Virus record (IMG/VR): IMGVR_UViG_3300042885_000900
Source: a virus
Taxonomy: Duplodnaviria; Heunggongvirae; Uroviricota; Caudoviricetes
Reading direction: 5' to 3' (one strand)
DNA: 64,000 nucleotides
This document shows, one piece after another, positions 1-64,000 of this stretch. The position numbers were made by a program, and so were the translations under genes. The number at the start of each line of letters is the position of its first letter. Positions within the stretch are counted from its first letter, which is position 1. The notes below the pieces were generated by a model. It saw only the letters and a list, made by a program, of their open reading frames with translations, had not been told where the DNA came from and ran no database searches.

Positions 1-40
1 TTAAATAGTTTTTCGTACTGTGATTCTGTAATTATTATTT

Positions 41-541
41 TCATTTCTTTTTGTAACTTGTCATTGTTGGTTTATTTCCTGTTCCCACCTTTGGGTCTTT
101 CTTTTCCGCTCTTCTTTTTTGTTGGGTCATTGATTTTTTCTCATCCTTATCATATGATGATGCCACCTTTGGAGTTTCCGATGATACCTTTTTTGATGGA
201 CGACATTTTGGGTAAGCCTTTCCATCAGCATCCTTTCTTCCACAAGGAGGATGTTTTCCATCAACTTTTTTACTTACATCAACCCACTTTTCTTTAAACC
301 ATCTTTTCAAATCTTCATTAACAGCTTCGTTGGTTGATTTCTTTTTTCTCCAACCACCACCTTTTGATTTATATCGTTTGGCAGCAGCACCATTACAATA
401 CGCACTTGGACATACTTTATATTTTGACCTTGCCCAAGCCAAACATTGAGCCCATAATTTTGGGTTGGTTGGTTTATTCTCACCTTCGGTCAAATAACCT
501 TCCAATATGGTATGTTGTCTTTCTGTAATTATAAGTTTCAT
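41..541 (-). CDS. MKIIITE-family paralog with a Lys-rich basic C-terminal tail. Start taken at the internal Met (MKLIITERQ). Possible DNA-binding protein.
   Basis: ORF track. The N-terminal motif MKLIITE is shared with at least 11 other genes. The C-terminal half is very Lys-rich. Confidence 0.5.
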   Translation of the reverse strand: MKLIITERQHTILEGYLTEGENKPTNPKLWAQCLAWARSKYKVCPSAYCNGAAAKRYKSKGGGWRKKKSTNEAVNEDLKRWFKEKWVDVSKKVDGKHPPCGRKDADGKAYPKCRPSKKVSSETPKVASSYDKDEKKSMTQQKRRAEKKDPKVGTGNKPTMTSYKKK

Positions 542-815
542 ATAAATAAATATCCCCCAATTCAAAAAGAAACTGGGGGATTACATATAATTTATATTTC
601 TCGGAGAACCATTTATTTACCACTTTATGATAATTTCCTGACCCAAACCAACTTACTAAATCTAAATGAACCTTACCTACTACACCAATTTGATTAAGAC
701 TTTTATGATATATCAAAACACCATTAATACCAATAGATTTTTCATTTTCATATACTTCTCTATTGCCATAGGTAAGTTCCAAATATTTTAGTATAATTTT
801 TTCTTTCTTATCCAT
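480..815 (-). CDS. Hypothetical protein. Its 3' end overlaps the next gene and contains a GC hairpin.
   Basis: ORF track. Minus-strand gene series. Internal motif KWFSEKYKLYV resembles the C-terminal motif of the MKIIITE family. Confidence 0.4.
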   Translation of the reverse strand: MDKKEKIILKYLELTYGNREVYENEKSIGINGVLIYHKSLNQIGVVGKVHLDLVSWFGSGNYHKVVNKWFSEKYKLYVIPQFLFELGDIYLYETYNYRKTTYHIGRLFDRR

Positions 816-1072
816 TACAAAACCATTAATACCGGTAAATTATACCTCTCTTTAAACCACTCACCCAAATAATCCTGAAATTCTTTTCTTTCAACACCAA
901 ACATTGCTGAAACCTCGTCAAGTAAATCACCTCCATAAAATACAATTTCAGTCTCATGCGAATATCCAAACCCTTTTTTATTATTGGGTTTTAACCAACC
1001 AGGGTCGTTAACATCCCCAATTAGTTCCCCATAATAAAACACATCAAAATATTTGAATATTGACTTTTTCAT
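815..1072 (-). CDS. Hypothetical small protein. Its C-terminus (EWFKERYNLPV) matches the MKIIITE-family C-terminal motif.
   Basis: ORF track. A 'caaagata' box sits immediately upstream. Confidence 0.55.
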   Translation of the reverse strand: MKKSIFKYFDVFYYGELIGDVNDPGWLKPNNKKGFGYSHETEIVFYGGDLLDEVSAMFGVERKEFQDYLGEWFKERYNLPVLMVL

Positions 1073-1096
1073 TTGGCAAAGATAATTAAAAAAAAT

Positions 1097-1492
1097 TTAT
1101 CTACCAAACAATTCAAAAAATTTATCTTGATTAGTTTTCTCTGGGGGGATAATTAATGATTCAACCTTAAATGTTACAAAATCCATACCAGCATATGTCA
1201 TCTTGAAATAATCATTTAACATTAACTCATAACTCGCCTTATCTCCCATAACCAACCAATTCTCATGACAAAATATATTAACACCAACAAGAAATTTTTT
1301 AATAGGTTCAAAAGTTTGGGGGTCATATACTGATGTCGTTCTAAATCCAGCTGATTCAATATCTCTAATCTCCGGACGAGTCCTTAAGACAACCGATTTA
1401 AAAGTATCCGGTATAACAATTTCCCTATTTTCTAAAGATTTCTCGCATAATACCCGAATCTCATCCATACTTAAATTATATTCATTTTCCAT
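1097..1492 (-). CDS. Hypothetical protein
   Basis: ORF track. Minus-strand series. Confidence 0.55.
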   Translation of the reverse strand: MENEYNLSMDEIRVLCEKSLENREIVIPDTFKSVVLRTRPEIRDIESAGFRTTSVYDPQTFEPIKKFLVGVNIFCHENWLVMGDKASYELMLNDYFKMTYAGMDFVTFKVESLIIPPEKTNQDKFFELFGR

Positions 1493-1496
1493 AACC

Positions 1497-1580
1497 TATT
1501 TCTTTTTAACAAATTCAATAACCAATCTTATCATAAGCCCGGCAATAATACCAAACAAAGCAAATATAGTTTCTCTCATA
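1497..1580 (-). CDS. Possible 27-aa hydrophobic micro-protein (MRETIFALFGIIAGLMIRLVIEFVKKK)
   Basis: I translated the short minus-strand ORF between two genes myself. It has a single predicted transmembrane helix. Confidence 0.2.
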
Positions 1581-1591
1581 ACTTTTATTTT

Positions 1592-1999
1592 TTAATTTCT
1601 CCCCCAACCATAATTCACAATATCACCATTAATATATTCTTTCCATTTTTTTCTCCAAGGACCCGAAAATAATATTGTCATACATCCGTTGCTGTTGGAG
1701 ATTCTATGATATGAATCCCGGGGGAAATAAACTAATGTCTTTTCTCTTCTAACGATGTGAAAATCGCCGGTTAATTCATTGTCTAGTATATGCTCATCAT
1801 ATTCACCAAACAGTTTCACAGACCACGCATTAAAAGCGTGGGTATGAAACCTATCCTGACTACCAAAGGATTTATGAAAATAAAAAAAGATGATGGAGAA
1901 TAACCATTTACATTCAAATAATACAAATTGACTAACGATTTGGTCCCCGAATTCAAATCTATTGTATTTTAATAGGGAAATTGTTTTTGTTTTTACCAT
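1592..1999 (-). CDS. Hypothetical protein. Weak resemblance to a cupin, with His-rich motifs.
   Basis: ORF track. Confidence 0.5.
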   Translation of the reverse strand: MVKTKTISLLKYNRFEFGDQIVSQFVLFECKWLFSIIFFYFHKSFGSQDRFHTHAFNAWSVKLFGEYDEHILDNELTGDFHIVRREKTLVYFPRDSYHRISNSNGCMTILFSGPWRKKWKEYINGDIVNYGWGRN

Positions 2000-2062
2000 A
2001 ATTACTGTGTATCTTATGGAATTAAAATATAATCACAATATTTGGTTTAGTCAAATAAAAAA

Positions 2063-2078
2063 CCCCCAATCAAGGGGG
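2063..2078. terminator. Intrinsic terminator hairpin (cccccaatcaaggggg) flanked by an A-run and a T-run. Usable on both strands.
   Basis: It lies immediately after the stop of 2086..2412. Similar hairpins lie at 2746-2767, 4453-4471, 22023-22040, 30347-30362, 37548-37565, 40330-40348, 43377-43402 and 61971-61984. Confidence 0.55.
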
Positions 2079-2085
2079 TTAAATT

Positions 2086-2412
2086 TTATTCTTCTTCTTC
2101 GTCATCATCCTCATCGTCGTCCTCATCAACATCAACAAAGAATATTTCTTTTTCTTCGTCATAAATTTTGTCTTTGGTTTCATACATATTAGTCAAATCA
2201 TCATACAATGAGTCGCTATACGATTCCTCACCCTCTTCTTCAATTGGGTCCATATCCCAAAAATTTTCTTCAATATATTTTTTCATTTCGTTTTCGGTCA
2301 TACCATCCAATTCTGGGTAGTCCGATACGGTAATGGTTACAGGTGCGTGCCAAACGGCAATACAATGGGATTCTAATAATCCAAAACTGAGTTTTTTAGG
2401 TGCTTCTGACAT
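2086..2412 (-). CDS. Highly acidic small protein with a poly-Asp/Glu C-terminal tail. Candidate DNA mimic.
   Basis: ORF track. It ends DEDDDEDDDEEEE. A terminator hairpin lies at 2063-2078. Confidence 0.6.
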   Translation of the reverse strand: MSEAPKKLSFGLLESHCIAVWHAPVTITVSDYPELDGMTENEMKKYIEENFWDMDPIEEEGEESYSDSLYDDLTNMYETKDKIYDEEKEIFFVDVDEDDDEDDDEEEE

Positions 2413-2414
2413 AA

Positions 2415-2708
2415 TTAAAACATTTTAGCCACAGCGTAAATTTCTTGGGTCTCATTCGTAATTTTGTCTCTACGAATATCCATATCGTTAAGTTGTTCCT
2501 CAAGTGAATCATAACCAAATTCATCATTGGTTGGTTTCATTTTCGAAGCGTTGAATTCAACATAATCAATAGATTCTTCTTTACTCATACCTTCCAATTC
2601 AGGATAATCTTCAAGGTTTAATTCCACCGGTTCTTTTGTAATTGATGTTTCATAATATTCTCTAGCGAATACTGCAATTGTTTTTGGGTTTTCTGTTTGT
2701 TCTGACAT
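2415..2708 (-). CDS. Acidic small protein, a paralog of 2086..2412.
   Basis: Both share the motif DYPELEGM / DYPELDGM. Promoter box at 2727-2734. Confidence 0.6.
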   Translation of the reverse strand: MSEQTENPKTIAVFAREYYETSITKEPVELNLEDYPELEGMSKEESIDYVEFNASKMKPTNDEFGYDSLEEQLNDMDIRRDKITNETQEIYAVAKMF

Positions 2709-2771
2709 AATTTTTAAGTTTTTTTATAAAGATACAAATAAAAAACCCCACTGTCAAGGTGGGGGGTTAAA

Positions 2772-3050
2772 TTATTCTGAAATATCTTCAATACCGGCTT
2801 CAGGAAAATTATCTTGGAGATACCTCAACATTAAATCATTTGAGTTTTTCCCAAATATATCCTCTAATTTATCTTCCATATCATAACTTGAGAATATAAA
2901 ACTTTTACCATTTTTCCACCCATAAACTTCCCCATGATTCTTCCAATTTCGAAACTCCCTATGCTCGGGGACATAAATTAAATTTGTTCGGTGATTGATA
3001 TATTTAACGAACGCATCATACATTCTACTTTCTGTTATTAGTATTTTCAT
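2772..3050 (-). CDS. MKIIITE-family paralog (MKILITESR)
   Basis: Conserved N-terminal motif. Terminator at 2746-2767. Confidence 0.65.
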   Translation of the reverse strand: MKILITESRMYDAFVKYINHRTNLIYVPEHREFRNWKNHGEVYGWKNGKSFIFSSYDMEDKLEDIFGKNSNDLMLRYLQDNFPEAGIEDISE

Positions 3051-3051
3051 A

Positions 3052-3387
3052 TTAATAATTTAATTCTTGTATATATAATAATGTACTTAATAAATTGGGT
3101 TGACCGAATTTATCGGCAACATATTCTTTACAAATATCTACCAATTCGGGGATGCCAATACCAAACATATTTTTAGCAGTACCAAAGTCATCACTATTAA
3201 AGACAATAATTTCAGTTTCTGTGTCATAATGAAAAGCAACACGACCATCACCATTCATATATTCAAATAGAACATGGGGTGCTTTCATATTTATCGCTCG
3301 TCTTCCGTGTTTTTCGTAACCTCTGAAAACCGAATCAAAAAATTTAAACACAAGTCGTTTTATTTTATCCATATTATTCATCAACAA
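3052..3387 (-). CDS. Hypothetical protein
   Basis: ORF track. Confidence 0.55.
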   Translation of the reverse strand: MLMNNMDKIKRLVFKFFDSVFRGYEKHGRRAINMKAPHVLFEYMNGDGRVAFHYDTETEIIVFNSDDFGTAKNMFGIGIPELVDICKEYVADKFGQPNLLSTLLYIQELNY

Positions 3388-3736
3388 AGTTATTTATAAT
3401 ATAATCTAATTCAATACCCAAATGTTGGATACCAAGAACTTTTAAAAAATCATATTCGTCAATTTTACGATTTTGTTTTTCGCTTAAAACCAATATACCA
3501 TATTCTTTACCTTGAGGTTGAACATAATAATTATTACCATCAATATGAAACAAATACATTGGACCAAAATTGTTAAGTAACCATCTAAACTCCTCTCTAC
3601 CATCAGAGAACAAGTGTTGACCTTTAGGTCCTAACTCAATCCAATTTGTAATTATCTCAATACGGTCAGACAAATCATATCCCACCACCTTGGTAATTAA
3701 ATCTTTTATTTTATTCTCCGTAATTATAAATTTCAT
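3374..3736 (-). CDS. MKIIITE-family paralog (MKFIITENK)
   Basis: Conserved N-terminal motif. Confidence 0.65.
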   Translation of the reverse strand: MKFIITENKIKDLITKVVGYDLSDRIEIITNWIELGPKGQHLFSDGREEFRWLLNNFGPMYLFHIDGNNYYVQPQGKEYGILVLSEKQNRKIDEYDFLKVLGIQHLGIELDYIINNFVDE

Positions 3737-3862
3737 ATTAATAAATATAACAACATCCCAAAAAAAAAGGGGGGCGGGGGGTTTGAATACGACCGGAGGG
3801 AGTTCGGGTTATGTGAGACATCAATAAAAAACCCCCAACTACTTAAAGCGGGGGTATCAATA

Positions 3863-4417
3863 TTAATTAAACACATAATCATTCATCGTTGACATAGGGG
3901 TAAGATACTCCAATTGTTTAAAACCCTTTTCATGAGAGTACCTTTGTAATAAACTTTTAATTTGAACACAAGAATCAAACCACTCATGACTCATTATTTT
4001 AATATCCGATTTAATTGAAATAGAAACTTCGGGGGGGTATACCTCACTACCTTTCCTACGATAAAAATTTATTGACTGTATAGATTTACCATAAATGGAT
4101 TTCTTAATATATTCCTTCAATTGAATAACATACTTATTGAAAAATTTATCCTTATTAACAATATTCAAAAATATATACTGTAAATCAAACCCAAAAGTAA
4201 CATAATCCCCTTTATCATTTAATTCCTCAAGAATTTCCTCCATATGTAATTCCCCAAAAACATAGGACTCACAATCAATGTTTAATGTTAAACAAATTTT
4301 ATCTTTACCATCTTTTATCTCCTCACTAAAATACTCAAACTCATACCCCTCTTTAGAACCCTTATTTAAAAATCCCAAATAGTATCCCGCTTTCTTTGAT
4401 ACCTCTTTTTTATCCAT
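3863..4417 (-). CDS. Hypothetical protein
   Basis: ORF track. Promoter box at 4434-4441 and terminator just beyond. Confidence 0.6.
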   Translation of the reverse strand: MDKKEVSKKAGYYLGFLNKGSKEGYEFEYFSEEIKDGKDKICLTLNIDCESYVFGELHMEEILEELNDKGDYVTFGFDLQYIFLNIVNKDKFFNKYVIQLKEYIKKSIYGKSIQSINFYRRKGSEVYPPEVSISIKSDIKIMSHEWFDSCVQIKSLLQRYSHEKGFKQLEYLTPMSTMNDYVFN

Positions 4418-4477
4418 ATTATTATTTTTTAATTAAAGATACAAATAAAAAACCCCACAATCAAGTGGGGGTATAAA

Positions 4478-4948
4478 TTAATATCCAATATGTTCCCTTA
4501 ATCCCGGAATAATAATACCGTACTGTTCATAGACAAGATAATTCATAACTCCGGTTCCCTTTGTTAATTGGGTAATCTTCTTATGTTCATCCTTAGTCAA
4601 CAATATAGTTGAAGAATATTTTTTAATTAATTCAGTAAACTCATCAACCCCCATATCAGGATTCTTATGTAACTCCTCAAACATAATCTCAGTAGACTTA
4701 ACTCTCGGAATGTAATGTTCGTTAACAGGTGTTCCCCCATTCTCAATTAACCCATTAGATTTAAACCCCGTTTTAAAATACTTAATTGTTGTAATATCAA
4801 ATAAAGGATTCCTATTCCTTGAACAGAACTCTTTTACCAATTCATCACCCCCACGATATTTACGGTATCTAACCAATAGACATTTGAAATCCTCTAAGGT
4901 TTCCTCAATCATTCTCTGCTTTAACTTACTAATCTTTGGGATACCCAT
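4478..4948 (-). CDS. Hypothetical protein
   Basis: ORF track. Promoter box at 4965-4972. Confidence 0.6.
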   Translation of the reverse strand: MGIPKISKLKQRMIEETLEDFKCLLVRYRKYRGGDELVKEFCSRNRNPLFDITTIKYFKTGFKSNGLIENGGTPVNEHYIPRVKSTEIMFEELHKNPDMGVDEFTELIKKYSSTILLTKDEHKKITQLTKGTGVMNYLVYEQYGIIIPGLREHIGY

Positions 4949-4964
4949 AATCGTTTATTTTTTA

Positions 4965-4972
4965 CAAAGATA
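4965..4972 (-). promoter_or_regulatory. TATCTTTG box, read on the minus strand, 17 nt upstream of the gene starting at 4948
   Basis: The + strand text reads caaagata. Equivalent boxes lie at 1077-1084, 2727-2734, 4434-4441, 5406-5413, 41197-41204, 41512-41519, 43341-43348, and near 32437, 32929 and 38352. Confidence 0.55.
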
Positions 4973-5058
4973 ATACATCCCCCCCTTATAATCAAATTTT
5001 CTTATCCGGAAATTTTCCGGATTATAAACCATTATTTCCGGATTCCCCAAAATGGGGG

Positions 5059-5379
5059 TTAATTTACAAATCTCATTAGGTCACCCATTTTTTTTATATT
5101 ATGTTTATCCCCAAACCAATCTCTAATAATTCTTGACACATCATCAGGATTCATTAAAAAGAAAGTGGATACCATATTGGTTAATTTACTACCCCTAAAA
5201 ATAAGAATACCCCCCGATGAATTAAAAATATTGAAATATAGTATAAGGGATTTATTCTTTTTTGATATAATATCATAAGTGTTATATTTCTCTCTTGGTT
5301 TTCCCTTAATACAAACCACCTCATCCCCCAAATAATTATCCAAGAACTTATATATTATTTTTTTCATATTATTTTCCAT
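5059..5379 (-). CDS. Hypothetical protein
   Basis: ORF track. Promoter box at 5406-5413. Terminator hairpin near 5045-5060. Confidence 0.6.
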   Translation of the reverse strand: MENNMKKIIYKFLDNYLGDEVVCIKGKPREKYNTYDIISKKNKSLILYFNIFNSSGGILIFRGSKLTNMVSTFFLMNPDDVSRIIRDWFGDKHNIKKMGDLMRFVN

Positions 5380-5429
5380 AATTCTATATTTTGGGACAAA
5401 GATAATACAATTTATTTAATAACCAAACA

Positions 5430-5715
5430 TTATTTTCAGACATCCCCAAAATGGGGGGATTTTTTCCCCAAAAATTTTTCCAGAATTTTTTAGACAAATT
5501 TTCTATAAAAGTTTTTTTTACCCATACACAATGTAGAGAGGATTATCCCCCCTTTTGACGCCCAAAATACCCATATGGGGAGGGGGGATACCCCCCCGGG
5601 AGGGGGTGTAGGGGGTATATACGGGGGGATGGGAGGGTGTTTGGACAAAAAACCCCCTGTAAATAGATGGGGGGTGAGGGGGTATATTTGATTTATCCTA
5701 ATAAATGGGGGAAAA
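5430..5715. other. GC-rich island without ORFs, containing G6/C7 runs and nested inverted repeats such as gggggg-ata-ccccccc
   Basis: Composition differs sharply from the AT-rich surroundings. It lies between the stop of 5752..6309 and the promoter of 5059..5379. Confidence 0.5.
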
Positions 5716-5751
5716 GTTATCAACATGACATGGTGTCAGTTGTTCATAACT

Positions 5752-6309
5752 TTATTCATTATACACAATAAAGTTATGAACACTTGGTTGAGCTGGGTAT
5801 ATTCTATCGGGGTTACCCCACTTTGATTCATAGGTATACATTCTTTTGAGTTCATCGGGGATGTATTGATAAGTATTCTTGTAGTGGTCGCTTATCTTGG
5901 TTCGGAACTTGTGCATATCATCATCTTGAGTTGGGGATAGTTCCTCAAGGAACCCCCCAATTGCGTAAGAGGAGTTGTAGTCATTCTCTGGGTCCTTAAG
6001 TTTTATCTTCCAATAGGGGTTTAATGGAATGTTGAGGTAATCGGATAACATATAGAAGTCAACGTATAGGTCAATGACTGTTATAGAATCATACTTCTTA
6101 TAATCATCCCCATACTTCCATCCTTTAATGAATGGGTATTTCTTTGCTGTAGCTTTGGTTGTTATATCAAACCCTTTATCTATTAATTTATTTTCTTTCA
6201 TATTGTATAAATATATTGAAATAATGTTTGTGTATGTAATATATAATTTGAATTTATTTGGTATTGTGAAAACAATATCATATCTTTGTACCACAGAATC
6301 GGTAATCAC
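5752..6309 (-). CDS. Hypothetical protein
   Basis: ORF track. Confidence 0.6.
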   Translation of the reverse strand: MITDSVVQRYDIVFTIPNKFKLYITYTNIISIYLYNMKENKLIDKGFDITTKATAKKYPFIKGWKYGDDYKKYDSITVIDLYVDFYMLSDYLNIPLNPYWKIKLKDPENDYNSSYAIGGFLEELSPTQDDDMHKFRTKISDHYKNTYQYIPDELKRMYTYESKWGNPDRIYPAQPSVHNFIVYNE

Positions 6310-6387
6310 TCCGGATGGGGGCGCGACGATAGGGTTGGAAGAGTAGACTCCACAGCGCTTTATATATTTTTATATAAATCCCCCATC

Positions 6388-6819
6388 CTATTCATTGAAA
6401 GATATCCCTTTCATATCTTCAGATATCTTTAATCCCCCCACTATCCATTGGTTCTTAACATCTATCTCACATATAATATTCTTATTTAAATTGTCACTCC
6501 ACCATAACATCTGTAGATTATCCGGGTGAGCAATATGTTTCTCCGGGATGTTATGGTCAAACCCCCATTTCACACTTATCTTATGGTCTATGTGATATTT
6601 GTGCCAACCCCTGTTCTCCACCCCCTCGATAAGATGTTTCACCTGTTCGGTTAGTTCATTAACCCTTATCCTATACTTATCGTATTTGGTTAAAGGTTTT
6701 TTAACTTTCTTCTTCCTTGTTGTTTTAGTTGGGGGTTTATAGTGTTTACTCTTGTTAGATTTTAATGGACTCTCACTCCATATCGGAGTCAAATCAGTCT
6801 TTTTTGGTATTAATCCCAT
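6388..6819 (-). CDS. HNH endonuclease, likely a homing endonuclease
   Basis: The H-N-H arrangement is visible in HKYHIDHKISVKWGFDHNIPEKHIAHPDNLQMLWWSDNLNKN. Confidence 0.6.
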   Translation of the reverse strand: MGLIPKKTDLTPIWSESPLKSNKSKHYKPPTKTTRKKKVKKPLTKYDKYRIRVNELTEQVKHLIEGVENRGWHKYHIDHKISVKWGFDHNIPEKHIAHPDNLQMLWWSDNLNKNIICEIDVKNQWIVGGLKISEDMKGISFNE

Positions 6820-7053
6820 AGTTTATAATGTTTCTTTATTATATATATCATAATAATGAGGAAAAGACAATTATATCTCGACATTCATTGATAATTTAAT
6901 AAAATATACTCGACATTCACTAATAATTAGGTAATTGTGGGGGATTAATATGATTTTGTCGTACATTTGTCTATACTTATGTATTAAACATCTATACTAT
7001 GAAAAAAATTACACATTGGTTGAAGTTATTATGGGTGTCCATTAAAGAGACAT

Positions 7054-7341
7054 CTAAGAATTGTCCCCGAGAGACAAAGTGGTAATGTAATCCTCCACCC
7101 TACCAAGGGAATCAGTCCTTATTTCCATATTAACCCCATTGAAGTCTTCACTCGATAGGGGGGTTTTCTTATGTATCATCTCTATCACATCCCCCATGTC
7201 AACATCCACAAGCAATAATACATCCTGTTTTATTCTCTTCCCCGATTTAAACATCCGGTAAACACATTTCCCATATCCATAATCCACCACATAGGTATCA
7301 CCCGACATAGTGACAGTAGCATTCATTTCATTTAAGTACAT
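7054..7341 (-). CDS. Hypothetical protein
   Basis: ORF track. Confidence 0.5.
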   Translation of the reverse strand: MYLNEMNATVTMSGDTYVVDYGYGKCVYRMFKSGKRIKQDVLLLVDVDMGDVIEMIHKKTPLSSEDFNGVNMEIRTDSLGRVEDYITTLSLGDNS

Positions 7342-8173
7342 AATTGTTCATATCTTTTTATAAATATAGTTATTAACAATTGGGTTTTAAATACTAACAG
7401 AGGGGATTGTTAATAACTTTTTATGTTAAATTTCTTGTTTTTGACAAAATGTCAGTCTCTCTTTACGATGGGGATAATCCTTTTCCCCCATTTTAATAAT
7501 ACAACCTTACCATCTTCTACCACATATTCCCACCAAATATGGTCCTATGAATAGTTAAACATCAATTTATCCCCTCTGTAGGGGTCTGTAGGACCAATAA
7601 ATTAGGTATATACATTTCCCAGTGATTTATGTTAGTTATGGTACATAACGCGTGAGAACCGTTAGGTGTTAGGATGATTACTCTTCAACCTGACTGAAAG
7701 GAAGTTCAACGACCCGTCAGGGGGTATTTTGTTCCATTTAATAGACTCCCTACGTGTCGGTCAGGACACGAACTTAATGGGTGTGGAATGGGACACCACA
7801 GAGACAGATAATACCATTAAAACTTACCTTTCGTATCAGTCCTGTGAGTTTTAAACTGACTACAATGATACAAAACATAAGTTATTATAACATCCCGTAG
7901 TATGTTCATTTCATTTGATTGTTCATTAACAATGAACATCCACTAACAATGAACGCCATACCGGATAACTAAACCTGTCCCTCATTTGTCCCCCCTTAAA
8001 AGGGGGATTAGTTAAATGGGGGGTAAAATGATTATATGTATAAATTATTGAGTTTTTTATACATATGGAAGTTGATGTGTATAGATAAATGGATTTCTTA
8101 TACATATATCCGTATTGATACGATAATATACGAAAATGATACGATTAATTATTTGAGAGATATATTTATATAT

Positions 8174-8527
8174 ATGAAATTTATTATAACAGAGAATAAA
8201 AGGAATCAGATTGTCACTGATTGGTTGGATAAGAACTATGGTAATTTAAAACCTGAACAACATAAAATTGCTTCCGTTACGTCTTATGTGGATGATAATG
8301 AAAATGAGATATTCACATCTAATTGGTCCGGATTAGTTACCATACATAACTCTGATTTACAAACAATGTTATTTACCGTATTTAATTTGGATAAGGATAG
8401 TTTAAATAGTATCTTTATACCTTGGATGATGGAGAGATATTATATAAAAGTTAATGATGTTCGGTATACCACTTGGCATTGTAATAAGTGTGGTGAATTT
8501 CATCCTACTAAATATCATATTGATTAA
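8174..8527 (+). CDS. MKIIITE-family paralog (MKFIITENKRNQIVTDWLDKNYGNLKP). It has a CxxC...H C-terminal stretch. Start taken at the internal Met.
   Basis: Its N-terminus aligns with 15391..15732 (WLNKNYGDLEP). The upstream part of the ORF is AT-rich junk. Confidence 0.6.
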   Translation: MKFIITENKRNQIVTDWLDKNYGNLKPEQHKIASVTSYVDDNENEIFTSNWSGLVTIHNSDLQTMLFTVFNLDKDSLNSIFIPWMMERYYIKVNDVRYTTWHCNKCGEFHPTKYHID

Positions 8528-8623
8528 TCCCCCTCGTTTTAAAATAGTAAAGGATGGAACTATGAGTGAAATTCCGGAACGGTAGTGTAGGAATGATAAC
8601 GAATGGTTTTATCGTTTAGTATT

Positions 8624-8980
8624 TTATTCACACTCTTTAATGTATTTTGGGAATATATCCACATCTTTTCCTATGTAATCCCATACTATGTCCCATACCT
8701 CATCTATTAAGTCATCATATCTACGCTGTACCGCTTGGGTTTGAGGCCAAAACTTGGTTCCTATTCCCCCGATAAATATTATGTCAACCCTGTAGGATAA
8801 GTAATTATTATCCGAATGTGGTAATTTGGTTCTGTTGTCCGGGTGTTTAACTTTTACACCACAGATAATATCTTGGTTATCCTTAACCAACATCTTATTT
8901 AATAACTTCTCTAATATTGGAGACAAATCCTTATTTACTTCTTCTATTAATATTCTTCTTATGGTTGTTTGTAAGTTCAT
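8624..8980 (-). CDS. MNLQ-leader family protein (MNLQTTIRRILIEEV)
   Basis: Shares the conserved N-terminal leader. Tight gene tandem. Confidence 0.6.
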   Translation of the reverse strand: MNLQTTIRRILIEEVNKDLSPILEKLLNKMLVKDNQDIICGVKVKHPDNRTKLPHSDNNYLSYRVDIIFIGGIGTKFWPQTQAVQRRYDDLIDEVWDIVWDYIGKDVDIFPKYIKECE

Positions 8981-8983
8981 ATC

Positions 8984-9547
8984 TTAATAGAATGTTTTTA
9001 ATTTCATATATGGTTCCAAATTATACTTGTCTATTATCTGTTTGAAGATTTGTTGTCTGTGTCTTAAACCTAATGTATTTTTTTGAGTGATAAAACCATA
9101 ACCAAATCCTGAATCCCCACTTAACCCCACAACTTTATAATAGGGTTGGTCATGAAGTTTTATTGGGTATAATCTTGCGGTGAACTTATACATCATATGG
9201 TCTTTGGCTCCGAATCTAAAATCACCCAATTCTTTTTCACCACGATGTTGTAGTCGTGTATTATCATTTAACCCAAGTTTTTCTACCAACGCGTCATGTA
9301 AATATAAAGACTTTTTGTCTACCGACATATATGCAAGTGGTGTGTGAGTATCTTCACTGAACTTCATAATATCTCCATCATAAAGAACACTTATTAAATA
9401 ATCAATCCCACCTATTAATTTAGATGTTACATCCATCCCTAATTTTTTTAACATGGATTTCATGGAATCTTTTTTTGATTCAGATTCTTCGGATATAACC
9501 CCACCCATCATTTGTTTTACTCTATCTATGTTCTCTTGTAAGTTCAT
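8984..9547 (-). CDS. MNLQ-leader family protein. Function unknown.
   Basis: N-terminus MNLQENIDRVKQMMGGVISE. Confidence 0.65.
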   Translation of the reverse strand: MNLQENIDRVKQMMGGVISEESESKKDSMKSMLKKLGMDVTSKLIGGIDYLISVLYDGDIMKFSEDTHTPLAYMSVDKKSLYLHDALVEKLGLNDNTRLQHRGEKELGDFRFGAKDHMMYKFTARLYPIKLHDQPYYKVVGLSGDSGFGYGFITQKNTLGLRHRQQIFKQIIDKYNLEPYMKLKTFY

Positions 9548-9550
9548 AAT

Positions 9551-9985
9551 TTATATCTTTATTTTACCAACAAAACATATTATTGACGTTAAACCTAATT
9601 CTCTTAACGCGTTTGCTCTGTGTGTCCCATCAATAATATCATACTCTTTAGTTAAAACTATTGGTGGATATGATTGTAATTCTTTGAATAATTCTATATA
9701 TTCCTCTAAATCATCTTCATCAATTTGATATACATCCATATCTATCTCATCAATAGGTATCTCTCTTACAACATAATACGGGTATTCCTCAATTCTATCC
9801 CCTAAATCCCCCTCCCAAAAATCTTCCTTTCTTTTATAATGTAACTTTTGGACATATGTATAAATTTCCGATTCTTCATATACATCACCAACCATTACAT
9901 TTGTGTTTGTAAATATGTGTGAGGTATTCTCATTAATAACCCCCATCATTTGTTTTATCCTGTTTGTTTGCTCTTGTAAGTTCAT
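9551..9985 (-). CDS. MNLQ-leader family protein with a ParB-like nuclease domain
   Basis: N-terminus MNLQEQTNRIKQMMGVINE. The motif IIDGTHRANALRELG is ParB N-terminal-like. Confidence 0.6.
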   Translation of the reverse strand: MNLQEQTNRIKQMMGVINENTSHIFTNTNVMVGDVYEESEIYTYVQKLHYKRKEDFWEGDLGDRIEEYPYYVVREIPIDEIDMDVYQIDEDDLEEYIELFKELQSYPPIVLTKEYDIIDGTHRANALRELGLTSIICFVGKIKI

Positions 9986-10033
9986 ACATATAAATATAAA
10001 AAAAAGGGAAATGTTACTTTCCCCCTCTTTTAA

Positions 10034-10660
10034 TTATCTTCTTATAAAGAAACTATCATCATCTCTCCTTATCTTCTTCATAAAGGAAAGGTAATCACCT
10101 GAATCTCTATACCCTAATGTTAATACAAGCGTGGATTTTAATCCTAATTCATCAAGCCCTAATACCTCATCTACTTGTTCCGGTATAAATCCCTCCATTG
10201 GCGTTGAATCTATTCCCTCTAGTGCTGATGCAACTAATGAGAACCCTAACCCTATATATGTTTGTTTCTGAGCCCATATTGTCTTCTGTTCCTCCGACAT
10301 ATTATTGATTGTTCCTATCATCATATTTTTGAAATCATTTAACCCCTCTATAGGAATATTTCTTTGTGTTGCCGTATCATTGATATATTTCTCCACCGAT
10401 TCTTCGTTGATTGTTTCCCATACAGCAAACACCAATACAGTTGATGAATCCTTTAGTTGTGGCTGTCCGTAGCACGCCGGAACCAATCGTTCTTTTAACT
10501 CTTGGTCCTCGATGACTATCACCTGATATGGCGTTAGCCCGTATGAACTAGGTGCCAACTTGGTTGCCTGCAATATTCTATCTAATTTGTCTTGAGGTAT
10601 TTTATCCCCATTCATTTTCTTGGTGGCATATCTCCACTCTAACGACTCTAATAATCCCAT
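10034..10660 (-). CDS. Nitroreductase-family protein
   Basis: The N-terminal RYATKKM...IPQDKLDRILQA..LAPSS.GLTPYQVIVI pattern is typical of NfsB-type nitroreductases. Confidence 0.65.
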   Translation of the reverse strand: MGLLESLEWRYATKKMNGDKIPQDKLDRILQATKLAPSSYGLTPYQVIVIEDQELKERLVPACYGQPQLKDSSTVLVFAVWETINEESVEKYINDTATQRNIPIEGLNDFKNMMIGTINNMSEEQKTIWAQKQTYIGLGFSLVASALEGIDSTPMEGFIPEQVDEVLGLDELGLKSTLVLTLGYRDSGDYLSFMKKIRRDDDSFFIRR

Positions 10661-10758
10661 AATATATCTTTTTGTTAATGAATAAGTAATTCTTCCCGGA
10701 TAATCAATATTATTGTTTTAATTTTGTCAAATAATTTGGTGGGATAGTTTTTATTACT

Positions 10759-10766
10759 TATCTTTG
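10759..10766 (+). promoter_or_regulatory. TATCTTTG box (Bacteroidota -7 consensus TAnnTTTG), 18 nt before the ATG of 10785..11507
   Basis: The same octamer appears upstream of plus-strand genes at 15366-15373 and 17765-17772. Confidence 0.55.
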
Positions 10767-10784
10767 CCCTCTAATTTAATTACT

Positions 10785-11507
10785 ATGAAAAACATACACG
10801 TATTACCAACAGAAAATTCAAGTAGAGTATCTTACAACAAAGATGGTGTTTTAGAATTACATAGACTTCAATGGAGAAAGAATACTCAAAACATCTATAT
10901 CACTTCTGATGAAGAAATTAAAGAAGGGGATTGGTATATTCATAAACAAATCAATTATTTGAGAGTATCTAATTCAAATTCTATACCAATGGATGCTAAA
11001 AAAATCATCCTAACAACAGACCAAGACCTAATCAAAGATGGTGTACAAGCTATTCCTGATGAGTTTTTAGAATGGTTTGTTAAGAATCCAAGTTGTGAGA
11101 AAGTTGAGGTTGTTAAAGAAATTAATAAATCTATATCTGCAAAAGAACCTTATTATAAATACAAAATCATCATTCCAGAAGAAGAACAAAAACAACATCT
11201 TATTGATATGATGGAACAAGATGAGCAATTAGGATTGTATCAAGAACCTAAAAAAGAAACACTTGAAGAAGCTGTTGCTAAAAAATTATATCCACTTAAT
11301 GATGGGTTTCAAGTAATGGATATTGATATTAGTGAAGAATTACAATTAGCTTTCCTTAACGGTGCTAAATGGCAACAAGAAAGAAGTTATAGTAAGGAAG
11401 AGGTTGAAACAATAGCTAAAGATGCTTATACTATGGGTAGAAATAATATTCTTATAGGAGTATTTAATAAATGGTTTGAGCAATTTAAAAAGAAAATAAG
11501 TATATGA
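10785..11507 (+). CDS. Modular-array protein A: N-module (MKNIHxLPT...IYITSDEEIKEGDW...KIILTTDQ) plus C-module (GAKWQQE...FEQFKKK)
   Basis: TATCTTTG box at 10759-10766. Paralogous to 11791.., 13493.. and 18057... Confidence 0.7.
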   Translation: MKNIHVLPTENSSRVSYNKDGVLELHRLQWRKNTQNIYITSDEEIKEGDWYIHKQINYLRVSNSNSIPMDAKKIILTTDQDLIKDGVQAIPDEFLEWFVKNPSCEKVEVVKEINKSISAKEPYYKYKIIIPEEEQKQHLIDMMEQDEQLGLYQEPKKETLEEAVAKKLYPLNDGFQVMDIDISEELQLAFLNGAKWQQERSYSKEEVETIAKDAYTMGRNNILIGVFNKWFEQFKKKISI

Positions 11508-11794
11508 AAAAAACAATTGAAGAAGTTGCTGAAAGATTAGTAAAAGAAACTACATTGTACGGAAGCCAAGAAGCTAGTATTGGAAGTTCTGCTAGAAGTT
11601 ATTTTGAAACAGAATTACGATGTGTGTTGTTGGGTATGAAATGGCAACAAGAACAAGACAAGAAAATGTATAGTGAGTTGGTTGATTTATTGGAAAGATT
11701 AACGACAATTTATAAAGAAGATTGTCATTTAGATATTAAGTACGATAAAAAAAGATTAGAATTTATTGAACAATTTAAAAAGAAATCATTATGA
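11504..11794 (+). CDS. Modular-array protein B. Free-standing C-module (KWQQEQDK...EQFKKK).
   Basis: ATGA overlap with both neighbours. Shared motifs. Confidence 0.6.
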   Translation: MKKTIEEVAERLVKETTLYGSQEASIGSSARSYFETELRCVLLGMKWQQEQDKKMYSELVDLLERLTTIYKEDCHLDIKYDKKRLEFIEQFKKKSL

Positions 11795-12540
11795 AAAACA
11801 TACATTTATTACCAACAGATAAACCAAGTAGGTTATACTTAACAAAAGAAGGGTTTTATTTTTTATTACCTAACATTAAAGGTAATGCTGTGAAATTTCA
11901 ACACATTTACATCACTTCTGATGAAGAAATTAAAGAAGGAGATTGGTTTTATAATATAATATCTTTAAAACCTGAACCATTTAAGGCTTGTGAAAATGGT
12001 AATGGATATGTAAATTGTAGTAAATATTCACATAATAGAATTGATTGTAAAAAAATCATCCTAACAACAGACCAAGAATTAATCAAAGAGGGTGTACAAG
12101 CTATTGATGAGGATTTTTTAGAATGGTTTGTTAAAAATCCAAGTTGTGAAAAGATTGAAGTAAATAAAAGTTATAGCGGTATTTATTATATCAAATATCC
12201 TTACAAAATCATCATTCCACAAGAAGAACCTAAACAAGATGAAATTGATTTTATGGCTAATGAACTAGTTATAGAAAAAGAAAAATTTGAAAGTAAAGAA
12301 ACACTTGAACAAGAAACTTGTAATTTTTGTGGTAAAACATTAAGAGAACAGATGAAAGGTTGTGGTGAAATAACTTGTTATAGACAGTTTTTACCTAAAC
12401 AAGAAACACTTGAAGATTTCTGCACTAGAGAACTATCAAATTTTAATGATAATGTAAGAAATACTCAGTTCGATTTAGGTTTTAGAACTGGAGCCATTAT
12501 TGGACTTAGATTTCCAAAAGAAAGAAGTTATAATGAGTAA
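11791..12540 (+). CDS. Modular-array protein C: N-module plus a Cys-rich segment. It is truncated by an in-frame TAA relative to its paralogs.
   Basis: Paralog alignment. The downstream in-frame remnant ends IIEQFKKK. Confidence 0.6.
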   Translation: MKNIHLLPTDKPSRLYLTKEGFYFLLPNIKGNAVKFQHIYITSDEEIKEGDWFYNIISLKPEPFKACENGNGYVNCSKYSHNRIDCKKIILTTDQELIKEGVQAIDEDFLEWFVKNPSCEKIEVNKSYSGIYYIKYPYKIIIPQEEPKQDEIDFMANELVIEKEKFESKETLEQETCNFCGKTLREQMKGCGEITCYRQFLPKQETLEDFCTRELSNFNDNVRNTQFDLGFRTGAIIGLRFPKERSYNE

Positions 12541-12687
12541 GAAGCTAGATCTTCTTTAACAGATTTGTCGTTAGTTAATCCTGCTCATTTAACAATGACA
12601 AGTGATGGTTATGGAGAGTTTCCTGATAGTTATAAATTAACTGAAAAAGGCATTAACTACATTATTGAACAATTTAAAAAGAAATAA
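12541..12687 (+). pseudogene. In-frame continuation of gene C after its stop. It encodes ...MTSDGYGEFPDSYKLTEKGINYIIEQFKKK, a detached C-module remnant, or a site of stop-codon readthrough.
   Basis: I translated this region myself. It is in the same frame as 11791..12540 and ends with the family-typical EQFKKK stop. Confidence 0.4.
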
Positions 12688-12688
12688 G

Positions 12689-12997
12689 ATGAAAAAAGAA
12701 ACACTTGAAGATTTTACCAAAGAAGTATTGCAAGATGAATTTTTTACAAATATGGCTGAATACGGAAAAGCTGAAAGACTTATTGAAATTGGAGCTAAAT
12801 GGCAACAAGAACAAGACAAGAATAAGTATAGTGAACAAGATATTTTAGATATAAATAATTGGTATTTGGAAACTTTTTTAGATGATGCTCTAGGTTTAAA
12901 TGGTAATGATGCTGAACAAAAAGTAAAGCATTTATCAGGTAAAGGTCTTACAAAAGAAGTTTTAGATTATTGGTTTGAACAAATTAAAAAGAAATAA
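12689..12997 (+). CDS. Modular-array protein D, C-module only (MKKETLED...GAKWQQEQDK...WFEQIKKK)
   Basis: ATG start chosen over the TTG start in the ORF track. Confidence 0.55.
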   Translation: MKKETLEDFTKEVLQDEFFTNMAEYGKAERLIEIGAKWQQEQDKNKYSEQDILDINNWYLETFLDDALGLNGNDAEQKVKHLSGKGLTKEVLDYWFEQIKKK

Positions 12998-12998
12998 G

Positions 12999-13262
12999 AT
13001 GAAAGAAACACTTGAAGAAGTAAAAGATTTAGCATACTACAGAGCTAATGCAGAAGAAGATTATTTGCAAGTGCCAATAAGTGTATTGAGGTATATCTCT
13101 GAGCTTGAAGAAAAAAGTTATAGTGAGGAAGATATGAAACAATTTGCTTGGGAATGTGTTGCCAATTTTCTTTCTAATAGTGATAATAAGGTGGAAATGG
13201 CACTTGTAGAAGTTATTATGGATAGAAACAGTAAACAGTTTGAACAATTTAAAAAGAAATAA
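12999..13262 (+). CDS. Modular-array protein E, C-module variant (MKETLEEV...FEQFKKK)
   Basis: ATG chosen over the TTG start. Confidence 0.55.
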   Translation: MKETLEEVKDLAYYRANAEEDYLQVPISVLRYISELEEKSYSEEDMKQFAWECVANFLSNSDNKVEMALVEVIMDRNSKQFEQFKKK

Positions 13263-13265
13263 GAT

Positions 13266-13496
13266 ATGGACTTTAGAACAGAATTATCAAAATGGGGCTA
13301 TAATAAAGGAAATTCAGTTGATGTTGAAACATTAATAGATGAAATATTGCCTGAATTATTTCTTAAACAAGAAAGAAGTTATAGTGAGGAAGAGGTTGAA
13401 ACAATAGCTAAAGATGCTTATACTATGGGTAGATATAATATTCTTATAGGAGTATTTAATAAATGGTTTGAACAATTTAAAAAGAAATCATTATGA
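13266..13496 (+). CDS. Modular-array protein F, C-module only. Its 45-aa C-terminus is nearly identical to that of protein A.
   Basis: ERSYSEEEVETIAKDAYTMGRYNILIGVFNKWFEQFKKK. Confidence 0.6.
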   Translation: MDFRTELSKWGYNKGNSVDVETLIDEILPELFLKQERSYSEEEVETIAKDAYTMGRYNILIGVFNKWFEQFKKKSL

Positions 13497-14443
13497 AAAA
13501 CATACATTTATTACCAACAGATAAACCAAGTAGGTTATACTTAACAACACACGAATATATTTTTGAAGAAGGATACTCTTTATCAACTGATGAATGTGAA
13601 AACAAACATATCTACATCACTTCTGATGAAGAAATTAAAAAAGGAGATTGGTATTATCTTCCAAGAACAAATTCAGTTTATAAATGTATTGAAGCAACTG
13701 AATTAAACTTAGAAAGAAGTTATGGCGTAGCTAAAATCATTCTAACAACAGACCCTGAGCTTATCAAAACTGGTGTACAAGCTATTGATGATGAGTTTTT
13801 AGAATGGTTTGTTAAAAATTCAAGCTGTGAGAAGGTTGAAGTAAATAAAAGTTATAGCGGTATTTATTATATCAAATATCCTTACAAAATCATCATTCCA
13901 CAAGAAGAACCTAAACAAGATTGGTATTGTCCTAAATGCCAAAGTTATGTTAGTTCAGAAAGTGTAACATTTGAAGAAACACATCAAATATGTAATACAA
14001 GTGTTGTTATAAAAGAACCTAAACAATCAACTAAAGATAGAATATTATCTGAAACACCTGAGTTAGTAAAACAAAAAGTAAGAGAAACTGCTAATAAGTT
14101 AGTGGAACCTAAACAAGAAACACTTGAAGAAGTCGCATTAAAATTATATCCAATTATTTTAGAATATGATGATTGGGATAAAAATAAGCAATACAGAGAT
14201 GAATGGATTAACGGTGCTAAATGGCAACAAGAAAATATACCCATTTGTATTTATGCTGAAAATATTTACTGTCATATTGAAAATGGAGTTGTAATTGTTG
14301 AGAAAAATGATAAATCGGTAATAAGTTATAGTGAGGAAGATATGAGAAAAGCTATTCAAGAAACAATTACTTTGATGAGGTATAAAGCCACTGAATTTAG
14401 AGAACACGAAAATACTATAATTGGACGATTTAAAAAGAAATAA
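13493..14443 (+). CDS. Modular-array protein G: N-module, CxxC segment and C-module
   Basis: Paralog of A and C. Ends RFKKK. Confidence 0.7.
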   Translation: MKNIHLLPTDKPSRLYLTTHEYIFEEGYSLSTDECENKHIYITSDEEIKKGDWYYLPRTNSVYKCIEATELNLERSYGVAKIILTTDPELIKTGVQAIDDEFLEWFVKNSSCEKVEVNKSYSGIYYIKYPYKIIIPQEEPKQDWYCPKCQSYVSSESVTFEETHQICNTSVVIKEPKQSTKDRILSETPELVKQKVRETANKLVEPKQETLEEVALKLYPIILEYDDWDKNKQYRDEWINGAKWQQENIPICIYAENIYCHIENGVVIVEKNDKSVISYSEEDMRKAIQETITLMRYKATEFREHENTIIGRFKKK

Positions 14444-14469
14444 ACCATTCTTATTTATCTCCCCTCGTA

Positions 14470-14736
14470 TTACCATAGAACCGCATTACAATAACTATGG
14501 ACCGCACCTTCAGTCATATTGGTTTTATGACAATGTTGTAGATGTATTGGGTTATTTAAAAATCCCTCCGGAAACAATCGCCAATTTATTGGCTTCTTTG
14601 TTATTCTTTCAGGGGCAACCTCATCTAATGTCTCCCCACAATACATACATAGATTATCCTGTTCTTTGATATATTGTATTCTAACCTCTCTTCGTTGTTG
14701 AGGTTTTAATTTTGTATAATCTGTTGGTAATTTCAT
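14470..14736 (-). CDS. Small HNH-type zinc-finger nuclease
   Basis: CMYCG ... HLQHCH ... HSYCN matches the CxxC/H-N-H arrangement. Confidence 0.45.
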   Translation of the reverse strand: MKLPTDYTKLKPQQRREVRIQYIKEQDNLCMYCGETLDEVAPERITKKPINWRLFPEGFLNNPIHLQHCHKTNMTEGAVHSYCNAVLW

Positions 14737-14737
14737 A

Positions 14738-15304
14738 TTATTGGAGTCTCACAGGTATCTTATGTTTGGCACCATCGGTTCTTGAATATACAGCATATTG
14801 TGGTGTCATTATCATTTCATTATGCTCATCACCCAACATATTAATATAATCATTACCTTTGCCAGGTTTAAGATATGCAATAGTCATATGTGGATAATAG
14901 TCAGGGTAATCACTTGTGAATGGAAATTGTTTTAATTCCTCGTTTGTATCATTTAGATTATCCCCCATTATATCATACTTTAATACATCATACTTTGGGC
15001 TGTTGAAACAAGATAGGTTATGAGCTTTACAATTTGTGTATGTATATTTGTTTAACACATTAATTATGTCGTCAATACTCACCTCGTTATCGTGTAATCC
15101 GTATAATAATGTACAATGTGATTCCGGTTCTAAACCAAACCCCTCTTCTTCGGTGTATAAGTCATCAGGGTTTATCTTGTTGTGTAATTCCGTAATAGTA
15201 TCAGGGTTAAAGTATAACATTGCACAAGAATATGGATATACTTGTTTGTTCTCATTTATCCCCATCATTGTTTTGATTTTTGTTATCTGTTCGTTTAATT
15301 CCAT
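14738..15304 (-). CDS. 2H phosphoesterase (LigT-like) carrying a variant of the MNLQ leader (MELNEQITKIKTMMGINE)
   Basis: Two H-x-T-x motifs are present, HCTLLYGL and PHMTIAYL. Confidence 0.6.
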   Translation of the reverse strand: MELNEQITKIKTMMGINENKQVYPYSCAMLYFNPDTITELHNKINPDDLYTEEEGFGLEPESHCTLLYGLHDNEVSIDDIINVLNKYTYTNCKAHNLSCFNSPKYDVLKYDIMGDNLNDTNEELKQFPFTSDYPDYYPHMTIAYLKPGKGNDYINMLGDEHNEMIMTPQYAVYSRTDGAKHKIPVRLQ

Positions 15305-15390
15305 ATATGTTTCTTTTTATTTATAATAATAAGTATTTTTTACCACGTTATCAATAGGAATGTTTTATCTTTGTATGATATTTATTTAAT

Positions 15391-15732
15391 ATGAAAATAA
15401 TAATAACTGAAAGTAGATTGGGACAAATCGCCATTAATTGGTTAAATAAGAACTATGGTGATTTGGAACCATATGAAACCGGAAAATATCCTGAATATAT
15501 TTTCTATAAAAAAGGTAATGAAATAATCTTTGATTACAATAAAAAAAATGGGTTTGTTAATGTGAATTACGATGAAATTTGGTCATATTTTCAATCGTTT
15601 TTTGGTATGGAATATAAACAAATTCAAGACTTAACAAAGGTATGGGTGGAGGAACGTTACAATTTAAGGGTGACAAGAACCAAAACCATTGTATTCCTCG
15701 GGATTGATGGGTGGAGGAACGTTACAATTTAA
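15391..15732 (+). CDS. MKIIITE-family paralog. Its 3' end lies within a 32-bp direct repeat.
   Basis: TATCTTTG box at 15366-15373. Family C-terminus VWVEERYNLRV. Confidence 0.65.
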   Translation: MKIIITESRLGQIAINWLNKNYGDLEPYETGKYPEYIFYKKGNEIIFDYNKKNGFVNVNYDEIWSYFQSFFGMEYKQIQDLTKVWVEERYNLRVTRTKTIVFLGIDGWRNVTI

Positions 15733-15740
15733 GGGTGACA
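15644..15740 (+). repeat. 32-bp direct repeat gggtggaggaacgttacaatttaagggtgaca, two copies (15644-15675 and 15709-15740), with a degenerate third copy at 15772-15798
   Basis: Read directly from the sequence. It overlaps the 3' end of 15391..15732. Confidence 0.6.
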
Positions 15741-15987
15741 GAAACAACCTTTGCGACTTTAGCGTCTTTGCGGTGGTGGAGAAGGAACATTACAAATTAA
15801 TAGTAAATAGTAAAAACATAATAAGCTATAGATGTATTCTATAACTTATTATGGCTATAAGGTTCGGGACTTATTTTGTGGGTTTATAAGGTTTGGAACT
15901 TATATTACACATTTTGGTAATATGTGGTGAATTATACTTATCTTTGGTGAATTGTGGTTATATTAATCACCCGATGGTGAAATATAC

Positions 15988-16452
15988 TTATTTGTAATAG
16001 TTTAATGTGTCAAGCATAAATAGGAAAACATCATTTAATGTGTGATTATCAAAATTTTTGTATTTCTCCTTAAAATCTGATTCATGATAACCCTCGTAGT
16101 AAACATCTATTACAGCAGATTCCGGACCAAAATACTCTATCTGTCGTACCTCATCGCCTGATATACTATATGGGACAGGACTTAAACCTAATTCATATAT
16201 AGAAATTCCGATTGTATTATAAGGTTTTGCTAAATGTTGAACCGAATCTTTAATGAAATCAATCTTATCTTCTTTTGTTAAATTAAAACTATCACCATAC
16301 ATATTCTTAATAGTATCATAACCACCGAAAAGTTTAATGGTGTAATATAACCCCATCTTATCAATCATTTTTTGTATCTTTGTGGTCTTATCATCCTCAT
16401 TGATAACCCTCATCATTTGGTGGATTCTATGTATATTCTCTTGTAAGTTCAT
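15988..16452 (-). CDS. MNLQ-leader family protein. Start taken at the MNLQENIHRIHQMM Met.
   Basis: Conserved leader. The nucleotide context ttgtaagttcat is shared by all members. Confidence 0.6.
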   Translation of the reverse strand: MNLQENIHRIHQMMRVINEDDKTTKIQKMIDKMGLYYTIKLFGGYDTIKNMYGDSFNLTKEDKIDFIKDSVQHLAKPYNTIGISIYELGLSPVPYSISGDEVRQIEYFGPESAVIDVYYEGYHESDFKEKYKNFDNHTLNDVFLFMLDTLNYYK

Positions 16453-16453
16453 A

Positions 16454-17227
16454 TTATTTTTCTTCCGGTAATTTAGTATCTTTGATAAATTTCTTATGTG
16501 AATCCTTATATGATTTTTCTGTCTCATCATTCACATCTTTGGTATATTGCCAATTCCAATATAAATCATCGTTTGGTTTGAATCCGTAGAACTTATGAAC
16601 TTCTTTTTGTGTTTCACTTACAACTTCACCATTCCAATTCTGACCAACACAGATGAATCCTGTCTCAATATCCTCAACAAGATTTGATTCCCCCAATGTT
16701 GCGTGTCTGTTCTCAATCCAAGTCAATCTCTCAATTAAGTTTTGGTAGAACATATTGGTTTGTCCCCACCTTACCGAACTAAAGAATATAACTGCGTCTG
16801 ATTCAAATAACTCTTTGGATATCTTCCATAGTTCGTCTTTAGGATTATTAATACTTGCCCAACATCTATGGTCTCCGGATGGATTCTTTTTCTTATCTTT
16901 GAGCATTGACTTTAATATCCCACAGCTGTTCCCGTCTTTTCTTGATACATTCCCCTCACAAGGAACAATATTAAGTTCGGAAACATCAATTAATACTGAC
17001 TTATCACCCAACTCATCGTTAAGATACATTGCAATCATCTTTGATTTTGGTATGTCAAGGTTTTTTTCATCCCAATTATATCTGTTGGAACAACTCAATA
17101 ACAATACCTTTTTCTTTTTCTTTAGAATGTCTAATGTTTTCTTTATTGATTTCCATGCGTCCGATTGAACCATCTCCTCAGCAATCATCATCTCCCTTAT
17201 TCTTTGTATATTTTCTTGTAGGTTCAT
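16454..17227 (-). CDS. MNLQ-leader family protein with a flavodoxin-like / NAD(P)H-dependent FMN reductase-like domain
   Basis: N-terminus MNLQENIQRIREMMIAEE. The KKVLLLSCSNR...VIFFSSVRWGQ pattern is flavodoxin-like. Confidence 0.5.
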   Translation of the reverse strand: MNLQENIQRIREMMIAEEMVQSDAWKSIKKTLDILKKKKKVLLLSCSNRYNWDEKNLDIPKSKMIAMYLNDELGDKSVLIDVSELNIVPCEGNVSRKDGNSCGILKSMLKDKKKNPSGDHRCWASINNPKDELWKISKELFESDAVIFFSSVRWGQTNMFYQNLIERLTWIENRHATLGESNLVEDIETGFICVGQNWNGEVVSETQKEVHKFYGFKPNDDLYWNWQYTKDVNDETEKSYKDSHKKFIKDTKLPEEK

Positions 17228-17724
17228 TCTAAATTAAGTATTTCTTGTTTAATCTTTAAGGTTTCCTGTTTTAGTAAATCAAAATACTTATATAACTCAT
17301 CATTTCTATCGTATAACTTTTCTATTTCCTCTGTATAGTCCTCATCAGGGTGTGTGTTATATAAAAGTTCAAACACTCTATCATCATTTTTATCGTGCTC
17401 TCTTCTATAATTGTTATACTCAATCAATTTGGATATATCAATATTTAAATTCTTATCTTTGACGTAAGATATTAGTTTTTCAACTAGTGAGTCCGATGTA
17501 AAACTGTTCTCATCATCTAAGAACGATTCCACGGAACCAATCTGAAATTCAAATTTGTCTATGTTGTTTATAATGTTTTCTATGCTCGTGTTTATAGTCA
17601 CATCATTGTCCTTTGCAGACTTGTTTAACCCCTTCTCTATTTGTTTTACAGTGTATGACGATTTAACCTCGGAGATAATCCCCATCACTTCCTGTATTCT
17701 AATTATATTTTCCTGTAAGTTCAT
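17224..17724 (-). CDS. MNLQ-leader family protein. Function unknown.
   Basis: N-terminus MNLQENIIRIQEVMGIISE. Confidence 0.6.
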   Translation of the reverse strand: MNLQENIIRIQEVMGIISEVKSSYTVKQIEKGLNKSAKDNDVTINTSIENIINNIDKFEFQIGSVESFLDDENSFTSDSLVEKLISYVKDKNLNIDISKLIEYNNYRREHDKNDDRVFELLYNTHPDEDYTEEIEKLYDRNDELYKYFDLLKQETLKIKQEILNLE

Positions 17725-17788
17725 AATAATAAATATATTGTTTGGTAGAATAGTTTTTATTTCTTATCTTTGCTCTCTAAATAATAAT

Positions 17789-18052
17789 ATGATGAATACC
17801 ACCGAATTGTATATTAGTCCGAATTTTGATAAGAATGAATCGTCCCATAAACCGGGACACACCGAAAGATGTGTCTGTTGCAATAAACCTATGAAGGTTG
17901 AGCAAGTTAAGTTTATGGTTCATATGACAACCGATTGGGTTGCCGTTGATACCGATGATTTATCTATCGTATCTAATAGCCAAGGATTCTTTCCTATTGG
18001 CTCTGAATGTAAAAAGAATATGAACAAGGAATTTATCTTTAAAAACAAATAA
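17789..18052 (+). CDS. Small Cys-containing protein (CVCCNKPMK). Start taken at the internal Met, downstream of the promoter box.
   Basis: TATCTTTG box at 17765-17772. The upstream part of the ORF overlaps the minus-strand gene. Confidence 0.5.
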   Translation: MMNTTELYISPNFDKNESSHKPGHTERCVCCNKPMKVEQVKFMVHMTTDWVAVDTDDLSIVSNSQGFFPIGSECKKNMNKEFIFKNK

Positions 18053-18056
18053 AACT

Positions 18057-18866
18057 ATGAAAAACATACACTTATTACCAACACAATCAAAAACAAGATT
18101 ATTTTTATCTGACTATGGTAAAATACTTAATTTAGCGAGTTATCCTGAAACATTTTACACTACAGGTCAAAACATCTACATCACTAATTCAGAAGAAATT
18201 AAAGAAGGAGATTATGTATGTGCTTCAGGTGGATTTAGATTTGTTAAAACTTTAAATAATGATGCAAGAACATTTAAAGATGATGGAATTGTAAGCAAAG
18301 AAAGTCCATCAAACAGTTGTCATTTATCTAATTATAAAAAAATCATACTAACAACAGACCAAGACTTAATTAAAGATGGTGTACAAGCTATTGATAATGA
18401 TTTCCTTGAATGGTTTGGTAAGAATCCAAGTTGTGAGGAGGTTGATTTTGAGGTTGTTGATGATAATATACAATGGTATAAAATAATCAATCCAAGAAAG
18501 AATTTCTATTGTGGTGATGAAGTTGATTATGGTGATAAATGTTCAGAGCAATGTGTCCAATGTGTAAACGCCACCGGTGTTGATTACGGATATCTTCCGA
18601 AAGAACATGTTGAATTTATTAATGATAATATTGATGAATTTGATGAAAAGATTAAGGAGTTCAAACAAATAGACCAAAATAATCCTGTCACAAGAGGTAG
18701 TACTGCTTTAGTATATAAACAAGAAACACTTGAAGATATTAAACTTGAAGAAGTGGTTGGGAGTAAGCATTGTCGATATTCGGTCATCGAAAATAAGTTA
18801 TCTGTACTCTATAGAAATCAAGAACAAATTTTAAAAGCTATTAAAATGTTAAACAATGGAAAATAA
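18057..18866 (+). CDS. Modular-array paralog: N-module, a Cys-rich segment and the KQETLED junction
   Basis: MKNIHLLPT...NIYITNSEEIKEGD...KKIILTTDQDLIKDGVQAIDNDFLEWF. Confidence 0.7.
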   Translation: MKNIHLLPTQSKTRLFLSDYGKILNLASYPETFYTTGQNIYITNSEEIKEGDYVCASGGFRFVKTLNNDARTFKDDGIVSKESPSNSCHLSNYKKIILTTDQDLIKDGVQAIDNDFLEWFGKNPSCEEVDFEVVDDNIQWYKIINPRKNFYCGDEVDYGDKCSEQCVQCVNATGVDYGYLPKEHVEFINDNIDEFDEKIKEFKQIDQNNPVTRGSTALVYKQETLEDIKLEEVVGSKHCRYSVIENKLSVLYRNQEQILKAIKMLNNGK

Positions 18867-18873
18867 TACATAG

Positions 18874-19272
18874 ATGAGACATAAATTCCCTTCGACACAT
18901 ATAGACGATAATTCTTATTCAACTAAAATAGTTCCTTTAATGAGGAAAATCATTAAAAAACATCCGTGGTCCGGAGAATTAGAAGCCGAAAGGTGGTTTA
19001 AATATGATTATAAAATTGTTGGTATGACTCTTAATACCGATTACTATGAACCAAAATTATTAATTCACATTGAGATTAGTAATTTTAGAACATATCATAA
19101 GGATAGAATGAACGATACTTTTAAATGGAACCCCCCTAGATTTCAGCTTTGGTCATCAAGACAAAGAAATGAATATGTTAGAACTTGGGGTTTAACGGAA
19201 ATGAAATTATTTGTTAAATTGTTCTCATTCCCACATAGAATTGAAATTGGGAAAATTAAATTGGTTCGATAA
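18874..19272 (+). CDS. Hypothetical protein
   Basis: ORF track. Confidence 0.55.
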   Translation: MRHKFPSTHIDDNSYSTKIVPLMRKIIKKHPWSGELEAERWFKYDYKIVGMTLNTDYYEPKLLIHIEISNFRTYHKDRMNDTFKWNPPRFQLWSSRQRNEYVRTWGLTEMKLFVKLFSFPHRIEIGKIKLVR

Positions 19273-19305
19273 AATCTTTGCCATTAGTACCGCTTTCCGG
19301 TACTT

Positions 19306-19641
19306 ATGGCAATAATTTACTTTAAAATGGAAAAGATAATCATACAATACCTCAATCTTACTTATCCCAATAAACTCACATTTAGTCAATCCAACTATCA
19401 TAATAAATCAATTGTATTTAGGCATGGCGACACTGAAATTGGAATAATGCGGTCGGATATGGTTAATTTTATTAGAATTAATAACCAAATACATAAAGAA
19501 ATATTTATGTGGTTGGGGGATAATTTAGATTCCAAATTTATCAGCGAATGCGCCTTTAAATGGTTATTGATGAAGCATAACTCTAATAATGCTGGAGAAA
19601 TACTTATGTCGGAATGGTTTGGAGTTGATTCATTAAATTAA
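19306..19641 (+). CDS. Hypothetical protein. It could start at the internal MEKIIIQYL Met at 19327.
   Basis: ORF track. Confidence 0.5.
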   Translation: MAIIYFKMEKIIIQYLNLTYPNKLTFSQSNYHNKSIVFRHGDTEIGIMRSDMVNFIRINNQIHKEIFMWLGDNLDSKFISECAFKWLLMKHNSNNAGEILMSEWFGVDSLN

Positions 19642-19668
19642 TTAAATTATTATTATAAAAAACAAATT

Positions 19669-20508
19669 ATGAACTATCATTTAGAGAACGCAAAGAGATA
19701 CCTAATTTATATGTATCATCTTATTAAAGGAGGAGATTCTTTATCACGATTACTTAATCAATACGATAAATTAAATGAGGATGAAAAACAAATGTTTAAC
19801 GAAAAATCCATTATTGACCCATCAGATTCTCATGTTGGACTTTTTAGTATTCTAAATAATAAATGGGGTGAATGGAAATTAAGAAAAGGTGAAAAGTATA
19901 GTCAATCCATTTTTAAATCCCATACCACCATAGGTTGGAGATATTTAACACCAAACAAAAATAGAGGTGTGATAGGATATCCGGAGCTATTCATAGGGAA
20001 ATCCCCATTTGGAGGAGAATCAACCAATGAATACTTCCCAAAAAAGATAGACGATATTAATATTCTAAACGCCACTTACGATGTATCAATGTATGTCGAA
20101 CCTAAAAAATACAATTTAGCATTTGATTTATGGGTAACTAAAGAAGGTAAGAATCAAACAAGTGATATCTCCCATGAAATAATGATATGGGAAGATAGAA
20201 ATGTGGCAATGCCAGCAGGAAAATTCATAAGGGAAGTAAACACAACTTCAGGAATATATAGAATGTATCACACTTGGATGGACAGAACATCAGAAAATTT
20301 AGGAACAGATGGATGGTACTTTACAGCATTTATTAGAAAAGATAGACGAAGAGGTGGTATAGTTAATTTAAAAGAATTTATTTACATTATGTTAATAGAT
20401 AATTTATTAAATGAAAACCACTTTGTGTCAACAGTAGAGTTTGGAAATGAAATTTACAATGCATGTGGATATACAATAGTCAATGATTATAAATTAGATA
20501 TAAAATAA
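19669..20508 (+). CDS. Hypothetical protein, 279 aa
   Basis: ORF track. Confidence 0.6.
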   Translation: MNYHLENAKRYLIYMYHLIKGGDSLSRLLNQYDKLNEDEKQMFNEKSIIDPSDSHVGLFSILNNKWGEWKLRKGEKYSQSIFKSHTTIGWRYLTPNKNRGVIGYPELFIGKSPFGGESTNEYFPKKIDDINILNATYDVSMYVEPKKYNLAFDLWVTKEGKNQTSDISHEIMIWEDRNVAMPAGKFIREVNTTSGIYRMYHTWMDRTSENLGTDGWYFTAFIRKDRRRGGIVNLKEFIYIMLIDNLLNENHFVSTVEFGNEIYNACGYTIVNDYKLDIK

Positions 20509-20553
20509 CCCCCAATGTTTGTATGTCTTGGTGTTATATTGTATCTTTGACAT

Positions 20554-20838
20554 ATGAAACTACTTAAATATTTGATTATCCGGACAACAACAAAGGGTTC
20601 TAATGAGGCAATTAATATATATAATACATTATATAACACTAATGTGGTTATGACCCCTATAAAACCCTTACCCGTTGTTAAACCTACTGTGACTGTTCAT
20701 AACTCCCCACTGAAACCTACAGATAAGAAACAGGAAATGATAGATTCTTTGGAATACCTTAAAGGTAAAACTGTGAAGACAAAAAAAGACAAGGAATCAA
20801 TCTCTATGTTGGAAGCTATCTTGAAGAATATGACATAA
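20554..20838 (+). CDS. Hypothetical protein. The start is uncertain because the promoter box ends only 4 nt before this ATG.
   Basis: ORF track. TATCTTTG at 20542-20549. Confidence 0.4.
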   Translation: MKLLKYLIIRTTTKGSNEAINIYNTLYNTNVVMTPIKPLPVVKPTVTVHNSPLKPTDKKQEMIDSLEYLKGKTVKTKKDKESISMLEAILKNMT

Positions 20839-21210
20839 TTACCAATTATGTATATCTCCAATACCCATATTCTCCCAATCTAATGAACCCGGATTTGAAA
20901 AATATACCTCATCAGGTTCAATATTCGCTCTACTTTTAAACCATCGGGAGATTAATTGGGTTTTCTCATTTTCATCAAATGAGAAGATATCTAAAATATT
21001 CTCAAAACTATTTGTAACATATAAATGGTCTCTCTTTTCAGACCATCTCATAATAATATCACCATCATTGTTTTTGAACACCACTTGTTGATTACTATAT
21101 ACAGAATCTCTATTTGAATCAAAATCTTCTCGAGTTAACTCATTAAAGATATCGTCTAATAACTTATACGCCAAATCTTTTCTTTTATTCTCTGTTATTA
21201 ATATTTTCAT
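20839..21210 (-). CDS. MKIIITE-family paralog (MKILITENK)
   Basis: Conserved N-terminal motif. Confidence 0.65.
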   Translation of the reverse strand: MKILITENKRKDLAYKLLDDIFNELTREDFDSNRDSVYSNQQVVFKNNDGDIIMRWSEKRDHLYVTNSFENILDIFSFDENEKTQLISRWFKSRANIEPDEVYFSNPGSLDWENMGIGDIHNW

Positions 21211-21611
21211 TATATTTTTAAATAATCATCCGTTATTTGTTTAACCTCTAATCCCGTATTTTCTTCAAACCACTGTTTAAACACCGGTTTCCATCTATTT
21301 CCAAATAAAGAAGTTAGTTTTTCACCAATCACAGGATATATGTGTAATAAAGGACAGTCATAGTTGTGTAAACGACCATAACCCGCAAAGTATTCATCTT
21401 CCGGGCCAGCATTTGCATTACAACCATAATAAATGTAAGAATCATCATCATTTATGAAAAAAACAAGGTCTCCAAATCTATCAACATCATCTTGGTAAGT
21501 ACCAGCTATCGTCCTCATATTCTCATACCACCCATAATCCGGAATATAGTTATTATCCAACCACTTGCGTATTAAATTATCAACCTTATTTTCTGTTATT
21601 ACTATTTTCAT
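21210..21611 (-). CDS. MKIIITE-family paralog (MKIVITENK)
   Basis: Conserved N-terminus. The C-terminus WFEENTGLEV fits the family. Confidence 0.65.
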   Translation of the reverse strand: MKIVITENKVDNLIRKWLDNNYIPDYGWYENMRTIAGTYQDDVDRFGDLVFFINDDDSYIYYGCNANAGPEDEYFAGYGRLHNYDCPLLHIYPVIGEKLTSLFGNRWKPVFKQWFEENTGLEVKQITDDYLKI

Positions 21612-21994
21612 TCTTCTATATGGATTGATAGTGTTTTAACCGGTAATCCAAAAGTATTCTCAAACCATTTAATAAACGGTTTATCCCATCTATTACCAAA
21701 TAATGAATCTAATTTTTCAAATAAATCTTTATCAGATAATTCTAATATAGGAGCTTCTTTTCTAAAACTTATTGATGATGGGCCTTTATAATATTCCGGA
21801 GTATAATAACTAAAAAGAAAATCAGTATTTGAATATCCACCACCCCAAAAATAATCAATCACCGATTCATCCCCATTATCATCGTCATCAACACTATCAG
21901 GGTGAGACCAACGAATATTATCAACATCAATTATTGATTCTATATATTTATAAATTGCGTCGTCTAATTTACTTTCTGTTATTACTATTTTCAT
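21608..21994 (-). CDS. MKIIITE-family paralog (MKIVITESK)
   Basis: Conserved N-terminus. C-terminal motif WFENTFGLPV. Confidence 0.65.
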   Translation of the reverse strand: MKIVITESKLDDAIYKYIESIIDVDNIRWSHPDSVDDDDNGDESVIDYFWGGGYSNTDFLFSYYTPEYYKGPSSISFRKEAPILELSDKDLFEKLDSLFGNRWDKPFIKWFENTFGLPVKTLSIHIEE

Positions 21995-22027
21995 ATAAAT
22001 AAATATCCCATAAATTAAAAAACCCCA

Positions 22028-22264
22028 TTAATCTTGGGGGTTATCTTTTTCTTTATTATACACTACATAAAAATTATGTCCAAAGTAAGGTAAATCAATA
22101 TTATCACCAAACCCCAATGTCTCAACCATATTTTCAAGGTCTCTATTGGACATCTTATTCAAAACCTCCACACCAACCTTTAATAGTATCAGTTCTATAA
22201 CCTCATCTCTACTAATTTCTACTGTTGATTTCCACCCCATATCACATTTTAGCTTTACCCACAA
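22028..22264 (-). CDS. Hypothetical small protein
   Basis: ORF track. Terminator at 22023-22040. Confidence 0.45.
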   Translation of the reverse strand: MWVKLKCDMGWKSTVEISRDEVIELILLKVGVEVLNKMSNRDLENMVETLGFGDNIDLPYFGHNFYVVYNKEKDNPQD

Positions 22265-22442
22265 ATTCTATTAATTCATTCGCCAATCGTATTGCCTCAT
22301 CATAGGACATATACAATCTTGAGTCAATACTTTTGTCCTGTCTCTCTACAACTCGTAATACAATAGCATTTTGAGTTTCATTTTCTTGGATAACCACTTC
22401 TTGATACCCACCATCCATTATTATTTTTGTTTCTACCCACAT
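22242..22442 (-). CDS. Hypothetical small protein
   Basis: ORF track. Confidence 0.4.
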   Translation of the reverse strand: MWVETKIIMDGGYQEVVIQENETQNAIVLRVVERQDKSIDSRLYMSYDEAIRLANELIEFVGKAKM

Positions 22443-22443
22443 A

Positions 22444-22818
22444 TCATTTAATTGAATTAGTTAATTTTTCTTTATAATCGTTGTCGTTCTTTTCAATATG
22501 GTATTTCGCCATCTCACTCATTGCTTTACGTAACCTTGAAGATTGTTTATTAAACGGATTGTAATACATCCAAAATGGAATTTCCCAAGCAAGTTTACCA
22601 TCAATATAAGCACTAACAAAATCTCTATCAGAAAAAGATAATGTTCCTTCATTTGTTGTTGGATATTTCGGACTATAATAATCCACAAAACACCCATCCA
22701 TTCCACACATAACTTCTCTATTCCAAAGTTCTTTGTCATTCTCTAATGACTCAATAATACGATTAACATATTTCTCGTTAATCTCCTTCATAGTCAATTT
22801 TTCACTCATAATCATCAA
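22444..22818 (-). CDS. Hypothetical protein
   Basis: ORF track. Confidence 0.55.
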   Translation of the reverse strand: MMIMSEKLTMKEINEKYVNRIIESLENDKELWNREVMCGMDGCFVDYYSPKYPTTNEGTLSFSDRDFVSAYIDGKLAWEIPFWMYYNPFNKQSSRLRKAMSEMAKYHIEKNDNDYKEKLTNSIK

Positions 22819-23308
22819 AATATTTATTCATCGGTATTGGTTTTTCATAACTTCCGATTTTTTTTAATTCCTTTTTCATTGTTGATATATCATCTTTAGT
22901 GTAATGTGGTGGAAAAGTTGGTTTCATCCCATATGGCATGTTATGTCTCTCTTCCCAAATTTTCAACCTGTGTTCAGCAGTTGATATCTCGTTAGCCAAT
23001 TCCGTCCCTAATAACCATTTATCGTACTCATCTTTAGATTTAATAAGCATTATATCACCACCATAATTGGTGATTTTAGCATCCGGATTGGTTGTATAAA
23101 CATTTACAATACCATCTTGACCATTGTAATCCTCACATAAATCATTCACCGCAAGTTCATTGGTTAATCTGTTTTTCCATTTACTACCATATGACCTAAC
23201 CTCACAGATATAAATAAACCCATCTTCACGATTTTGTAAATAATTACCTATTTTGTTTTGAAGCTCTCTTAATTCTTCTACCGAGTATTTTATAAAATCT
23301 ATTTCCAT
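22802..23308 (-). CDS. Hypothetical protein
   Basis: ORF track. Confidence 0.55.
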   Translation of the reverse strand: MEIDFIKYSVEELRELQNKIGNYLQNREDGFIYICEVRSYGSKWKNRLTNELAVNDLCEDYNGQDGIVNVYTTNPDAKITNYGGDIMLIKSKDEYDKWLLGTELANEISTAEHRLKIWEERHNMPYGMKPTFPPHYTKDDISTMKKELKKIGSYEKPIPMNKYFDDYE

Positions 23309-23361
23309 AAGGCAAATATAGGTATAAAAAAAAGAACTACCAAGTAGTTCCTTCTTTTTTT

Positions 23362-23691
23362 TTATTGTAAAACACCTTTTTGTGTGTGATGTATAATTTT
23401 AACCGGTAATTCAAACTTATCTTCAAACCAATTTTTTATCAATTTTTTATATTCCGGTGGTGTATAACCGAAATAAACTATAGGTGCAAGAATATCATCA
23501 CAAATATATAAAGCTCTTGTCTTTTCACCGTAAATCATTATAACACCATCACCATTTCTATAATCAATTCTCTTATGTTCTCCTGTTGAATCTGTAATAT
23601 AATCAACATCAATATACATATTAGAAAATGCTTTATCCAATTCTTTTTTTGCTAATTCGTCTCTACGACTTTCTTTTATTACTATTCTCAT
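23362..23691 (-). CDS. MKIIITE-family paralog (MRIVIKESR)
   Basis: N-terminal motif. C-terminus NWFEDKFELPV. Confidence 0.6.
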   Translation of the reverse strand: MRIVIKESRRDELAKKELDKAFSNMYIDVDYITDSTGEHKRIDYRNGDGVIMIYGEKTRALYICDDILAPIVYFGYTPPEYKKLIKNWFEDKFELPVKIIHHTQKGVLQ

Positions 23692-24308
23692 ACATCATTT
23701 GATTTTATATTATAGACACTTCTGTATCTACTTTTTAAGTCATAATCACTCAAAGCTTCTAACTCACTAATCCCATATAACGCATTTTTATAAAGATAAT
23801 TAATCATTTCTTCTCTACTTAAATTATCAGTACTAACCATTTGATAACATTTATGCCAAGCATCTAATCCGTGAGTTTCATCAATCTCTATTTCCGGATG
23901 ACCAATCTCTTGTCCAAACTTGGTTGTGTATTTATCGTCATACCATTCAGTAATAACATTAAATATAAAGGTTTTTCTAACCTGTAATATTTTAGATAAA
24001 TAATTAATCTCTTCTTTATCAACATATAAATCACCGGCAAAAAACTTTACATCCTCCACATAATCGGGACCATAATTTTCATCACCATCATTCATAAAAT
24101 TATACCTCGCCTCAATAATAATTTTATCTCCTTTACACCATTCCTCATTATAGTTCCCGTAATTCTCTTCAGTAGGTGGAGTGACTCTTGTTGTATTAGA
24201 GATAATTTTCTCCATATGTTTAATAATAATTGATTTAGCAGCGTCTGTACCTCTGATAAATCGTTTACTAACTTCTTCTCTTAATATCTTTTTAATTAAA
24301 TCTTTCAT
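23688..24308 (-). CDS. Hypothetical protein with the N-terminus MKDLIKKILREE
   Basis: ORF track. The N-terminal motif is shared with 38424..39362. Confidence 0.55.
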   Translation of the reverse strand: MKDLIKKILREEVSKRFIRGTDAAKSIIIKHMEKIISNTTRVTPPTEENYGNYNEEWCKGDKIIIEARYNFMNDGDENYGPDYVEDVKFFAGDLYVDKEEINYLSKILQVRKTFIFNVITEWYDDKYTTKFGQEIGHPEIEIDETHGLDAWHKCYQMVSTDNLSREEMINYLYKNALYGISELEALSDYDLKSRYRSVYNIKSNDV

Positions 24309-24309
24309 A

Positions 24310-24918
24310 TTATTTAATAATTCTGAACCTTAATAATGGTTTGCCATTTATTGTTATATCACCTTTTTCATTCTTATCTATTGTCTTAACAACAACCTTT
24401 TTGTTTTTGAATTTTCCACCCATTATGGTATCACCAACTTTAATATCCAATTTAATCATTTCACTTAATGTTAATTCTCTATTATCATCTTGAGTGTTCC
24501 AAATATCTTGCCCGGTTCCCTTGTGAATTAATTTAATTGAGTCTCTTGGTATATCATCAAAGGTAACAATATGTTTATACTTATCATCAAAATGAGCATC
24601 TTTATACCATTGAACATTTGATTTTTCTGTATCTATCACCCATATGTCATCATCATAAGTTGAATCAAACATATCTTTTTTCTTTAAACTATTGGTGGCA
24701 AATACTGCAGGAACACATTCTTCATCGTCACTGTATTCACTGGCTGCGTGAGTTAAATAACAATCACCTAACACCGCTCTAATCCCATAGTCCATAATAC
24801 TATCTCGGTTAGACTTATTAGAGGAATGGACAACATATTTCCCGGGAGTAATCTCTTCTCCCTTAACCCTTTGTTCTTGCAACAATTTATATTGTAATTC
24901 TGTTATAATTATTTTCAT
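24310..24918 (-). CDS. Hypothetical protein (MKIIITELQ N-terminus), 202 aa
   Basis: ORF track. Confidence 0.55.
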   Translation of the reverse strand: MKIIITELQYKLLQEQRVKGEEITPGKYVVHSSNKSNRDSIMDYGIRAVLGDCYLTHAASEYSDDEECVPAVFATNSLKKKDMFDSTYDDDIWVIDTEKSNVQWYKDAHFDDKYKHIVTFDDIPRDSIKLIHKGTGQDIWNTQDDNRELTLSEMIKLDIKVGDTIMGGKFKNKKVVVKTIDKNEKGDITINGKPLLRFRIIK

Positions 24919-24919
24919 A

Positions 24920-25297
24920 TTATTCTATAGCTCTTTCTAAAAATATAACATCTTCTATCTCTTTATCACCATAAATACTTGGGTATTTACTAGTATAAAT
25001 TTTAAAAATTCTTTTAATTAAATCTTTTCTTATTGCATTATAAATTTTACGGGAACCAAAAATTGGACTAATCAAATCATAAAAATAATCATCACTCACT
25101 TTAATAAATTTTTTGGTATCAAATCCGTAATATTCCGCTATCACATGTTTTCTTGTTCCCGGAGTTACAAATTGGATTTTTTTTCCATTCATTCTTACTT
25201 GGAAGGCTCTTATTAAACTATCCTTATCAATATCAAGACTACTAATAATAATATCTTTTAATTTTTCTATTTTTTCTTCACTAATCTTAATATCCAT
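24920..25297 (-). CDS. Hypothetical protein
   Basis: ORF track. Confidence 0.55.
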   Translation of the reverse strand: MDIKISEEKIEKLKDIIISSLDIDKDSLIRAFQVRMNGKKIQFVTPGTRKHVIAEYYGFDTKKFIKVSDDYFYDLISPIFGSRKIYNAIRKDLIKRIFKIYTSKYPSIYGDKEIEDVIFLERAIE

Positions 25298-25929
25298 ATG
25301 TATAAATATAACACGAGAGTAAAAATTACTCCCATCTTTTGAACGAAGGTAATTTTGAGTTCTTTTTACTCTCGTTTAATTCTTTTTATCTTATATTTCG
25401 TTTGCAAAATGGAACACAATGCGTAGAAAAGGGCGAATGAAATATATTACCAATCACCGCAAGATGAACCTTAATTTTTAGGGTTTATATTACCACCAAA
25501 AGTAATAAACCCCCAACAATGTGAGGGTTTACTTTTTTTTCATAAGTTCTCTTATTTCTATCTGTAATTGATGTAGTTCAGGGTCAGTCATAAGTAGATA
25601 ACGCGATTTAATATCCCGATAATTATTTCGTATATCATTGATTGTCCATTTTAAAAATAGAGTAATTAAGTCAATTTTTATTTTTAGGTTTCTCATCTCT
25701 TAATATATCGTAAATCGCTAGACAGCAAAAAATAACCAACAATAATATAAAACCGTACAACGGGAATATTGGGTCGGGTATCACAACTTTTATGGTAATA
25801 GATTAGGGAAGATTAAGATATCTTCGTCTGATAAATACTCATCATCATCGAATTGTTCCATTTTTTTGTGATATTATTTCAATTATTTAAATATATTTGT
25901 ATTTTTCTGTTAAATATTCTTTTTTTTCA

Positions 25930-26130
25930 TTAAAATATAACAGAAAAGATACCATAAACTATTGATGATACGATAAAACCTATTATACATCCTTTTAAAA
26001 AACCATAATCCAAATTTGAGTTTATTGGAATTTTAATTTTACATCGTTGTCCATCACATATGACATTCCAATAATTTTTAATCATCTCATCAACAACAAA
26101 ATCATCATTGTTTTTTACTTTTTCATCCAT
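25930..26130 (-). CDS. Small membrane protein (one predicted TM helix)
   Basis: Hydrophobic C-terminal segment GCIIGFIVSSIVYGIFSVIF. Confidence 0.4.
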   Translation of the reverse strand: MDEKVKNNDDFVVDEMIKNYWNVICDGQRCKIKIPINSNLDYGFLKGCIIGFIVSSIVYGIFSVIF

Positions 26131-26289
26131 AACTTTTATTTTTCTGATTCACCAATTATTAAAAAACCTAAAACACCCAATACAAACCATACATTAACAA
26201 AATAAGTTAATGCGCCACATAATAGCATTAAAATATCGTACCTATTGTTTAATATAAATTGTTTTATTTTATTCATAATTTTAAATAGT

Positions 26290-26475
26290 TTAACAAACAC
26301 AGTTTCCGTCACCACCTTTAGCTGGATTGCAAACGCATTCTTTTTTTTCTTTAACTACTCCGGTAATTAGAGTATATCCCTTGAATATCTCTAATAAAGA
26401 TTTAATTTCATCAACTCTACCTTCACTATTGTGAACGGTAATTGTTTTATTTTCGTGATTTATAGTATGTTTCAT
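26290..26475 (-). CDS. Small Cys-containing protein
   Basis: ORF track. Confidence 0.35.
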   Translation of the reverse strand: MKHTINHENKTITVHNSEGRVDEIKSLLEIFKGYTLITGVVKEKKECVCNPAKGGDGNCVC

Positions 26476-26632
26476 ATCAAAATTATTATATATAGAATAA
26501 TAATAAATATTATTTGAGCAATCAATATTTTGGTACCCAACCTACTTTGTTTTCCAACTCTTAAATATTCTTGTCTTGTCATCTTAAAACATTTACGATA
26601 CAAAGATATTCATTTATTCTTAATTATCAAAA

Positions 26633-27349
26633 TTATTTATGGAATTCTATTATTTTCCATTTACCTTTACGGGTCTCAACAAGTGCGGTACAATTCTCAC
26701 ACCAATCTCCACTATTCATATAATTATCTTTAATCTCCGGTTGATGTATATGTCCGCATACGGCAACATCACAACCTTTTTTATATGTCAATAGTATTGC
26801 ATTATGTTCAAAATCATTTATAAAATTAACGGCTTTTTTAACACCATTCTTTATATCTTTGGAGATAGAGTAATAAGGTAATCCTCTCATCTCACGATAT
26901 TTGTTGTATACCCTGTTCATCCATAAAGCAAAGTCATAACCCATTGAGCCAATCTTTGCTAACCATTTTACTTTGGTGATAAACACATCTAACACATCTC
27001 CGTGAAACACATACATTTTACGACCATCAACAGATGTGAATGTATAATCCTCATCTATTGTGATGTTAGATAATTTGAATGGTATAAAATCTTTAATAAA
27101 ATCATCGTGATTACCTCTGAGCCAAACGACATTTACATCTTTCTCACTCATCTTTATAATCTTTCTCAATACTTTGGTATGACTTTCTTTCCATTTACCA
27201 CCTCTATTAAGAGCCCAACCATCAATGATATCACCATTTAATATTAATGTCTCTGTGGTGTTCTTTTCAAGGAATGAGATAACATCGTTGGCTCTACTTG
27301 ATTTGGAACCCAAGTGTATGTCCGATAGAATTATTGTTTTATATTTCAT
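26633..27349 (-). CDS. Calcineurin-like metallophosphoesterase
   Basis: Metallophosphatase signature: SDIHLG ... GDIIDGW ... GNHD. Confidence 0.7.
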   Translation of the reverse strand: MKYKTIILSDIHLGSKSSRANDVISFLEKNTTETLILNGDIIDGWALNRGGKWKESHTKVLRKIIKMSEKDVNVVWLRGNHDDFIKDFIPFKLSNITIDEDYTFTSVDGRKMYVFHGDVLDVFITKVKWLAKIGSMGYDFALWMNRVYNKYREMRGLPYYSISKDIKNGVKKAVNFINDFEHNAILLTYKKGCDVAVCGHIHQPEIKDNYMNSGDWCENCTALVETRKGKWKIIEFHK

Positions 27350-28059
27350 TATGTCCAGTAATTATGTTCCTTTGTAAAGAACTCATCATTATTTCTATTA
27401 AACCAAGATTTAATCATCATCTTAACCATATAGAATAATCCTTTATTCTTAAATCTTCTTGATGTGGTGTAAACAATTTCGTTATCCACATAAAACTTAT
27501 TTGGCGTTATCTTTGAACTTAAATGGTAATCCTCGGCAAACTTATCATCCGGATTAAATCCTCCTAATGAATTAAACACCTCTCTATTAAATAACATAAA
27601 TCCACCTACAGCAAATGGTGTGGTGAATTTGGTTAAGTATTGGATAACATCAAATGATTTATATACATAATTGTAATGTCCATCATCTGTTCTCATTTTA
27701 GTTGTGGATAAATGATAATCGTTATTTTTCATTACCTTAACCATATGGGATAATAAATTAAGGTCAGTAATGAATATGTCGGCATCCAAAAATAAAACAT
27801 AAGGTGTTTTTATCTTTTTGGTTCCGTTGTTTCTGGCTTCAGCTGGAAATCCACCTTTAACTATTTTTACATTAATGTTATTATGAAATGAATGAAGAAT
27901 ACAATTCTGTGTGAATCCGTTGTCTGTTGAAGAGTCGGCAACCATAACATTCACATTTTTAATATTAGTTTGCAAGTTTATTAACTCCAAAGTTTTCTTT
28001 ATGATTAAACCCTCATTTTTACAGGGTATGACTATCGTTAAATCCTTACTTAAACTCAT
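27349..28059 (-). CDS. Family-2 glycosyltransferase
   Basis: Typical GT-A pattern: IVIPCKNEG near the N-terminus, then DAD. Confidence 0.6.
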   Translation of the reverse strand: MSLSKDLTIVIPCKNEGLIIKKTLELINLQTNIKNVNVMVADSSTDNGFTQNCILHSFHNNINVKIVKGGFPAEARNNGTKKIKTPYVLFLDADIFITDLNLLSHMVKVMKNNDYHLSTTKMRTDDGHYNYVYKSFDVIQYLTKFTTPFAVGGFMLFNREVFNSLGGFNPDDKFAEDYHLSSKITPNKFYVDNEIVYTTSRRFKNKGLFYMVKMMIKSWFNRNNDEFFTKEHNYWT

Positions 28060-29648
28060 ATACTAATATCGTCTAATCTGTAATTAACATTTTCATTTAC
28101 TACATCATAATCAGGTGATGGATACCATCTATCATCAGGACTATAATCAGGTTTTTCAATATAATCTTCTGAAATTAATGTATCAAGGACGCCTTCTAAA
28201 TTATAACCTCCATCTCTACTTAGATTATCTTCAAATATTACATCAATATCTTCATCATCAACATCAACTAAATTACTTAAATCAATTTGGATTTTGGCTC
28301 CATCACTATTAAAGAAAAACACATTACCATAAAACTCTAACGCCGATTTTATTTCATCCTGTAAATGATTAACATAATCGTCAGCGTCAGCATCATTTAT
28401 TGCACCACCAATAGCATTTTTAATTTCATAATCACCATCAACTTCTCCTATCGCGTCTTCTAAAGATAAACTATCGTCTAATTCAATACCATCTCTTTGA
28501 GACATGTCTCTAACAATCGCCCATAACTTTTCTTCTGTTGGTTTATCCATTACATATTCAAAATAACTTGGTAAATCTTCATTATCGTGTTGACCCCATA
28601 AATTCCAAGCATCACCTTCCATTATCTCTTCAAAAATACTAACCCTTTTTACCACACCTGTTGTTCTATTAGTATAACTATTGTAAGTTCCCCCATCAAT
28701 ATACCTGTGAAAATCATCCGGGGTAATATCTAATGTAAATGTTGTTGGGAGTGGTTGGACATCAACAATTCCCATCTTACCTAACAATCGTTGCATGGTT
28801 CTTGATGAGAATAACTCCGGTCTGTTTTTATATAAATCTTTGATTGTTTCTTCTGGTAAATCAGATAGTTTAAAGTCCTGTTCTGATGCGTATTCTGTTC
28901 CAAATCCTTGAATTAAGTAATCCTCTTCTTCTCCTGAACCACCTAACACATAGAATAATGGTAAAATATATTGATGGTATTCATCTTTTGGTTTAGAGTT
29001 CTTAACACCCTTTAATTGATATAAAATACCATCCTCACCGATTGCGGCAGTTAGAACCGATTTATTTAATTTATATTTATTATTAATTGGGATATTTTGT
29101 CTTAATGAATAAAGATACCCATAACTACTTCTTCCACAATGCCCCATCCTGTTGCACTCAGCTTCTGAATTTTTTGTATTCAAATCCGCCCAATAAAACC
29201 CATTTCCGTTCTCATCTGTAAAATCTAATATGGTAGGGTTTGTTTCTTTATAGTTAATATCTCCCTGACCAACTTCTAAACTATCGTGCCATACCTCCGA
29301 TTTTCCCCATAATTCTTTGAATGGTAAATTTTGGTATTCTTTGACATTACCATTTAACCCGACTCTAATCCAATCCATAATAGATTGTATCTTACTACGA
29401 TGTCCGGTAATAAAACGATTACTATTCATTTTATCAACCAATGCTTGACCCTGACTAGCTGGCTTACCCCAACCTAACTCAATATTTTGCTGAAACTCCA
29501 TCACTTTTTTAGCCATCCAAATTGCTAACGGACCACAAACAGAATCTAATATTTCAGCGTTCTCTTCGTTAAACCCAATCTTATCCAATAAGATTTGTTT
29601 CTTGGATGCTTCAGATATAATTTGTTTTATACTTTCTATTAATTTCAT
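28056..29648 (-). CDS. Large hypothetical protein, 530 aa, with an acidic C-terminal region
   Basis: ORF track. Overlaps the start of the GT2 gene. Confidence 0.6.
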   Translation of the reverse strand: MKLIESIKQIISEASKKQILLDKIGFNEENAEILDSVCGPLAIWMAKKVMEFQQNIELGWGKPASQGQALVDKMNSNRFITGHRSKIQSIMDWIRVGLNGNVKEYQNLPFKELWGKSEVWHDSLEVGQGDINYKETNPTILDFTDENGNGFYWADLNTKNSEAECNRMGHCGRSSYGYLYSLRQNIPINNKYKLNKSVLTAAIGEDGILYQLKGVKNSKPKDEYHQYILPLFYVLGGSGEEEDYLIQGFGTEYASEQDFKLSDLPEETIKDLYKNRPELFSSRTMQRLLGKMGIVDVQPLPTTFTLDITPDDFHRYIDGGTYNSYTNRTTGVVKRVSIFEEIMEGDAWNLWGQHDNEDLPSYFEYVMDKPTEEKLWAIVRDMSQRDGIELDDSLSLEDAIGEVDGDYEIKNAIGGAINDADADDYVNHLQDEIKSALEFYGNVFFFNSDGAKIQIDLSNLVDVDDEDIDVIFEDNLSRDGGYNLEGVLDTLISEDYIEKPDYSPDDRWYPSPDYDVVNENVNYRLDDISI

Positions 29649-29709
29649 ATCACTATAAATATATCAAAATTAAATAATAGGTTAATATATTTATTATAAA
29701 ATAACCTTT

Positions 29710-30342
29710 ATGAAAATCCTTACATTATTTTTATTTTTAGTATTTTCGTTATCATCTTATTCTCAAGATTTGGTAACCATCAAACATACCAATTATACCA
29801 CAACATTTAGTAAATCATTAAAATATCCAATCGTTGTTGAGTGGTGGGAGACAAAAGATAATGTTGCTTGTCCAACACCGTTAAAAAGAAAAGACCAATT
29901 TCAACCTGACCCCCAATTATTAGACGATACTAACTTAATATCAGATTATGTTGGTTCAGGGTTTGATAGAGGACATATGAGCCCTGCTGCATCCAATTTA
30001 TGTAGTGGTGATAAAGTTCTAACAGAATGTTTTTACTTCTCTAATATGTCTCCCCAGACACACGCATTAAACGCTGGTTCGTGGAAATTGTTGGAGGTGG
30101 AGACAAGAGCAATTGCAACAGAAAAAGATAGTATGCATGTGTGGTGTGGGAACATCGGAGAATTAAAGAAAATTGGTAGAGTTTCTGTCCCAACCAAATG
30201 TTGGAAGGTAATCTATATCAAAAAGACAAAAACATTTAAAGCGTATCTTTTCATTAACAATACATCTAAATCGGATGGTATAATAGACAACGAAGTAAGT
30301 GTTCTCTTCATCTCAAAACTAACCGGATTAACATTTAAATAA
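29710..30342 (+). CDS. Secreted DNA/RNA non-specific endonuclease (Serratia-nuclease family) with an N-terminal signal peptide
   Basis: Signal peptide MKILTLFLFLVFSLSSYSQ. Active-site motif GFDRGHMSPAA. Terminator at 30347-30362. Confidence 0.7.
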   Translation: MKILTLFLFLVFSLSSYSQDLVTIKHTNYTTTFSKSLKYPIVVEWWETKDNVACPTPLKRKDQFQPDPQLLDDTNLISDYVGSGFDRGHMSPAASNLCSGDKVLTECFYFSNMSPQTHALNAGSWKLLEVETRAIATEKDSMHVWCGNIGELKKIGRVSVPTKCWKVIYIKKTKTFKAYLFINNTSKSDGIIDNEVSVLFISKLTGLTFK

Positions 30343-30369
30343 AAAACCCCCTGAAATGGGGGTTTTGTT

Positions 30370-30657
30370 TTATAGATTAAAAGAGAAGTGATTAGTCCCA
30401 TCAAAATCAAAAGTCGCTATTACATCATCACGACCCCAAACAAGCCGAATATATAAACTAATATCGGGATATAAATTACCGGAGTTCCCTGGAAATGTAA
30501 TGATGAGTTTTGTTTTATAACCTCTCATCACACCAACATAACCTATCGTAGGAATATCATAATCACACTCAATTAATGTGTTAATAGACACGGAATTAAC
30601 ATACTTCGGATGGTATCGTTTCAATATCTTTCTAAAACTTTCAACTCCTGATACCAT
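30370..30657 (-). CDS. Hypothetical protein
   Basis: ORF track. Confidence 0.45.
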   Translation of the reverse strand: MVSGVESFRKILKRYHPKYVNSVSINTLIECDYDIPTIGYVGVMRGYKTKLIITFPGNSGNLYPDISLYIRLVWGRDDVIATFDFDGTNHFSFNL

Positions 30658-31196
30658 TACCCTTTATACCAATCTATCTTTGGACAATACTTGTTATATT
30701 TAGCCTTCACAAATTCCACCACCAAATAAGTTTTTTGTTCCTTTGGTTCACCCCATATTCTCCAACCATTCTCATCGTATTCTATCTTACAGTTCCATTC
30801 TTTAAGTTCTTTAACACCTTCAATAACACCAATAACAATCGCAGCCGCCCATATCATAACACCAAGTGTCACCATAAACATATAAAAAGAGTCTTTTTCA
30901 GGTTTAATAAAAAACCATCCGATAACCGATAACATAGATGAAACACAAAATAACAAAAAATAAATCAAGACACTAAAACCAATGCGTTTTCCGGTACTGT
31001 TATCGTTATAATTATAATCTTTACCCATTATTAATTCCACTATGATTACCGGAGCACATACCAACGAATAAGGGATTAACACTAACCAAGCTAAAACTAA
31101 TTTCCAAAAATATGGACATAAGTTGTTTGGTAAAATATTTGTTCCGTAGAACCATCTGTACAGTTTTGAACTGATTGAATTTTGATTTAATTTCAC
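30657..31196 (-). CDS. Integral membrane protein (about 4 TM helices)
   Basis: Several hydrophobic stretches. Confidence 0.55.
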   Translation of the reverse strand: MKLNQNSISSKLYRWFYGTNILPNNLCPYFWKLVLAWLVLIPYSLVCAPVIIVELIMGKDYNYNDNSTGKRIGFSVLIYFLLFCVSSMLSVIGWFFIKPEKDSFYMFMVTLGVMIWAAAIVIGVIEGVKELKEWNCKIEYDENGWRIWGEPKEQKTYLVVEFVKAKYNKYCPKIDWYKG

Positions 31197-31546
31197 AATC
31201 CTAATTTTTGTCTTTTTGTTTTACTTTTCTTTGGTTCTCTCAACTTAACATATAGTTTTTTAATCTCACCATACGACTTATACCATCTTGGTATTGCTCC
31301 CACACCCTGAATATAACAACCAATTAAACAAGACCGTACGGAATTTGAAATATAAGGGTTATCAGTAGAACCGAGTAATATTTGTGGTTTTGACCCATCC
31401 ATCATATACGGATTAGATTCTCTAACTTTCTCAAGGAACTCTAAAACATCTTTATCTTTAGGTGGAAATCCCACAACCGAAATAACTCCAATTTCATTCA
31501 CAATTAAACCAAGACATAATAACGATAAAATAATTTCTACAAACAT
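31193..31546 (-). CDS. Small protein with an N-terminal hydrophobic or signal segment
   Basis: N-terminus MFVEIILSLLCLGLIV. Confidence 0.5.
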   Translation of the reverse strand: MFVEIILSLLCLGLIVNEIGVISVVGFPPKDKDVLEFLEKVRESNPYMMDGSKPQILLGSTDNPYISNSVRSCLIGCYIQGVGAIPRWYKSYGEIKKLYVKLREPKKSKTKRQKLGL

Positions 31547-31552
31547 AACTTT

Positions 31553-32410
31553 CTAATTTCTATTTAACAATATTCCTTGAGTCGAACCGAAAACATTATT
31601 AGAACCATAAGGTGATTTACCTTTATTCGCCCATACTCGTTCAGTTTCCGCTCTATACAACTCCAACATTTTAGGTTGAGATAGTATCTCTTTTGTTTTA
31701 GCATCATAGATAGCCGCCTCATAGTTACCTTTAGCAGTTGCGACTTTCTTCAGAGCCGTTTGTTCTGCTTGTTTTGTTTGGGAGATAATAGTTGCTGTCT
31801 CTTGGAGAACGGCAATCTTTCTTTCAATAGCCTTTTTATATGATGGTGGTAACGCCATTTTAAGGATTGCAATGTTATTTAATATAAACCCTTCTTTCTC
31901 TAAAGATGTAGTTAATGTTTTGGTCACATTTGCCTCATATATATTTCTATGTTGTAATAAACTATCTGACGCAAAATTAACAGCGTTATCCAATAATTCT
32001 TTTCTAACAATAGTTCTCACACGAGTATTAATTAAATCTTCCATATCTACTCTGTATTTAATGAACAACTCAGAAGCTCTAGCTCTCTGTAATTGTAAAT
32101 TAATGGAAACATCTAAACCAAATGTCGCCCCGTCAGATGATGTCACATCAATATGTTCATCTGCTGGTGAATCTTCACTTATGTCTGCCGTCCATACTTT
32201 GTGTTGGACCGATGTTGGATACATAAACACATCCTGTGTTGGGGGAAAATAAAAGATAAACCCGGACGCCATCTCAATGTTGGGAACCCCTTTATTTGTC
32301 CCAATTTGGTCAACAACCAACGCAACTTCTGCCGAATCGGCAATTTTACAAGAACTAACTCCCGCAATCAACAATAACACTAAACTTACCGCTACTAAAA
32401 TTCTTTTCAT
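31553..32410 (-). CDS. Lipoprotein with an SPFH/band-7-like domain
   Basis: Signal peptide and lipobox-like cysteine in MKRILVAVSLVLLLIAGVSSC. The body looks prohibitin/HflC-like. Confidence 0.5.
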   Translation of the reverse strand: MKRILVAVSLVLLLIAGVSSCKIADSAEVALVVDQIGTNKGVPNIEMASGFIFYFPPTQDVFMYPTSVQHKVWTADISEDSPADEHIDVTSSDGATFGLDVSINLQLQRARASELFIKYRVDMEDLINTRVRTIVRKELLDNAVNFASDSLLQHRNIYEANVTKTLTTSLEKEGFILNNIAILKMALPPSYKKAIERKIAVLQETATIISQTKQAEQTALKKVATAKGNYEAAIYDAKTKEILSQPKMLELYRAETERVWANKGKSPYGSNNVFGSTQGILLNRN

Positions 32411-32476
32411 TTTTATTTTTTTTAAATTAATTTGAGTACAAAGATACTACATTTTTTTTAATACACAACTTTTTTA

Positions 32477-32716
32477 TTATTTTTTTTCTTTATCAAAGAA
32501 AACACCCCACATATTCTTCAGAAACATTACAATATTATCCAAATAATAAATTATAGGACCAACAGTAATTAACGCTAACATTAAAACTCCACCAAAAAAA
32601 TAATGGGTGTTAGGTAATGTCATAAGGTTGAATGATAAGTTAACCAATTCTACCCAAATAAAGAGTCCAATTAGAACTCCGATAAATTTTAATACATTTT
32701 TCATCTTACTTTTCAA
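32477..32716 (-). CDS. Small two-TM membrane protein, holin-like in topology
   Basis: Two hydrophobic helices within 79 aa. Confidence 0.4.
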   Translation of the reverse strand: MKSKMKNVLKFIGVLIGLFIWVELVNLSFNLMTLPNTHYFFGGVLMLALITVGPIIYYLDNIVMFLKNMWGVFFDKEKK

Positions 32717-32915
32717 TTAACATATTTGTATTCGCAACCGGAACTCTTAATACCGGAACCACCGAACTTGCCGATTTTTGCATTATTTCGTAATACCCAT
32801 TCTCAATTCTTACCGTTGGCACATCCTTAAAAGAATATAGGTTAAATCCGTCAGCCCCGGATAAAAGGTTTACTGTTTTTTCTGTCGTATTAAATACGAG
32901 TGTTTGTACATTCAT
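32706..32915 (-). CDS. Hypothetical small protein
   Basis: ORF track. Promoter box near 32929. Confidence 0.4.
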   Translation of the reverse strand: MNVQTLVFNTTEKTVNLLSGADGFNLYSFKDVPTVRIENGYYEIMQKSASSVVPVLRVPVANTNMLIEK

Positions 32916-33009
32916 AGTTATTTTTTTTTACAAAGATAATCATTTTTTTTAAATAAAAATAGTGTTTTACATTTTTTTTTATTATACCATATTTATTGTA
33001 AAGAATTTT

Positions 33010-33837
33010 ATGGAAAAAGATAGATTGTTAAAACTTGTGAGTAAAAGCTCTAAATCATTCAAAGATTTAACTCCAACACAAATTTACAATAAAATACAAT
33101 CCGACTCAATATTTGAACCTTTTTTGTCTATATTACAACCTAACGATATTGTATTATATTGTTTTTTAGTTAATCAAAACCAATTAAAAAAAGATATTGA
33201 TGAGATGTATGACCGAATAACTAGTGGTCTATACGCTGTTCAAATTGCTGAAATAGACGAACAAAACCCTGAAGTGGATTGTTCATATTGTGATGCTGGC
33301 ATTGTTAATTGTAGTAATTGTGATTCATCAGGTGTTATCCCTTGTGGTCAATGTAATGAAACCGGTGAAGTCCCTTGCCATTATTGTGAAGGTAGTGGCA
33401 TGAGTGATAATGAAACCGAATGTCGAGAATGTGAAGGTGATGGTAATGAAACTTGTAATGATTGCAATGGAAATGGTGAAGTTGATTGTCACTGGTGTGA
33501 TGATGGTTATAACCTTTGTGATGAATGTGGTGGAAGTGGTGAAATACCCGACTATGATTTAACATCAGTTGTCTATTCAGAGTTTGTATCTTGGAGCGAA
33601 GGTTGGAGAAATAATTTTGACACCTATGTTTCAGATGAAATCATTGATACTGATGATTACCATAATTTTATTGATAATAATCAAACTTTATTACTTCACT
33701 ATGTTACACTCAAGAGCGAACATTATAAAGATTTTGAAGTTGGGGATTTAGTTTTTGATGAATTGGTATTTCAACCAACAATCAGTAGAGCAGGAACAAT
33801 AGGAAATAAATTAGTAGTTAAAAACTTTAGACATTAA
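33010..33837 (+). CDS. Cys-rich protein with at least 6 DnaJ-type CxxCxGxG zinc-finger repeats. Start taken at the internal Met.
   Basis: CSYCDAGIVNCSNCDSSGVIPCGQCNETGEVPCHYCEGSG...CRECEGDGNETCNDCNGNGEVDCHWCDDG. Confidence 0.6.
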   Translation: MEKDRLLKLVSKSSKSFKDLTPTQIYNKIQSDSIFEPFLSILQPNDIVLYCFLVNQNQLKKDIDEMYDRITSGLYAVQIAEIDEQNPEVDCSYCDAGIVNCSNCDSSGVIPCGQCNETGEVPCHYCEGSGMSDNETECRECEGDGNETCNDCNGNGEVDCHWCDDGYNLCDECGGSGEIPDYDLTSVVYSEFVSWSEGWRNNFDTYVSDEIIDTDDYHNFIDNNQTLLLHYVTLKSEHYKDFEVGDLVFDELVFQPTISRAGTIGNKLVVKNFRH

Positions 33838-33838
33838 A

Positions 33839-34486
33839 ATGGAAAAAATTATCGCAATGTATTACAAATCCCTTAAAAAACCAACAAATATAAATGGTCT
33901 TTTACTTTATCCATTTATGGAAGATGGAAAAATAAGATGGGAATACGATAACCAAAACAATGTATCATTTAATATTGATACAATAGAAGGATATTTAGAA
34001 CAATTAATTTATGATTTTTTTAAGTTAGTTGGTATTGAACCTGATTTTAGAGAACTAACCCCTAAATATTGTAAAATAGATTCTCCTAAAACTTTATATA
34101 TTAATAATGAATTAAAATCAAAACTTGAAAAGTCATTATCTAAAATAAAAACAATGCATCTTTTTGATGGTGAAAAGAATTTTAAATGCAATTCACAAAT
34201 GATTAATTGGGAATTAAAAAGACAGGACAACGAATCATTATCTCTTTATGTTAGTTTTAAAATTTACAACGCATCTATAGATAAAGAACCTGTTGACGAT
34301 ATTAAAGCGAGTAAGTGGTTACAAGAATTTACTTATTCTGATTGGGCAATGGAAAGTGAAGAAGATGTGATACACGAAGCGACAAGTATCATATACTATG
34401 AAAAAAATATATATGATAAAGATTATATGTCTATCAATACGGTACTAGATTATTATGATACTGAAGGTAATCCAATGCTTCGTTAA
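33839..34486 (+). CDS. Hypothetical protein
   Basis: ORF track. Confidence 0.55.
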   Translation: MEKIIAMYYKSLKKPTNINGLLLYPFMEDGKIRWEYDNQNNVSFNIDTIEGYLEQLIYDFFKLVGIEPDFRELTPKYCKIDSPKTLYINNELKSKLEKSLSKIKTMHLFDGEKNFKCNSQMINWELKRQDNESLSLYVSFKIYNASIDKEPVDDIKASKWLQEFTYSDWAMESEEDVIHEATSIIYYEKNIYDKDYMSINTVLDYYDTEGNPMLR

Positions 34487-34848
34487 GTGAAATCAATATC
34501 AACACAAACCATTGGTAACCATTTTTCTATTTCATCAAGAATACTATCCTTAACATCATCTTCAACCCAACTTGGTAAATCTGTAATGTATTTCATATAT
34601 TCCCAATCACCTTCAAACCCAACCTTAATTTCAATTGGTTCAAGATATATTGTCCCACTATATATACAATTATTGTATTTTTTAGTTTCCCAAATATTAA
34701 CACGGTCAATCCTATAAATCACAGACCAATTGGCATAATCATTATTAGTGGAATACGGCATCATATATTTTCCCTCCATAGTCATAACTTTATTAAATAA
34801 TTTAGTTATTAACTTTTTAATTTTTTCTATTTTTTCTTCAGGATTCAT
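34483..34848 (-). CDS. Hypothetical protein
   Basis: ORF track. Confidence 0.5.
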   Translation of the reverse strand: MNPEEKIEKIKKLITKLFNKVMTMEGKYMMPYSTNNDYANWSVIYRIDRVNIWETKKYNNCIYSGTIYLEPIEIKVGFEGDWEYMKYITDLPSWVEDDVKDSILDEIEKWLPMVCVDIDFT

Positions 34849-35882
34849 TATATGTAGTCAGGGAATAATTCATTTATGTTTTGAATAGTACGTCTATAAT
34901 CCGGATAATCAGGGATTCTAAAATCAAGACGATTTTCCTCTCCATCATCCATAAGTTCATTCATCATAGTTAACCAAGACCCTATATAATCAATATTATA
35001 CTCATAACTTCCCCACAAATTTCTATCCCCAACATATTTTTTAATTGAGTTCTTAACTTCATTGGGATTAAATTTGATATAATAATATTCTATAAGTTGG
35101 TCAGGATAATTTCTTTTAGGTTCTGATAACCATTGTGTTGATTTAGTATCAAAAAAAGTCTCTAACTCATTCATAACCATATCGTAAATTTCAGATTCTA
35201 ACGCGTTATTATAAGCATTGTTATGAATATTATATAATTCACTTTCTAAATCTTCTAAATAACCTTCATTCATCAAATAGTTCATTGATTCCTCATCACC
35301 TATAACATCACCAACATTATCAGATTCTAAATAAAAAACACCCTCATCATCTACAAAATTTTGAAATAAGTCAGGACTATCATCATCAACCTCAATCTTC
35401 CAATTGGTTAATTTATCTAAAATATATGTTTTTAATAAATTAAGATTATTTGGATTTAATTCACTAATAACATCACGATAAACATCATCCGTTGTATTAT
35501 CATATGGATGCCAACTATCTTCACCCAATACCGATATAGCCACTTGAGCCGCAGTTAAATCTCTACCTCTATCATCAAATAAAATTGATAAATCTTCTCG
35601 GTCACCCATTTTTAAATAATAACCATCTTCTTTTTGAACAATATTTGACAATTGTTTTATACATTTTTGAAGAACCTCCTCACTACCTAATGTGTTAATC
35701 ATATAGTCAAGTAATTCTAATTGCTCATCCTCTAATTCACCAATAAATGGGTCAATTAAATGAATTAAGTTTTTAGATTTGAAGAATCTTAATACACTGT
35801 TAATATCCCCAAATATATCAACAAGATGATTAAGTTCTCCTCTATTAAATTCCTCAACATATTTTAATAATTTATTATCCAT
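34848..35882 (-). CDS. Hypothetical acidic protein, 344 aa
   Basis: ORF track. Confidence 0.6.
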   Translation of the reverse strand: MDNKLLKYVEEFNRGELNHLVDIFGDINSVLRFFKSKNLIHLIDPFIGELEDEQLELLDYMINTLGSEEVLQKCIKQLSNIVQKEDGYYLKMGDREDLSILFDDRGRDLTAAQVAISVLGEDSWHPYDNTTDDVYRDVISELNPNNLNLLKTYILDKLTNWKIEVDDDSPDLFQNFVDDEGVFYLESDNVGDVIGDEESMNYLMNEGYLEDLESELYNIHNNAYNNALESEIYDMVMNELETFFDTKSTQWLSEPKRNYPDQLIEYYYIKFNPNEVKNSIKKYVGDRNLWGSYEYNIDYIGSWLTMMNELMDDGEENRLDFRIPDYPDYRRTIQNINELFPDYI

Positions 35883-36411
35883 AATTGAATTCAGTTTTAC
35901 TCGTATATTCCGGTGTTCCGTAGATGACTTTTATTCCAGTGTTTGTTGTTATATTATCTTTAAAATAATCATTTATACCCCAATCTACCTCATCTCTTAT
36001 TTCCCACCCAAAAATATCATCATTTAATGCGTCTTCTAATGTCCTGTGTCCATTACCTAAATCAACACTACCCGCCATATCATCCACCTTTATTCTAACA
36101 ACAACAAATGGTTCGTCATCATCTAAATCCCAATTATCAATATCCACAACCTCAAAAAAGAAATCATAATTACCATAATCATCTATATGATGGGGATTTT
36201 GAAGTAATAAAGATTTTGCTAACTCTTTTGCTTGGTCATTACCTCTAAACTCAACTAAATATTTATATGCTTGGTCATAAGTAACCATTGGATTACCGCT
36301 ATCTAATCCGAACAAACTAATGAAAGTTTTGTCTACTTTCCATTTTCCGGTCTTACCCCAATATTTAAAAAAGATGTTTTTTAATTTGGATTCTGTCAGT
36401 ATAAATTTCAT
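35875..36411 (-). CDS. MKIIITE-family paralog (MKFILTESK), extended to 178 aa
   Basis: Conserved N-terminal motif. Confidence 0.6.
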   Translation of the reverse strand: MKFILTESKLKNIFFKYWGKTGKWKVDKTFISLFGLDSGNPMVTYDQAYKYLVEFRGNDQAKELAKSLLLQNPHHIDDYGNYDFFFEVVDIDNWDLDDDEPFVVVRIKVDDMAGSVDLGNGHRTLEDALNDDIFGWEIRDEVDWGINDYFKDNITTNTGIKVIYGTPEYTSKTEFNYG

Positions 36412-36467
36412 TGATTAATCGGTTCTTTATATTATAATTATAATGATAAATACTTAAAACTACAGAA

Positions 36468-36818
36468 ATGGCACATCCAATATTACATTCTAAATCATCC
36501 GCCAAAAAGTTTGGTGGTATATGGGAAGATTATATTCACCTACATAATTGGTTAGATGAGACCAAGGCGTGGTACGGACACTCATTACATAGAATTTTCC
36601 GGCATCATTCTGAAGGTATTTTTGAAATGGAACAGAAGTTTGGACCATCCTTTACAAATAGTGATGGAAAAATTGTTTATACCCGATATGTGGGGGAACA
36701 ACATATTAAAGAAGATTGTTATAATTATATTCCAACAGCCCGTGAGTGGTTACAAGCATTAGAAAATAAAGAAAAGCCTATGTGGATGATAAGAACTTTA
36801 GATATTAATGTAGATTAA
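36468..36818 (+). CDS. Hypothetical protein
   Basis: ORF track. Confidence 0.5.
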   Translation: MAHPILHSKSSAKKFGGIWEDYIHLHNWLDETKAWYGHSLHRIFRHHSEGIFEMEQKFGPSFTNSDGKIVYTRYVGEQHIKEDCYNYIPTAREWLQALENKEKPMWMIRTLDINVD

Positions 36819-36841
36819 CATATTTATAATAAAAAAAGATT

Positions 36842-37540
36842 ATGCAACCAGAAATAACAGAAGACCAATTAAAATCCCTTAAATTATTCGCAATCTATTG
36901 TCAAGGTTATGGAGCCGATGAAGTTAATCACACCATATACACAATGAATTGTGAGGAAGATTGGAGAGATAATGAATTTTATCCAACTAACGGGATTAGT
37001 AGTATAGAAGGATATGATAGAATTAATGAAGTTCTTGACCAAATTATTGACCAAAACGAGTTATTTGAAAATAGTGTTACTGATTGTGAAAATAGAGGAC
37101 AATTAGTGTTTAACATTGATTGTAAAGAAAGAACATTAACTATAAACGCTTGGGAATGGCAATATGGTTATAACGAATCTTCAGCATCTTGGACATTAGA
37201 AGAGATTAAAGAGGATGATGAAGATTATTATAATGAAGTTATTCAGGTATTTGAAATGTTAGGTGATGGTAGAACAGCAAGTGTTAGTTTTGAAGGAGGT
37301 GGTGATTCAGGTTCTTTAGATAATTATATGGATATTGAGGGTCAAAGTGAAGATATTTCAGCAGGTCTTGAAGATTTATTATATAGATTATTAGCTAGTC
37401 ATTATGGTGGTTGGGAAAATAACGAAGGTTCTAGAGGAGATTTTATATTTAATCCCTCCGATGGTGAGATACAATTAGAATTCCTTGAAAATACTGAAGA
37501 AGAAGTTTCAGTCCCACTAAATTTCACAATAAAGTTTTAA
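36842..37540 (+). CDS. Hypothetical acidic protein
   Basis: ORF track. Bidirectional terminator at 37548-37565. Confidence 0.55.
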   Translation: MQPEITEDQLKSLKLFAIYCQGYGADEVNHTIYTMNCEEDWRDNEFYPTNGISSIEGYDRINEVLDQIIDQNELFENSVTDCENRGQLVFNIDCKERTLTINAWEWQYGYNESSASWTLEEIKEDDEDYYNEVIQVFEMLGDGRTASVSFEGGGDSGSLDNYMDIEGQSEDISAGLEDLLYRLLASHYGGWENNEGSRGDFIFNPSDGEIQLEFLENTEEEVSVPLNFTIKF

Positions 37541-37547
37541 TAAAAAA

Positions 37548-37565
37548 CCCCACCGAAAGATGGGG
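37548..37565. terminator. Bidirectional terminator hairpin (ccccaccgaaagatgggg) between convergent genes
   Basis: An A-run precedes it and a T-run follows. Confidence 0.55.
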
Positions 37566-37578
37566 TTTTTATTTATAA

Positions 37579-38325
37579 TTAAATCATTTTAAGGATGATT
37601 TCAGTTTTACCCTCCCATTTTATGATTTTAGATTTTGGTATCCAAAAGTTCATTACACCTATCTCATCAACCTTTTTTAGATACTCCTCTCTAAATCTTT
37701 CAGTCTGACTTCTGTCAGTGATGTAAGGAATACCCATATGTTTAGAACATAACTTACCAACTCCGGTTAACATAGAGAACTCATCGGTCAATGTTTTAGC
37801 ACAACATCTACAAATATCACCTCTCTTAATAGTCATCTTACCTTCAAATTTAACCGCTTTTGGAGAAACACCCAATACTTTGGTAATATCAATCAAAATT
37901 GGGTTAAACTTTAATCCGTATTTTTCTTTCAAATCTTGACCAATTGTTCTACCAATTTTAAGAGTCTCACCAGGAGTAGGAATTTTTAATTGGAGAGTTT
38001 GTTTTTTATCAGATTCTTTTTGAATTTGATTCAGTGCCGCTCTAACTTGACTATCAGTTAAAGTCCCGTAGGTCATTAATTTATTTTTAATGTCCGCCAT
38101 AAATACATTAGTACCATCGTATTTAGCGATTTTCTGTAAATCTTCAGACATAGTCTCAATTTTAACTGACTGAATCCCTTTAAGAGCCTTTTCCGCCGAC
38201 TCAAGTTGTTTTGGGGTTAGATTACCCCATTTTTTTAATGAAGCTTTAAGATTTAAAAGAAATGGAGTAGTACCTTCGTAGTTTCTTACTCTTGAGAAAA
38301 TAGTCGATGTTGATGTAGTTGTCAT
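37579..38325 (-). CDS. Hypothetical protein, 248 aa
   Basis: ORF track. Promoter box near 38352. Confidence 0.6.
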   Translation of the reverse strand: MTTTSTSTIFSRVRNYEGTTPFLLNLKASLKKWGNLTPKQLESAEKALKGIQSVKIETMSEDLQKIAKYDGTNVFMADIKNKLMTYGTLTDSQVRAALNQIQKESDKKQTLQLKIPTPGETLKIGRTIGQDLKEKYGLKFNPILIDITKVLGVSPKAVKFEGKMTIKRGDICRCCAKTLTDEFSMLTGVGKLCSKHMGIPYITDRSQTERFREEYLKKVDEIGVMNFWIPKSKIIKWEGKTEIILKMI

Positions 38326-38423
38326 AGGATGTTTGTTTTTAGTTTTGTGAGTACAAAGATAAGCCTTTATTTCATATAACCAAACTTTTTATAAAAAAAA
38401 AAGGAACAAAATGTTCCTTTAAT

Positions 38424-39362
38424 TTAATGTATGAATTCAAATGTTGAATTATCCTCTGATAAATACTTTTCATTACTTGAGATTATTTGTCGTTTTATCC
38501 CATTTTCAACCTCTTCAACAAATCCCGGAATATTTTGGTAGTCATTATCAACAACCATTTTATTATTAACAACTTTACCGGCTTTAATTATTGTAATAGT
38601 AATTTTAATTTTCCCACCTTCTTCTTTAATATCTGAAATGGTATAACTTACTTTTTTTGCCGTATCACCATAACCCAAAGTCAATAATTTTTTAGAACCA
38701 ACTAATTCAGATTTAATTTTTGTTGTAAAATTTACCACTTTTGCATTATTAATCTCCTCTAAAGTATAAACACCATACATAAGACCTTTAATATCGTCTT
38801 GAGTAACTTTTATAACATCACTCTTTAAATCTGAACTATAACTTATCGGATTAACTTGGGACATTTGTTTGGATGTTGACATAGAATAAGTGTCTGACAC
38901 TTTAAACCACATATTATTGATAAATAAATAAATTGGATACCATCCATATGATGTTATAACATAATACCATTCATTTTTTCTATTAACATCCCATTTACCC
39001 TCAAGATTAGACCCTTTAAATGGCATTTTAGCCGAAGCATACTCTGAAGCTTTATTATTTGGTGTCTTACTTTGTTTAAATAATCTATAATCTTTGAAGT
39101 TCTCTTTGGTTAAATTTTCATAGTCCCCATCTTCCCTAAAATTTGCAGTATAAACTTCATAATAAAATAAAGCATCTCTGGATGGTAATCCAAAAACATC
39201 CATCATCCTTTTAATTAAATCAACTAATATTTTTTTAGTCTTTGCCTGATGTTTGTGTTTGTTAAGGTATTTGAAAAGTAATATTTCCTTTTTTGATAAA
39301 GGATTTTCATTTTCACCACCTTCAAGCTGTTCTTTTAATATTTTCTTAATTAAATCTCTCAT
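38424..39362 (-). CDS. Hypothetical protein. Start taken at MRDLIKKILKEQ.
   Basis: Its N-terminal motif is shared with 23688..24308. The start abuts the stop of the upstream gene. Confidence 0.55.
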   Translation of the reverse strand: MRDLIKKILKEQLEGGENENPLSKKEILLFKYLNKHKHQAKTKKILVDLIKRMMDVFGLPSRDALFYYEVYTANFREDGDYENLTKENFKDYRLFKQSKTPNNKASEYASAKMPFKGSNLEGKWDVNRKNEWYYVITSYGWYPIYLFINNMWFKVSDTYSMSTSKQMSQVNPISYSSDLKSDVIKVTQDDIKGLMYGVYTLEEINNAKVVNFTTKIKSELVGSKKLLTLGYGDTAKKVSYTISDIKEEGGKIKITITIIKAGKVVNNKMVVDNDYQNIPGFVEEVENGIKRQIISSNEKYLSEDNSTFEFIH

Positions 39363-39363
39363 T

Positions 39364-39960
39364 TTAAAAATATGTTTGTTCAAAATATAACACCTGGAAT
39401 TTATCGTTCTTATCAATTAAGTTACCAGCATTGATTAAATCATTGTATTCTACAACAGCATTTTTTTGAAATTTTCTAAATTTAGTTAAAACATCAAAAG
39501 TTGTAATATCATCATTAAATAATGATTGTGAGTTTTTATTATACTCATTCATTAAACCTAACTCCATTTTATATGCTCCGTGAACAATATCAATTAGGTT
39601 AGAAAAATCGTGTTTAGTTGGTGCTTGGGGTATTTCCGGTTGGACATTAAAATCCACCATATATTCCTGTAGAGTTTGAGCATGTGTTAATTCATCCGCC
39701 GCTTCATTTGTGAAAAATTCTGCAGCTTTCTTATAATTCATATCCTGACACCAATTGGCTGCCGCTCTATAATAATAATGAGCCGTGTATTCATCTTTAA
39801 TTCTATCTGTAATAATTTTAATTGTTTTTGTATCTAATTTATACAAAGTAACCTTACTAATTTTAGCCAAAGTATTATCAGCCTCACTTATTATTTCGTC
39901 GTTTGATGACATATTCTTAATCTGTTGGAACATTTTGTCCGTTAATGATTTATTTTCCAT
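39364..39960 (-). CDS. Ferritin-like (four-helix-bundle di-iron) protein
   Basis: The spacing of E/H/Q residues resembles ferritin (EAADELTHAQTLQEYM ... ELGLMNEY). Confidence 0.45.
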   Translation of the reverse strand: MENKSLTDKMFQQIKNMSSNDEIISEADNTLAKISKVTLYKLDTKTIKIITDRIKDEYTAHYYYRAAANWCQDMNYKKAAEFFTNEAADELTHAQTLQEYMVDFNVQPEIPQAPTKHDFSNLIDIVHGAYKMELGLMNEYNKNSQSLFNDDITTFDVLTKFRKFQKNAVVEYNDLINAGNLIDKNDKFQVLYFEQTYF

Positions 39961-39972
39961 ATTTAATTATTT

Positions 39973-40326
39973 TTATTTCCCAATTATTATGTCACTATAA
40001 TCTAATTTATTCATACCGTCAATTTCTTTCTCATCAACAACCTCATCATACATAAATGCTTTCACAACAGATGTTATACTTTCCTCCGCCTGAGCAATTT
40101 TACTTTCCATCCAATCATCCAATTGAACGCTTCCATTTTCATCCATCTTTTCCCACATTTTTTCAGCTAATTTAAATATAGTGAAAAGGTGTTGGCGACT
40201 CATATAAGAACCTTGACCTTCATTTTCTTTAATGGTTTTCATTTTATCCACCAACTTTTCAAGTTGTTTTTCTGTTAATATAATGTTTTTCATATTCAGT
40301 TTATTTATAAATATATCATAAAACAA
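39973..40326 (-). CDS. Hypothetical protein
   Basis: ORF track. Terminator near 40330-40348. Confidence 0.5.
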   Translation of the reverse strand: MFYDIFINKLNMKNIILTEKQLEKLVDKMKTIKENEGQGSYMSRQHLFTIFKLAEKMWEKMDENGSVQLDDWMESKIAQAEESITSVVKAFMYDEVVDEKEIDGMNKLDYSDIIIGK

Positions 40327-40402
40327 AAAACCCCCACTATTGTGAGGGTTAATTTTGGACCGACAGATGTCGGCGACTCCACCATCCTATTTTTAAAGAG
40401 AA

Positions 40403-40891
40403 TCAGGAAAACTCCGTGTGTGATGAAACTCTAAGACCATCAACTTCTTTATCATAATATGATGATATATATGACGAATAACTAGATTTATGTTTATCAA
40501 TATATTCTTGATTGAGAACATAACCATCCGGTTGGCCCCACTCTAAAGCCATCTTAATAAACTCTTCGGTGTTTTGTATTTCACCATACTCATTAACTAT
40601 TCTACCTGAACGGATGAACGTTAATAGTTCTTCTTTATTGGTATAGAATTTATTGTCTTGGAAGTTCCATAGAAATTTCCAACCTGAACTTCTTTTTCCG
40701 ATATGAATTTTCATATTTTCCAAGAAGACATCCCAAGGAGATAGGTTTTCAAACCCTCTCTCTATTGTTCTGAAGTCATTTCTAATGTTATTTGGACTCC
40801 ATATATCCAAATCATTTATTTGTTCCACCAAATCAAGGTATTTGAGTCTAACCTCACTTGGTTTTGGTATACGAAAATAATTTGTGCTCAT
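40403..40891 (-). CDS. Hypothetical protein
   Basis: ORF track. Confidence 0.55.
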   Translation of the reverse strand: MSTNYFRIPKPSEVRLKYLDLVEQINDLDIWSPNNIRNDFRTIERGFENLSPWDVFLENMKIHIGKRSSGWKFLWNFQDNKFYTNKEELLTFIRSGRIVNEYGEIQNTEEFIKMALEWGQPDGYVLNQEYIDKHKSSYSSYISSYYDKEVDGLRVSSHTEFS

Positions 40892-40897
40892 ACCTTA

Positions 40898-41176
40898 TTA
40901 TTGTTTAGTTACTAACGCCTCTACTTTACTTCTCATATGGTCCGCCAAATCATAATCATTAACTGATGTTACGATAATGGAATCTACCAAATATTTGTGG
41001 GGGATGTGGATTAAGAAATCCATCCCGTTGAAGAACGACAAATCATTCTTTAATTCAATACAACCTTGAATCATCTTCAAAAATAACTTGAATTGGGTCG
41101 TGTCCACGAATGTTTCGTGTAATAGTTTTCCGAACTTCTCGTTCTCAATTCTGATAGTGTGAGTGTTTGTCGTCAT
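40898..41176 (-). CDS. Hypothetical protein
   Basis: ORF track. Promoter box at 41197-41204. Confidence 0.5.
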   Translation of the reverse strand: MTTNTHTIRIENEKFGKLLHETFVDTTQFKLFLKMIQGCIELKNDLSFFNGMDFLIHIPHKYLVDSIIVTSVNDYDLADHMRSKVEALVTKQ

Positions 41177-41233
41177 ATGTTTTAGTTTCTATGGTACAAA
41201 GATAATCTTTTTTTTAATAATACCAAACATTTT

Positions 41234-41488
41234 TTAATATTTTTCAATATTATATGAACCACAGATTCTGTGCTCTCTATTATACTCATCTTTGAATGTA
41301 ATACATCCGTTTTTCTCCACATATGTATTAGTGAAAAAATTTGTGTTCTGAGTTCTATTACCCGAAATGGTAATTTCATAATAGTGACCATTTATTGAGA
41401 CACGACTTACCATATACATTCTGTGTCCAATAATAACAAATACAAATAAAAAAATAACACCCACCAAAGTCAATAACTTATTTACCAT
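41234..41488 (-). CDS. Small N-terminally anchored protein, a paralog of 41791..42045
   Basis: One TM helix followed by the conserved ...YEITISGNRTQ...KNGCITFKDEYNREHRICGSYNIEKY. Promoter box at 41512-41519. Confidence 0.6.
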   Translation of the reverse strand: MVNKLLTLVGVIFLFVFVIIGHRMYMVSRVSINGHYYEITISGNRTQNTNFFTNTYVEKNGCITFKDEYNREHRICGSYNIEKY

Positions 41489-41552
41489 ATTAATTTAATT
41501 TAAATTCCCGACAAAGATAATCCTTTTTTTAATAATACCAAACTTTTTTATA

Positions 41553-41789
41553 TTATTTTTTCATCGGATATAAAATTGTTTCCAAAGTTGCTTTATACGC
41601 CGAAGATTTAAATGGGTCTTTTTGATGTTGTATAGCAGCACCCTCAAATAACTCAATTGCTTTATCTAACCCATCATATTTAACAATCATTCTACCCGCA
41701 GCGGGAATCGTAAATGGATTACTCACTTTATGTTTATCACATATGTTATCAATCGTCTCTTTAATTCTCTCTTGAAATGTCTTTTCCAT
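41553..41789 (-). CDS. Hypothetical small protein. Start taken at MEKTFQERIKE.
   Basis: ORF track, trimmed so it does not overlap the upstream paralog. Confidence 0.45.
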   Translation of the reverse strand: MEKTFQERIKETIDNICDKHKVSNPFTIPAAGRMIVKYDGLDKAIELFEGAAIQHQKDPFKSSAYKATLETILYPMKK

Positions 41790-41790
41790 C

Positions 41791-42045
41791 TTAATATTCT
41801 GTAATGTTATACATACCACATATTCTATGTGACCTACTAAACTCATCTTTAAATGTTATACACCCGTCTTTCTCCGCATACTTTTCAGTATAGAAACTTG
41901 TCTCTTGACGTTTATTACCCGGGATGGAGATTTCATATAAATGTTCCCCCTTTTTTAACCCACTAACCAAATATACTTTGTAACCTACAGAAGTTATAAC
42001 AAGTAAAAAAATTATCACTATAAAACCTATCACACTATTTCTCAT
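41791..42045 (-). CDS. Small N-terminally anchored protein, a paralog of 41234..41488
   Basis: ...YEISIPGNKRQ...KDGCITFKDEFSRSHRICGMYNITEY. Confidence 0.6.
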   Translation of the reverse strand: MRNSVIGFIVIIFLLVITSVGYKVYLVSGLKKGEHLYEISIPGNKRQETSFYTEKYAEKDGCITFKDEFSRSHRICGMYNITEY

Positions 42046-42046
42046 C

Positions 42047-42553
42047 TTATCTAAATTTTTCCATTCGTTTTTTAATCAACTCCGCAGTATCGTAGTCCTC
42101 ATTCTCAATCGATTGTTTTAAATAAACCTCACACTCAACCTCATTCATCAAATCCACCGGTTTGCCATCAACTTTTTTACCGGTAGATTTACTAGTTTCA
42201 CCAACACCACCTGTAAATCCTGGCTCACAACCCATCACTTCTTTAGCTTTATCATAGTTTTCTCTCCAAGTTGCAGATTTGTTAAAATTCATGACTGACC
42301 AATTGACTTGATAAGTCATCTTATCACCACAACTAATATAAAGTTTATCCAAATCCCAACCTTCAAGGATTGCAAATTCCTTATTATTTTTTTCCAATAT
42401 TCTATAATAATCACTTCTAATCAGAGATAATTTATCACCAACTTTCCAATTTTTACATATTGATTTTCTATTTTTTTCTTGAATGGCACCAATGATACCA
42501 ATCAACATCAATATTACCACAATAACACTTAAAATAATCCCTAATACTATCAT
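42047..42553 (-). CDS. Membrane-anchored protein (N-terminal TM helix)
   Basis: MIVLGIILSVIVVILMLIGIIGAI. Confidence 0.55.
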   Translation of the reverse strand: MIVLGIILSVIVVILMLIGIIGAIQEKNRKSICKNWKVGDKLSLIRSDYYRILEKNNKEFAILEGWDLDKLYISCGDKMTYQVNWSVMNFNKSATWRENYDKAKEVMGCEPGFTGGVGETSKSTGKKVDGKPVDLMNEVECEVYLKQSIENEDYDTAELIKKRMEKFR

Positions 42554-42583
42554 AATTTATTTTTTTATTTATTTGTCCATATT

Positions 42584-43312
42584 TTATTGTTCTGTAGTTG
42601 GTTTCAACCACAATAGTTTGTTTTCAAAAATGTAATTCTTTAATGTTGGGAAGTAGTATAATGTCTCCAAAGTTTTTAATGTGTCGTGTTTGAAACATTT
42701 TAATAATTCCTCCCGGATTCTTTCCGTTGAAACGACCCCCATTTTAGTTTCATAGTCATAGTTATTGATATAGTAATCCAAAAACTTTAAACTAAAACCT
42801 TTTGTTATTGAGAATCTAATTGCTCTTAAAATACGGAGGGGGTCATCATCAAAAGTTTCTTTACAGGACTTTGGAGTGATTAAAACTCTTCTTTCCAAAT
42901 CAAGTCGTCCACTGAAATAATCAATGATGGTACCATCCTCATCTTTGGCAAGAGCATTTAATGTGAAGTCACGTCTCTCTAAATCATCGTATAGTGTCCC
43001 TGGTTTAACAATTGGTGTTCTTGTTCCGGGAATGTACCCAACTTCTTTACGAGCCATCACAAAGTCAGCAACACCACTATACTTATGGTCTTTTGGGAAC
43101 TTTGCTCTGATAGTAAAACAATCGGCAGTGATTAAGAACAATTCAAACTTCTCATCCTTCAGGTATTGTTCCAACATAGAGAACATAGATTCCGCAGTAT
43201 CAAAGTCCTGCAACAATTTGTCATTAGGAACCGCAACATAATCCACATCTTTAGATTCAAGACCTAAAATCTCATCTCTAACCTTTCCCCCGACTTCGTA
43301 AAACTTAAACAT
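42584..43312 (-). CDS. tRNA nucleotidyltransferase (CCA-adding enzyme) / poly(A) polymerase head-domain protein
   Basis: GGKVRDEILGLESKDVDYVAV matches the GGxVRD...D.D nucleotidyltransferase motif. RRDFTLNALA is also present. ATG start at MFKFYEV, although a GTG at 43321 is possible. Confidence 0.65.
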   Translation of the reverse strand: MFKFYEVGGKVRDEILGLESKDVDYVAVPNDKLLQDFDTAESMFSMLEQYLKDEKFELFLITADCFTIRAKFPKDHKYSGVADFVMARKEVGYIPGTRTPIVKPGTLYDDLERRDFTLNALAKDEDGTIIDYFSGRLDLERRVLITPKSCKETFDDDPLRILRAIRFSITKGFSLKFLDYYINNYDYETKMGVVSTERIREELLKCFKHDTLKTLETLYYFPTLKNYIFENKLLWLKPTTEQ

Positions 43313-43479
43313 ATTTTCCACTTTCTATTATTTTATTCGACAAAGATAATACTATTATTTATATAAACAAAAAAAACCTCAACAAATTTTACTCTGTTGA
43401 GGTTTTTATTATTCCAACCAGTTAAAGAAAGGGGTTGTTGGCTAAATGAGTATATAAATATGCGGTAAAATTAGAAAAA

Positions 43480-43905
43480 TCAATCTTTTTTCAATAATCT
43501 CATAATTAATTTACATAATTGGTCCGATTTATTATCAAATGGCAGATTTTCAAGGTTAAAATATCCACATTCTGTATGTTCTTCTCCATCCTTCGCACTT
43601 TCTAAATCCGGATTTATTGGTTCGTCTGTCTCCATCATAAAAACATACATCAACCCTTTTATTTCCGTACCATCCCGATTATATCTTTTAACAAACCCAA
43701 CTAATTTTAAATCATTATCTAATGTATAGTTAGTCTCTTCTTTGAATTCGCGTTTCACACCATCCATAGGGTGTTCCCCCTTTTCCAAATGACCACAAGG
43801 AATACTCCATTGTCCTGGTAATTCACCTGTAGCGTTTCTTTTACAAAGCAAAACCTCGTCACCACATTTAACTATTACTCCGGAATATCGTTTAACCTCT
43901 TTCAT
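43480..43905 (-). CDS. Nudix hydrolase
   Basis: Nudix box GHLEKGEHPMDGVKREFKEETN. Confidence 0.75.
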   Translation of the reverse strand: MKEVKRYSGVIVKCGDEVLLCKRNATGELPGQWSIPCGHLEKGEHPMDGVKREFKEETNYTLDNDLKLVGFVKRYNRDGTEIKGLMYVFMMETDEPINPDLESAKDGEEHTECGYFNLENLPFDNKSDQLCKLIMRLLKKD

Positions 43906-43917
43906 TTTATTAAATTT

Positions 43918-44274
43918 ATGATATTTATCTATATGATAATAAATATAGGCAATTCAGAATTCAATGTCAAAGTAGTTTTTTCAAAAAAAGATACATCAAA
44001 TGGTATGATGGGTAAGAGATTTGATAAAACTTTTAATGGTATGTTATTTTTAATGTCTGATGGTCAACACGGATTTTGGATGAAAGATTGTATCATACCT
44101 TTAGATATAATTTTCATATCCAATAATGTAATTACAAAAATATACCATAAGTGTCCACCTTGTAATACCAACGAATGTAAATCATATATTGGTGAAGGAG
44201 ACACAATTCTTGAAGTTCAAGGGAACACCTGTAAAAAATTAGGTATTAAAATTGGTGATAAAATATCCGCATAA
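43918..44274 (+). CDS. Hypothetical protein with a CPPCNTNEC motif
   Basis: ORF track. Confidence 0.45.
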   Translation: MIFIYMIINIGNSEFNVKVVFSKKDTSNGMMGKRFDKTFNGMLFLMSDGQHGFWMKDCIIPLDIIFISNNVITKIYHKCPPCNTNECKSYIGEGDTILEVQGNTCKKLGIKIGDKISA

Positions 44275-44311
44275 AAAATGACCCATTATAGGTCATCTCT
44301 TATTTTTCATA

Positions 44312-45259
44312 TTATATCAAACCCTTTACCGCATTTCCTAACAATGGAGCCAATAGAGTTGTTATTGGGTCAGACCCTGTTTTAGGTTGAGTTGGAGGTG
44401 TTGGTTTCATTTCCTTATTTTCACCACCAAATTCACTATTAAACAATTCTTTATTTTTTGGGTCACTATTAAATTTCTCAACCTTTTGGTCTATGTCCGT
44501 AACCTTTTGTTCCAATTCATCCGGACCAACAAAGTTATGAATACCTAACATATCTAATAATGCCAAATACCATTTACTTCTTCTCATTAATGACCTTGTC
44601 GCCGCATTACCACCAATTCTTGGGACACCACCAACAAGTCTATTAAGGAAGGATGGTTTTAACGCCTCATAACCTCTGAAAGCCTTGAATTTACCTGTCG
44701 TACCCATTTCTTTACTTGCTTTAGTAAATAATTTCACATATTCTTCCAATAAATTAACAAATCTACTACCTAAATAAGGAACTTTACCAATAGAAGACCT
44801 TAATGTAGTTATTAATTTCTCACCCCAAGCCGGAGATTTTTCTACCATTTTAGCAATTGGCCCACCAACTGATTTGGCAGCTCCAGCAACTTTAACAGCA
44901 TCACCAGTAAGAGTCGCCGCTTTAAACGCTTTTGCTCCTTCACCACCTAATTTCATAACACCTACAACCGGTTTAGCTATAATATCACCAAAAATAGGTA
45001 AAGCAGCAATAAAAGATAAAATCGCAAACAATTTATCTCCTTGTCTCCAATAACTAATACCATTAACTAAATCCACAACACCTGTTGGGTCAAATATACC
45101 CGCAATATCACCAACGGTATTATACCATTTTGACTCTGAAAGTAATTTTTTCTTTTCAGGGTAAAGAGTTTTCATTACCTCAACAACAAAAATTTTCTCA
45201 CCACGAGTTAAACCTTCCCACTTTTCAGTTAACTCATTAATTTGATTTAATTTTTTCAT
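44312..45259 (-). CDS. Hypothetical protein, 315 aa (Gly/Ala/Lys-rich C-terminal half)
   Basis: ORF track. Confidence 0.55.
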   Translation of the reverse strand: MKKLNQINELTEKWEGLTRGEKIFVVEVMKTLYPEKKKLLSESKWYNTVGDIAGIFDPTGVVDLVNGISYWRQGDKLFAILSFIAALPIFGDIIAKPVVGVMKLGGEGAKAFKAATLTGDAVKVAGAAKSVGGPIAKMVEKSPAWGEKLITTLRSSIGKVPYLGSRFVNLLEEYVKLFTKASKEMGTTGKFKAFRGYEALKPSFLNRLVGGVPRIGGNAATRSLMRRSKWYLALLDMLGIHNFVGPDELEQKVTDIDQKVEKFNSDPKNKELFNSEFGGENKEMKPTPPTQPKTGSDPITTLLAPLLGNAVKGLI

Positions 45260-45261
45260 AA

Positions 45262-45621
45262 TTAATCTAACCCCAAGAAATGAATACCTTTATCAATAAT
45301 ACTACCTTCTTGAGATACACAACTTTTGAATATTTGAACATCTGAGTCAGGCATTTTACTTTGTGTTGCAGGACCCCAAATACCGTCCACAGGATAAACA
45401 CCAATTTTAGATTGGTATTTACTCAATGCTTGTTTAACACTATCACCCAAGAGTCCATCAACTTTTAGTGGTTGATTCTTATCATCTCTATGTCCTTTTT
45501 TATTTAAAAAACATTGAATACCTTTCTTTAATTCAGGACTTTCATTTTGTTCAGTAACCAATCCGTATATTGAACGGATATCACTTCTTTCTTCTTCGGA
45601 AATTATAAATCTTTTTGCCAT
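45262..45621 (-). CDS. Protein with a peptidoglycan-binding (PG_binding_1-like) domain
   Basis: LKVDGLLGDSVKQALSKYQSKIGVYPVDGIWGPATQ. Confidence 0.5.
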   Translation of the reverse strand: MAKRFIISEEERSDIRSIYGLVTEQNESPELKKGIQCFLNKKGHRDDKNQPLKVDGLLGDSVKQALSKYQSKIGVYPVDGIWGPATQSKMPDSDVQIFKSCVSQEGSIIDKGIHFLGLD

Positions 45622-45664
45622 AATAAATCTTTTAGTTATAAATATACAGAAAACAAAAAAGAGG

Positions 45665-47572
45665 TTATAACACCTCTTCTTTTAATTCTAATTTTGTCTG
45701 TTTCTTATCATCAATGAATGCTTGAACTCTTTTCCGAGCAACTTCCGTATAATCCGGAGATAACTCAATTCCAATCCATCGTCTCTCTAATACTTCTGCC
45801 GCTACAGCTGATGTTCCACTTCCCATAAAGGGGTCAAGAACAATATCATCCTTATATGTAAGTATCTTAATCGCCTTCCCAGGTATATCCATTGAGAATG
45901 TGGCTTTAGTTAATGATTTAGTATCTGCAAAATATTCCCACCTTCCAAACACCAAGTTCATAAACTCTTTCTTGTCCTCATCCTTATAAACCATCTTATT
46001 TTTGATGGTTCCATCTTCCTGAATTACTTTAGTTGGTTCTCCTTCCCATTGGGATTGTCCTTTAAGTAATTTCTTACTCGTTTTCTTATAAGCCAATATG
46101 ATACACTCTTTTGGGTTATAAATATAGGGGCTCGACGCTGACATCCATGAGTTACCACACCACACTAATTGTCCTGATTTTTCAACTAATAATGTTTTAT
46201 TAGGTACTGACACACAATAAACTTTATCATCATAATCAATTGTGGTAACATTTTTTTTCTTTATATAACTTTGTTCTTTGTTGAGGATTTGAATTGTTGT
46301 CATTGGGTAATTAGATTTTATTATTTTACCATTCCAAAGTCTATCTTTCGCAAAATAACTATATAATGAACAAATTCTCCCCGATTCAAATAATAATCTA
46401 AGAATTTGGTCTTTCATTATCTCACTACATACAGAAATTTTCCACAATTCATTGTCTTTAGTAAAAGACCCATCACCATAAAATATCCATAATAATAATA
46501 TTTCTTTCTGTCTTTTAGACATATTAAAAACATAATCAGGTATTGTTCTTAAATTTTTACTTTTTGTATCAAGTAAAAACGACGCCAATTGTTTTGAACA
46601 ACAAAAATATTCGTTTTTTTGTTTTTTATATTCAAAATTAAATGGCAATCTCTCCAACAATTCTTCAATTTCTTTTAAAAATTTTATTTTTGTTTGATAA
46701 ATAGATATTTTGTATATACCTCGTTTAACATCATACGTTAATGAACCATCTGTTAGAAAAATACCTAAAAATCTCATCCAATCATCCGCATCAACAATTA
46801 CCGAATCTTCATTTCTATATATTTTTTTACTTCTTAACCCATACTCTACAGGAGGTATCACAACAGTTTTCACATCCACAACATTATTTAACCCATTATG
46901 ACTTCTAGGTATTGTGAAAACCTCTTGAGTTATCTCATTAAATGGTATAACGTCTATTTTAGAGTTGTCTACTCTAACCATATTATGGTTTTCTGTTATA
47001 GTAAGATTAACCGAACGAGTTTTAATATTTACTAATTTACCTTTAAATGGTTTTTCAATATAATCAAAAGCCTTTTGATACTCAATTTCTTTAGTTGTAG
47101 GATTTAATGTCATAAATAAATCCGTCTTAATATCAACATCCTTAAAAAATTTAAGACCATTATTTGTCATAACTTTAGTTTCATTATCATAACAACCCCA
47201 AGCAGTTTGTCTCACTCGGTGTGGTGAATCCTCAGTTAAATCAACCATCCCGTAAAATTTAAAACCAACTTCCTTCATCTTCATCCAAAATTCAGCGTTG
47301 AATAATATTCTACCTCCTCTTTCTTGAACATTCACTTCTATTGGAACATTGATGGCGATTCTTCCGTCATCCTTTAACACTCTATACGCTTCAGTTAACC
47401 ATTTTGTCGTAAAATCCCAATACTCATCCATTGGAATACTATCATTATACACATCGTATTTGATGTTAACAGAATATGGTGGACTAGTCACCACTAAATC
47501 CACACAACCTTCAGGAAATGTTCCCATAACCTCAACACACTCACCATTTATAATCTTCCCTGTCTCTATCAT
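45665..47572 (-). CDS. Orphan DNA methyltransferase (N6-adenine/N4-cytosine beta class) interrupted by a 348-aa intein carrying a LAGLIDADG endonuclease
   Basis: Extein motifs are DLVVTSPPY (motif IV) and DPFMGSGTS (motif I). The intein starts at CYDNETKVMT and ends at VWCGN followed by S. LAGLIDADG blocks are LGIFLTDGS and LLWIFYGDGS. Confidence 0.75.
   Translation of the reverse strand: MIETGKIINGECVEVMGTFPEGCVDLVVTSPPYSVNIKYDVYNDSIPMDEYWDFTTKWLTEAYRVLKDDGRIAINVPIEVNVQERGGRILFNAEFWMKMKEVGFKFYGMVDLTEDSPHRVRQTAWGCYDNETKVMTNNGLKFFKDVDIKTDLFMTLNPTTKEIEYQKAFDYIEKPFKGKLVNIKTRSVNLTITENHNMVRVDNSKIDVIPFNEITQEVFTIPRSHNGLNNVVDVKTVVIPPVEYGLRSKKIYRNEDSVIVDADDWMRFLGIFLTDGSLTYDVKRGIYKISIYQTKIKFLKEIEELLERLPFNFEYKKQKNEYFCCSKQLASFLLDTKSKNLRTIPDYVFNMSKRQKEILLLWIFYGDGSFTKDNELWKISVCSEIMKDQILRLLFESGRICSLYSYFAKDRLWNGKIIKSNYPMTTIQILNKEQSYIKKKNVTTIDYDDKVYCVSVPNKTLLVEKSGQLVWCGNSWMSASSPYIYNPKECIILAYKKTSKKLLKGQSQWEGEPTKVIQEDGTIKNKMVYKDEDKKEFMNLVFGRWEYFADTKSLTKATFSMDIPGKAIKILTYKDDIVLDPFMGSGTSAVAAEVLERRWIGIELSPDYTEVARKRVQAFIDDKKQTKLELKEEVL
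46151..47194 (-). mobile_element. Intein (Hint domain plus LAGLIDADG homing endonuclease) inside the methyltransferase gene
   Basis: Cys at +1, N-terminal splice junction after ...RQTAWG, C-terminal Asn then Ser. I mapped the boundaries myself by translating both junctions. Confidence 0.65.
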
Positions 47573-47573
47573 A

Positions 47574-47870
47574 TTATTCTGTTAATTGGTATTCCCAACC
47601 ATCTTCTTTTTTTATTGGTGTAATCTCTAAATCTAAAAACACCGCATTCTGTTCTCCCGCATATAACCCTAATATGTTATAATCATAAAACTCTTCAGCC
47701 TCACCATAAGTCATCAGGTCTCTCTCTTGTAGGATGTGTAATATTCTTGGTTTGGAATATAACATTTTCCTTCCAGGGGAACCAAAATCCTCAACAATCC
47801 CAATGATAGCATCCTCTAACCCATCTAATAAAACCGCACCTTCCGCGTACTCATCAATATCAACTAACAT
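47574..47870 (-). CDS. Hypothetical protein
   Basis: ORF track. Confidence 0.5.
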   Translation of the reverse strand: MLVDIDEYAEGAVLLDGLEDAIIGIVEDFGSPGRKMLYSKPRILHILQERDLMTYGEAEEFYDYNILGLYAGEQNAVFLDLEITPIKKEDGWEYQLTE

Positions 47871-48096
47871 TCTTGTTATTTTTTTCTAAATTTTCAATTC
47901 TACGATTAAGATACCAAGCCGCCTTGAGTAAATCTTCCAATTCTTTCTCCGGATATTTCTTACCCGCTCTTGAGATATATTTCACCGTATTACCCAAATG
48001 AAAATCTAAAGACCAATTCTCTATTACCTTAATCGCCTCATAAGGATTTTCCGCACCCCCATAATGGTCTGGGTTTTTCACCATTTCTTTACTCAT
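47860..48096 (-). CDS. DUF3310-like phage protein
   Basis: NPDHYGG...NPYEAIKVIENW...GNTVKYISRAGKK...ELEDLLKAAWYLNRRIE fits the DUF3310 pattern as I remember it. Confidence 0.45.
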   Translation of the reverse strand: MSKEMVKNPDHYGGAENPYEAIKVIENWSLDFHLGNTVKYISRAGKKYPEKELEDLLKAAWYLNRRIENLEKNNKNVS

Positions 48097-48317
48097 AATT
48101 TTACTATATAATATTTACCTAATTTAATATTTTTTTTATACCCCTGTCTAACAGAAAACAATGGTTTTGTTGTTATTTTAAACCCAACCCCACTCTTACC
48201 TGAAGTAATATAAAACTGAGTTTTAGATTTACCTATTAAGAGGGGAAAGTTAAATATTCTAACCACTGTTTGACTACAACCACTACCAATATGATATGTT
48301 TTTTTAGATAACCACAT
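48093..48317 (-). CDS. Hypothetical small protein
   Basis: ORF track. Confidence 0.4.
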   Translation of the reverse strand: MWLSKKTYHIGSGCSQTVVRIFNFPLLIGKSKTQFYITSGKSGVGFKITTKPLFSVRQGYKKNIKLGKYYIVKL

Positions 48318-48486
48318 AATAATCTTTCGCTACTTTACTTTCTACAATAATACCGGATTCTATCAAAAAATCCAGCTCTTTTTTTGTTTCTTCAATATTT
48401 TTTTTGAGAATATACTTTGAAATATAAGTAATGTGAATTGGTTGTCTTAATTTACCAATCAAATTGTTAATTTGTTTTTCGTCCAT
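48304..48486 (-). CDS. Hypothetical small protein
   Basis: ORF track. Confidence 0.4.
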   Translation of the reverse strand: MDEKQINNLIGKLRQPIHITYISKYILKKNIEETKKELDFLIESGIIVESKVAKDYYVVI

Positions 48487-48667
48487 AATTAAGTTTTTCT
48501 TTAATTTTATCTTCAGGTAATCCTTTATTATACCATTTATAAACTTTAGACGATATTTTATCCGACAGAATTAACATATCCGATTTAAACAACAAAGTTA
48601 AACCTAAATTATTATTAAAACAATTTTTTATTGATTTTTTATTAATTATTCTTTTATTAAATCCCAT
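48467..48667 (-). CDS. Hypothetical small protein
   Basis: ORF track. Confidence 0.35.
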   Translation of the reverse strand: MGFNKRIINKKSIKNCFNNNLGLTLLFKSDMLILSDKISSKVYKWYNKGLPEDKIKEKLNYGRKTN

Positions 48668-49437
48668 TAAGATAATAATCTTTTATTTTGTTTTCCACTT
48701 TGACTTATATACGCTAATATTTTCCTTTTAAAGATTGGTACTAATGTTTCCTCTAATGGAAAAATATCACTACAAAAAACTTCAAATAATGGATGTGATT
48801 CTTCATTATTCTTTTCATAAGTTTTAGAAAATTTAGATATAATTTGGGAAATTGTCAAATCGTCTTGGACTCCTTCGTAAATTAATTTTAAGGATGTTTT
48901 GGTTTGATTCTTTGTTTTGTAAATTTTTCTATTAGTATATTGCCAAATATATAATTTATCCGGTAATTTGTAGTAAAAAAAACCTGACTTGTTTGATAAA
49001 TTACTTTTATTTTTCTTCATCACAACATCTATGGAGTCATAAACAATACTCCAAATAGACTTTGCAAAATTAAAATAGTCGTATAATTGGGGTTGACTAT
49101 TTTTTAAAATTTTTCGGTATTCAATTACTTCTTCGTCCGCTAGCACGGGAATATCCTTAACTTTTAAATCTGAAAAAATTAATTCATCATCTTTTGATGA
49201 TAATTTTCTATCAATATAAAGTATTTTGTTTTGTGTCAATAAGGTTTGCATATTACCCAAATGTAATGAAAGTTCAATAAACATTGGGTAAACCTCCATT
49301 CTCTCAAGATGTTTATTCATCTTTTGGAAGTAATCTAATAGAACATATTGTTTTTGTTCTGCATCAAGCACACCATCAAACAACCAATCGGTGTTCATTA
49401 TAAATGATGTCTTTTTATTTTTTTGTTTCTTTTCCAT
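48667..49437 (-). CDS. Hypothetical protein, 256 aa
   Basis: ORF track. Confidence 0.6.
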   Translation of the reverse strand: MEKKQKNKKTSFIMNTDWLFDGVLDAEQKQYVLLDYFQKMNKHLERMEVYPMFIELSLHLGNMQTLLTQNKILYIDRKLSSKDDELIFSDLKVKDIPVLADEEVIEYRKILKNSQPQLYDYFNFAKSIWSIVYDSIDVVMKKNKSNLSNKSGFFYYKLPDKLYIWQYTNRKIYKTKNQTKTSLKLIYEGVQDDLTISQIISKFSKTYEKNNEESHPLFEVFCSDIFPLEETLVPIFKRKILAYISQSGKQNKRLLS

Positions 49438-49486
49438 ATATTACTAATTTAAATATATGAAACCATAATAAATAAATGAATAGTTA

Positions 49487-50845
49487 TTAATTAATCCTCA
49501 TAATATTATAACTATCATCGTTAATATAAACATTGTCGTAATTACCATTGTAACCATTCATCATGCCCCAACCATCTTCATCCACTAATCCTTGAGCTAA
49601 AGCGTCTTTATCAACATACTCTGATATATCTAACCCAAAATCAGACATATAACTTTTAATGTTATATCTAACCTCATCTAACATTGAATCAACCTTATTA
49701 TCAATCATTTCTTGGGATGGTTCCATATCAACCTCAATATTATCTAATTCTTCTTGAAGATATTCTATATGGTCTTGTGTTTGTTCGTATTCTGTTGAGT
49801 CCGAATCATCCATATTTCTTAATCTTTCTTCATATTCCTCAATTTCAGATTCAAGTTGTTCTTTCCTTTCTTCTTGTTCTGAGGTTAACTCAAAATCATC
49901 ATCACTAAAATATATATCCGGTTCATTAGCTATATCATTTTCATAATAATCTCTAAAATAATCAAGAACCTCATCTTCGTTAATATAATAATCAATAAAA
50001 CCACTTCTAAATCCATCAACACCTATATCATCAATTAAATCTTTTGCATATTCTAAAGCCGAACTATCCATCTCATCATCAGAACCAACGGTATATTCTT
50101 GGTCTTTAAATCCAGGTGATAACACCTCAAATTGTGTTAAATCATGATAACCATAACCATAAGGATACAAATCATAAACATCAATTTTATTATCAGTTAA
50201 TTCAGTTATCTCTTCTTCAATTTCTTCAATGGTATTTAATATTTCAACATTTTCATCGGGGTCACCATCTCTTTCTTCATCATCATAAAGAGACTCAAGG
50301 TCTTCTTTCTTTTTTGTTAAAACTTTTAATTTTTCTTCATCATCTTCATCTAAAGTTTCAACCTCACCACTATCAACTAAATATTTTAATAACGCTTGAG
50401 CCTTTAACCCTAACTCATCACCTTTTTCAATACTCCAATCATCACCATCTCTATATTGATTCATTGTTTGTTTCTTATTGTTCAATTCCTCTATTTCTCG
50501 TTTTTTTTGTATAGGTGAACCATAATCACTAATATAACCTGTAATCTCCATTTTAGGTAATTTAGATACATTAGTATAACTAATATTTAAATTACCATCA
50601 ATACGACCAATATTACCCAACGAATTTGTTGGAGTATTTGAAAGGTCTAAAGTTCCTGTTATCCATAATGGCTTTCCCATAAATTTCTTAAGACTCGTTA
50701 TTGAGCTCCCATTGTAACTGGTTAAAACCATTAAGTCAACATATTGTTTAGGTGTCATTTTATAATAATCGTCTTCAACTTGTTCAACAATTGTTTTAAT
50801 AAAACGATATAACTCTTTTTCCGTAAGTCTAATTTTTCTACTCAT
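49487..50845 (-). CDS. Large, highly acidic, probably helical protein, 452 aa. Scaffold-like composition.
   Basis: ORF track. Long Asp/Glu-rich stretches. Confidence 0.6.
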   Translation of the reverse strand: MSRKIRLTEKELYRFIKTIVEQVEDDYYKMTPKQYVDLMVLTSYNGSSITSLKKFMGKPLWITGTLDLSNTPTNSLGNIGRIDGNLNISYTNVSKLPKMEITGYISDYGSPIQKKREIEELNNKKQTMNQYRDGDDWSIEKGDELGLKAQALLKYLVDSGEVETLDEDDEEKLKVLTKKKEDLESLYDDEERDGDPDENVEILNTIEEIEEEITELTDNKIDVYDLYPYGYGYHDLTQFEVLSPGFKDQEYTVGSDDEMDSSALEYAKDLIDDIGVDGFRSGFIDYYINEDEVLDYFRDYYENDIANEPDIYFSDDDFELTSEQEERKEQLESEIEEYEERLRNMDDSDSTEYEQTQDHIEYLQEELDNIEVDMEPSQEMIDNKVDSMLDEVRYNIKSYMSDFGLDISEYVDKDALAQGLVDEDGWGMMNGYNGNYDNVYINDDSYNIMRIN

Positions 50846-50935
50846 AATAATAAATATGTAAAATTAAAAAAAAATCTTTACATATTACCATTATAACAGA
50901 TATTTATTGATATAAACATTTAAAAAAATATATCA

Positions 50936-51082
50936 TGGGATGCGGTTGCAAAGGAAATTCGAATCAAACACAAACAACACAACAAACGAGCCAGTCTCAA
51001 CCTAAAGCTCCTGAGCCTAAAACTCAGCCTATACAAGAATCAATTCGTAAAGTTGTTGAGAAATATTATAATAAAAAATAAT
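50936..51082 (+). CDS. Possible 48-aa protein MGCGCKGNSNQTQTTQQTSQSQPKAPEPKTQPIQESIRKVVEKYYNKK
   Basis: I translated it myself. A GC hairpin terminator follows at 51093-51125. Confidence 0.3.
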
Positions 51083-51182
51083 ATTTATTGTGTTAAAAAT
51101 CTGAGGGACTTTATGTCCCTTTTTTTATTTTCTATTTAGAATTAATATAATTTTAATTATTAATTGGTATAAGTTTAAAATT

Positions 51183-52007
51183 ATGAAATATATTAACGAA
51201 AAATCAAATAGAGGTATTGTGAATTTATTCTCCGATTACCTATTAAAAGAATTAACTAAAGAAAATAATATTGATGCAGTTATAGAAGTAACCGATTGTG
51301 GTAAATTTTTTATCGTTAACGGATTAACTAATTCAAATAAGATATTAGATATGACTAAATTAAAATCTTCTTTCTTGGAAGAATATAAAGAACTATTATC
51401 TGAATTTGGTTATACACAAATAAATATTATTGATGTTATTAGTTATGGTCACGAATTAGTTAAGAAATCTGAATACACTTATGAGTTTTATGATTCAGTT
51501 AGACCAATATATTCACAATCAATCATTGATTATGTCTCTAATGATACTCAAGGATTAAAATATCATTCTATCTCTGATATTAATGGTTTAAACCTTGAAT
51601 TAGATTATTCTGAAGAGAATACTAAAGATTTAACAACTTTTAATTATTCACCTTTAAACATCACATCCGAATTCCCACACGGATATAGTTTAGATATGGG
51701 TAGATTAGAATTTTATTATTCAGAATATATCACCAATCATTTATTTTGTCATTCAATCACCGATAAAATACAATTCAAATATTCTAACATTAAAAATAAT
51801 GATGACGATTACATGATTAATATTAATACAACATCTGTCCATAATAATGAATCTATCGTTTCAATGGTATTAGATGTGTTTGATTTTGATATGTTGAAAT
51901 TTAAATCTACAATAAAATCATATGATATAATAGAAGACTTAACAAAACCTTTCGATAAAAAACCTTGGTTAATAAAAGACCGTATAAAAGATTTGGTTAT
52001 ATTTTAA
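51183..52007 (+). CDS. Hypothetical protein, 274 aa
   Basis: ORF track. Confidence 0.6.
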   Translation: MKYINEKSNRGIVNLFSDYLLKELTKENNIDAVIEVTDCGKFFIVNGLTNSNKILDMTKLKSSFLEEYKELLSEFGYTQINIIDVISYGHELVKKSEYTYEFYDSVRPIYSQSIIDYVSNDTQGLKYHSISDINGLNLELDYSEENTKDLTTFNYSPLNITSEFPHGYSLDMGRLEFYYSEYITNHLFCHSITDKIQFKYSNIKNNDDDYMININTTSVHNNESIVSMVLDVFDFDMLKFKSTIKSYDIIEDLTKPFDKKPWLIKDRIKDLVIF

Positions 52008-52011
52008 CTAA

Positions 52012-54279
52012 TTAGGGAATACAGGTGTTTGATTTTACGAAGGTACCTGTAGATAAAGTATATGTAAAAAATCCAACACAATCAGTACCTGAACACGTAG
52101 CATTCGATATTAATATTGTAGAATCAGCAAATGTATAAGTCGTCCCTATTTGTGTACCTCCGGAAGTTATAAAACCATAATTACCATCACTAATCATTGT
52201 TCCACCAGAATAAGCTTTCATTTGTATTTGAACAATGCCCGTACCTGTATTTGGAGTGTTTCTATACCAATTCGCTCGACAATTTAACTGTATTGAGGTA
52301 ACACTTCCACTAAGTTTTAATTGTTTAATATCTACATACACACTTTCGGAACCACCCGTATTTTGATTATCACCACCCCACCATAAATTAGGACCAACAC
52401 GTTTACCTGACGCCAGATTTCCAGTAGTACAAAACCCAACTGGGTTAAAAGTATTCGCATATGTTGTCCCCGTCACATTATTCACATATAAATAAGTAAG
52501 AGTGTCTAAATCTTTCCCACTAGTAATTGGGAATGTATATGTAAAAACAAGATAATCAGCATTAAGTATTATCGGAGCCTTTGTTGGCGTAACCGTTGGC
52601 GTATATGTTGGTGTAGGTGTTTGAGTTGGTGTTTTAGTCGGTGTAAGCGTTTGTGTTGGTGTTTGTGATGGTGGGAGCACATCTTTAATTAAACGAACTG
52701 AAAAACCAACTGTTTTATTAGTATTAATTCTACTAACACTTTGACTACTATTACTCATCTGACGACTCCACGAACTAACAGTATTAGCCGATGATGAAGT
52801 CCACCAATACCCACCATTACGAATGTCAGTAAATACCCCGCTAATACTTCTATTACCTCCTGGAAGAGCAGTAAAACCATAAGTGTTAACAGCACCCGTA
52901 TTTGGAGTGTTCCAATATGTGGTACCAGTTCCTTTCAATATTCCCCCTGATACCGATTCACCACCTAAAAAAGTTGTTAAAGTAGTCCATTCAGCATCTG
53001 TAGGAATATGATAACCTAACGGAGCTAATCCACCATTTGCGGTATTATTAACCGCATACCAATTATATAACATACCATAAGTATTTCCTGTTGTTGTACT
53101 ACCGCTGTAATAACACCAAGCCCCCGTGGTTAATCCTGACCAAATAGCCGGGTCAGTCACTTTTGGAATTACAGTACCATCTCTATAAGTAGGAACATTT
53201 AAATTACACGCCGTCCAAGTTTGAGTTCCAATTGTCACATCATTTAATGAACAAAGATATGGTGAGGGTGCATTTAAATTAGTCGTTAAACAACTAGGAA
53301 CTTGAGACGCACCAGCAATTGTTTTATTAATTTCTGTAACATATACTAAATTGTATGGCGAATTTTTATTAATTATATATAATTTTGTATTTATACCATC
53401 AAGATTAACCGATGTTATGTAAATATTTCCATTCGACTCAAAAATACCATAAGTATTACAAGGAATTGTTAGAACAACATCAACTTCTAAAGTCCCTGTT
53501 AAATAATTCCACTGACTTAAATAACAAATCTCATTAACAGGGTCATTATTAAGTACCAAAAATTTATTAGTTGTTGTTTTATAAAAATCACCAGTAATAG
53601 TTCTACCAGCCGTTAAAGGAAATTTAGTTGTCATAACAGGACTTACACCTGATACATCTATTTCAACAACTTCGTTAGGATTATTGAGTGTATTTACCGC
53701 TAAAATAACTGTGTCCGAAATCGCCGCAAGACCCGCAGAATTACTAAAATTTAATGGAGAGGGGATATTACGATTAAATATCGCACTAAATGATGGTAAA
53801 GTTATATTATATTCGTTAAAACTAATACCAGTTGGTTCCCAAAGTTTATTTGAGGTATGAGCAATATCATTACCTCCAGAATATTCCGCCGGCATTGTTA
53901 ATAATGTTGAAGTGTTTGCAGAAACATTATAATAATAAACTTTATCTTGATTATCATTATATAGTACAGCACAAGTCGGTACAACAGGATTACTCGTTGG
54001 TGTTGGTGTTTTTGTCGGTGTTATACTTGGCGTTGGAGTTTGAGTTTTAGTGATTGTTGGTGTTGGTGTTTGAGTTGGTGTAACTGTTGGAGTTAATGTT
54101 TTTGTTGGTGTAACTGTTGGAGTTTGCGATGGCGATGCATTTGGTGTTTGAGTTGGTGTTGGGGTACCGATTGGTAATAAAACACCATTAATTCTAATGG
54201 TGTTTGGTATAGGATTATTGTTGGCTTTTTTCATAGAAGCCAATAATACATTATCAAATTTTTTAAGTAATTGTGCCAT
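52012..54279 (-). CDS. Fibre/receptor-binding-like protein with two Pro/Thr linkers, a beta-rich middle region shared with 59423..61882, and an internal Fibrobacter succinogenes major paralogous (FISUMP) domain
   Basis: PT linkers (TPTQTPTPTITKTQTPTPS...). FISUMP motifs GMLYNWYA, GYHIPTDAEWTTL, GFTALPGG, GFSVRLIKD. Confidence 0.75.
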   Translation of the reverse strand: MAQLLKKFDNVLLASMKKANNNPIPNTIRINGVLLPIGTPTPTQTPNASPSQTPTVTPTKTLTPTVTPTQTPTPTITKTQTPTPSITPTKTPTPTSNPVVPTCAVLYNDNQDKVYYYNVSANTSTLLTMPAEYSGGNDIAHTSNKLWEPTGISFNEYNITLPSFSAIFNRNIPSPLNFSNSAGLAAISDTVILAVNTLNNPNEVVEIDVSGVSPVMTTKFPLTAGRTITGDFYKTTTNKFLVLNNDPVNEICYLSQWNYLTGTLEVDVVLTIPCNTYGIFESNGNIYITSVNLDGINTKLYIINKNSPYNLVYVTEINKTIAGASQVPSCLTTNLNAPSPYLCSLNDVTIGTQTWTACNLNVPTYRDGTVIPKVTDPAIWSGLTTGAWCYYSGSTTTGNTYGMLYNWYAVNNTANGGLAPLGYHIPTDAEWTTLTTFLGGESVSGGILKGTGTTYWNTPNTGAVNTYGFTALPGGNRSISGVFTDIRNGGYWWTSSSANTVSSWSRQMSNSSQSVSRINTNKTVGFSVRLIKDVLPPSQTPTQTLTPTKTPTQTPTPTYTPTVTPTKAPIILNADYLVFTYTFPITSGKDLDTLTYLYVNNVTGTTYANTFNPVGFCTTGNLASGKRVGPNLWWGGDNQNTGGSESVYVDIKQLKLSGSVTSIQLNCRANWYRNTPNTGTGIVQIQMKAYSGGTMISDGNYGFITSGGTQIGTTYTFADSTILISNATCSGTDCVGFFTYTLSTGTFVKSNTCIP

Positions 54280-54290
54280 TTTATTTAGAT

Positions 54291-57200
54291 TTACAGTACC
54301 TCAACCCAACTATTATCCGGACAGAAATATATTATGTCGTTTGTTGCGTCAGTACAATAACCAATGATTCTAACATTATTACCAGTAGCCGGTGGTGATG
54401 TCGAACTAAACTCACCCGCAGTTGTTGATACATATAATATAGAACCTAAAGTCACACTAGTAAATGATGTTGTACTAAATTTAGCATAACCTCTTAACAA
54501 CATTCCACTCGCAATTGTTGTCCCTAACGCCATACCTAATAATCCTGTTGACCCAGAAACTGTTGTAGCATTTGCCAATGTCCAAGTACCTCCAGTACTA
54601 TAATAATAAACTGACCCGGCAGTTAATGTTGCTCCAATACCAAAATAAACAACTTCTCCGGCACCACCATTAGATGTTGGAACTGTAAATATTTTATTGT
54701 TTGTAATATTAATATTATTGACAAATGTTGTACACCCTCTATCTGCAGTAATGTTAGAACCTACAATAGTTGCAAAAGTAATACCTGATGGTATTCGATT
54801 ACTACTACCACCAAGAATTGACGAAAAACAACTTCCTATACAGTTATTATAACCACCCGCAATAGTTGACCAATTACCATATATACGATTCGACACTCCA
54901 CCTGCAATAGTTGAATAACTTCCCACAATTTTTTGAAATTCAGGATTACCATTAACATAAGTAAATCCACCACCACCAATTGTTGAACAATTTCCACTAA
55001 CAGAAACATAACATCCACCACCAATGGTTGAAGCATTACCGGAAACCCTATTAAAACGACCTCCACTAACTGTTGAATAAGTAGCACCTAATAAAATCTC
55101 ATTACCACAACCACCACCAATAAATGAATCATTCCCTCTAGCGGTATTACCTTGACCACCCCCGATTGTCGCAAAACTTCCAGAAGCAGTATTACTATAA
55201 CCATACCACCCACCACACTGGAAGCGTTGACCACCCCCTCCAATAGTTGAAGCCATCCCTGACGCTTTGTTATAACCACCTCCACCAATTGTTGAGGTAC
55301 TACCGGAAGCAATGTTTCCACCACCACCACCTACTGTTGAAACATAATTAGACACTGTGTTGATTCTACCTCCACCAATGGTTGAATAGTTACCCGTCGC
55401 ACAGTTTTTACATCCACCACCAATTGTTGAATTTACACCATAAGCAGTATTTCCAACACCACCACCAATAAATGAATTACTTCCACCAAAACTAGATTTT
55501 GTTAGATTTCTAACTAATGGTTGATTTCCAATTGCAAACACATCAACCGAAGCTGTTGCTCCGGTAACATTTACTGTGGTGAATCCTGCGGAGTAAGTTG
55601 ATGCCGTTACCACAACATTTCTTGAACAAGTATTATTATCAAAAGTTAATAATAAATCATTAGTTACAAAACAACTAGTTAAATTACCAGTAAACCTTAA
55701 CGAACAATTACCAAGGACTGTAGATGTTTCTATTTTTGGAGAATTACCCACCATATTTAAAACACCTCCGTTAATACCTCCTTGATACCCACAGACAATA
55801 TTCACATGACCACCACCTACAAAAGCAAATTTGGTAGCCGATTTATTATTATTACCTGAAACTATCCCTGAACCATAACCTGTTGCGTAATTACCACAAC
55901 CACCTAAAATAGCCGCTCTAATACCATTGGTCTTATTAGAAAGACCACCACCAATAACAGCATCTTCATGAACTGTTATATTATTACATCTACCACCACC
56001 TATAAACGATGCCGCACTTGTATTACAATTGTAAGAACCTCCAACAACAACTGATTGATTTGAAGACACTGTATTACTAAGTCCACCTCCGAGAAATCCA
56101 CCACCTGAACCACAACTAAGAATCTTACCACAATATCCACCGGCAATTGTTGTTGCAACACCATAGTTTCTATTACAATTTCCTCCACCAACTACAGAAC
56201 AGTTACTTCCTGAACTTACACAATTATTTTTCCCACCACCAATTGTTGAATAAGTACCAATAGCATTATTACATCGACCCCCACTAACTGTTGAAATAAA
56301 ACCAAAAGCAGTATTTGTAAAACCACCACCAATGAATGAACGATTACCAGAAGCAGTATTACCTTGACCACCACCAATAAACGATTGTTCACTTATATTA
56401 CAATTGTATTGACCTCCAACAATAACTGAACTATATGAAGATACTGTATTACAATAACCACCACCTATAAACCCACCTACTCCATTACAATTAAGTATAC
56501 TATTAGTATTACCACCGGCGATAGTTGATGAGTGACCATAATTTTTATTTTGGTATCCACCACCAACAACAGAATATTCTTTTTTTATACAGTTTAATTT
56601 ACCTCCACCGATAAATGAATTGTTATTATTATCAATAATGTTGGAACAACCACCACCTATGGTTCCATAAGATGTAGTGACACCACTTATTATATTACAT
56701 TTACCACCACTGATGGTTGAACTACAATGGTATTGACCAAAAATTTTATTAGAAAGACCACCACCAATAACTGAATTTTGTATTTGACGACCATATATAG
56801 TATTTGATAACCCACCACCTATAGTATTGTCATATAAATAACCATTATTACCACTATTAGATAGACCCATTTTGTTTAAATGACCACCACTTATAGTATT
56901 ACGACCACCTATATACAAAATATTAGACAACATTGTATTATCACTACCACCACCAATAAAAGATTCACAATTTGAACTTATAGTATTCGAACAACCACCG
57001 CCAATAAATGAACGACTAGCACCTGATAAAATATTATTACAACCACCCACGATTGTTCCATGAGGAGATAAAATATCTACTATATTAAGTTGACCACCTA
57101 AAGATGCTGAACAATTTCCATTTGATTGATTACTAACACCACATCTAACCGATGAGTATGTACCTACACCTAATACGATTACCGGAGGTGTTGGGCTAAA

Positions 57201-59081
57201 ACCACTCGTTCCTGATGAACCTGCCGCACCTGTTGCTCCCGATGTTCCTGACGAACCACTAGTACCTGATGTACCTCTTGTTCCTGAAGAACCACTAGTT
57301 CCTGAAGAACCACTTGTTCCTGAAGAACCACTTGTTCCGGATGTACCTCTTGTTCCCGATGTACCACTAGAACCATTTGCACCCGATGTTCCACTAGAAC
57401 CTGTTGCTCCCGATGTTCCTGACGAACCACTAGTACCTGATGTACCTCTTGTTCCTGACGAACCACTTGTTCCGGATGTACCTCTTGTTCCCGATGTACC
57501 ACTAGAACCATTTGCACCCGATGTTCCACTAGAACCATTTGCACCCGATGTTCCACTAGAACCCGTCGCTCCCGATGTTCCTGACGAACCACTTGTTCCG
57601 GATGTACCTCTTGTTCCTGAAGAACCACTTGTTCCGGATGTACCTCTTGTTCCCGATGTACCACTAGAACCATTTGCTCCCGATGTTCCACTAGAACCCG
57701 TCGCTCCCGATGTTCCTGATGAACCACTTGTTCCCGAAGAACCACTAACCCCACTAGCACCAGATGTCCCTGACGAACCACTAGTACCTGAAGTACCTCT
57801 CGTTCCTGAAGTTCCACTAGAACCACTAACACCACTAGTCCCCGAAGACCCACTATTTCCACTAGTACCTGAAGTTCCTCTCGTTCCTGAAGTCCCACTA
57901 GAACCACTAATACCACTTGTTCCTGAAGAACCACTACCACCAGTGCTTCCGGATGTTGTAACCAATAAACCATTAGAACCCACACACACCAAACATCCTG
58001 ATGAACTAGTGAAACTACATACAGATAAATCATTAACAAATGTGGTACATGCTCTGTTTGCGGTTATATTACTACCAATAATATTGGTATGTGTAAATGA
58101 GGAAGATATTGTATTACCTATACCACCTAATATTGATGAACAATTACCATTTGCACAATTACAACAACCTCCACCAATTACAGAATAACAACTGGTTATA
58201 GTATTTAGATAACCACCACCAATTGATGAATAAGATGCACTAATACAAAGTTTATTACCATAACCACCCGATATAGTTCCTAGTCCAGATAAAACACGAT
58301 TAGAATAACCACCACCAATGAATGACCTAGTACCTGAAACTATATTATCATGACCTCCGCCAATAAATGAGGAAGATACTAACTCACAAATTATATTAGA
58401 TAAACCACCACCAATTGATGAGGTAGTTCCTGATACGCGATTACTAAAACCACCACCAATAAATGAAAAACATTCTGATACGGTATTTCCACTACCTCCT
58501 AATGCTGCCGAAAAATTTCCTGATGCGGTATTTCCAACACCACATCTAACAGATGAGTTAATACCACCACCTAATATTATTACCGGAGGATTAGGACTTG
58601 TTCCACTAGTACCAGCCGAACCCGTTATACCTGAAGACCCCGATGAACCATTAATTCCACTAGTACCTGAAGAACCACCGGCACCTGATGTCCCCGATGT
58701 CCCTGATGTCCCACTATTACCCGATGTTCCTGATGTTCCCGATGTCCCACTATCACCTGATGAACCACTAGGTCCTGAAGTACCATTAACACCTGAAGTA
58801 CCATTAGCACCTGAAGTACCATTAGCACCAGATGTTCCCGATGTACCATTAATAAAACCTGTTATTGTAACTATACCACCCGTTGAGTCGTATAGTTCCA
58901 ATGTTGTTGCAGCAGAGAAATAAGTTCCTCCTGTAATATATGGGAATATATTTAATACTTGACCTATTTCGGCCTTATATGATGACCCTTGAGGACTTTG
59001 CGTCGTATCATAAGGTTTAACAATATGTATTAAGTCATTAACAGTTACGCCAGTCGCTAAAAGTCTATCGGTTAATCTCAT
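54291..59081 (-). CDS. Giant fibre-like protein, 1596 aa. It has collagen-like G-X-Y tracts, long beta-helix-like IGGGxxN repeats (about 14-aa period) and a C-terminal globular domain.
   Basis: GTSGTSGSSGTRGTSG... tracts, and more than 50 copies of S(F/I)IGGG(x)xN. Confidence 0.8.
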   Translation of the reverse strand: MRLTDRLLATGVTVNDLIHIVKPYDTTQSPQGSSYKAEIGQVLNIFPYITGGTYFSAATTLELYDSTGGIVTITGFINGTSGTSGANGTSGANGTSGVNGTSGPSGSSGDSGTSGTSGTSGNSGTSGTSGTSGAGGSSGTSGINGSSGSSGITGSAGTSGTSPNPPVIILGGGINSSVRCGVGNTASGNFSAALGGSGNTVSECFSFIGGGFSNRVSGTTSSIGGGLSNIICELVSSSFIGGGHDNIVSGTRSFIGGGYSNRVLSGLGTISGGYGNKLCISASYSSIGGGYLNTITSCYSVIGGGCCNCANGNCSSILGGIGNTISSSFTHTNIIGSNITANRACTTFVNDLSVCSFTSSSGCLVCVGSNGLLVTTSGSTGGSGSSGTSGISGSSGTSGTRGTSGTSGNSGSSGTSGVSGSSGTSGTRGTSGTSGSSGTSGASGVSGSSGTSGSSGTSGATGSSGTSGANGSSGTSGTRGTSGTSGSSGTRGTSGTSGSSGTSGATGSSGTSGANGSSGTSGANGSSGTSGTRGTSGTSGSSGTRGTSGTSGSSGTSGATGSSGTSGANGSSGTSGTRGTSGTSGSSGTSGSSGTSGSSGTRGTSGTSGSSGTSGATGAAGSSGTSGFSPTPPVIVLGVGTYSSVRCGVSNQSNGNCSASLGGQLNIVDILSPHGTIVGGCNNILSGASRSFIGGGCSNTISSNCESFIGGGSDNTMLSNILYIGGRNTISGGHLNKMGLSNSGNNGYLYDNTIGGGLSNTIYGRQIQNSVIGGGLSNKIFGQYHCSSTISGGKCNIISGVTTSYGTIGGGCSNIIDNNNNSFIGGGKLNCIKKEYSVVGGGYQNKNYGHSSTIAGGNTNSILNCNGVGGFIGGGYCNTVSSYSSVIVGGQYNCNISEQSFIGGGQGNTASGNRSFIGGGFTNTAFGFISTVSGGRCNNAIGTYSTIGGGKNNCVSSGSNCSVVGGGNCNRNYGVATTIAGGYCGKILSCGSGGGFLGGGLSNTVSSNQSVVVGGSYNCNTSAASFIGGGRCNNITVHEDAVIGGGLSNKTNGIRAAILGGCGNYATGYGSGIVSGNNNKSATKFAFVGGGHVNIVCGYQGGINGGVLNMVGNSPKIETSTVLGNCSLRFTGNLTSCFVTNDLLLTFDNNTCSRNVVVTASTYSAGFTTVNVTGATASVDVFAIGNQPLVRNLTKSSFGGSNSFIGGGVGNTAYGVNSTIGGGCKNCATGNYSTIGGGRINTVSNYVSTVGGGGGNIASGSTSTIGGGGYNKASGMASTIGGGGQRFQCGGWYGYSNTASGSFATIGGGQGNTARGNDSFIGGGCGNEILLGATYSTVSGGRFNRVSGNASTIGGGCYVSVSGNCSTIGGGGFTYVNGNPEFQKIVGSYSTIAGGVSNRIYGNWSTIAGGYNNCIGSCFSSILGGSSNRIPSGITFATIVGSNITADRGCTTFVNNINITNNKIFTVPTSNGGAGEVVYFGIGATLTAGSVYYYSTGGTWTLANATTVSGSTGLLGMALGTTIASGMLLRGYAKFSTTSFTSVTLGSILYVSTTAGEFSSTSPPATGNNVRIIGYCTDATNDIIYFCPDNSWVEVL
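57180..57960 (-). repeat. Collagen-like G-X-Y (GTSGSSGTRG...) coding tandem repeats, about 230 residues
   Basis: Near-perfect 18- and 27-nt tandem repeats are visible in the DNA. A second shorter tract lies at 58600-58862. Confidence 0.7.
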
Positions 59082-59113
59082 TTTTTAAATAATATTTATA
59101 TGTGATAAATAGT

Positions 59114-59419
59114 TTAATTTTGGAAATCGTACAAGATATTATCCATAAATTCAAAATCTACCAAATCTTGGAATTCCTTACCGGATACAGTAACAACACA
59201 AGAATAGATTTTAAACTCCTCACAACCATCTGAAGTAATTAATTTAATACCCAATGAAGGAGCATTATCAAATTGCGGTGGTAAAAATATATTTACATAC
59301 GGAGAAGGAGGTACGTTAATGATTGACACCAAAATGCATTGGTTTCCGTATATATCACAAGCATAAACTGTGTATGGAGGATTTAACCCTGATACTGAAT
59401 ATATCGCAACTGCTTTCAT
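59114..59419 (-). CDS. Hypothetical small protein. Possibly a fibre accessory or chaperone, judged only from its position.
   Basis: ORF track. Confidence 0.4.
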   Translation of the reverse strand: MKAVAIYSVSGLNPPYTVYACDIYGNQCILVSIINVPPSPYVNIFLPPQFDNAPSLGIKLITSDGCEEFKIYSCVVTVSGKEFQDLVDFEFMDNILYDFQN

Positions 59420-59422
59420 CTA

Positions 59423-61882
59423 TTAATCTTTTATTAATCTTACTGAGAAACCATATATTTTATTGTAACCATATCTATTAGCAACACTGGTATTAGCAGC
59501 CAAATATAGAAGCCAAGCAAAATCACTATCAACTTCTGTTGAACTCCAAAACCCACCATTGTTTCTAATATTATTAAATCCTCCAAAGTTTGAACGCCAA
59601 CCTCCAGGTAATCCTGTAAAACCGCTAGAGTTAGAGGCTCCTGTATTGGGACTTAACCAGTGTACTGTACCTGTTTCTTTTAATTTACCACCCGCAACAC
59701 TATTTCCACCTAAATAAGTGGTTAAAGTTGTCCATTCTGTATCAGTTGGAATGTGATATCCTGATGGTGCCAATTGTTTTCTTTGACCTACATCAGTTTT
59801 TGAGGCCTCATTCCAAATTCCCATCACAGCATACCAATTATATAACTTACCATATGTGTCTCCCGTTGTTGTACTACCGCTGTAATAACACCAAGCACCT
59901 GTTGTTAATGTCGCCCACTGGCTTGTTCCTGTGATTTGTGGAATTAATGTACCATCTCTATAAGTAGGAACATTTAAATTACACGCCGCCCAAGTTTGAG
60001 TTCCAATTGTTACATCATTCAATGAACAAAGATATGATGAGGAAACATTTAAATTAGTTAATAAACAACTAGGTATTTGAGACGCTCCTGAAATAACTTT
60101 TGAAACACTATTAACAGATGTTATATTATATGGATAATTTTTACCAATCATATATAGATTTGTGGTTATACCATCAAGGTTAACCGATGTTATATAGATA
60201 TTACCACTATCCTCGAAAATACCATATGTCGCACAACTATTATTCGGTAATAATAATTCAACATCAACTTCTAAAGTTCCTGTTAAATAATTCCATTGAC
60301 TTAAATAACATTTATCAGTAAAAGCATCAGTATTAAGTACCAAAAATTTATAAGCGAGTGTTCTATAAAAATCTCCAGTGATATATCTACCAACTATTAA
60401 AGGAAATTTAGTTGTCATAACAGGACTTACACCTGATATATCTATTTCAACAACTTCGTTAGGGCTATTAAAAGTATTTACCGCTAAAATAACTGTGTCC
60501 GAAATCGCCGCAAGACCCGCAGAATTACTAAAATTTAATGGAGAGGGGATATTACGATTAAATATCGCACTAAATGATGGTAAAGTTATATTATATTCGT
60601 TAAAACTAAGACCAATTGGTTCCCAAAGTTTATTTGAGGTATGAGCAATATCATTACCACCAGAATATTCTGCAGGCATTGTTAATAATGTTGAAGTATT
60701 TGTCGAAACATTATATGACCAAACTTTATCTTGATTATCATTATATATTACAGCACAAGTCGCTATAACAGGACAAGATTCAATATCAGTAAAATTAATT
60801 ATTGAATCAATAACTCCCAAAGTGGTATGAACAACATATCTACCAGGATATGTATATCCAGGTGTTGGTCCTAAATCAGTATCTAAAATAAATTTAGTCG
60901 TTCCAAGATATATCGTGTTATTAAAATTATATAATTGAACCCCAATACCAATATTTACAAATGTTTTAAAATTAAAACCATTTGGGTCACCATTTAAATT
61001 CACATAATAACTTTCCCATAAACATTTAGCCTCGTAATCCGTTGTTGAATTATTAATATTATGGGTTGTCTCATTTTGAGTAACAGATGTTGAAAAATAA
61101 GTATATATCGATGGTGTTGCCGGTTTTGTTGATGAAGGTGTCATTGTCATTGTTGGAGTCATCGTCATTGTTGGAGTTATTGTAGGTGTTTGAGTTGGAG
61201 TTTGGGAAGGTGACGCACCAGGTGTTGAGGTCATAGTAGGTGTTATAGTAGGTGTAGGTGTCATGGTAGGAGTTTGAGTTGGCGTTGGAGTTTTAGATAC
61301 TTCGGCAGGGTCAGTTAAAGTACATACCGTTATTGCCGTATAATCAAGCCAAAAATCTGTTGTTGTTGCCGTATATAACCCGGCAGGTAAATTCTGAATT
61401 GCCGGTGATATACTACCTTTATTATCTACACCCCCATTCCACCATACAGTTTTATACGGTGGTGTACCACCACTTATTGTAACCGACGCCTTACCATCAA
61501 TAGCTCCAGGGTATGATGGGTCTCTTGTATCATTTGGATTACAAGCAACCCCCATTGGGAAAATGGTTATTACATTACATTCATTTGATAGAGTATATGC
61601 TGTTATTACTGGTGATGGCGGAGGAAAACAACTAACGGAGTCATCACTACCAATACAAGTAACACAATCATCATAGTTTGTTAATATCGCATCACTTCCA
61701 TTATATATTTTTGAATTACTTGGGATAGGTTCATCAATCACATATCCACAAGCACTAAATTCAGGTGTTATTATAGAATAAACCTGATTAAGATTAGGTG
61801 TATCACCAACATAATTACTTAACCCAAAATAATTATCTGAATTATTAGATTTAGTACAACAAGTTTGAAAATAATAAGTCAT
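59423..61882 (-). CDS. Fibre/receptor-binding-like protein with a PT linker and a C-terminal FISUMP domain. Its C-terminal 445 aa are paralogous to the middle of 52012..54279.
   Basis: GKLYNWYA ... GYHIPTDTEWTTL ... GFTGLPGG ... GFSVRLIKD. Confidence 0.75.
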   Translation of the reverse strand: MTYYFQTCCTKSNNSDNYFGLSNYVGDTPNLNQVYSIITPEFSACGYVIDEPIPSNSKIYNGSDAILTNYDDCVTCIGSDDSVSCFPPPSPVITAYTLSNECNVITIFPMGVACNPNDTRDPSYPGAIDGKASVTISGGTPPYKTVWWNGGVDNKGSISPAIQNLPAGLYTATTTDFWLDYTAITVCTLTDPAEVSKTPTPTQTPTMTPTPTITPTMTSTPGASPSQTPTQTPTITPTMTMTPTMTMTPSSTKPATPSIYTYFSTSVTQNETTHNINNSTTDYEAKCLWESYYVNLNGDPNGFNFKTFVNIGIGVQLYNFNNTIYLGTTKFILDTDLGPTPGYTYPGRYVVHTTLGVIDSIINFTDIESCPVIATCAVIYNDNQDKVWSYNVSTNTSTLLTMPAEYSGGNDIAHTSNKLWEPIGLSFNEYNITLPSFSAIFNRNIPSPLNFSNSAGLAAISDTVILAVNTFNSPNEVVEIDISGVSPVMTTKFPLIVGRYITGDFYRTLAYKFLVLNTDAFTDKCYLSQWNYLTGTLEVDVELLLPNNSCATYGIFEDSGNIYITSVNLDGITTNLYMIGKNYPYNITSVNSVSKVISGASQIPSCLLTNLNVSSSYLCSLNDVTIGTQTWAACNLNVPTYRDGTLIPQITGTSQWATLTTGAWCYYSGSTTTGDTYGKLYNWYAVMGIWNEASKTDVGQRKQLAPSGYHIPTDTEWTTLTTYLGGNSVAGGKLKETGTVHWLSPNTGASNSSGFTGLPGGWRSNFGGFNNIRNNGGFWSSTEVDSDFAWLLYLAANTSVANRYGYNKIYGFSVRLIKD

Positions 61883-61991
61883 TGTCTCTTTATATATAAA
61901 TAATCGTTTATTTGATTTTTAAATAAAAAGATACAAACAATTTTATTTTTATAAATGGGACAAAAAAAATCCCCAATCAAGGGGATTATAT

Positions 61992-62276
61992 TTATTTTCC
62001 AAAATGTTCTTTGATTATTGCAATTCCTTCATCAATTTCATTGTAATCTCTTTCGGGAGCAAATAATAAACTATTCGGTTTAACATCCGGAGATTCAACA
62101 ATCATAAATGCGGGAACAAAATCATTTTCTGTTATCTCCACAAACATATCGTATTCGTCCTTATGTTCATTAATATCTCTTTCAACAAAGAATATGTCGG
62201 ACTCAACTAGTTTGTCCTTCATTTGGGTACAAAAAGGACACCCTTCCATTGTGAAAAGAATTAATAACTTATCCAT
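61992..62276 (-). CDS. Glutaredoxin-like protein
   Basis: KLLILFTMEGCPFC gives a beta strand followed by a CPFC active site. Confidence 0.6.
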   Translation of the reverse strand: MDKLLILFTMEGCPFCTQMKDKLVESDIFFVERDINEHKDEYDMFVEITENDFVPAFMIVESPDVKPNSLLFAPERDYNEIDEGIAIIKEHFGK

Positions 62277-62592
62277 TTAGTAAGTTATCAACTAATTCTT
62301 TTATTTGGGATTCCATTTGCATTCCTGGTTGAGAATAAACTTCTTTACCTTCTGAAAATGATTTTACAGTGGGTATTGCTCTAATACCTAAAGAAGAAGC
62401 GAATTCTTGATTTTTATCGACATCCATTGTATATAGTTGAACCTCGGAATTTTGATTTCTATATTCTTCTGAAAGTTTTTCAAAGGCAGGTTTCATTACG
62501 CGGCAGGGTTGGCACCAAGTGCCCCAAAAGTCCACGATTAATTTATCACCATTCTCAATTTTTTGTTTTAATTCTTCTGTTGTAATTTCCAT
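62269..62592 (-). CDS. Thioredoxin
   Basis: WGTWCQPCR active site, about 107 aa. Confidence 0.75.
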   Translation of the reverse strand: MEITTEELKQKIENGDKLIVDFWGTWCQPCRVMKPAFEKLSEEYRNQNSEVQLYTMDVDKNQEFASSLGIRAIPTVKSFSEGKEVYSQPGMQMESQIKELVDNLLNG

Positions 62593-62596
62593 AATT

Positions 62597-62935
62597 TTAA
62601 TCTTTTTTTATTGTTAATCGTTTTAATTGTGATATCATATAATCCACCACATTTTTTTTATCCACCGTTGTTAAAATAAATATATCAGTTTCCATTCTTC
62701 TATAAATTAAAATTCCGGTTGAGTCATATTCATATAATCTACCTTGATGCAATGTCATATATTCATCATTCATCCAATCTTCATACCATAATAGATGGGA
62801 TTTACTTAAAAATGTATCCATATCTTTTGGAGATATTGGTGTAACTCGTAAGTCAATAATGCTCGGGTATAAACCAAACCTTTCCTTGAAGGTGTCTATA
62901 CAATTTTGTGGTATTTCTTCCATATTAAAAATCAA
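62597..62935 (-). CDS. Hypothetical protein
   Basis: ORF track. Confidence 0.5.
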   Translation of the reverse strand: MIFNMEEIPQNCIDTFKERFGLYPSIIDLRVTPISPKDMDTFLSKSHLLWYEDWMNDEYMTLHQGRLYEYDSTGILIYRRMETDIFILTTVDKKNVVDYMISQLKRLTIKKD

Positions 62936-63983
62936 ATAAGTTATCGTTGTTTTCTATCTCTACAGCCCAATTAGAATTATAAGAATTCATTTTATAAATT
63001 AAATCGTTCTCCCACCCTAAATTATAAACTATTGGTGGTGTGGTACCAGCAATGTGTAATCCTATTCCTTTTGTTGTTTTATAATCTGATTGTATTTCTT
63101 TTCCCTTAACTTTAGCAATAATCTCTAAAGTATCAAATAATTTATTATCAACCAAAGTTGAAATTCTATCATCCAACACATTCAAAACTTTATCCCAACT
63201 ATTATCTAACAATTTATTATATCTACCTAAAGTTTGAACTCTATGTAAATTAAATTTTTTACCATTATGCGATATACAATATTCTATTGATGCTCTATCA
63301 CTAGAATCAATATCACCTCTTCGTAATGATATTAATAAAGATTGTGGTGTTTTTATATATATCTTAACACAATTAGATTGAGATATTGATTCCGTATTAT
63401 AATCTTTGGTGGTTTGTAATACAAGAGGTATATAACAATCATCCGCTTGAAGGATGACATCATTTACTTCTTGGATAAATTTCTCATTATAAACCCTTGT
63501 GAAATCCCCCGAATGATAATGAGAATGTTTTTCTGACCATTCAAAATGTTCCTCAATAAATTCAGTATGTGTGTTTGATTTCCATTTAACCGGTTCTTCA
63601 AATCTTTTTAATGAATCATAAAATCTAAAATGGTCTCTATAAGTCGCACTACTAATTTCCCCATCAATAACTAACTTAAAAATTTCAAAAGCGTTACTTT
63701 TCTCTTTATTATTTAAAAACTCACTACCAACGCCAATATAAAACCCCATTATGGGATTCTCCAACATTTTTTTAATTATGTCATCATTTTGAGAAGTTAT
63801 ATAATTTTTCCCAAATAATTTACAAGCAAAATCATAAGTCTCAAAATTACAAGATTTAACGGTATGTAATATTCGTTTTAATTTATCACCACTAACATTA
63901 TGAACATCCATAAAGGCGTCAATATATTTAAAATCTCTTTTCACCAAATCTTTTTTCTTTGGTTGCGGAAATACCGTCATCAA
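62925..63983 (-). CDS. Hypothetical protein, 352 aa
   Basis: ORF track. Confidence 0.6.
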   Translation of the reverse strand: MMTVFPQPKKKDLVKRDFKYIDAFMDVHNVSGDKLKRILHTVKSCNFETYDFACKLFGKNYITSQNDDIIKKMLENPIMGFYIGVGSEFLNNKEKSNAFEIFKLVIDGEISSATYRDHFRFYDSLKRFEEPVKWKSNTHTEFIEEHFEWSEKHSHYHSGDFTRVYNEKFIQEVNDVILQADDCYIPLVLQTTKDYNTESISQSNCVKIYIKTPQSLLISLRRGDIDSSDRASIEYCISHNGKKFNLHRVQTLGRYNKLLDNSWDKVLNVLDDRISTLVDNKLFDTLEIIAKVKGKEIQSDYKTTKGIGLHIAGTTPPIVYNLGWENDLIYKMNSYNSNWAVEIENNDNLFDF

Positions 63984-64000
63984 CTCAAACCAATTATTTG

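Follow-up and report, generated by a model that had tools for sequence, protein, structure and literature searches.

A separable N-terminal heptapeptide leader, a candidate prohead propeptide, on an undescribed protein family and on unrelated proteins of a T4-like phage

The present analysis of a 64,000-nucleotide stretch of viral DNA (hereafter the window) revealed a short N-terminal leader of MK(I/F/L)(I/V)(I/L)TE type that is a separable, detachable module, and a previously undescribed alpha/beta family of about 100 residues, without annotation or detectable relative of solved structure, in which members with and without this leader coexist. The source of the window is an uncultured, large, AT-rich (about 30% GC) myophage of T4-like type that probably infects a Bacteroidota host. 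Judging from sequence comparisons, we consider it roughly an even bet that the leader serves as a propeptide for capsid targeting and cleavage, marking late-made proteins that are loaded into the head.

The leader motif ^M[KR][ILFV][IVL][ILV][TK]E, searched among the ORFs of the window, returned exactly 11 ORFs, compared to 0.0015 expected by chance from the amino-acid composition of about 103 genes. These are precisely the 11 starts of MKIIITE type listed in the first-pass annotation, which considered them as a true multigene family, homologous over the whole length, rather than proteins with only a shared leader. The family was delimited here by BLAST and iterative HMMs, then by HMMs with the leader masked. 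Whole-length homology held for seven of the 11 leader ORFs but not for the four others (41-541, 3374-3736, 24310-24918 and 35875-36411), which have only the leader in common with the family. The robust core comprises 11 ORFs, seven with and four without the leader, besides a probable twelfth member. A multigene family of 11-12 members therefore does exist, but the leader is separable from it: four of the 11 leader ORFs share nothing else, four or five family members lack it and 40 unrelated clusters carry it in related loci. Two members already listed without leader (480-815 and 815-1072) were retained and three that had been missed (3052-3381, 5059-5379 and 19306-19641) were added. The core members and the proteins sharing only the leader are:

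15391-15732, plus strand: core member, leader MKIIITE (HMMs); reference for the structure model
8174-8527, plus strand: core member, leader MKFIITE, C-terminal CxxC...H..H tail (BLAST, HMMs)
20839-21210, minus strand: core member with leader, gene 3 of a tandem triple (BLAST, HMMs)
21210-21611, minus strand: core member with leader, gene 2 of the triple (BLAST, HMMs)
21608-21994, minus strand: core member with leader, gene 1 of the triple, directly after a ATATTTAT motif
23362-23691, minus strand: core member, leader MRIVIKE, last gene of the operon 24920 > 24310 > 23688 > 23362
2772-3050, minus strand: core member, leader MKILITE, shorter and more diverged than the other core members (E = 2.8e-14 and 0.0019, leader-masked HMMs)
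815-1072, minus strand: core member without leader, TAnnTTTG box starting 12 nt before the ATG
480-815, minus strand: core member without leader, immediately 3′ of 815-1072
3052-3381, minus strand: core member without leader, TAnnTTTG 11 nt upstream of the ATG
5059-5379, minus strand: core member without leader, TAnnTTTG 25 nt upstream of the ATG
19306/19327-19641, plus strand: probable divergent member without leader (E = 0.04, then 1.2e-4, leader-masked HMMs)
41-541, minus strand: leader only, MKLIITE on a DUF5872 domain (PF19197; Pfam E = 3.6e-18), not a family member
24310-24918, minus strand: leader only, MKIIITELQYKLLQE then an unrelated 200-aa body
3374-3736, minus strand: leader only, MKFIITE, different body with its own orthologues in the related contig L001
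35875-36411, minus strand: leader only, MKFILTE, different acidic 178-aa body

Since their pairwise identities range from 9 to 40% (median 18%), the core members are old paralogs. Their consensus holds the motifs WLNxNYGDLEP and W(F/V)xExYxLxV, in agreement with the N- and C-terminal motifs quoted previously, and the tandem triple (20839-21994) is equally as described, its start and stop codons abutting or overlapping. Metagenomic homologues of the family form about 1,100 clusters at 50% identity. Profile and fold searches with the core domain gave no match in Pfam, PHROG, NCBIfam, PADLOC or PDB, and hence none to a common known or housekeeping domain; a putative role is that of a binding or inhibitor module. 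Host takeover, anti-defence and decoys had been proposed as possible functions. However, each individual paralog is conserved across related phages, and the paralogs therefore do not look like fast-evolving decoys.

Several observations illustrate the modularity of the leader. In 41-541, the match to DUF5872 (66.7 bits for a cut-off of 27.5) covers residues 24-148, downstream of the leader, and the comparison of 3374-3736 and 35875-36411 with the core family after removal of the leader gave hhalign probabilities below 1%. Related loci, about 1.1 Mb in all, contain 260 leader ORFs, whose bodies form 50 clusters; 40 of these have no relation to the core family. In the AlphaFold2 model of 15391-15732 (pLDDT 88.3), the leader is unstructured (below 50 for residues 1-4) and helix 1 begins at residue 9, the point at which leaderless paralogs start; according to this model, the leader is no part of the predicted domain fold.

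Across 73 homologues, a conservation of 90% or more is reached only by M1, I5 and E7 among the leader residues; I5 and E7 make up a hydrophobic-I-x-E box, as in the cleavage motif of the T4 prohead protease gp21. A second type of leader, MNLQ(E/T)..I.R(I/V).., ends in a hydrophobic-I/L-x-E box: an amphipathic helix, MNLQENIxRIKxMMG (pLDDT below 50 in AlphaFold2), is followed by the same I-x-E box, located 15-17 codons past the start. It was found at:

8624-8980, 8984-9547 and 9551-9985 (span 8624-9985), minus strand: three second-leader genes
14738-15304 (Acb1-like), 15988-16452, 16454-17227 (flavodoxin-like) and 17224-17724 (span 14738-17724), minus strand: second leaders on unrelated bodies

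The latter span also encloses the family member 15391-15732, on the plus strand. The box of the flavodoxin-like protein shows I, L or V at P3 and E at P1 in all 111 orthologues (100%), compared to eight different residues at P2; the same mature protein carries either of two different leader helices. One of the tagged enzymes has 3,847 database matches.

Leader-headed operons are preceded by a promoter-like motif, whose occurrences are:

21999-22006, minus strand: ATATTTAT, promoter-like box, with 12 nt from its start to the ATG of 21608-21994
546-553 (minus), 3741-3748 (minus), 8162-8169 (plus), 9990-9997 (minus) and 15378-15385 (plus): ATATTTAT, same geometry
17729-17736, 25302-25309, 29655-29662 and 50850-50857 (all minus): ATATTTAT, same geometry

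The distance from the start of the motif to the first gene is 12-14 nt in these operons, and that to the tail-fibre gene 59423 is 20 nt. In the clade, it lies upstream of 49 of 60 gp21, 27 of 52 gp20 and 12 of 29 gp23 genes, compared to 2.4% of random 70-nt windows. The leaderless paralogs follow a TAnnTTTG box of Bacteroidota type. An N-terminal [IL]xE is found in 14 of the 18 window genes behind ATATTTAT and in none of the 13 behind TAnnTTTG (p = 1.9e-5); the corresponding clade-wide frequencies are 40% and 14% (p = 9e-11). It is this motif, common to the head genes, that points to a late expression of the leader-headed operons.

The head module of the clade, seen on related contigs, is of T4 type, with a gp20 portal, a gp21 prohead protease and a gp23 capsid protein. 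The gp21/gp23 module is absent from the 64-kb window and was not found on any contig proven to belong to the same genome; the contigs that carry it share with the window not only the family and the leader but also the promoter motif and structural genes. The gp21-type protease is present in at least 600 IMG/VR contigs. Four family-bearing contigs (L026, L033, L034 and L160) encode gp20 (1e-26) and gp21 (6e-17, 32% identity, His85 and Ser140 being among the invariant columns of the alignment) and harbor leader-bearing members between these two genes, the position of genes 67 and 68 in T4, although few of the 80 head loci examined have family members in the portal-protease interval (five family matches). 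The capsid protein of the clade reads FLINE↓A at the site of T4 gp23 FLTE65↓A. Related phages thus resemble T4 by a gp21 homologue, the order of head genes and a cleavage-like capsid site. Gene order and copy number of the family and of leader genes vary among close relatives, L001 having four tandem members compared to one in the window.

Both leader types have the form of a short, propeptide-like N-terminal peptide ending in (L/I)-x-E, the gp21 motif. In T4, the CTS and core propeptides (IPI, IPII, IPIII, Alt, gp67 and gp68) are likewise short N-terminal peptides on unrelated proteins with a hydrophobic-(I/L)-x-E end: the T4 record gives MEGLIE for gp67, MLLIPE for gp68, ..LLIE for gp21, ..LIAE for gp22 and MELITE for Alt. 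The last is the T4 N-terminus nearest to the window leader, with which it shares I-T-E, and Alt is processed at ITE-6 (PMC5694885). The biology of the CTS, the "LIE-9" site of gp21 and CTS-like starts in T2, T4 and T6 have been reported (PMC9026906). The CTS of T4 internal proteins, MKTYQEFIAE, cut after the final E, is not homologous to the window leader, the resemblance being limited to Met-Lys at the start and I-x-E at the end. The system described here also differs from T4 by (i) dozens of tagged genes per genome compared to about four to ten, (ii) mostly acidic tagged proteins, those of T4 (IPI-III) being small and highly basic, and (iii) at least two leader architectures; it is, moreover, known from sequence alone. 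In phiKZ-like giant phages, many head-internal proteins are cut after Glu by a gp21-related protease (phiKZ gp175, SPN3US gp245), as proposed here, and the SPN3US paralogs gp53 and gp54 have identical N-termini (PMC5694885). However, the motif of these phages (S/A/G-x-E or A-x-E) has a small P3 residue (A/S/G) instead of I/L/V, and their propeptides are long, with no single universal short leader. The small, diverse, non-essential-looking genes of T4-like hypervariable internal-protein loci and hyperplastic regions vary in content between relatives, as here, but these regions differ from the window, where one domain occurs in 11-12 tagged and untagged copies. The MNLQENIxRIKxMMG helix resembles, by analogy only, the encapsulin cargo-loading and microcompartment encapsulation peptides, which are short, portable, often amphipathic-helical and direct diverse enzymes into a protein shell; these are different shells, and we know of no proteolytic removal of the targeting peptide in them.

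Taken as a whole, these similarities suggest the following scheme. The leader would direct the protein that bears it to the prohead scaffolding core during assembly, a gp21-type protease would cut the hydrophobic-I-x-E box after Glu, and the second leader type would serve enzymes in the same way. Proteins with a leader would be synthesised late, along with those of the head genes, and would then be loaded into the head and trimmed; their final fate would be either ejection into the next host along with the DNA or expulsion while the head matures. The leaderless paralogs, preceded by promoters of host type, would represent the core domain in an ordinary cytoplasmic form. We infer prohead targeting, cleavage, late timing and ejection from sequence patterns; late, head-gene-linked expression and prohead targeting would be compatible with proteins injected for early action in the next infection, in the manner of T4 Alt and IPI, rather than with ordinary early genes. 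It is conceivable, though we would rather bet against it, that the clade loads dozens of proteins by means of MKIIITE↓ and helix-G-I-x-E↓ leaders for delivery with the DNA, which would amount to an injected "first-minute" proteome of much larger size than in T4, while keeping the same domains as untagged early genes. The cargo would then include the expanded alpha/beta family, the Acb1-like phosphodiesterase, a ParB-like nuclease and the flavodoxin-like reductase. Besides the absence of the gp21/gp23 module from the window and the small number of head loci with family members in the portal-protease interval, several observations count against the prohead scheme. An N-terminal [IL]xE is present in about 30% of the window genes, and to our knowledge no phage loads nearly so much head cargo. 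Most family members are acidic, at variance with the basic internal proteins of T4: nine of the 14 window ORFs counted as family at that stage have a pI of 4.4-6.0, and two a pI above 9. Lastly, protease specificity alone requires neither the observed conservation of K2, I3 and I4 nor the fixed distance from Met1.

This conservation of the entire heptapeptide beyond the I-x-E box, together with the very large number of tagged genes and the acidity of the family, would be more easily understood if the leader were a protein-level module with another role (oligomerisation strand or helix-start, partner docking or stability) on late cytoplasmic proteins that always stay outside the capsid; intermolecular strand pairing would be invisible in an AlphaFold2 monomer. 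We regard such a role as rather unlikely, since it leaves unexplained that the invariant residues are exactly those at P3 and P1 in the motif of the T4 protease, P2 being free, that two very different leaders converge on one box, and that in some relatives the portal and protease genes flank family members.

The leader codons raise the question of a constraint on nucleic acid. ATA represents 58-75% of leader Ile codons compared to 29% in gene bodies, and a bias toward AGT and AAA is also seen, which counts against a purely peptide-level reading. Many ATGs lie exactly 12 nt after the start of ATATTTAT or TAnnTTTG, a spacing that matches the sigma-A -7 box of Flavobacterium, covering -12 to -5 relative to the TSS (PMC9723704), and mRNAs of genes beginning 4 nt downstream of such a box would be leaderless. 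A-rich first codons could thus be favoured because they help transcription to start or, in a host without Shine-Dalgarno sequences, ribosomes to load. It is nevertheless improbable that conservation is mainly of this kind: operon-internal genes devoid of promoter (20839, 21210, 23362 and 24310) also bear the leader, the conserved box of the second leader is far from the start codon, and leaderless paralogs with TAnnTTTG at the same spacing have no such peptide. Furthermore, synonymous variation occurs at every leader codon, Thr being encoded by all four of its codons and Ser8 by both codon boxes (AGY 62%, TCN 37%), which indicates that the peptide itself is under selection. Given the codon bias and the possibly leaderless state of many mRNAs, some RNA-level constraint acts alongside the peptide-level one.

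A tolerated leader without function of its own could have been spread, together with the adjacent promoter, by recombination among the starts of genes within a hyperplastic region, as the variable gene order and copy number between close relatives (four tandem copies or one) and the swapped leaders of orthologous proteins might suggest. This is very improbable, because the leader copies differ in DNA sequence while their peptide stays conserved over the approximately 1,100 clusters, which implies long-term purifying selection on the peptide. Least credible of all is an N-terminal degradation tag giving proteins a timed, limited lifetime through a Clp-type protease: near-identical contigs encode a ClpP-family protease (245 aa) about 8 kb past the left edge of the window and the Met-basic-hydrophobic-hydrophobic-hydrophobic pattern is, we presume, loosely like an E. 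coli ClpX N-terminal recognition class, but nothing ties this gene to the tagged proteins, known N-degrons lack an invariant Glu with a variable P2, and the second leader type does not fit.

Whatever the mechanism, the core domain defines a large unannotated protein family. If the leaders are indeed capsid-targeting propeptides, the proteome that a very abundant uncultured clade packages and ejects would be recognisable from sequence alone. This proteome would be several times more diverse than that of any studied phage, pre-made anti-defence enzymes might arrive together with the genome, and the leaders would be of use as new short tags with which foreign proteins could be loaded into capsids of T4-like type.

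The window has a GC content of 30% and consists of tightly packed small genes, predominantly on the minus strand; tRNA and Rfam scans found none in it, and comparison of 20 larger proteins with PHROG and Pfam gave nearly no annotation. The regular expression ^M[KR][ILFV][IVL][ILV][TK]E, which describes an N-terminal heptapeptide leader (e.g., MKIIITE), matched exactly 11 ORFs, the same 11 that the first-pass annotation had listed. Since only 0.0015 such starts are expected from amino-acid composition among about 103 genes, the leader is real and far from chance. These 11 ORFs had been regarded as one multigene family. All-against-all BLAST of the window ORFs linked eight ORFs, and an iterative HMM search inside the window with the leader unmasked collected 14. 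Because the leader itself adds to the HMM score, it was masked and the search rerun, giving a robust family of 11 ORFs, seven with the leader and four without it. The family is therefore genuine, includes seven of the 11 originally listed ORFs and comprises the tandem triple at 20839-21994, but the four others share the leader alone. The initial observation is thus partly confirmed and its interpretation partly supported.

Family members and leader-bearing ORFs in the window
2772-3050, 8174-8527, 15391-15732, 20839-21210, 21210-21611, 21608-21994 and 23362-23691: family members with the leader (leader-masked HMMs)
480-815, 815-1072, 3052-3381 and 5059-5379: family members without the leader (leader-masked HMMs)
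19306-19641: probable 12th member (external profile, E = 1.2e-4)
41-541: leader only, DUF5872 protein
24310-24918: leader only, body unrelated to the family
3374-3736 and 35875-36411: leader only (hhalign probability <1% after leader removal)

Identities between family members range from 9 to 40% (median 18%), indicating that they are old paralogs. These mostly acidic proteins matched no Pfam, PHROG, NCBIfam or PADLOC model and no PDB sequence, which argues against a known, characterised domain, the outcome that the first-pass annotation had named as fatal to its claim. A family profile searched against 1.84 billion cluster representatives retrieved 1,110 clusters at E <= 1e-3, every one unnamed, and nearly all of the best metagenomic matches start with MK(I/Y/F/L/V)IITE(S/N)(K/R)L. 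Neither megablast with 9 kb of window sequence nor tblastn with one family member gave a match in 50,697 phage records; no isolate among them carries the family. Copy number differs among close relatives, since a syntenic 321-kb contig (L001, 8584-10342; JGI contig Ga0621872_00142) carries four tandem members in place of the single 15391-15732 of the window.

The window also harbors another paralog family, starting with MKNIHLLPTDKPSRL (10785-11507, 11791-12540, 13493-14443 and 18057-18866, in the plus-strand islands 10785-14443 and 18057-18866), interleaved with short ORFs (11504-11794, 12689-12997, 12999-13262 and 13266-13496) that all end with ..FEQFKKK. Two small paralog pairs lie on the minus strand: 41234-41488 / 41791-42045 (84 aa, N-terminal hydrophobic segment) and 2086-2412 / 2415-2708 (about 100 aa, very acidic). 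The ORF 45665-47572 (minus) encodes a 635-aa DNA methyltransferase-like protein whose N-terminal (..SPPY..) and C-terminal parts appear to be split by a large insertion, which may be an intein or a homing-endonuclease insertion; a related phage (L037) has a LAGLIDADG insertion in its SNF2 helicase. Three contigs carrying the exact 815-1072 protein (L071-L073), which give access to about 10 kb on the left of the window, encode a 245-aa ClpP-family protease and a family 2 glycosyltransferase about 8 kb to its left.

The leader behaves as a portable module. In 70 related loci (1.08 Mb, all about 30% GC, contigs of up to 322 kb), 234 ORFs begin with it, 101 of which do not belong to the family, and 260 leader ORFs fall into 50 body clusters, 40 of them unrelated to the family. 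Furthermore, leaderless paralogs start exactly where helix 1 starts in the tagged ones. Every leader codon shows synonymous variation, with all four Thr codons in use and Ser encoded by both AGY (62%) and TCN (37%), so that selection acts on the peptide; a codon bias towards ATA, AGT and AAA is also observed. Among 73 homologues, only M1, I5 and E7 reach at least 90% conservation.

A second leader, a MNLQENIxRIKxMMG helix, starts at least seven unrelated proteins of the window and is followed in each by an (I/V)-(I/N/S/A)-E box.

Helix-type leaders in the window
8624-9985, 14738-15304 and 15988-17724 (minus): second-leader proteins with unrelated bodies (ParB-like, Acb1-like, flavodoxin-like and others)
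23688-24308: further helix-type leader MKDLIKKILREE, ending in an I-x-E-type box
38424-39362: further helix-type leader MRDLIKKILKEQ, ending in an I-x-E-type box

The ORF 14738-15304 (minus) encodes a 188-aa 2H phosphoesterase with a MELNEQITKIKTMMGINE leader; its score against Pfam Acb1 (anti-CBASS) is 28.1 bits, barely over the cut-off of 27, and it matched no PDB sequence. In 111 flavodoxin-like orthologues, position 1 of the box is always I, L or V, position 2 accommodates eight residues and position 3 is always Glu. Two differing helices, MNLQENIQRIREMM and MIKLADLISEIM, precede one highly conserved mature flavodoxin-like protein, for which AlphaFold2 gave a pLDDT <50 over the leader helix and high confidence from about residue 23. 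This WrbA-like protein (16454-17227, minus) shows 77-93% identity among the best 120 of 3,847 database matches and, unlike the divergent small family, is among the most conserved and abundant of the clade. In two metagenomic family members, the two leaders follow one another (MNLQEDIYRIQGVMG-IITESRL). A box of this kind likewise closes several other N-termini of the window (MKDLIKKILRE, MKLIESIKQIISE, MKNIILTE, MSRKIRLTE and MAKRFIISE). In total, an [IL]xE that ends within residues 1-12 is present in 31 of the 103 genes, compared to 12% of the 12-residue segments taken from protein interiors (p = 8e-7, paralogs not being independent).

In T4, the prohead protease gp21 cleaves after the Glu of a short (L/I)-x-E motif, and a capsid targeting sequence on the internal proteins is removed after loading (PMC9026906); this sequence has 10 residues, MKTYQEFIAE. 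The processing site of Alt is ITE-6 (PMC5694885). The N-termini in the T4 record (Alt MELITE, gp67 MEGLIE, gp68 MLLIPE, gp21 MNEPQLLIE and gp22 MLKEQLIAE) make an N-terminal hydrophobic-I-x-E box a hallmark of T4 prohead-core proteins, and the MKIIITE leader fits it.

Comparison of T4 proteins with related loci revealed homologues of gp20 (1e-26) and gp21 (6e-17) in three family-bearing contigs (L026, L033 and L034). The clade gp21 is 32% identical to that of T4, whose His85 and Ser140, which we take to be catalytic, lie in invariant columns of a three-sequence alignment. In these contigs and in L160, leader-bearing family members occupy the interval between the portal and protease genes, which in T4 holds core genes 67 and 68. 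A T4-anchored alignment recovered generic T4-like phages only; with the clade's own gp21 as query, this type was found on at least 600 IMG/VR contigs, in the order terminase, portal, 238-aa gene, optional family member, 155-aa gene, gp21, 71-aa gene, acidic scaffold-like gene of about 500 aa and gp23. The clade capsid protein has ..ENQASFLINE/ATSEG compared to ..FGSFLTE65/AEIGG in T4 gp23 (slashes mark the cleavage or cleavage-like site), a sequence match which suggests that protease specificity is conserved. Further family loci, including 281- and 296-kb contigs, are tied to the head contigs by tail tube and other structural genes. The clade also encodes a 1,274-aa tail sheath, a family B DNA polymerase and a T4 baseplate protein; with tail sheath, baseplate, portal, gp21 and gp23, a giant eukaryotic virus is rejected as the source. 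The closest isolates by capsid protein reach at most 47% identity. One of them, Flavobacterium phage immuto, is unsuitable as a model, as its first 50 kb lack leader ORFs and its replication module differs.

Two promoter-like 8-mer boxes precede genes of the window. The 8-mer ATATTTAT occurs upstream of 49 of 60 gp21 (about 22 nt), 27 of 52 gp20 and 12 of 29 gp23 genes of the clade, against 2.4% of random 70-nt windows. The other, TAnnTTTG, is the Bacteroidota sigma-A -7 box, located at -12 to -5 from the transcription start (PMC9723704).

Promoter-like boxes in the window
41-541, 3374-3736, 8174-8527, 9551-9985, 15391-15732, 17224-17724, 21608-21994, 24920-25297, 28056-29648 and 49487-50845: genes with ATATTTAT 12-14 nt before ATG
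546-553 (minus), 8162-8169 (plus) and 21999-22006 (minus): examples of ATATTTAT
59423-61882 (minus): tail-fibre-like gene with ATATTTAT 20 nt before its start
815-1072, 3052-3381 and 5059-5379: leaderless paralogs preceded by TAnnTTTG, not ATATTTAT
20554-20838 and 22802-23308: other genes preceded by TAnnTTTG

An N-terminal [IL]xE is present in 14 of 18 genes behind ATATTTAT but in none of the 13 behind TAnnTTTG (p = 1.9e-5); in about 2 Mb from the clade, the proportions are 40% and 14% (odds ratio 4.2, p = 9e-11). From these upstream sequences, we infer that tagged genes share their regulation with head genes. Before many ATGs, either box starts exactly 12 nt upstream, a spacing that would place the transcription start at the A of ATG, and many mRNAs of this phage may therefore be leaderless. 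The gene with ATATTTAT 20 nt before its start, 59423-61882, is the first of a set of three. It and its tail-fibre-like paralog 52012-54279 (both minus) combine linkers rich in Pro/Thr with a YGxLYNWYAV-containing C-terminal domain, and flank 54291-59081 (minus), encoding 1,596 aa with long collagen-like G-T-S-G-x-x repeats.

We give about even chances to the leader being a putative capsid-targeting and cleavage peptide, which the gp21 homologue of the clade would cut after the box Glu (MKIIITE/S and MNLQENIQRIREMMISE/E). Such a role accounts for the modularity of the leader and its pattern of invariant residues, for the convergence of two unlike leaders on one box, for an unstructured leader ending right before the fold, and for the gene neighbourhood in some relatives and the promoter class. 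Against it, no gp21-type protease was found in the phage's own genome within the 64-kb window, the family is acidic, the implied cargo proteins are very numerous, K2, I3 and I4 are conserved, and codon bias together with probable leaderless mRNAs suggests an extra constraint at the RNA level. The main alternative, a leader peptide with a role other than targeting, seems rather improbable to us. A signal peptide is rejected, the leader being too short, acidic at position 7 and devoid of a hydrophobic core. Overall, the capsid-targeting reading makes these leaders best described as akin to the T4 capsid-targeting propeptides, in the setting of an unannotated, expanded domain family of an abundant clade of uncultured phages.

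Follow-up and report, generated by a model that had tools for sequence, protein, structure and literature searches.

What purpose is served by a short island of G- and C-runs in the AT-rich genome of an uncultivated phage? The island that raises this question lies in a window of 64,000 nucleotides (the whole stretch of DNA that was analysed), whose contents, among them a collagen-like tail-fibre gene and a DNA methyltransferase, are phage-like. The original prediction described it as a GC-rich, ORF-free, structured block, and listed a structured non-coding RNA, a G-quadruplex or i-motif element, a packaging site and a replication origin as candidate roles. As a description this holds well. The island occupies positions 5443-5751 and reaches a GC content of 60% (0.60 at 5550-5649, 0.51 at 5600-5699) against about 31% across the 64-kb window; inverted repeats are numerous inside it, and the hairpins and repeats that had been named are found where they were placed. 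Eleven runs of at least five G or five C fall within 5430-5715, starting at 5453, 5547, 5582, 5591, 5602, 5611, 5623, 5653, 5669, 5678 and 5707, and the sequence GGGGGTATAT is present at both 5611-5620 and 5678-5687. The 64 kb contain 82 such runs, most densely in the first 10 kb; from base composition about 13 would be expected. The GC skew of the + strand is +0.37 to +0.65 at the island, and mostly negative over the first 11 kb.

Smaller G/C knots had also been noted at 3760-3860 and 4975-5060, and both are real. The first (3737-3862) consists, on the gene strand, of a terminator (3854-3832 followed by T6) and then a C-rich tract, with a G4Hunter score of 1.92 at position 3768 that ranks second in the window. 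In the second (4965-5058) a CCCCCATTTTGGGG hairpin is accompanied by a TCCGGAAAATTTCCGGA palindrome and by a promoter whose spacer includes a G7 run.

Every gene in the first 10.6 kb is encoded on the minus strand, and the island should therefore be read on that strand. In this direction it presents a series of operator-like boxes, an intrinsic terminator design (T1), an 86-nt tract that is C-rich and G-poor, a hairpin (H3), a spacer with A/T runs and a second terminator-like hairpin (T2). It adjoins the 3' end of the gene that stops at 5752 and lies upstream of the promoter for the gene at 5059-5379, as had been proposed. The upstream gene encodes a 149-aa ORFan (5752-6201, minus strand, stop codon TAA at 5754-5752). 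Here the earlier account was right to place the island in the 3' region of the gene and probably wrong about its start, which it put at GTG 6309; ATG 6201 is most likely the true start, because this ATG and the length of 149 aa are common to the relatives.

The 149-aa protein has nine homologues in metagenomes, mostly of the same 149 aa, with 69-92% identity, and none in known phages. A profile search for distant homologues returned the same nine proteins and hence no deeper set for covariation. The protein has no Pfam or PHROG match, no protein family was matched by the genes flanking the island, and the AlphaFold model of the 149-aa protein is unusable (pLDDT 44). From the contigs of these homologues together with a scan for the DNA pattern of the core, we assembled 12 distinct relatives of the locus. 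Two of the 12 versions are on phage contigs of 322 kb and 208 kb, sizes that point to a jumbo-phage lineage.

In all 12 relatives the island is directly 3' of the 149-aa gene and is present once per locus, while the downstream gene varies from relative to relative; nhmmer found no additional copy of the 290-nt block in the 64 kb or in any of the loci. Absence from related genomes would have counted against the original prediction, and what we find is an island that is strongly conserved in 12 of 12. Mean pairwise identity is 0.87-0.93 over 5620-5790 and 0.97 over the core at 5611-5642, compared with 0.825 for the 149-aa gene and 0.77 for its third codon positions. The element is thus conserved at least as well as the adjoining gene (97% for the core, 82% for the gene), and the core remains 97% identical across relatives whose flanking gene protein differs by up to 31%. 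The Pro/Gly-rich ORF at 5490-5726, earlier dismissed as an artefact of the C- and G-runs, has an uninterrupted frame in no sequence other than the window and its closest relative; in 10 of the 12 aligned relatives stops or frameshifts interrupt it, which supports that dismissal. Taken together, the conservation and the interrupted reading frame indicate that the block is non-coding, and that it is either constrained or else homogenised by recombination.

Searches of known phage genomes by megablast, blastn and tblastn gave no match, and neither did a search of bacterial and archaeal genomes with the core pattern. The window contains no tRNA or tmRNA detectable by scanning, and Rfam over the 64 kb gives no match at gathering score.

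The promoters in this region are informative about the host. Bacteroidota promoters have a TTTG element at -33 and TAnnTTTG at -7. A pattern scan predicts a promoter of this type, TTTG-N19-TATCTTTG, at 5397-5427 on the minus strand, in front of the 106-aa gene at 5059-5379, an ORFan for which no relatives were found in viral contigs. The TTTG/TAnnTTTG pattern also stands in front of other genes of the window, with further copies at 4996-4965 and 1108-1077, and the TATTATCTTTG motif is enriched, with 18 matches observed and 5.5 expected. Inspection of the start codons in the window revealed no preceding Shine-Dalgarno sequence, and the nearest bacterial relatives of the phage nitroreductase gene are almost all from Bacteroidota, including Dyadobacter, Flavobacterium and Chryseobacterium. 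The TTTG-N19-20-TAnnTTTG promoters, the lack of Shine-Dalgarno sequences before starts and the affinities of the nitroreductase together make a member of the Bacteroidota the most likely host.

Reading along the gene strand, the first features encountered are short boxes around the stop codon of the 149-aa gene. A 16-bp perfect inverted repeat (5741-5782) spans the stop codon and is made of two TGTTNATAACTTT boxes (5767-5782 and 5741-5756). Its 3' arm has two mismatches in most relatives, so it is the box sequence rather than a hairpin that is conserved. It is followed by a palindrome, TGACA-N3-TGTCA (5726-5738), legible in the sequence and kept in 11 of 12 relatives, and by a third box, TGTTGATAACTTT (5713-5727, minus strand), which is invariant in all of them. 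Three boxes of the TGTTNATAACTTT type recur at 7345-7420, upstream of ATG 7341, and beside this cluster, at 7438-7450, is TGACA-AAA-TGTCA on the + strand. That box and palindrome types are common to the 5' part of the island and to the sequence just ahead of the 95-aa gene at 7341 suggests that they are operators for one or more DNA-binding proteins. Tracing the boxes shared with 7345-7450 also brought to light other conserved non-coding pieces nearby. Between the third box and T1 is a conserved spacer, CCCCCATTTATTAGGATAAATCAAATAT (5687-5712, minus strand). Two promoter candidates in this part of the island were rejected: a lone -7-like box, TATATTTG (5683-5690, + strand), has no -33 partner, and a sigma-70-type sequence, TTGATA-N17-TAGGAT, has its spacing broken by a 10-nt deletion in two relatives (L001 and L013) and is in addition at odds with the promoter type of the host.

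T1 (5643-5686, minus strand) has a C6 arm at 5674-5669, an 11-nt loop, a G5 arm at 5657-5653 and a U6 tract at 5652-5647, with an additional C5 run upstream at 5682-5678, and it sits 94 nt past the stop codon of the 149-aa gene. The same design, C4-7, a loop and G4-7 followed by a T-run, is seen in at least eight other hairpins of the window, and in the first 5 kb the C-run/G-run terminators, T1 included, come directly after gene ends on the gene strand. The predicted folding energy of T1 is -9 to -13.5 kcal/mol in all four of its sequence versions. In one of them, L014, TCCCCCC has been deleted and GGAGG now faces CCTCC, a compensated stem that arose in a single event. The energies of the island's hairpins are no better than those of shuffled sequences, and folding z-scores are uninformative here since C-runs and G-runs will pair whatever their arrangement. 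By its sequence, then, T1 has what is expected of an intrinsic terminator, namely a stem-loop of G and C and a U-tract after a stop codon, with a compensated stem in addition, and we take it to be the ordinary terminator of the 149-aa gene. Its loop, of 11-13 nt among the relatives, is unusually large. Part of the island would accordingly be simply the intrinsic terminator of the upstream gene; what such terminators share with the island is the GC-only stem and U6 of T1 and the compensated change in one relative, but they explain only about 45 of its roughly 300 nt.

Beyond T1 is the C-tract core (5598-5642, minus strand), with 27 C and a single G in 45 nt. Its nearly invariant part, ACACCCTCCCATCCCCCCGTATATACCCCC (5611-5640, minus strand), makes up the first 30 nt of a longer tract that extends from T1 to the 3' arm of H3. 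This tract is exactly 86 nt in both of the variants in which the middle of the element exists, A and B, even though about 45 nt differ between them. It contains 39-41 C and 5-15 G, with 5-6 G in variant B and 13-15 in variant A, where hairpins can form, and its excess of C reverses the usual G>C of the gene strand. On the + strand, which is the template for the genes here, the core reads GGGGG-TATATAC-GGGGGG-AT-GGG-A-GGG (5611-5637), that is, four tracts of at least three G separated by loops of 1-7 nt. The original prediction of a G-quadruplex or i-motif sequence is thereby upheld at the level of the motif, and the canonical sequence, whose loops measure 7, 2 and 1 nt, has been retained in 12 of 12 relatives.

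The hairpin to which most prominence had been given, G6-ATA-C7 (5582-5597; G7-TAT-C6 on the gene strand), proved to be lineage-specific. It is found in variant A only (the window, L022, L020, L021, L001, L006 and L016), is replaced in variant B (L003, L018, L012 and L014) and is broken in L023, and it was therefore ruled out as the functional core. A compensated 5-bp hairpin in variant B was likewise discarded as too weak (-0.4 kcal/mol). H3 (5544-5590, minus strand) is more constant. Its arms, TATCCCCCCT (5590-5581) and AGGGGGGATA (5553-5544), enclose a 27-nt loop, and the 10 pairs of the stem are kept in 12 of 12 relatives while the loop sequence varies between variants; predicted folding energies are -15.6 to -22 kcal/mol in three variants. 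Two one-sided changes in the stem leave G.U pairs on the gene strand but C.A on the + strand, and so fit pairing in the gene-strand RNA and not on the + strand. No U-tract follows the stem on either strand, which argues that H3 is not itself an intrinsic terminator.

The last part of the block is a spacer with A/T runs (5466-5543), conserved but of ordinary base composition (GC 0.27-0.30), with 74-87% identity among the relatives and a sharp drop to below 45% past about 5466. Helical phasing of the A/T runs is not claimed, as their spacing, judged by inspection, is an irregular 11-15 nt. T2 (5443-5465, CCCCCCATTTTGGGG) reads CCCC-AAAAT-GGGGGG and then T6 on the + strand; the T-run is on that strand only, and T2 is terminator-like there. 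T2 also marks a cassette junction. Relative to L022 and L023 the window has a 399-nt insertion, which brings in the 106-aa gene with its promoter and duplicates the T2 hairpin (second copy at 5044-5058), and which is bounded exactly by direct copies of CCCCC(C)ATTTTGGGG. The inserted gene lies between the two copies of a 33-nt direct repeat (5026-5058 and 5425-5457). In L022 and L023, which lack a gene at this place, T2 is present once, with the TCCGGAAAATTTCCGGA palindrome and the next promoter directly after it; the segment that follows T2 in these relatives is now at 4965-5043 in the window. Exchange has also occurred within the element, since each of the two T1-arm types occurs with each of the two middle blocks (1A, 1B, 2A and 2B), and this implies recombination inside it.

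Our preferred account, held tentatively and at slightly less than an even chance, is that the island is a composite terminator or insulator and cassette-junction region, comparable to the promoter-early stem-loop elements (PeSLs) of T4-type phages, in a Bacteroidota phage. It starts from what is observed, which is the anatomy of the island, its conservation, the terminator design, the insertion of a cassette at T2 and the mosaic make-up of the element. From the sequence we infer in addition that T1 terminates transcription, that the C-tract and H3 contribute to termination or insulation, and that the host is as given above. According to this account, the island would form a boundary at the 3' end of the 149-aa, early-type ORFan gene of an uncultivated jumbo phage. 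Polymerase leaving this gene would meet T1, with its C-run/G-run stem and U6, and most transcription would stop there. Read-through would enter the untranslated, C-rich and G-poor tract of 86 nt, whose template strand is prone to G-quadruplex formation, and which may act as a second barrier in the form of a Rho-loading (rut-like) site, a template-strand roadblock, or both. Transcripts that pass this tract would next meet the stable and conserved H3. The A/T-run spacer and T2 would close the block, with T2 terminating transcription from the opposite direction, and the regulated promoter of the next cassette would lie past T2. The conserved C-run/G-run hairpins may double as short stretches of homology for the insertion, loss and swap of cassettes.

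Two comparisons inside the window bear on this account. The TAT(A/C)CCCCC boxes that open T1, the G7 hairpin and H3 are the same motif that forms the 5' arms of the terminators at 4471 and 3854, so that the island reads as three terminator-type modules in a row. Moreover, a terminator followed by a C-tract is found a second time at 3854-3769, which favours a general transcriptional role over a unique origin or packaging site.

Rho-dependent terminators have rut sites, untranslated stretches of about 60-90 nt that are rich in C, poor in G and only weakly structured, lambda tR1 being an example, and timing barriers are common in the early regions of phages. The untranslated, C-rich and G-poor tract of about 86 nt, situated in an early region after a stop codon and a terminator, has some likeness to such a site. 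However, the constancy of the island is far above what a rut site needs, and in variant A G-runs interrupt the tract. More generally, a rut-like tract or a passive patch of homology requires less constancy of sequence than a core that is 97% identical, and the near-invariance of the core, the fixed length of 86 nt and the operator-like boxes exceed the needs of a passive boundary. The boxes in particular appear to point to regulation at the DNA level beyond the boundary model.

The closest known parallel is with the PeSLs of T4-type phages, intergenic stem-loops, in many cases a polyG tract and then a polyC tract, that lie beside a host-type promoter, terminate transcription and are described as sites where crossovers exchange ORFan cassettes (Arbiol et al., 2010, PMC2839356; Comeau et al., 2014, PMC4122927). 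Like them, the island is intergenic, carries polyG/polyC stem-loops that are predicted terminators, and adjoins an early promoter of host type; like them, it lies in a region of small ORFans in which ORFan indels between close relatives are flanked by copies of the stem-loop. The island differs in that its promoter is of the Bacteroidota type (TTTG / TAnnTTTG) and not of the sigma-70 type, and in that it is about 300 nt long and single-copy, whereas a PeSL is about 100 bp and present in tens of copies; only the small hairpin modules of the island recur in the window. The near-invariant 30-nt C-tract core and the 10-bp hairpin without a U-tract also have no counterpart in PeSLs. Judged from sequence, three of the four features that were compared are shared (the stem-loop, the promoter and the ORFan indels) and the fourth, a short repeated motif, is lacking. 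Because the block is three times longer and single-copy, we class it not as a PeSL but as a PeSL-like variant from another phage and host, and on present evidence it is not a new class.

The alternative that survives best, though we consider it unlikely, is that the island encodes a functional C-rich RNA on the gene strand, either an sRNA derived from the 3'-UTR or from read-through or a cis-acting platform, in which C-tracts (CCCUCCC, CCUCCUCCC) bind a protein or a G-rich RNA and H3 and T1 serve as anchors. A structured non-coding RNA, one of the roles originally suggested, is in this sense possible. Such an RNA would account for conservation of the block at or above the level of coding sequence, for an H3 stem and an 86-nt spacing that stay the same whichever of the two middle blocks is present, and for one-sided changes in H3 that are G.U-compatible on the gene strand only. 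It is also consistent with the only sub-threshold Rfam likenesses on the gene strand, which are to sRNAs with C-rich motifs, RsaE (E=0.29) and ar14 (E=0.15); what the island shares with RsaE/RoxS (RF01820) and the alphaproteobacterial ar14 (RF02344) is C-runs and CCUCC-type motifs placed between hairpins. But these likenesses, at 24 and 22 bits, are far below the gathering scores of 79 and 59, both families belong to a different host group, and no Rfam family reaches its threshold; a local search at E<=10 gave best scores of 13-28 bits against thresholds of 37-100, and nothing credible. No promoter was found between T1 and the core, and a core behind a canonical terminator and without a promoter would be transcribed only by read-through. 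The start sites here are of the Bacteroidota type and lack the G-rich Shine-Dalgarno targets that such an RNA might pair with, there being no Shine-Dalgarno-based target logic in Bacteroidota. Finally, apart from two block-level events, the block shows no double-sided covariation; it should be noted that the relatives are too similar to yield covariation for a test of structured RNA.

We regard as somewhat less probable a cluster of protein-binding sites acting at the DNA level, be it an origin, a pac site or a regulatory hub, to which proteins would bind through the palindromes and two kinds of repeated box, TAT(A/C)CCCCCTC and TGTTNATAACTTT. Lambda ori and SPP1 pac are examples of iteron-plus-spacer origins and of pac sites, and the island resembles these in combining short repeated boxes and inverted repeats with a spacer of A/T runs, all within one conserved non-coding block that is present as a single copy. 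That the block is syntenic as well as single-copy and strongly conserved, that the distances between three direct boxes are the same in variants A and B, and that its 5' part has two motif types in common with the stretch that precedes the 95-aa gene at 7341 would all suit a binding cluster. So would the fact that five short metagenome contigs end inside the island, as at a physical end; they do so, however, at five different positions, and the G/C homopolymers together with an assembly bubble between variants A and B explain these ends equally well. The C-run boxes, moreover, double as the 5' arms usual in the terminators of this phage. Nothing speaks positively for a replication origin, as proposed in the original prediction: the boxes are present, but the spacer is no more AT-rich than the genome average and provides no unwinding element beyond it, there is no GC-skew extreme or turning point and no strand switch at 5.5 kb (the switch is at about 10.7 kb), and no replication, initiator or terminase gene is recognisable nearby. 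Packaging sites are usually found close to terminase genes, and among the ORFs scanned no terminase gene was recognised.

A further proposal, which we consider just as doubtful as a binding cluster, is that the nearly invariant 30-nt core in its fixed 86-nt frame is a dedicated signal of a type that has not been described before, belonging to this lineage of jumbo phages. It would be a G-quadruplex/i-motif switch on the template strand or a C-rich RNA platform for a protein of phage or host, and would control read-through from the conserved gene into the variable cassettes or mark the genome for replication or packaging.

Improbable, too, is the reading in which structure rather than sequence is the signal. 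Here the + (template) strand of the core would fold into a G-quadruplex, or the gene strand into an i-motif, and act, for example, as a roadblock to transcription or replication. Canonical G4 motifs are indeed rare in such AT-rich DNA: counting both strands, the 64-kb window has 2, and 200 dinucleotide shuffles of it yield 0.2 on average and never more than 2. The island copy is the only G3+N1-7 x4 motif on the + strand of the window and has the window's highest G4Hunter score (2.24). In favour of this reading, four of the five variable columns of the core lie outside the C-tracts, but the difference between tract and loop columns (1 of 17 variable versus 4 of 17, p=0.34) is not significant. 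The loops and flanks are nearly invariant too, which pure G4 function does not require, and the same runs can pair in ordinary hairpins. Least credible of all is the notion that the part beyond T1 is a functionless relic of stacked former cassette terminators, kept similar by recent recombinational spread, for although the element looks modular and terminator-derived, shows evident recombination within it and can dispense with the G7 hairpin module, its core is 97% identical where the flanking protein differs by up to 31%, its tract has precisely the same length, 86 nt, in variant A as in variant B, and its H3 stem is intact in 12 of 12 relatives.

If the composite terminator and cassette-junction account is correct, PeSL-like junctions of terminator and promoter would not be peculiar to T4-type phages, and a device that insulates and shuffles ORFans would have arisen in a Bacteroidota jumbo phage on a different type of promoter. 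For annotators, G/C-run islands in genomes of this kind would mostly be terminator architecture and not genes. The invariant core, 30 nt in a fixed frame of 86 nt, offers a small and defined target for the study of regulation by G-quadruplexes or C-rich tracts in AT-rich phages.

Five short metagenome contigs carrying the same region as the window (L013, L015, L016, L017 and L024) end inside the GC-rich, ORF-free island, at five different positions whose equivalents in the window lie between about 5550 and 5640. Assembly breaks are the likely cause of these ends, arising either from the G/C homopolymers or from the bubble created by the two variants, A and B, of the middle block of the island.

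At the far end of the island, the T2 hairpin (5443-5465) marks the junction with a 106-aa gene that carries its own promoter (5044-5442). Relative to the related contigs L022 and L023 this segment is a cassette insertion of 399 nt, and its edges are direct copies of a CCCCC(C)ATTTTGGGG hairpin. Conserved beyond it, at 5006-5043, are TATCCGGAAATAATGG and the perfect palindrome ATCCGGAAAATTTCCGGAT, which immediately precede the -33 box of the promoter that follows; in L003, L014, L018, L022 and L023 these two elements come directly after T2, and together they probably represent an operator.

On the other side of the island, the 149-aa gene and a conserved 95-aa gene are separated by a 143-aa ORF (6388-6819, minus strand) whose PHROG matches (phrog_1035, E=1e-4; phrog_5104, E=1e-12) are of an endonuclease VII-type family; this ORF may be a mobile nuclease placed between the two genes. 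A complete predicted Bacteroidota-type promoter, TTTG-N20-TATCTTTG, lies on the + strand at 6257-6288 and is directed away from the 149-aa gene. No credible ORF was found downstream of this promoter; what comes next is a stem rich in GC at 6321-6359, GCGCGACG...CACAGCGC, and then a T-rich run. The segment 6257-6385, which is kept in L001 (5860-5920), is a candidate small RNA of the + strand.

Directly upstream of the ATG of the 95-aa gene (7341), the stretch 7345-7450 contains three TGTTNATAACTTT boxes and, on the + strand at 7438-7450, the palindrome TGACA-AAA-TGTCA. The same set of boxes and palindrome recurs at 5713-5782, and the 95-aa protein could be the factor that binds both. A stretch of roughly 500 nt that contains no ORF (7420-7935, minus strand) is more than 90% conserved in L001, L003, L006 and L014, with lineage-specific, hairpin-like insertions such as GTGTCCTGACCGACAC, found in the window and L014, and is a candidate for a large structured RNA or a control region. 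Rfam returned nothing for this stretch, whether at the gathering score or with a cut-off of E<=1. From five aligned sequences RNAalifold predicted 114 pairs; only one of these pairs showed double-sided covariation, because the sequences are too similar to one another. Further along, the window and L001 alone have a 163-aa ORF (8036-8527, + strand) with some 400 nt of flank, inserted into the conserved non-coding region.

The intergenic knot at 3737-3862 comprises, on the minus strand, a predicted terminator (3854-3832) followed by T6 and then a C-rich tract that terminates in C6-G-C6-T9; its G4Hunter score for G-quadruplex propensity, 1.92, is the second-highest in the window. In L003 the counterparts of its flanking genes are just 17 nt apart, and the knot is therefore absent from that contig. 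Compact predicted terminator modules of the form CCCC..GGGG-TTTTTTATT are repeated on the minus strand at 2046-2078, 2712-2775, 3816-3854 and 4419-4482, and at 2712-2775 and 4419-4482 the T-run passes straight into TTTGTATCTTTA, which resembles the -7 box of a promoter. The modules are the small, multi-copy counterpart in this genome of the promoter-early stem-loop (PeSL), the terminator/promoter cassette of T4-type phages.

Follow-up and report, generated by a model that had tools for sequence, protein, structure and literature searches.

Seven minus-strand genes between 8.6 and 17.7 kb of the window, the 64,000-nucleotide stretch of viral DNA analysed here, start with the peptide MNLQENIxRI+xMMG-[LIV]-x-E, one copy being a divergent variant. 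This leader is a sharply bounded, peptide-level, virus-restricted module, and related leader classes can take its place on homologous cargo. We think it rather probable that it is a capsid-targeting propeptide resembling the capsid-targeting sequence (CTS) of phage T4, by which cargo would enter the capsid and be delivered to the next cell along with the DNA. If so, these phages would follow the T4 strategy at far larger scale, with hundreds of tagged cargos.

Results

All seven open reading frames of the first-pass annotation are present on the minus strand, and the I/V/L-x-E ending that it reported for their leaders is found in every copy. Its description of seven adjacent genes with the same start peptide needs two corrections. 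The genes form three blocks (8624-9985, 14738-15304 and 15988-17724) with plus-strand genes between them, and close variants of MNLQENIxRI+xMMG start six of them, the gene at 8624-8980 carrying a second leader class. A six-frame scan of the window found the motif only at these gene starts. The back-translated pattern ATGAAYYTACARGARAAYAT matched four times against 0.06 expected, a count reached in none of 100 shuffles.

The first three-gene leader operon begins with g9985 (9551..9985, minus strand, 144 aa; leader MNLQEQTNRIKQMMGVINE at 9929-9985). A promoter-like box, TATTTATA, lies at 9989..9996 on the minus strand, 3 nt upstream of its ATG, and is itself preceded by the hairpin and T8 terminator (~9998-10025) of a leaderless nitroreductase gene. 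The g9985 cargo is ParB/Srx-like (IIDGTHRANAL), and homologous cargo stands behind leaders in IMG/VR loci; the ParB-like nuclease guessed earlier is hinted at by a Pfam ParB_N match short of the cut-off (E=0.006) and by PHROG ParB-like matches from 2.5e-4. g9547 (8984..9547, minus strand, 187 aa; leader MNLQENIDRVKQMMGGVISE at 9488-9547) had no Pfam or PHROG match and has orthologs in loci L016, L106 and L120. In g8980 (8624..8980, minus strand, 118 aa) the leader is MNLQTTIRRILIEE, with L-I-E at residues 11-13; its start, MNLQTTIRRILIEEV, fits the second class known from related loci as MNLQE.IRRILREE (class 2 consensus MNLQE[SHT]I[RK]R[IV]LREE).

The middle block is g15304 (14738..15304, minus strand, 188 aa; gene start MELNEQITKIKTMMG; leader MELNEQITKIKTMMGINE at 15251-15304). 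The 2H phosphoesterase proposed earlier is supported, as a member of the Acb1 (anti-CBASS) family, by a Pfam Acb1 match over the cut-off (1.9e-6; 28.1 bits against 27) and two H-x-T motifs, HCT and HMT, and it also matched PHROG 755 at 1.1e-9. The second three-gene leader operon begins with g17724 (17224..17724, minus strand, 166 aa; leader MNLQENIIRIQEVMGIISE at 17668-17724), which had no family match in Pfam or PHROG. g17227 (16454..17227, minus strand, 257 aa; leader MNLQENIQRIREMMIAEE at 17174-17227) has the flavodoxin-like fold that had been suspected, that of an NAD(P)H quinone/azo-reductase (Foldseek matches to NQO2, azoreductase and MdaB). Its cargo type is the most widespread (3,847 clusters, labelled WrbA by JGI). 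It is overlapped by an ORF extending to 16530, which is an in-frame upstream extension of g16452 (15988..16452, minus strand, 154 aa; leader MNLQENIHRIHQMMRVINE at 16396-16452). The complete divergence described past the leader was a slight overstatement: g9547 and g16452 share about 33 further residues (E=0.002), with a K.LG...T.KL.GG.D stretch in common, and the cargos are otherwise unrelated.

Of 55 non-redundant proteins, 87% have a [LIVM]-x-E that closes at residue 19-20, compared with 11% of control windows, and information content drops sharply right after it. Positions not forced by the search pattern are nevertheless kept (G15 in 49/55, L/I/V at residue 16 in 48/55), residues 11 and 12 vary conservatively, and the commonest P1' residue after the Glu is Ser. 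The AF2 model of g17227 has a helix at residues 3-16 (pLDDT 33-44), a linker at 17-23 and a confident domain from residue 24; in this model the leader is structurally separate from its cargo. Because its codons differ synonymously at conserved residues, the DNA upstream is not conserved, and AlphaFold predicts a separate helix and linker, the leader acts at the peptide level. Its codon choice departs from genome usage (AAC in 56/62, ATA in 60/62; CTA, AGG and GGG enriched), so some nucleotide-level force acts too.

Further genes of the window start with related or interchangeable peptides. Two, on the minus strand, have class 2b leaders: MKDLIKKILREEV (23688..24308), with homologous cargo elsewhere behind class 2 or class 3 leaders, and MRDLIKKILKEQLE (38424..39362), whose cargo family is found with class 1 leaders as well. 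A peptidoglycan-binding protein (45262..45621, minus strand) has a leader-like N-terminus, MAKRFIISEEERSDIRSIYGLVTEQ (compare ...RIKEMMGLVTE), with the TATTTATA box upstream of its gene. Counting class 2, 2b and 3 peptides, about one fifth of the window's genes would be tagged.

The leader was seen in more than 119 IMG/VR stretches and in 731 clusters among 1.84 billion representatives, with the match beginning at residue 1 in nearly all. The 185,579 cellular genomes searched gave a single match, a mis-binned phage fragment. Its bearers are uncultured giant T4-like phages (contigs of ~200-320 kb) in which hundreds of unrelated small proteins bear the tag, their genes forming tandem arrays within a hyperplastic region. 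The leader-bearing set held 135 proteins in 45 cargo clusters; non-redundant cargos numbered 74 for class 1 and 26 for class 2, that is, ~100 types in the sample, and 29 cargo families occurred behind more than one leader type. Cargos are small (median ~170 aa) and acidic (median pI 5.6), as opposed to the basic internal proteins of T4. Conflict or take-over enzymes are common among them, and the recognisable cargos lean to effectors: ART-PolyVal, DSP and toxin-type phosphatases, Acb1, ParB-like proteins, and M15 peptidase with PG_binding, the last two domains standing behind class 1 and class 2 leaders in other loci. Some resemble ordinary metabolic enzymes (P-loop kinases, pterin dehydratase, DUF2237).

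The canonical T4 head cluster is present on related contigs, and its genes include one for a prohead protease of the gp21 type. In tblastn searches T4 gp20 matched at ~1e-24, gp21 at up to 4e-19 (29-31% identity) and gp23 at ~1e-22. The gene order in the clade is portal, gp68-like, a 141-aa protein, protease, acidic scaffold and major capsid protein (MCP), with a leader gene 2-3 genes later. The residues His85 and Ser140 of T4 gp21 and its autocleavage site, L-I-E9, are kept without exception in the clade, and the clade protease is predicted to be catalytically intact. In the clade MCP the core is preceded by an invariant L-I-N-E, and many leaders finish on the same tripeptide; the highly expressed structural genes themselves have no leader. 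Of 31 loci centred on the protease gene and 15 kb or longer, 13 have a leader gene at a distance of 5-8.6 kb. Leader genes and head module occur together on contigs of 287, 298 and 217 kb, the former 5-9 kb from the head cluster or at other places on these 217-298 kb contigs, and a g17227-type gene adjoins the MCP gene in sister contigs. A prohead protease gene, which the first-pass annotation had advised looking for, was found in sister contigs, whereas the 64-kb window and ~10 kb on each side held neither head genes nor a gp21-like protease. The protease would be tied to the window's own genome by relatedness: its DUF5872 and WrbA-like proteins show 80-87% identity to orthologs encoded next to the head module of sister contigs.

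The TATTTATA box stands in front of 94-100% of the protease, scaffold and portal genes, where chance would give 0.9%, and portal genes of the clade have it at the same spacing as g9985. It was not enriched at leader operons (16.7%, compared with 22.4% of other operons and 59.8% of head operons).

Discussion

Capsid targeting, first proposed from the window alone, is favoured by the [LIVM]-x-E module, the ~100 cargos and the gp21-type protease in this phage group. We propose that the leader has two parts, an amphipathic helix of residues 2-14 (hydrophobic L3, I7, I10 and M13/14) closed by Gly15, and a short linker ending in [L/I/V]-x-E. The helix would attach each newly made protein to the scaffolding core while the prohead is being built. 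After shell closure, cleavage behind the leader Glu by the gp21-family protease would leave the mature cargo inside the head, from which it would pass into the next cell together with the ejected DNA. Against this stand the acidic cargo, the cargos that resemble metabolic enzymes, the leader operons without box enrichment, the skewed codon choice of the leader, its dissimilarity to the T4 CTS and the failure to find head genes in the window or in ~10 kb on each side. With class 2, 2b and 3 peptides counted, the tagged fifth of the window's genes would also be an exceptionally heavy load for a single capsid.

Some of these points would suit a leader that works inside the infected cell, as a docking or assembly helix tethering accessory enzymes to a common hub, with the terminal Glu as a binding epitope and not a cut site. 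The hub could be a phage factory, a membrane patch, some other compartment or a chaperone such as the phage DnaJ, whose gene lies next to the window. Such tethering would recall how encapsulation peptides load bacterial microcompartments. Predicted helix and flexible linker, acidic enzyme-like cargo with metabolic types, the very large share of accessory genes tagged and the lack of head-gene box enrichment at leader operons all agree with it. However, no candidate hub or compartment gene was found, the boundary motif fits the specificity of these phages' own protease family, including its conserved autocleavage site, and the sole experimentally established T4-type precedent for one short N-terminal peptide on unrelated proteins is capsid targeting. 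We therefore regard docking as unlikely.

Much less plausible is a role as a degron or regulatory tag at the N-terminus, through which an AAA+ protease system would remove or activate accessory proteins at a set time. A bona fide ClpP lies ~8.5 kb from the window (Pfam CLP_protease, 9.5e-49), and the leader is exposed and flexible in the model. But such length and conservation are rare among degrons, the conserved [LIV]-x-E boundary would go unexplained, and the leader is unlike any N-terminal motif for ClpX or ClpA that we know of. Moreover, the 'ATP-dependent protease' PHROG match came from one protein only, and the large protein most often encoded beside leader genes (796 aa) lacks any Pfam match and is therefore no recognisable Lon.

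The least credible reading is that conservation is chiefly of the nucleic acid, which would enhance translation initiation or serve as a recombination/gene-conversion site for shuffling cassettes, the peptide being incidental: the off-usage codons, the tandem arrays in a hyperplastic region and the nucleotide identity of the T4 CTS between ipII and ipIII speak for it, but synonymous variation is free at several sites (TTA/CTA, GAA/GAG, AGA/AGG, ATT/ATA/ATC), codon sharing is barely higher within a locus than between loci (0.65 vs 0.60), upstream DNA is unconserved, leader classes of quite different nucleotide sequence swap on homologous cargo, the most highly expressed genes lack the leader, and rare fusion proteins retain the full internal leader minus Met, a protein-level sighting. 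Purely nucleotide-level conservation, which the first-pass annotation had named as refuting its proposal, is thus not what the leaders display. Nor would it be a valid disproof of targeting, as the T4 ipII and ipIII leaders are nucleotide-identical over all 10 codons. A recombination role may well exist beside targeting, not in its place.

The closest known system is the CTS of T4 internal proteins IPII and IPIII (Mullaney and Black, 1996; reviewed in PMC3012670 and PMC9958956), adjacent genes whose products lose the 10-residue leader MKTYQEFIAE. T4 internal proteins are diverse defence proteins with only the CTS in common (PMC3012670). The protease gp21 processes IPI-III and Alt, takes 65 residues off gp23 and 10 off gp24, and cuts itself behind residue 9 (PMC9958956); in sequence these sites are L-T-E, L-R-E, L-I-E and I-A-E. 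Shared with T4 are a short N-terminal peptide common to small proteins that are otherwise unrelated and whose genes stand in tandem in a variable region, the [L/I]-x-E end, conservation of the leader nucleotides, anti-defence functions among the cargo and, in related contigs, a gp21-family protease in the order portal, core, protease, scaffold, MCP. In contrast, similarity to the T4 CTS is not significant beyond Q-E-x-I (MNLQENIQRIKEMMG..E vs MKTYQEFIAE), and our leader is twice as long, with a helix-Gly-linker anatomy. It comes in at least two to four interchangeable classes and serves hundreds of cargo families where T4 has a handful. Its putative cargo is acidic and often enzymatic, whereas T4 internal proteins are small and basic.

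The giant phages PhiKZ, 201phi2-1 and SPN3US carry dozens of different proteins in the head, and a gp21-like protease processes those of their ejection and head proteins that bear propeptides. That protease cuts after Glu in x-x-E and favours Ser at P1', as is commonest here. SPN3US has N-terminal propeptides of 20 and 24 residues (PMC10052503). However, the giant-phage motif is A/S/G-x-E and not L/I/V-x-E, and the propeptides are mostly long (111-254 residues) and share no portable sequence.

Loading peptides of microcompartments and encapsulins, the latter with shells of the HK97 fold like phage capsids, also combine a short amphipathic helix with a flexible linker on diverse enzymes and direct them into a protein shell. 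They are not known to be removed by a maturation protease, and encapsulin signals are usually C-terminal; no shell genes of either kind were seen here. The Dar anti-restriction proteins of phage P1 and the 'polyvalent proteins', which travel with phage or conjugative DNA, embody the idea of capsid-packaged, co-injected anti-defence enzymes that we propose for the present cargo, in which one protein matches ART-PolyVal and ParB-like domains also occur. Those proteins are large, multidomain and loaded via specific protein-protein hierarchies rather than by a common short cleavable tag, whereas here the domains are split over many small, separately tagged proteins.

Results

All seven minus-strand ORFs that the first-pass annotation had credited with a shared start peptide were present in the ORF listing (named here by start coordinate). 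Six open with sequences close to MNLQENIxRI+xMMG and then [LIV]-x-E, namely g9547 (MNLQENIDRVKQMMGGVISE), g9985 (MNLQEQTNRIKQMMGVINE), g15304 (MELNEQITKIKTMMGINE), g16452 (MNLQENIHRIHQMMRVINE), g17227 (MNLQENIQRIREMMIAEE) and g17724 (MNLQENIIRIQEVMGIISE), whereas g8980 (MNLQTTIRRILIEEV) carries a divergent relative of this leader. The genes had been described as adjacent, but they form three blocks (8624-9985, 14738-15304 and 15988-17724) separated by plus-strand genes of another paralog family. Divergence behind the leader, said to be complete, holds for all pairs except g9547 and g16452, which keep a similar stretch of about 33 residues once the first 20 are removed. A six-frame scan of the 64 kb revealed no leader motif elsewhere in the window, and a back-translated 20-mer of the leader matched four times against 0.06 expected by chance.

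The intervening plus-strand family starts with MKNIHLLPT(D/E)KPSRL and occupies 10785-14443 and 18057-18866, with copies at 10785, 11791, 13493 and 18057. Small ORFs at 11504, 12689, 12999 and 13266 interleave with these paralogs and share their C-terminal tail (...W(F)EQFKKK), a case of N- and C-terminal modular shuffling located between the leader-gene blocks; the family gave no family match. Two minus-strand genes lying among the leader genes are themselves leaderless: a nitroreductase at 10034-10660 (PHROG 2.3e-44), followed by a hairpin and T8 terminator, and an 88-aa endonuclease VII-like zinc protein at 14470-14736, directly downstream of g15304.

The enzymatic guesses made for the cargo, the protein part behind the leader, fared unequally. 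For g15304, the proposed 2H phosphoesterase was borne out by a Pfam Acb1 match of 28.1 bits (cut-off 27) together with HCT and HMT motifs, so that two H-x-T/S motifs and an above-cut-off profile match place it in the Acb1 family. The cargo of g9985 is weakly ParB-like, with several PHROG ParB-like matches (2.5e-4 to 3e-3), a DG(T/H)HR motif and a ParB_N score of 17 bits, below the cut-off of 26.3. The g17227 cargo has no Pfam match; in agreement with the reductase first suggested, Foldseek aligned its model (mean pLDDT 66) to NQO2, azoreductases and MdaB with probability 1.0 and TM of about 0.4-0.5, and the predicted fold is that of a flavodoxin-like NAD(P)H quinone/azo-reductase. This family comprises 3,847 clusters and bears the JGI label WrbA. 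The other four window cargos have no recognised identity.

The leader is widespread in viral metagenomes. A degenerate leader DNA pattern hit more than 119 IMG/VR stretches among the matches listed, on contigs of 15-318 kb, and these listed stretches hold 153 leader ORFs (median 176 aa, maximum 384 aa), 135 of which fall into 45 unrelated clusters when the leader is left out. A leader HMM picked up 263 N-termini in the listed leader loci. Searched against 1.84 billion representative proteins, a leader profile built from the window sequences and retrieved fragments gave 731 clusters (50% identity) at E<=1e-3, with nearly every match beginning at residue 1. Matches to a separate 45-residue profile were short fragments only and inform on specificity, not on cargo. 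Most of 99 non-redundant cargos lack a Pfam match. Those recognised are ART-PolyVal ADP-ribosyltransferase, dual-specificity and toxin-type phosphatases, Acb1, M15/VanY peptidases with PG_binding_1, P-loop kinases, DUF2237 and pterin-4a dehydratase.

Among 185,579 bacterial and archaeal species genomes the same DNA pattern occurred on one contig only, a 3.3-kb piece of 31% GC with five leader genes in a row that is evidently mis-binned phage DNA. Fragments of this phage group also lie inside MAGs labelled 'uncultured Bacteroides sp.', 'bacterium' and 'Candidatus Fonsibacter sp.' (L214 = CAZYEM010000367.1; proteins P0013 and P0089), a placement that probably reflects low-GC (31%) binning rather than the host. 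The motif has no Pfam, PHROG or literature record in the sources searched, full-text searching for its strings turned up no papers, and neither megablast of the 8-18 kb region nor tblastn of g17227 and of the consensus leader found a cultured relative in 50,697 phage records.

Besides this leader (class 1), the same loci carry a class 2 leader, MNLQE[SHT]I[RK]R[IV]LREE, on 26 non-redundant cargos; it contains L-R-E, and g8980 is a member. Class 2b (M[KR]DLIKKILKEE) is found in the window at 23688-24308 and 38424-39362, and class 3 is MK[IV]IITE[SN]QL.... About a dozen class 3 genes of the window start with MK(I/F/L)(I/V)ITE(S/N)(K/R/Q), on the minus strand at 541, 3050, 3736, 21210, 21611, 21994, 23691, 24918, 36411 and 40293, on the plus strand at 15391, and at an internal start near 8200. 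In related loci the MK(I/F/L)(I/V)ITE peptide, with I-T-E at residues 5-7, stands in place of the MNLQENI leader on homologous cargos such as Pterin-4a, the 'YDWAEYDCGMG' family and a 302-aa family; it may be a third leader class. Altogether 29 cargo families were seen with more than one N-terminal type (classes 1, 2, 2b and 3). Such interchangeability on homologous cargo argues that the classes share one job, and that this job is not bound to one nucleotide sequence.

A few database proteins (P0232, P0248, P0252, P0253, P0254 and P0259) are fusions of two cargos with a full internal leader in which Met is replaced by T, R, K or N, for example ...KDT-NLQEQINRIQSMMGVINE-GLHDTSW.... They may be polyproteins cut apart by the head protease, or assembly artefacts. 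No Met-less internal leader was present at the DNA level among 240 leader matches in about 2 Mb of locus DNA, and the fusions are therefore only suggestive of the peptide-level, protease-linked role that they would favour.

The window itself is phage DNA. Its minus-strand fibre module (52012-61882) encodes a 1,596-aa collagen-like fibre with at least 20 triple-helix repeats and two proteins of 755 and 819 aa with one Fib_succ_major domain each, and an N6/N4 DNA methyltransferase at 45665-47572 (minus strand) is split by an intein with a LAGLIDADG homing-endonuclease domain. Bacterial-type lipoprotein and signal peptides are also encoded. Whole-window annotation and concatenated queries yielded no head genes, and the 10 kb past each end likewise lack a head module, holding instead DnaJ, Hc1, LRR, Dam methyltransferase, ClpP and GT2. 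Three of these proteins, encoded by the phage just outside the window, are host-like: ClpP is bona fide (9.5e-49), DnaJ is full-length, with a J domain, a zinc finger and a C-terminal domain, and Hc1 is histone-like (flanks L129, 12239-12976, and L126/L127, 552-728 and 2363-3286). Beyond the right end the Dam-type methyltransferase adjoins a LAGLIDADG ORF (L126/L127). A Lon-type protease was considered as a constant neighbour of leader genes and rejected.

A prohead protease, expected elsewhere in the genome, was located on related contigs carrying leader genes but not in the window or its 10-kb flanks. Window genes occur on assemblies of 0.2-1 Mb, and a 322-kb IMG/VR contig has a locus 89% nucleotide-identical to the window over 13 kb. 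A PHROG scan of large ORFs in leader loci identified a major head protein, portal and the T4 hallmarks RnlA/gp63, Pnk and clamp loader; in about 20 leader loci, tblastn with T4 proteins (AF158101) picked up homologs of gp20, gp21 and gp23, the gp21 matches reaching 29-31% identity and E values as low as 4e-19. Gene order in these sister contigs is that of T4: portal, gp68-like (245 aa; weak match to T4 gp68, 4e-4), a 141-aa protein, gp21-like protease (227 aa), an acidic protein of 391-424 aa in scaffold position and the major capsid protein (MCP), with a g17227 ortholog two or three genes beyond. A T4-type prohead core is present, with the gp68-like, 141-aa and acidic proteins between portal and MCP. 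The acidic protein (L050, 5493-6710, and orthologs) combines a lengthy poly-acidic stretch, EEEEKVEDETEVSEQPTSDEEDTDDMSDDD..., with numerous [LIV]-x-E sites, which would suit a gp22-like core that the protease degrades; it is also a candidate receptor for the leader helix.

The catalytic His85 and Ser140 of T4 gp21 (family S77) and its L-I-E9 are invariant in the clade proteases, which were confirmed in at least 568 stretches on contigs of up to 287 kb. Of 31 protease-centred loci spanning 15 kb or more, 13 have a leader gene 5-8.6 kb downstream. On larger contigs, the protease of 3300031787_000001 (287 kb) falls at 52-73 kb and a leader gene at 133-140 kb; MCP and leader share 226-230 kb of 3300002835_000001 (298 kb), where a second leader follows at 284-298 kb; and on 3300042895_001344 (217 kb) head-module and leader genes lie in one locus. 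Placing the lineage by the non-leader proteins of the window was uninformative, the matches being dominated by a promiscuous tRNA nucleotidyltransferase. The DUF5872 and WrbA-like proteins of the window share 80-87% identity with orthologs flanking the sister head module, and many further accessory genes are shared with other leader loci; we therefore infer that the phage of the window belongs to this T4-type clade.

With 28 copies against 20 expected, the exact T4 late box TATAAATA shows no enrichment in the window; it is also absent before head genes of the clade, and is therefore useless as a timing marker. Its reverse complement, read on the coding strand, is the clade's own promoter-like box, (G)TATTTATA, which was found upstream of 94-100% of protease, scaffold and portal genes, compared with 15% of other genes and 0.9% expected by chance. 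Window copies at 6206-6213, 9989-9996, 25301-25308, 29654-29661, 45637-45644 and 61895-61902, like those of related loci, lie only 3-25 nt upstream of start codons; spacings of 3-5 nt imply nearly leaderless mRNAs. The box of g9985 stands 3 nt before its ATG, behind the terminator-like hairpin of the nitroreductase gene. In the fibre module, the fibre gene is preceded by TATAAATA at a distance of 11 nt, and the 819-aa gene by TATTTATA. Leader operons are not enriched for (G)TATTTATA (16.7%, against 22.4% of other operons and 59.8% of head operons), so expression timing gives no support.

Discussion

We consider it fairly likely that the leader is a cleavable capsid-targeting propeptide of the kind known from T4. 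In T4, the gp21 protease cuts small N-terminal peptides off IPI, IPII, IPIII and Alt, and also removes 65 residues from gp23, 10 from gp24 and nine from itself (PMC9958956). The corresponding sites, L-T-E65, L-R-E10, L-I-E9 and I-A-E10, are all [LI]-x-E, and IpIII and IpII are annotated as adjacent precursors that lose residues -10 to -1 (X04567.1). Leader endings (I-N-E, L-T-E, I-S-E, I-T-E and L-N-E in class 1) belong to this gp21 site type. Just ahead of its conserved core, the clade MCP carries an invariant L-I-N-E60 (then AAV) and GSFE (then T), the second of which aligns with T4 GSFLTE-AEIGG. Proteases of giant phages cut after A-x-E and also release propeptides of 20-24 residues (PMC10052503).

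The anatomy of the leader fits a removable peptide. Positions left free by the search pattern are conserved, G15 in 49 of 55 leader proteins and L/I/V at residue 16 in 48 of 55. The I/V-x-E ending originally noticed is upheld: in 87% of the proteins [LIVM]-x-E has its Glu at residue 19-20, whereas 8-residue control windows taken from these proteins contain the motif in 11%. Directly after it the per-position information falls to background, and the commonest residue following the Glu is Ser. The AlphaFold2 model of g17227 (38 homologs) shows an isolated helix at residues 3-16 (pLDDT 33-44), an unstructured segment at 17-23 containing I-A-E-E, and a confident alpha/beta domain from residue 24.

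The cargo is less easily reconciled with a capsid. It is small and acidic (median pI 5.6) and partly metabolic-looking, and many genes are tagged. An intracellular docking helix would sit well with these properties and with the moderate amphipathicity of the leader helix (hydrophobic moment 0.50 in class 1 and 0.76 in class 2), but less well with the [LIVM]-x-E ending, and we regard it as unlikely. A degron shared by these proteins would leave the same ending unexplained; this we consider quite improbable.

Conservation at the nucleotide level had been put forward as grounds for refuting a targeting role. This argument is invalid, since T4 ipII and ipIII show no nucleotide difference in their first ten codons. 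DNA upstream of leader genes does not align among copies, and window copies encode the same conserved residue by differing synonymous codons (TTA/CTA, CAA/CAG, GAA/GAG, AAC/AAT, AGA/AGG and GGG/GGT). In 62 non-redundant leaders from public viral contigs some sites vary freely (TTA 26/CTA 34, GAA 40/GAG 22, AGA 35/AGG 27, ATT/ATA/ATC 36/14/12), whereas others are over-uniform relative to genome-wide codon usage (AAC 56/62 at N2, ATA 60/62 at I7), and CTA, AGG and GGG are enriched. It is thus clear that selection acts on the leader peptide, with some nucleotide-level component in addition. A mainly nucleic-acid-level element we consider quite improbable as well. Across leader codons 2-15 of the window and loci L001-L119, third-position U is avoided and AAC, ATA, CTA/TTA, AGG and GGG are preferred; this skew may stem from shared descent or from a constraint on the 5' end of the mRNA. 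Within-genome gene conversion was rejected as the main source of the similarity, with same-codon sharing of 0.65 within loci and 0.60 between.

If the leader is a capsid-targeting propeptide, a broader and more tentative proposal follows, that of capsid-based effector delivery. In each genome, dozens of small enzymes would be brought into the head for co-injection by exchangeable N-terminal address tags (classes 1, 2, 2b and possibly the MKIIITE type), and the clade as a whole would use them for hundreds of cargo families, among them Acb1-like, ART, phosphatase, nuclease, kinase and peptidoglycan-hydrolase types. Occasional two-cargo polyproteins would be separated by the head protease. In uncultured phages with contigs of 200-320 kb, such a system would exceed in scale anything yet described. 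We regard this larger picture as possible, with the odds somewhat against it.

The consequences would be considerable. As a capsid address, a simple motif would reveal which proteins an uncultured phage delivers with its DNA, the first molecules to act in the new host, and would open a rich source of anti-defence and host-takeover enzymes otherwise impossible to spot among hypothetical proteins. Under effector delivery, the tag would be a sequence-only handle for injected anti-defence and take-over proteins in metagenomes. The T4 principle would then be an ancient one, able to extend from about 3-5 proteins to hundreds of cargo families, and a portable, protease-removable packaging tag with its cognate protease would be available for capsids engineered as protein-delivery vehicles. 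The share of a giant phage accessory genome given to pre-packaged effectors is a directly testable question.

The closest known system is the capsid-targeting sequence (CTS) of T4. The internal proteins of T-even phages are diverse defence proteins with the CTS as their only common part (PMC3012670), and here too the same short N-terminal peptide precedes otherwise unrelated proteins. In sequence, however, the leader shares only Q-E-x-I with the T4 CTS, MKTYQEFIAE, and homology between the two is not apparent. Unlike its T4 counterpart, the leader is longer, differs in sequence and comes in several interchangeable classes; its carriers are uncultured T4-type phages with contigs of about 200-320 kb, and the cargo repertoire of the clade is larger than that of T4 by orders of magnitude.
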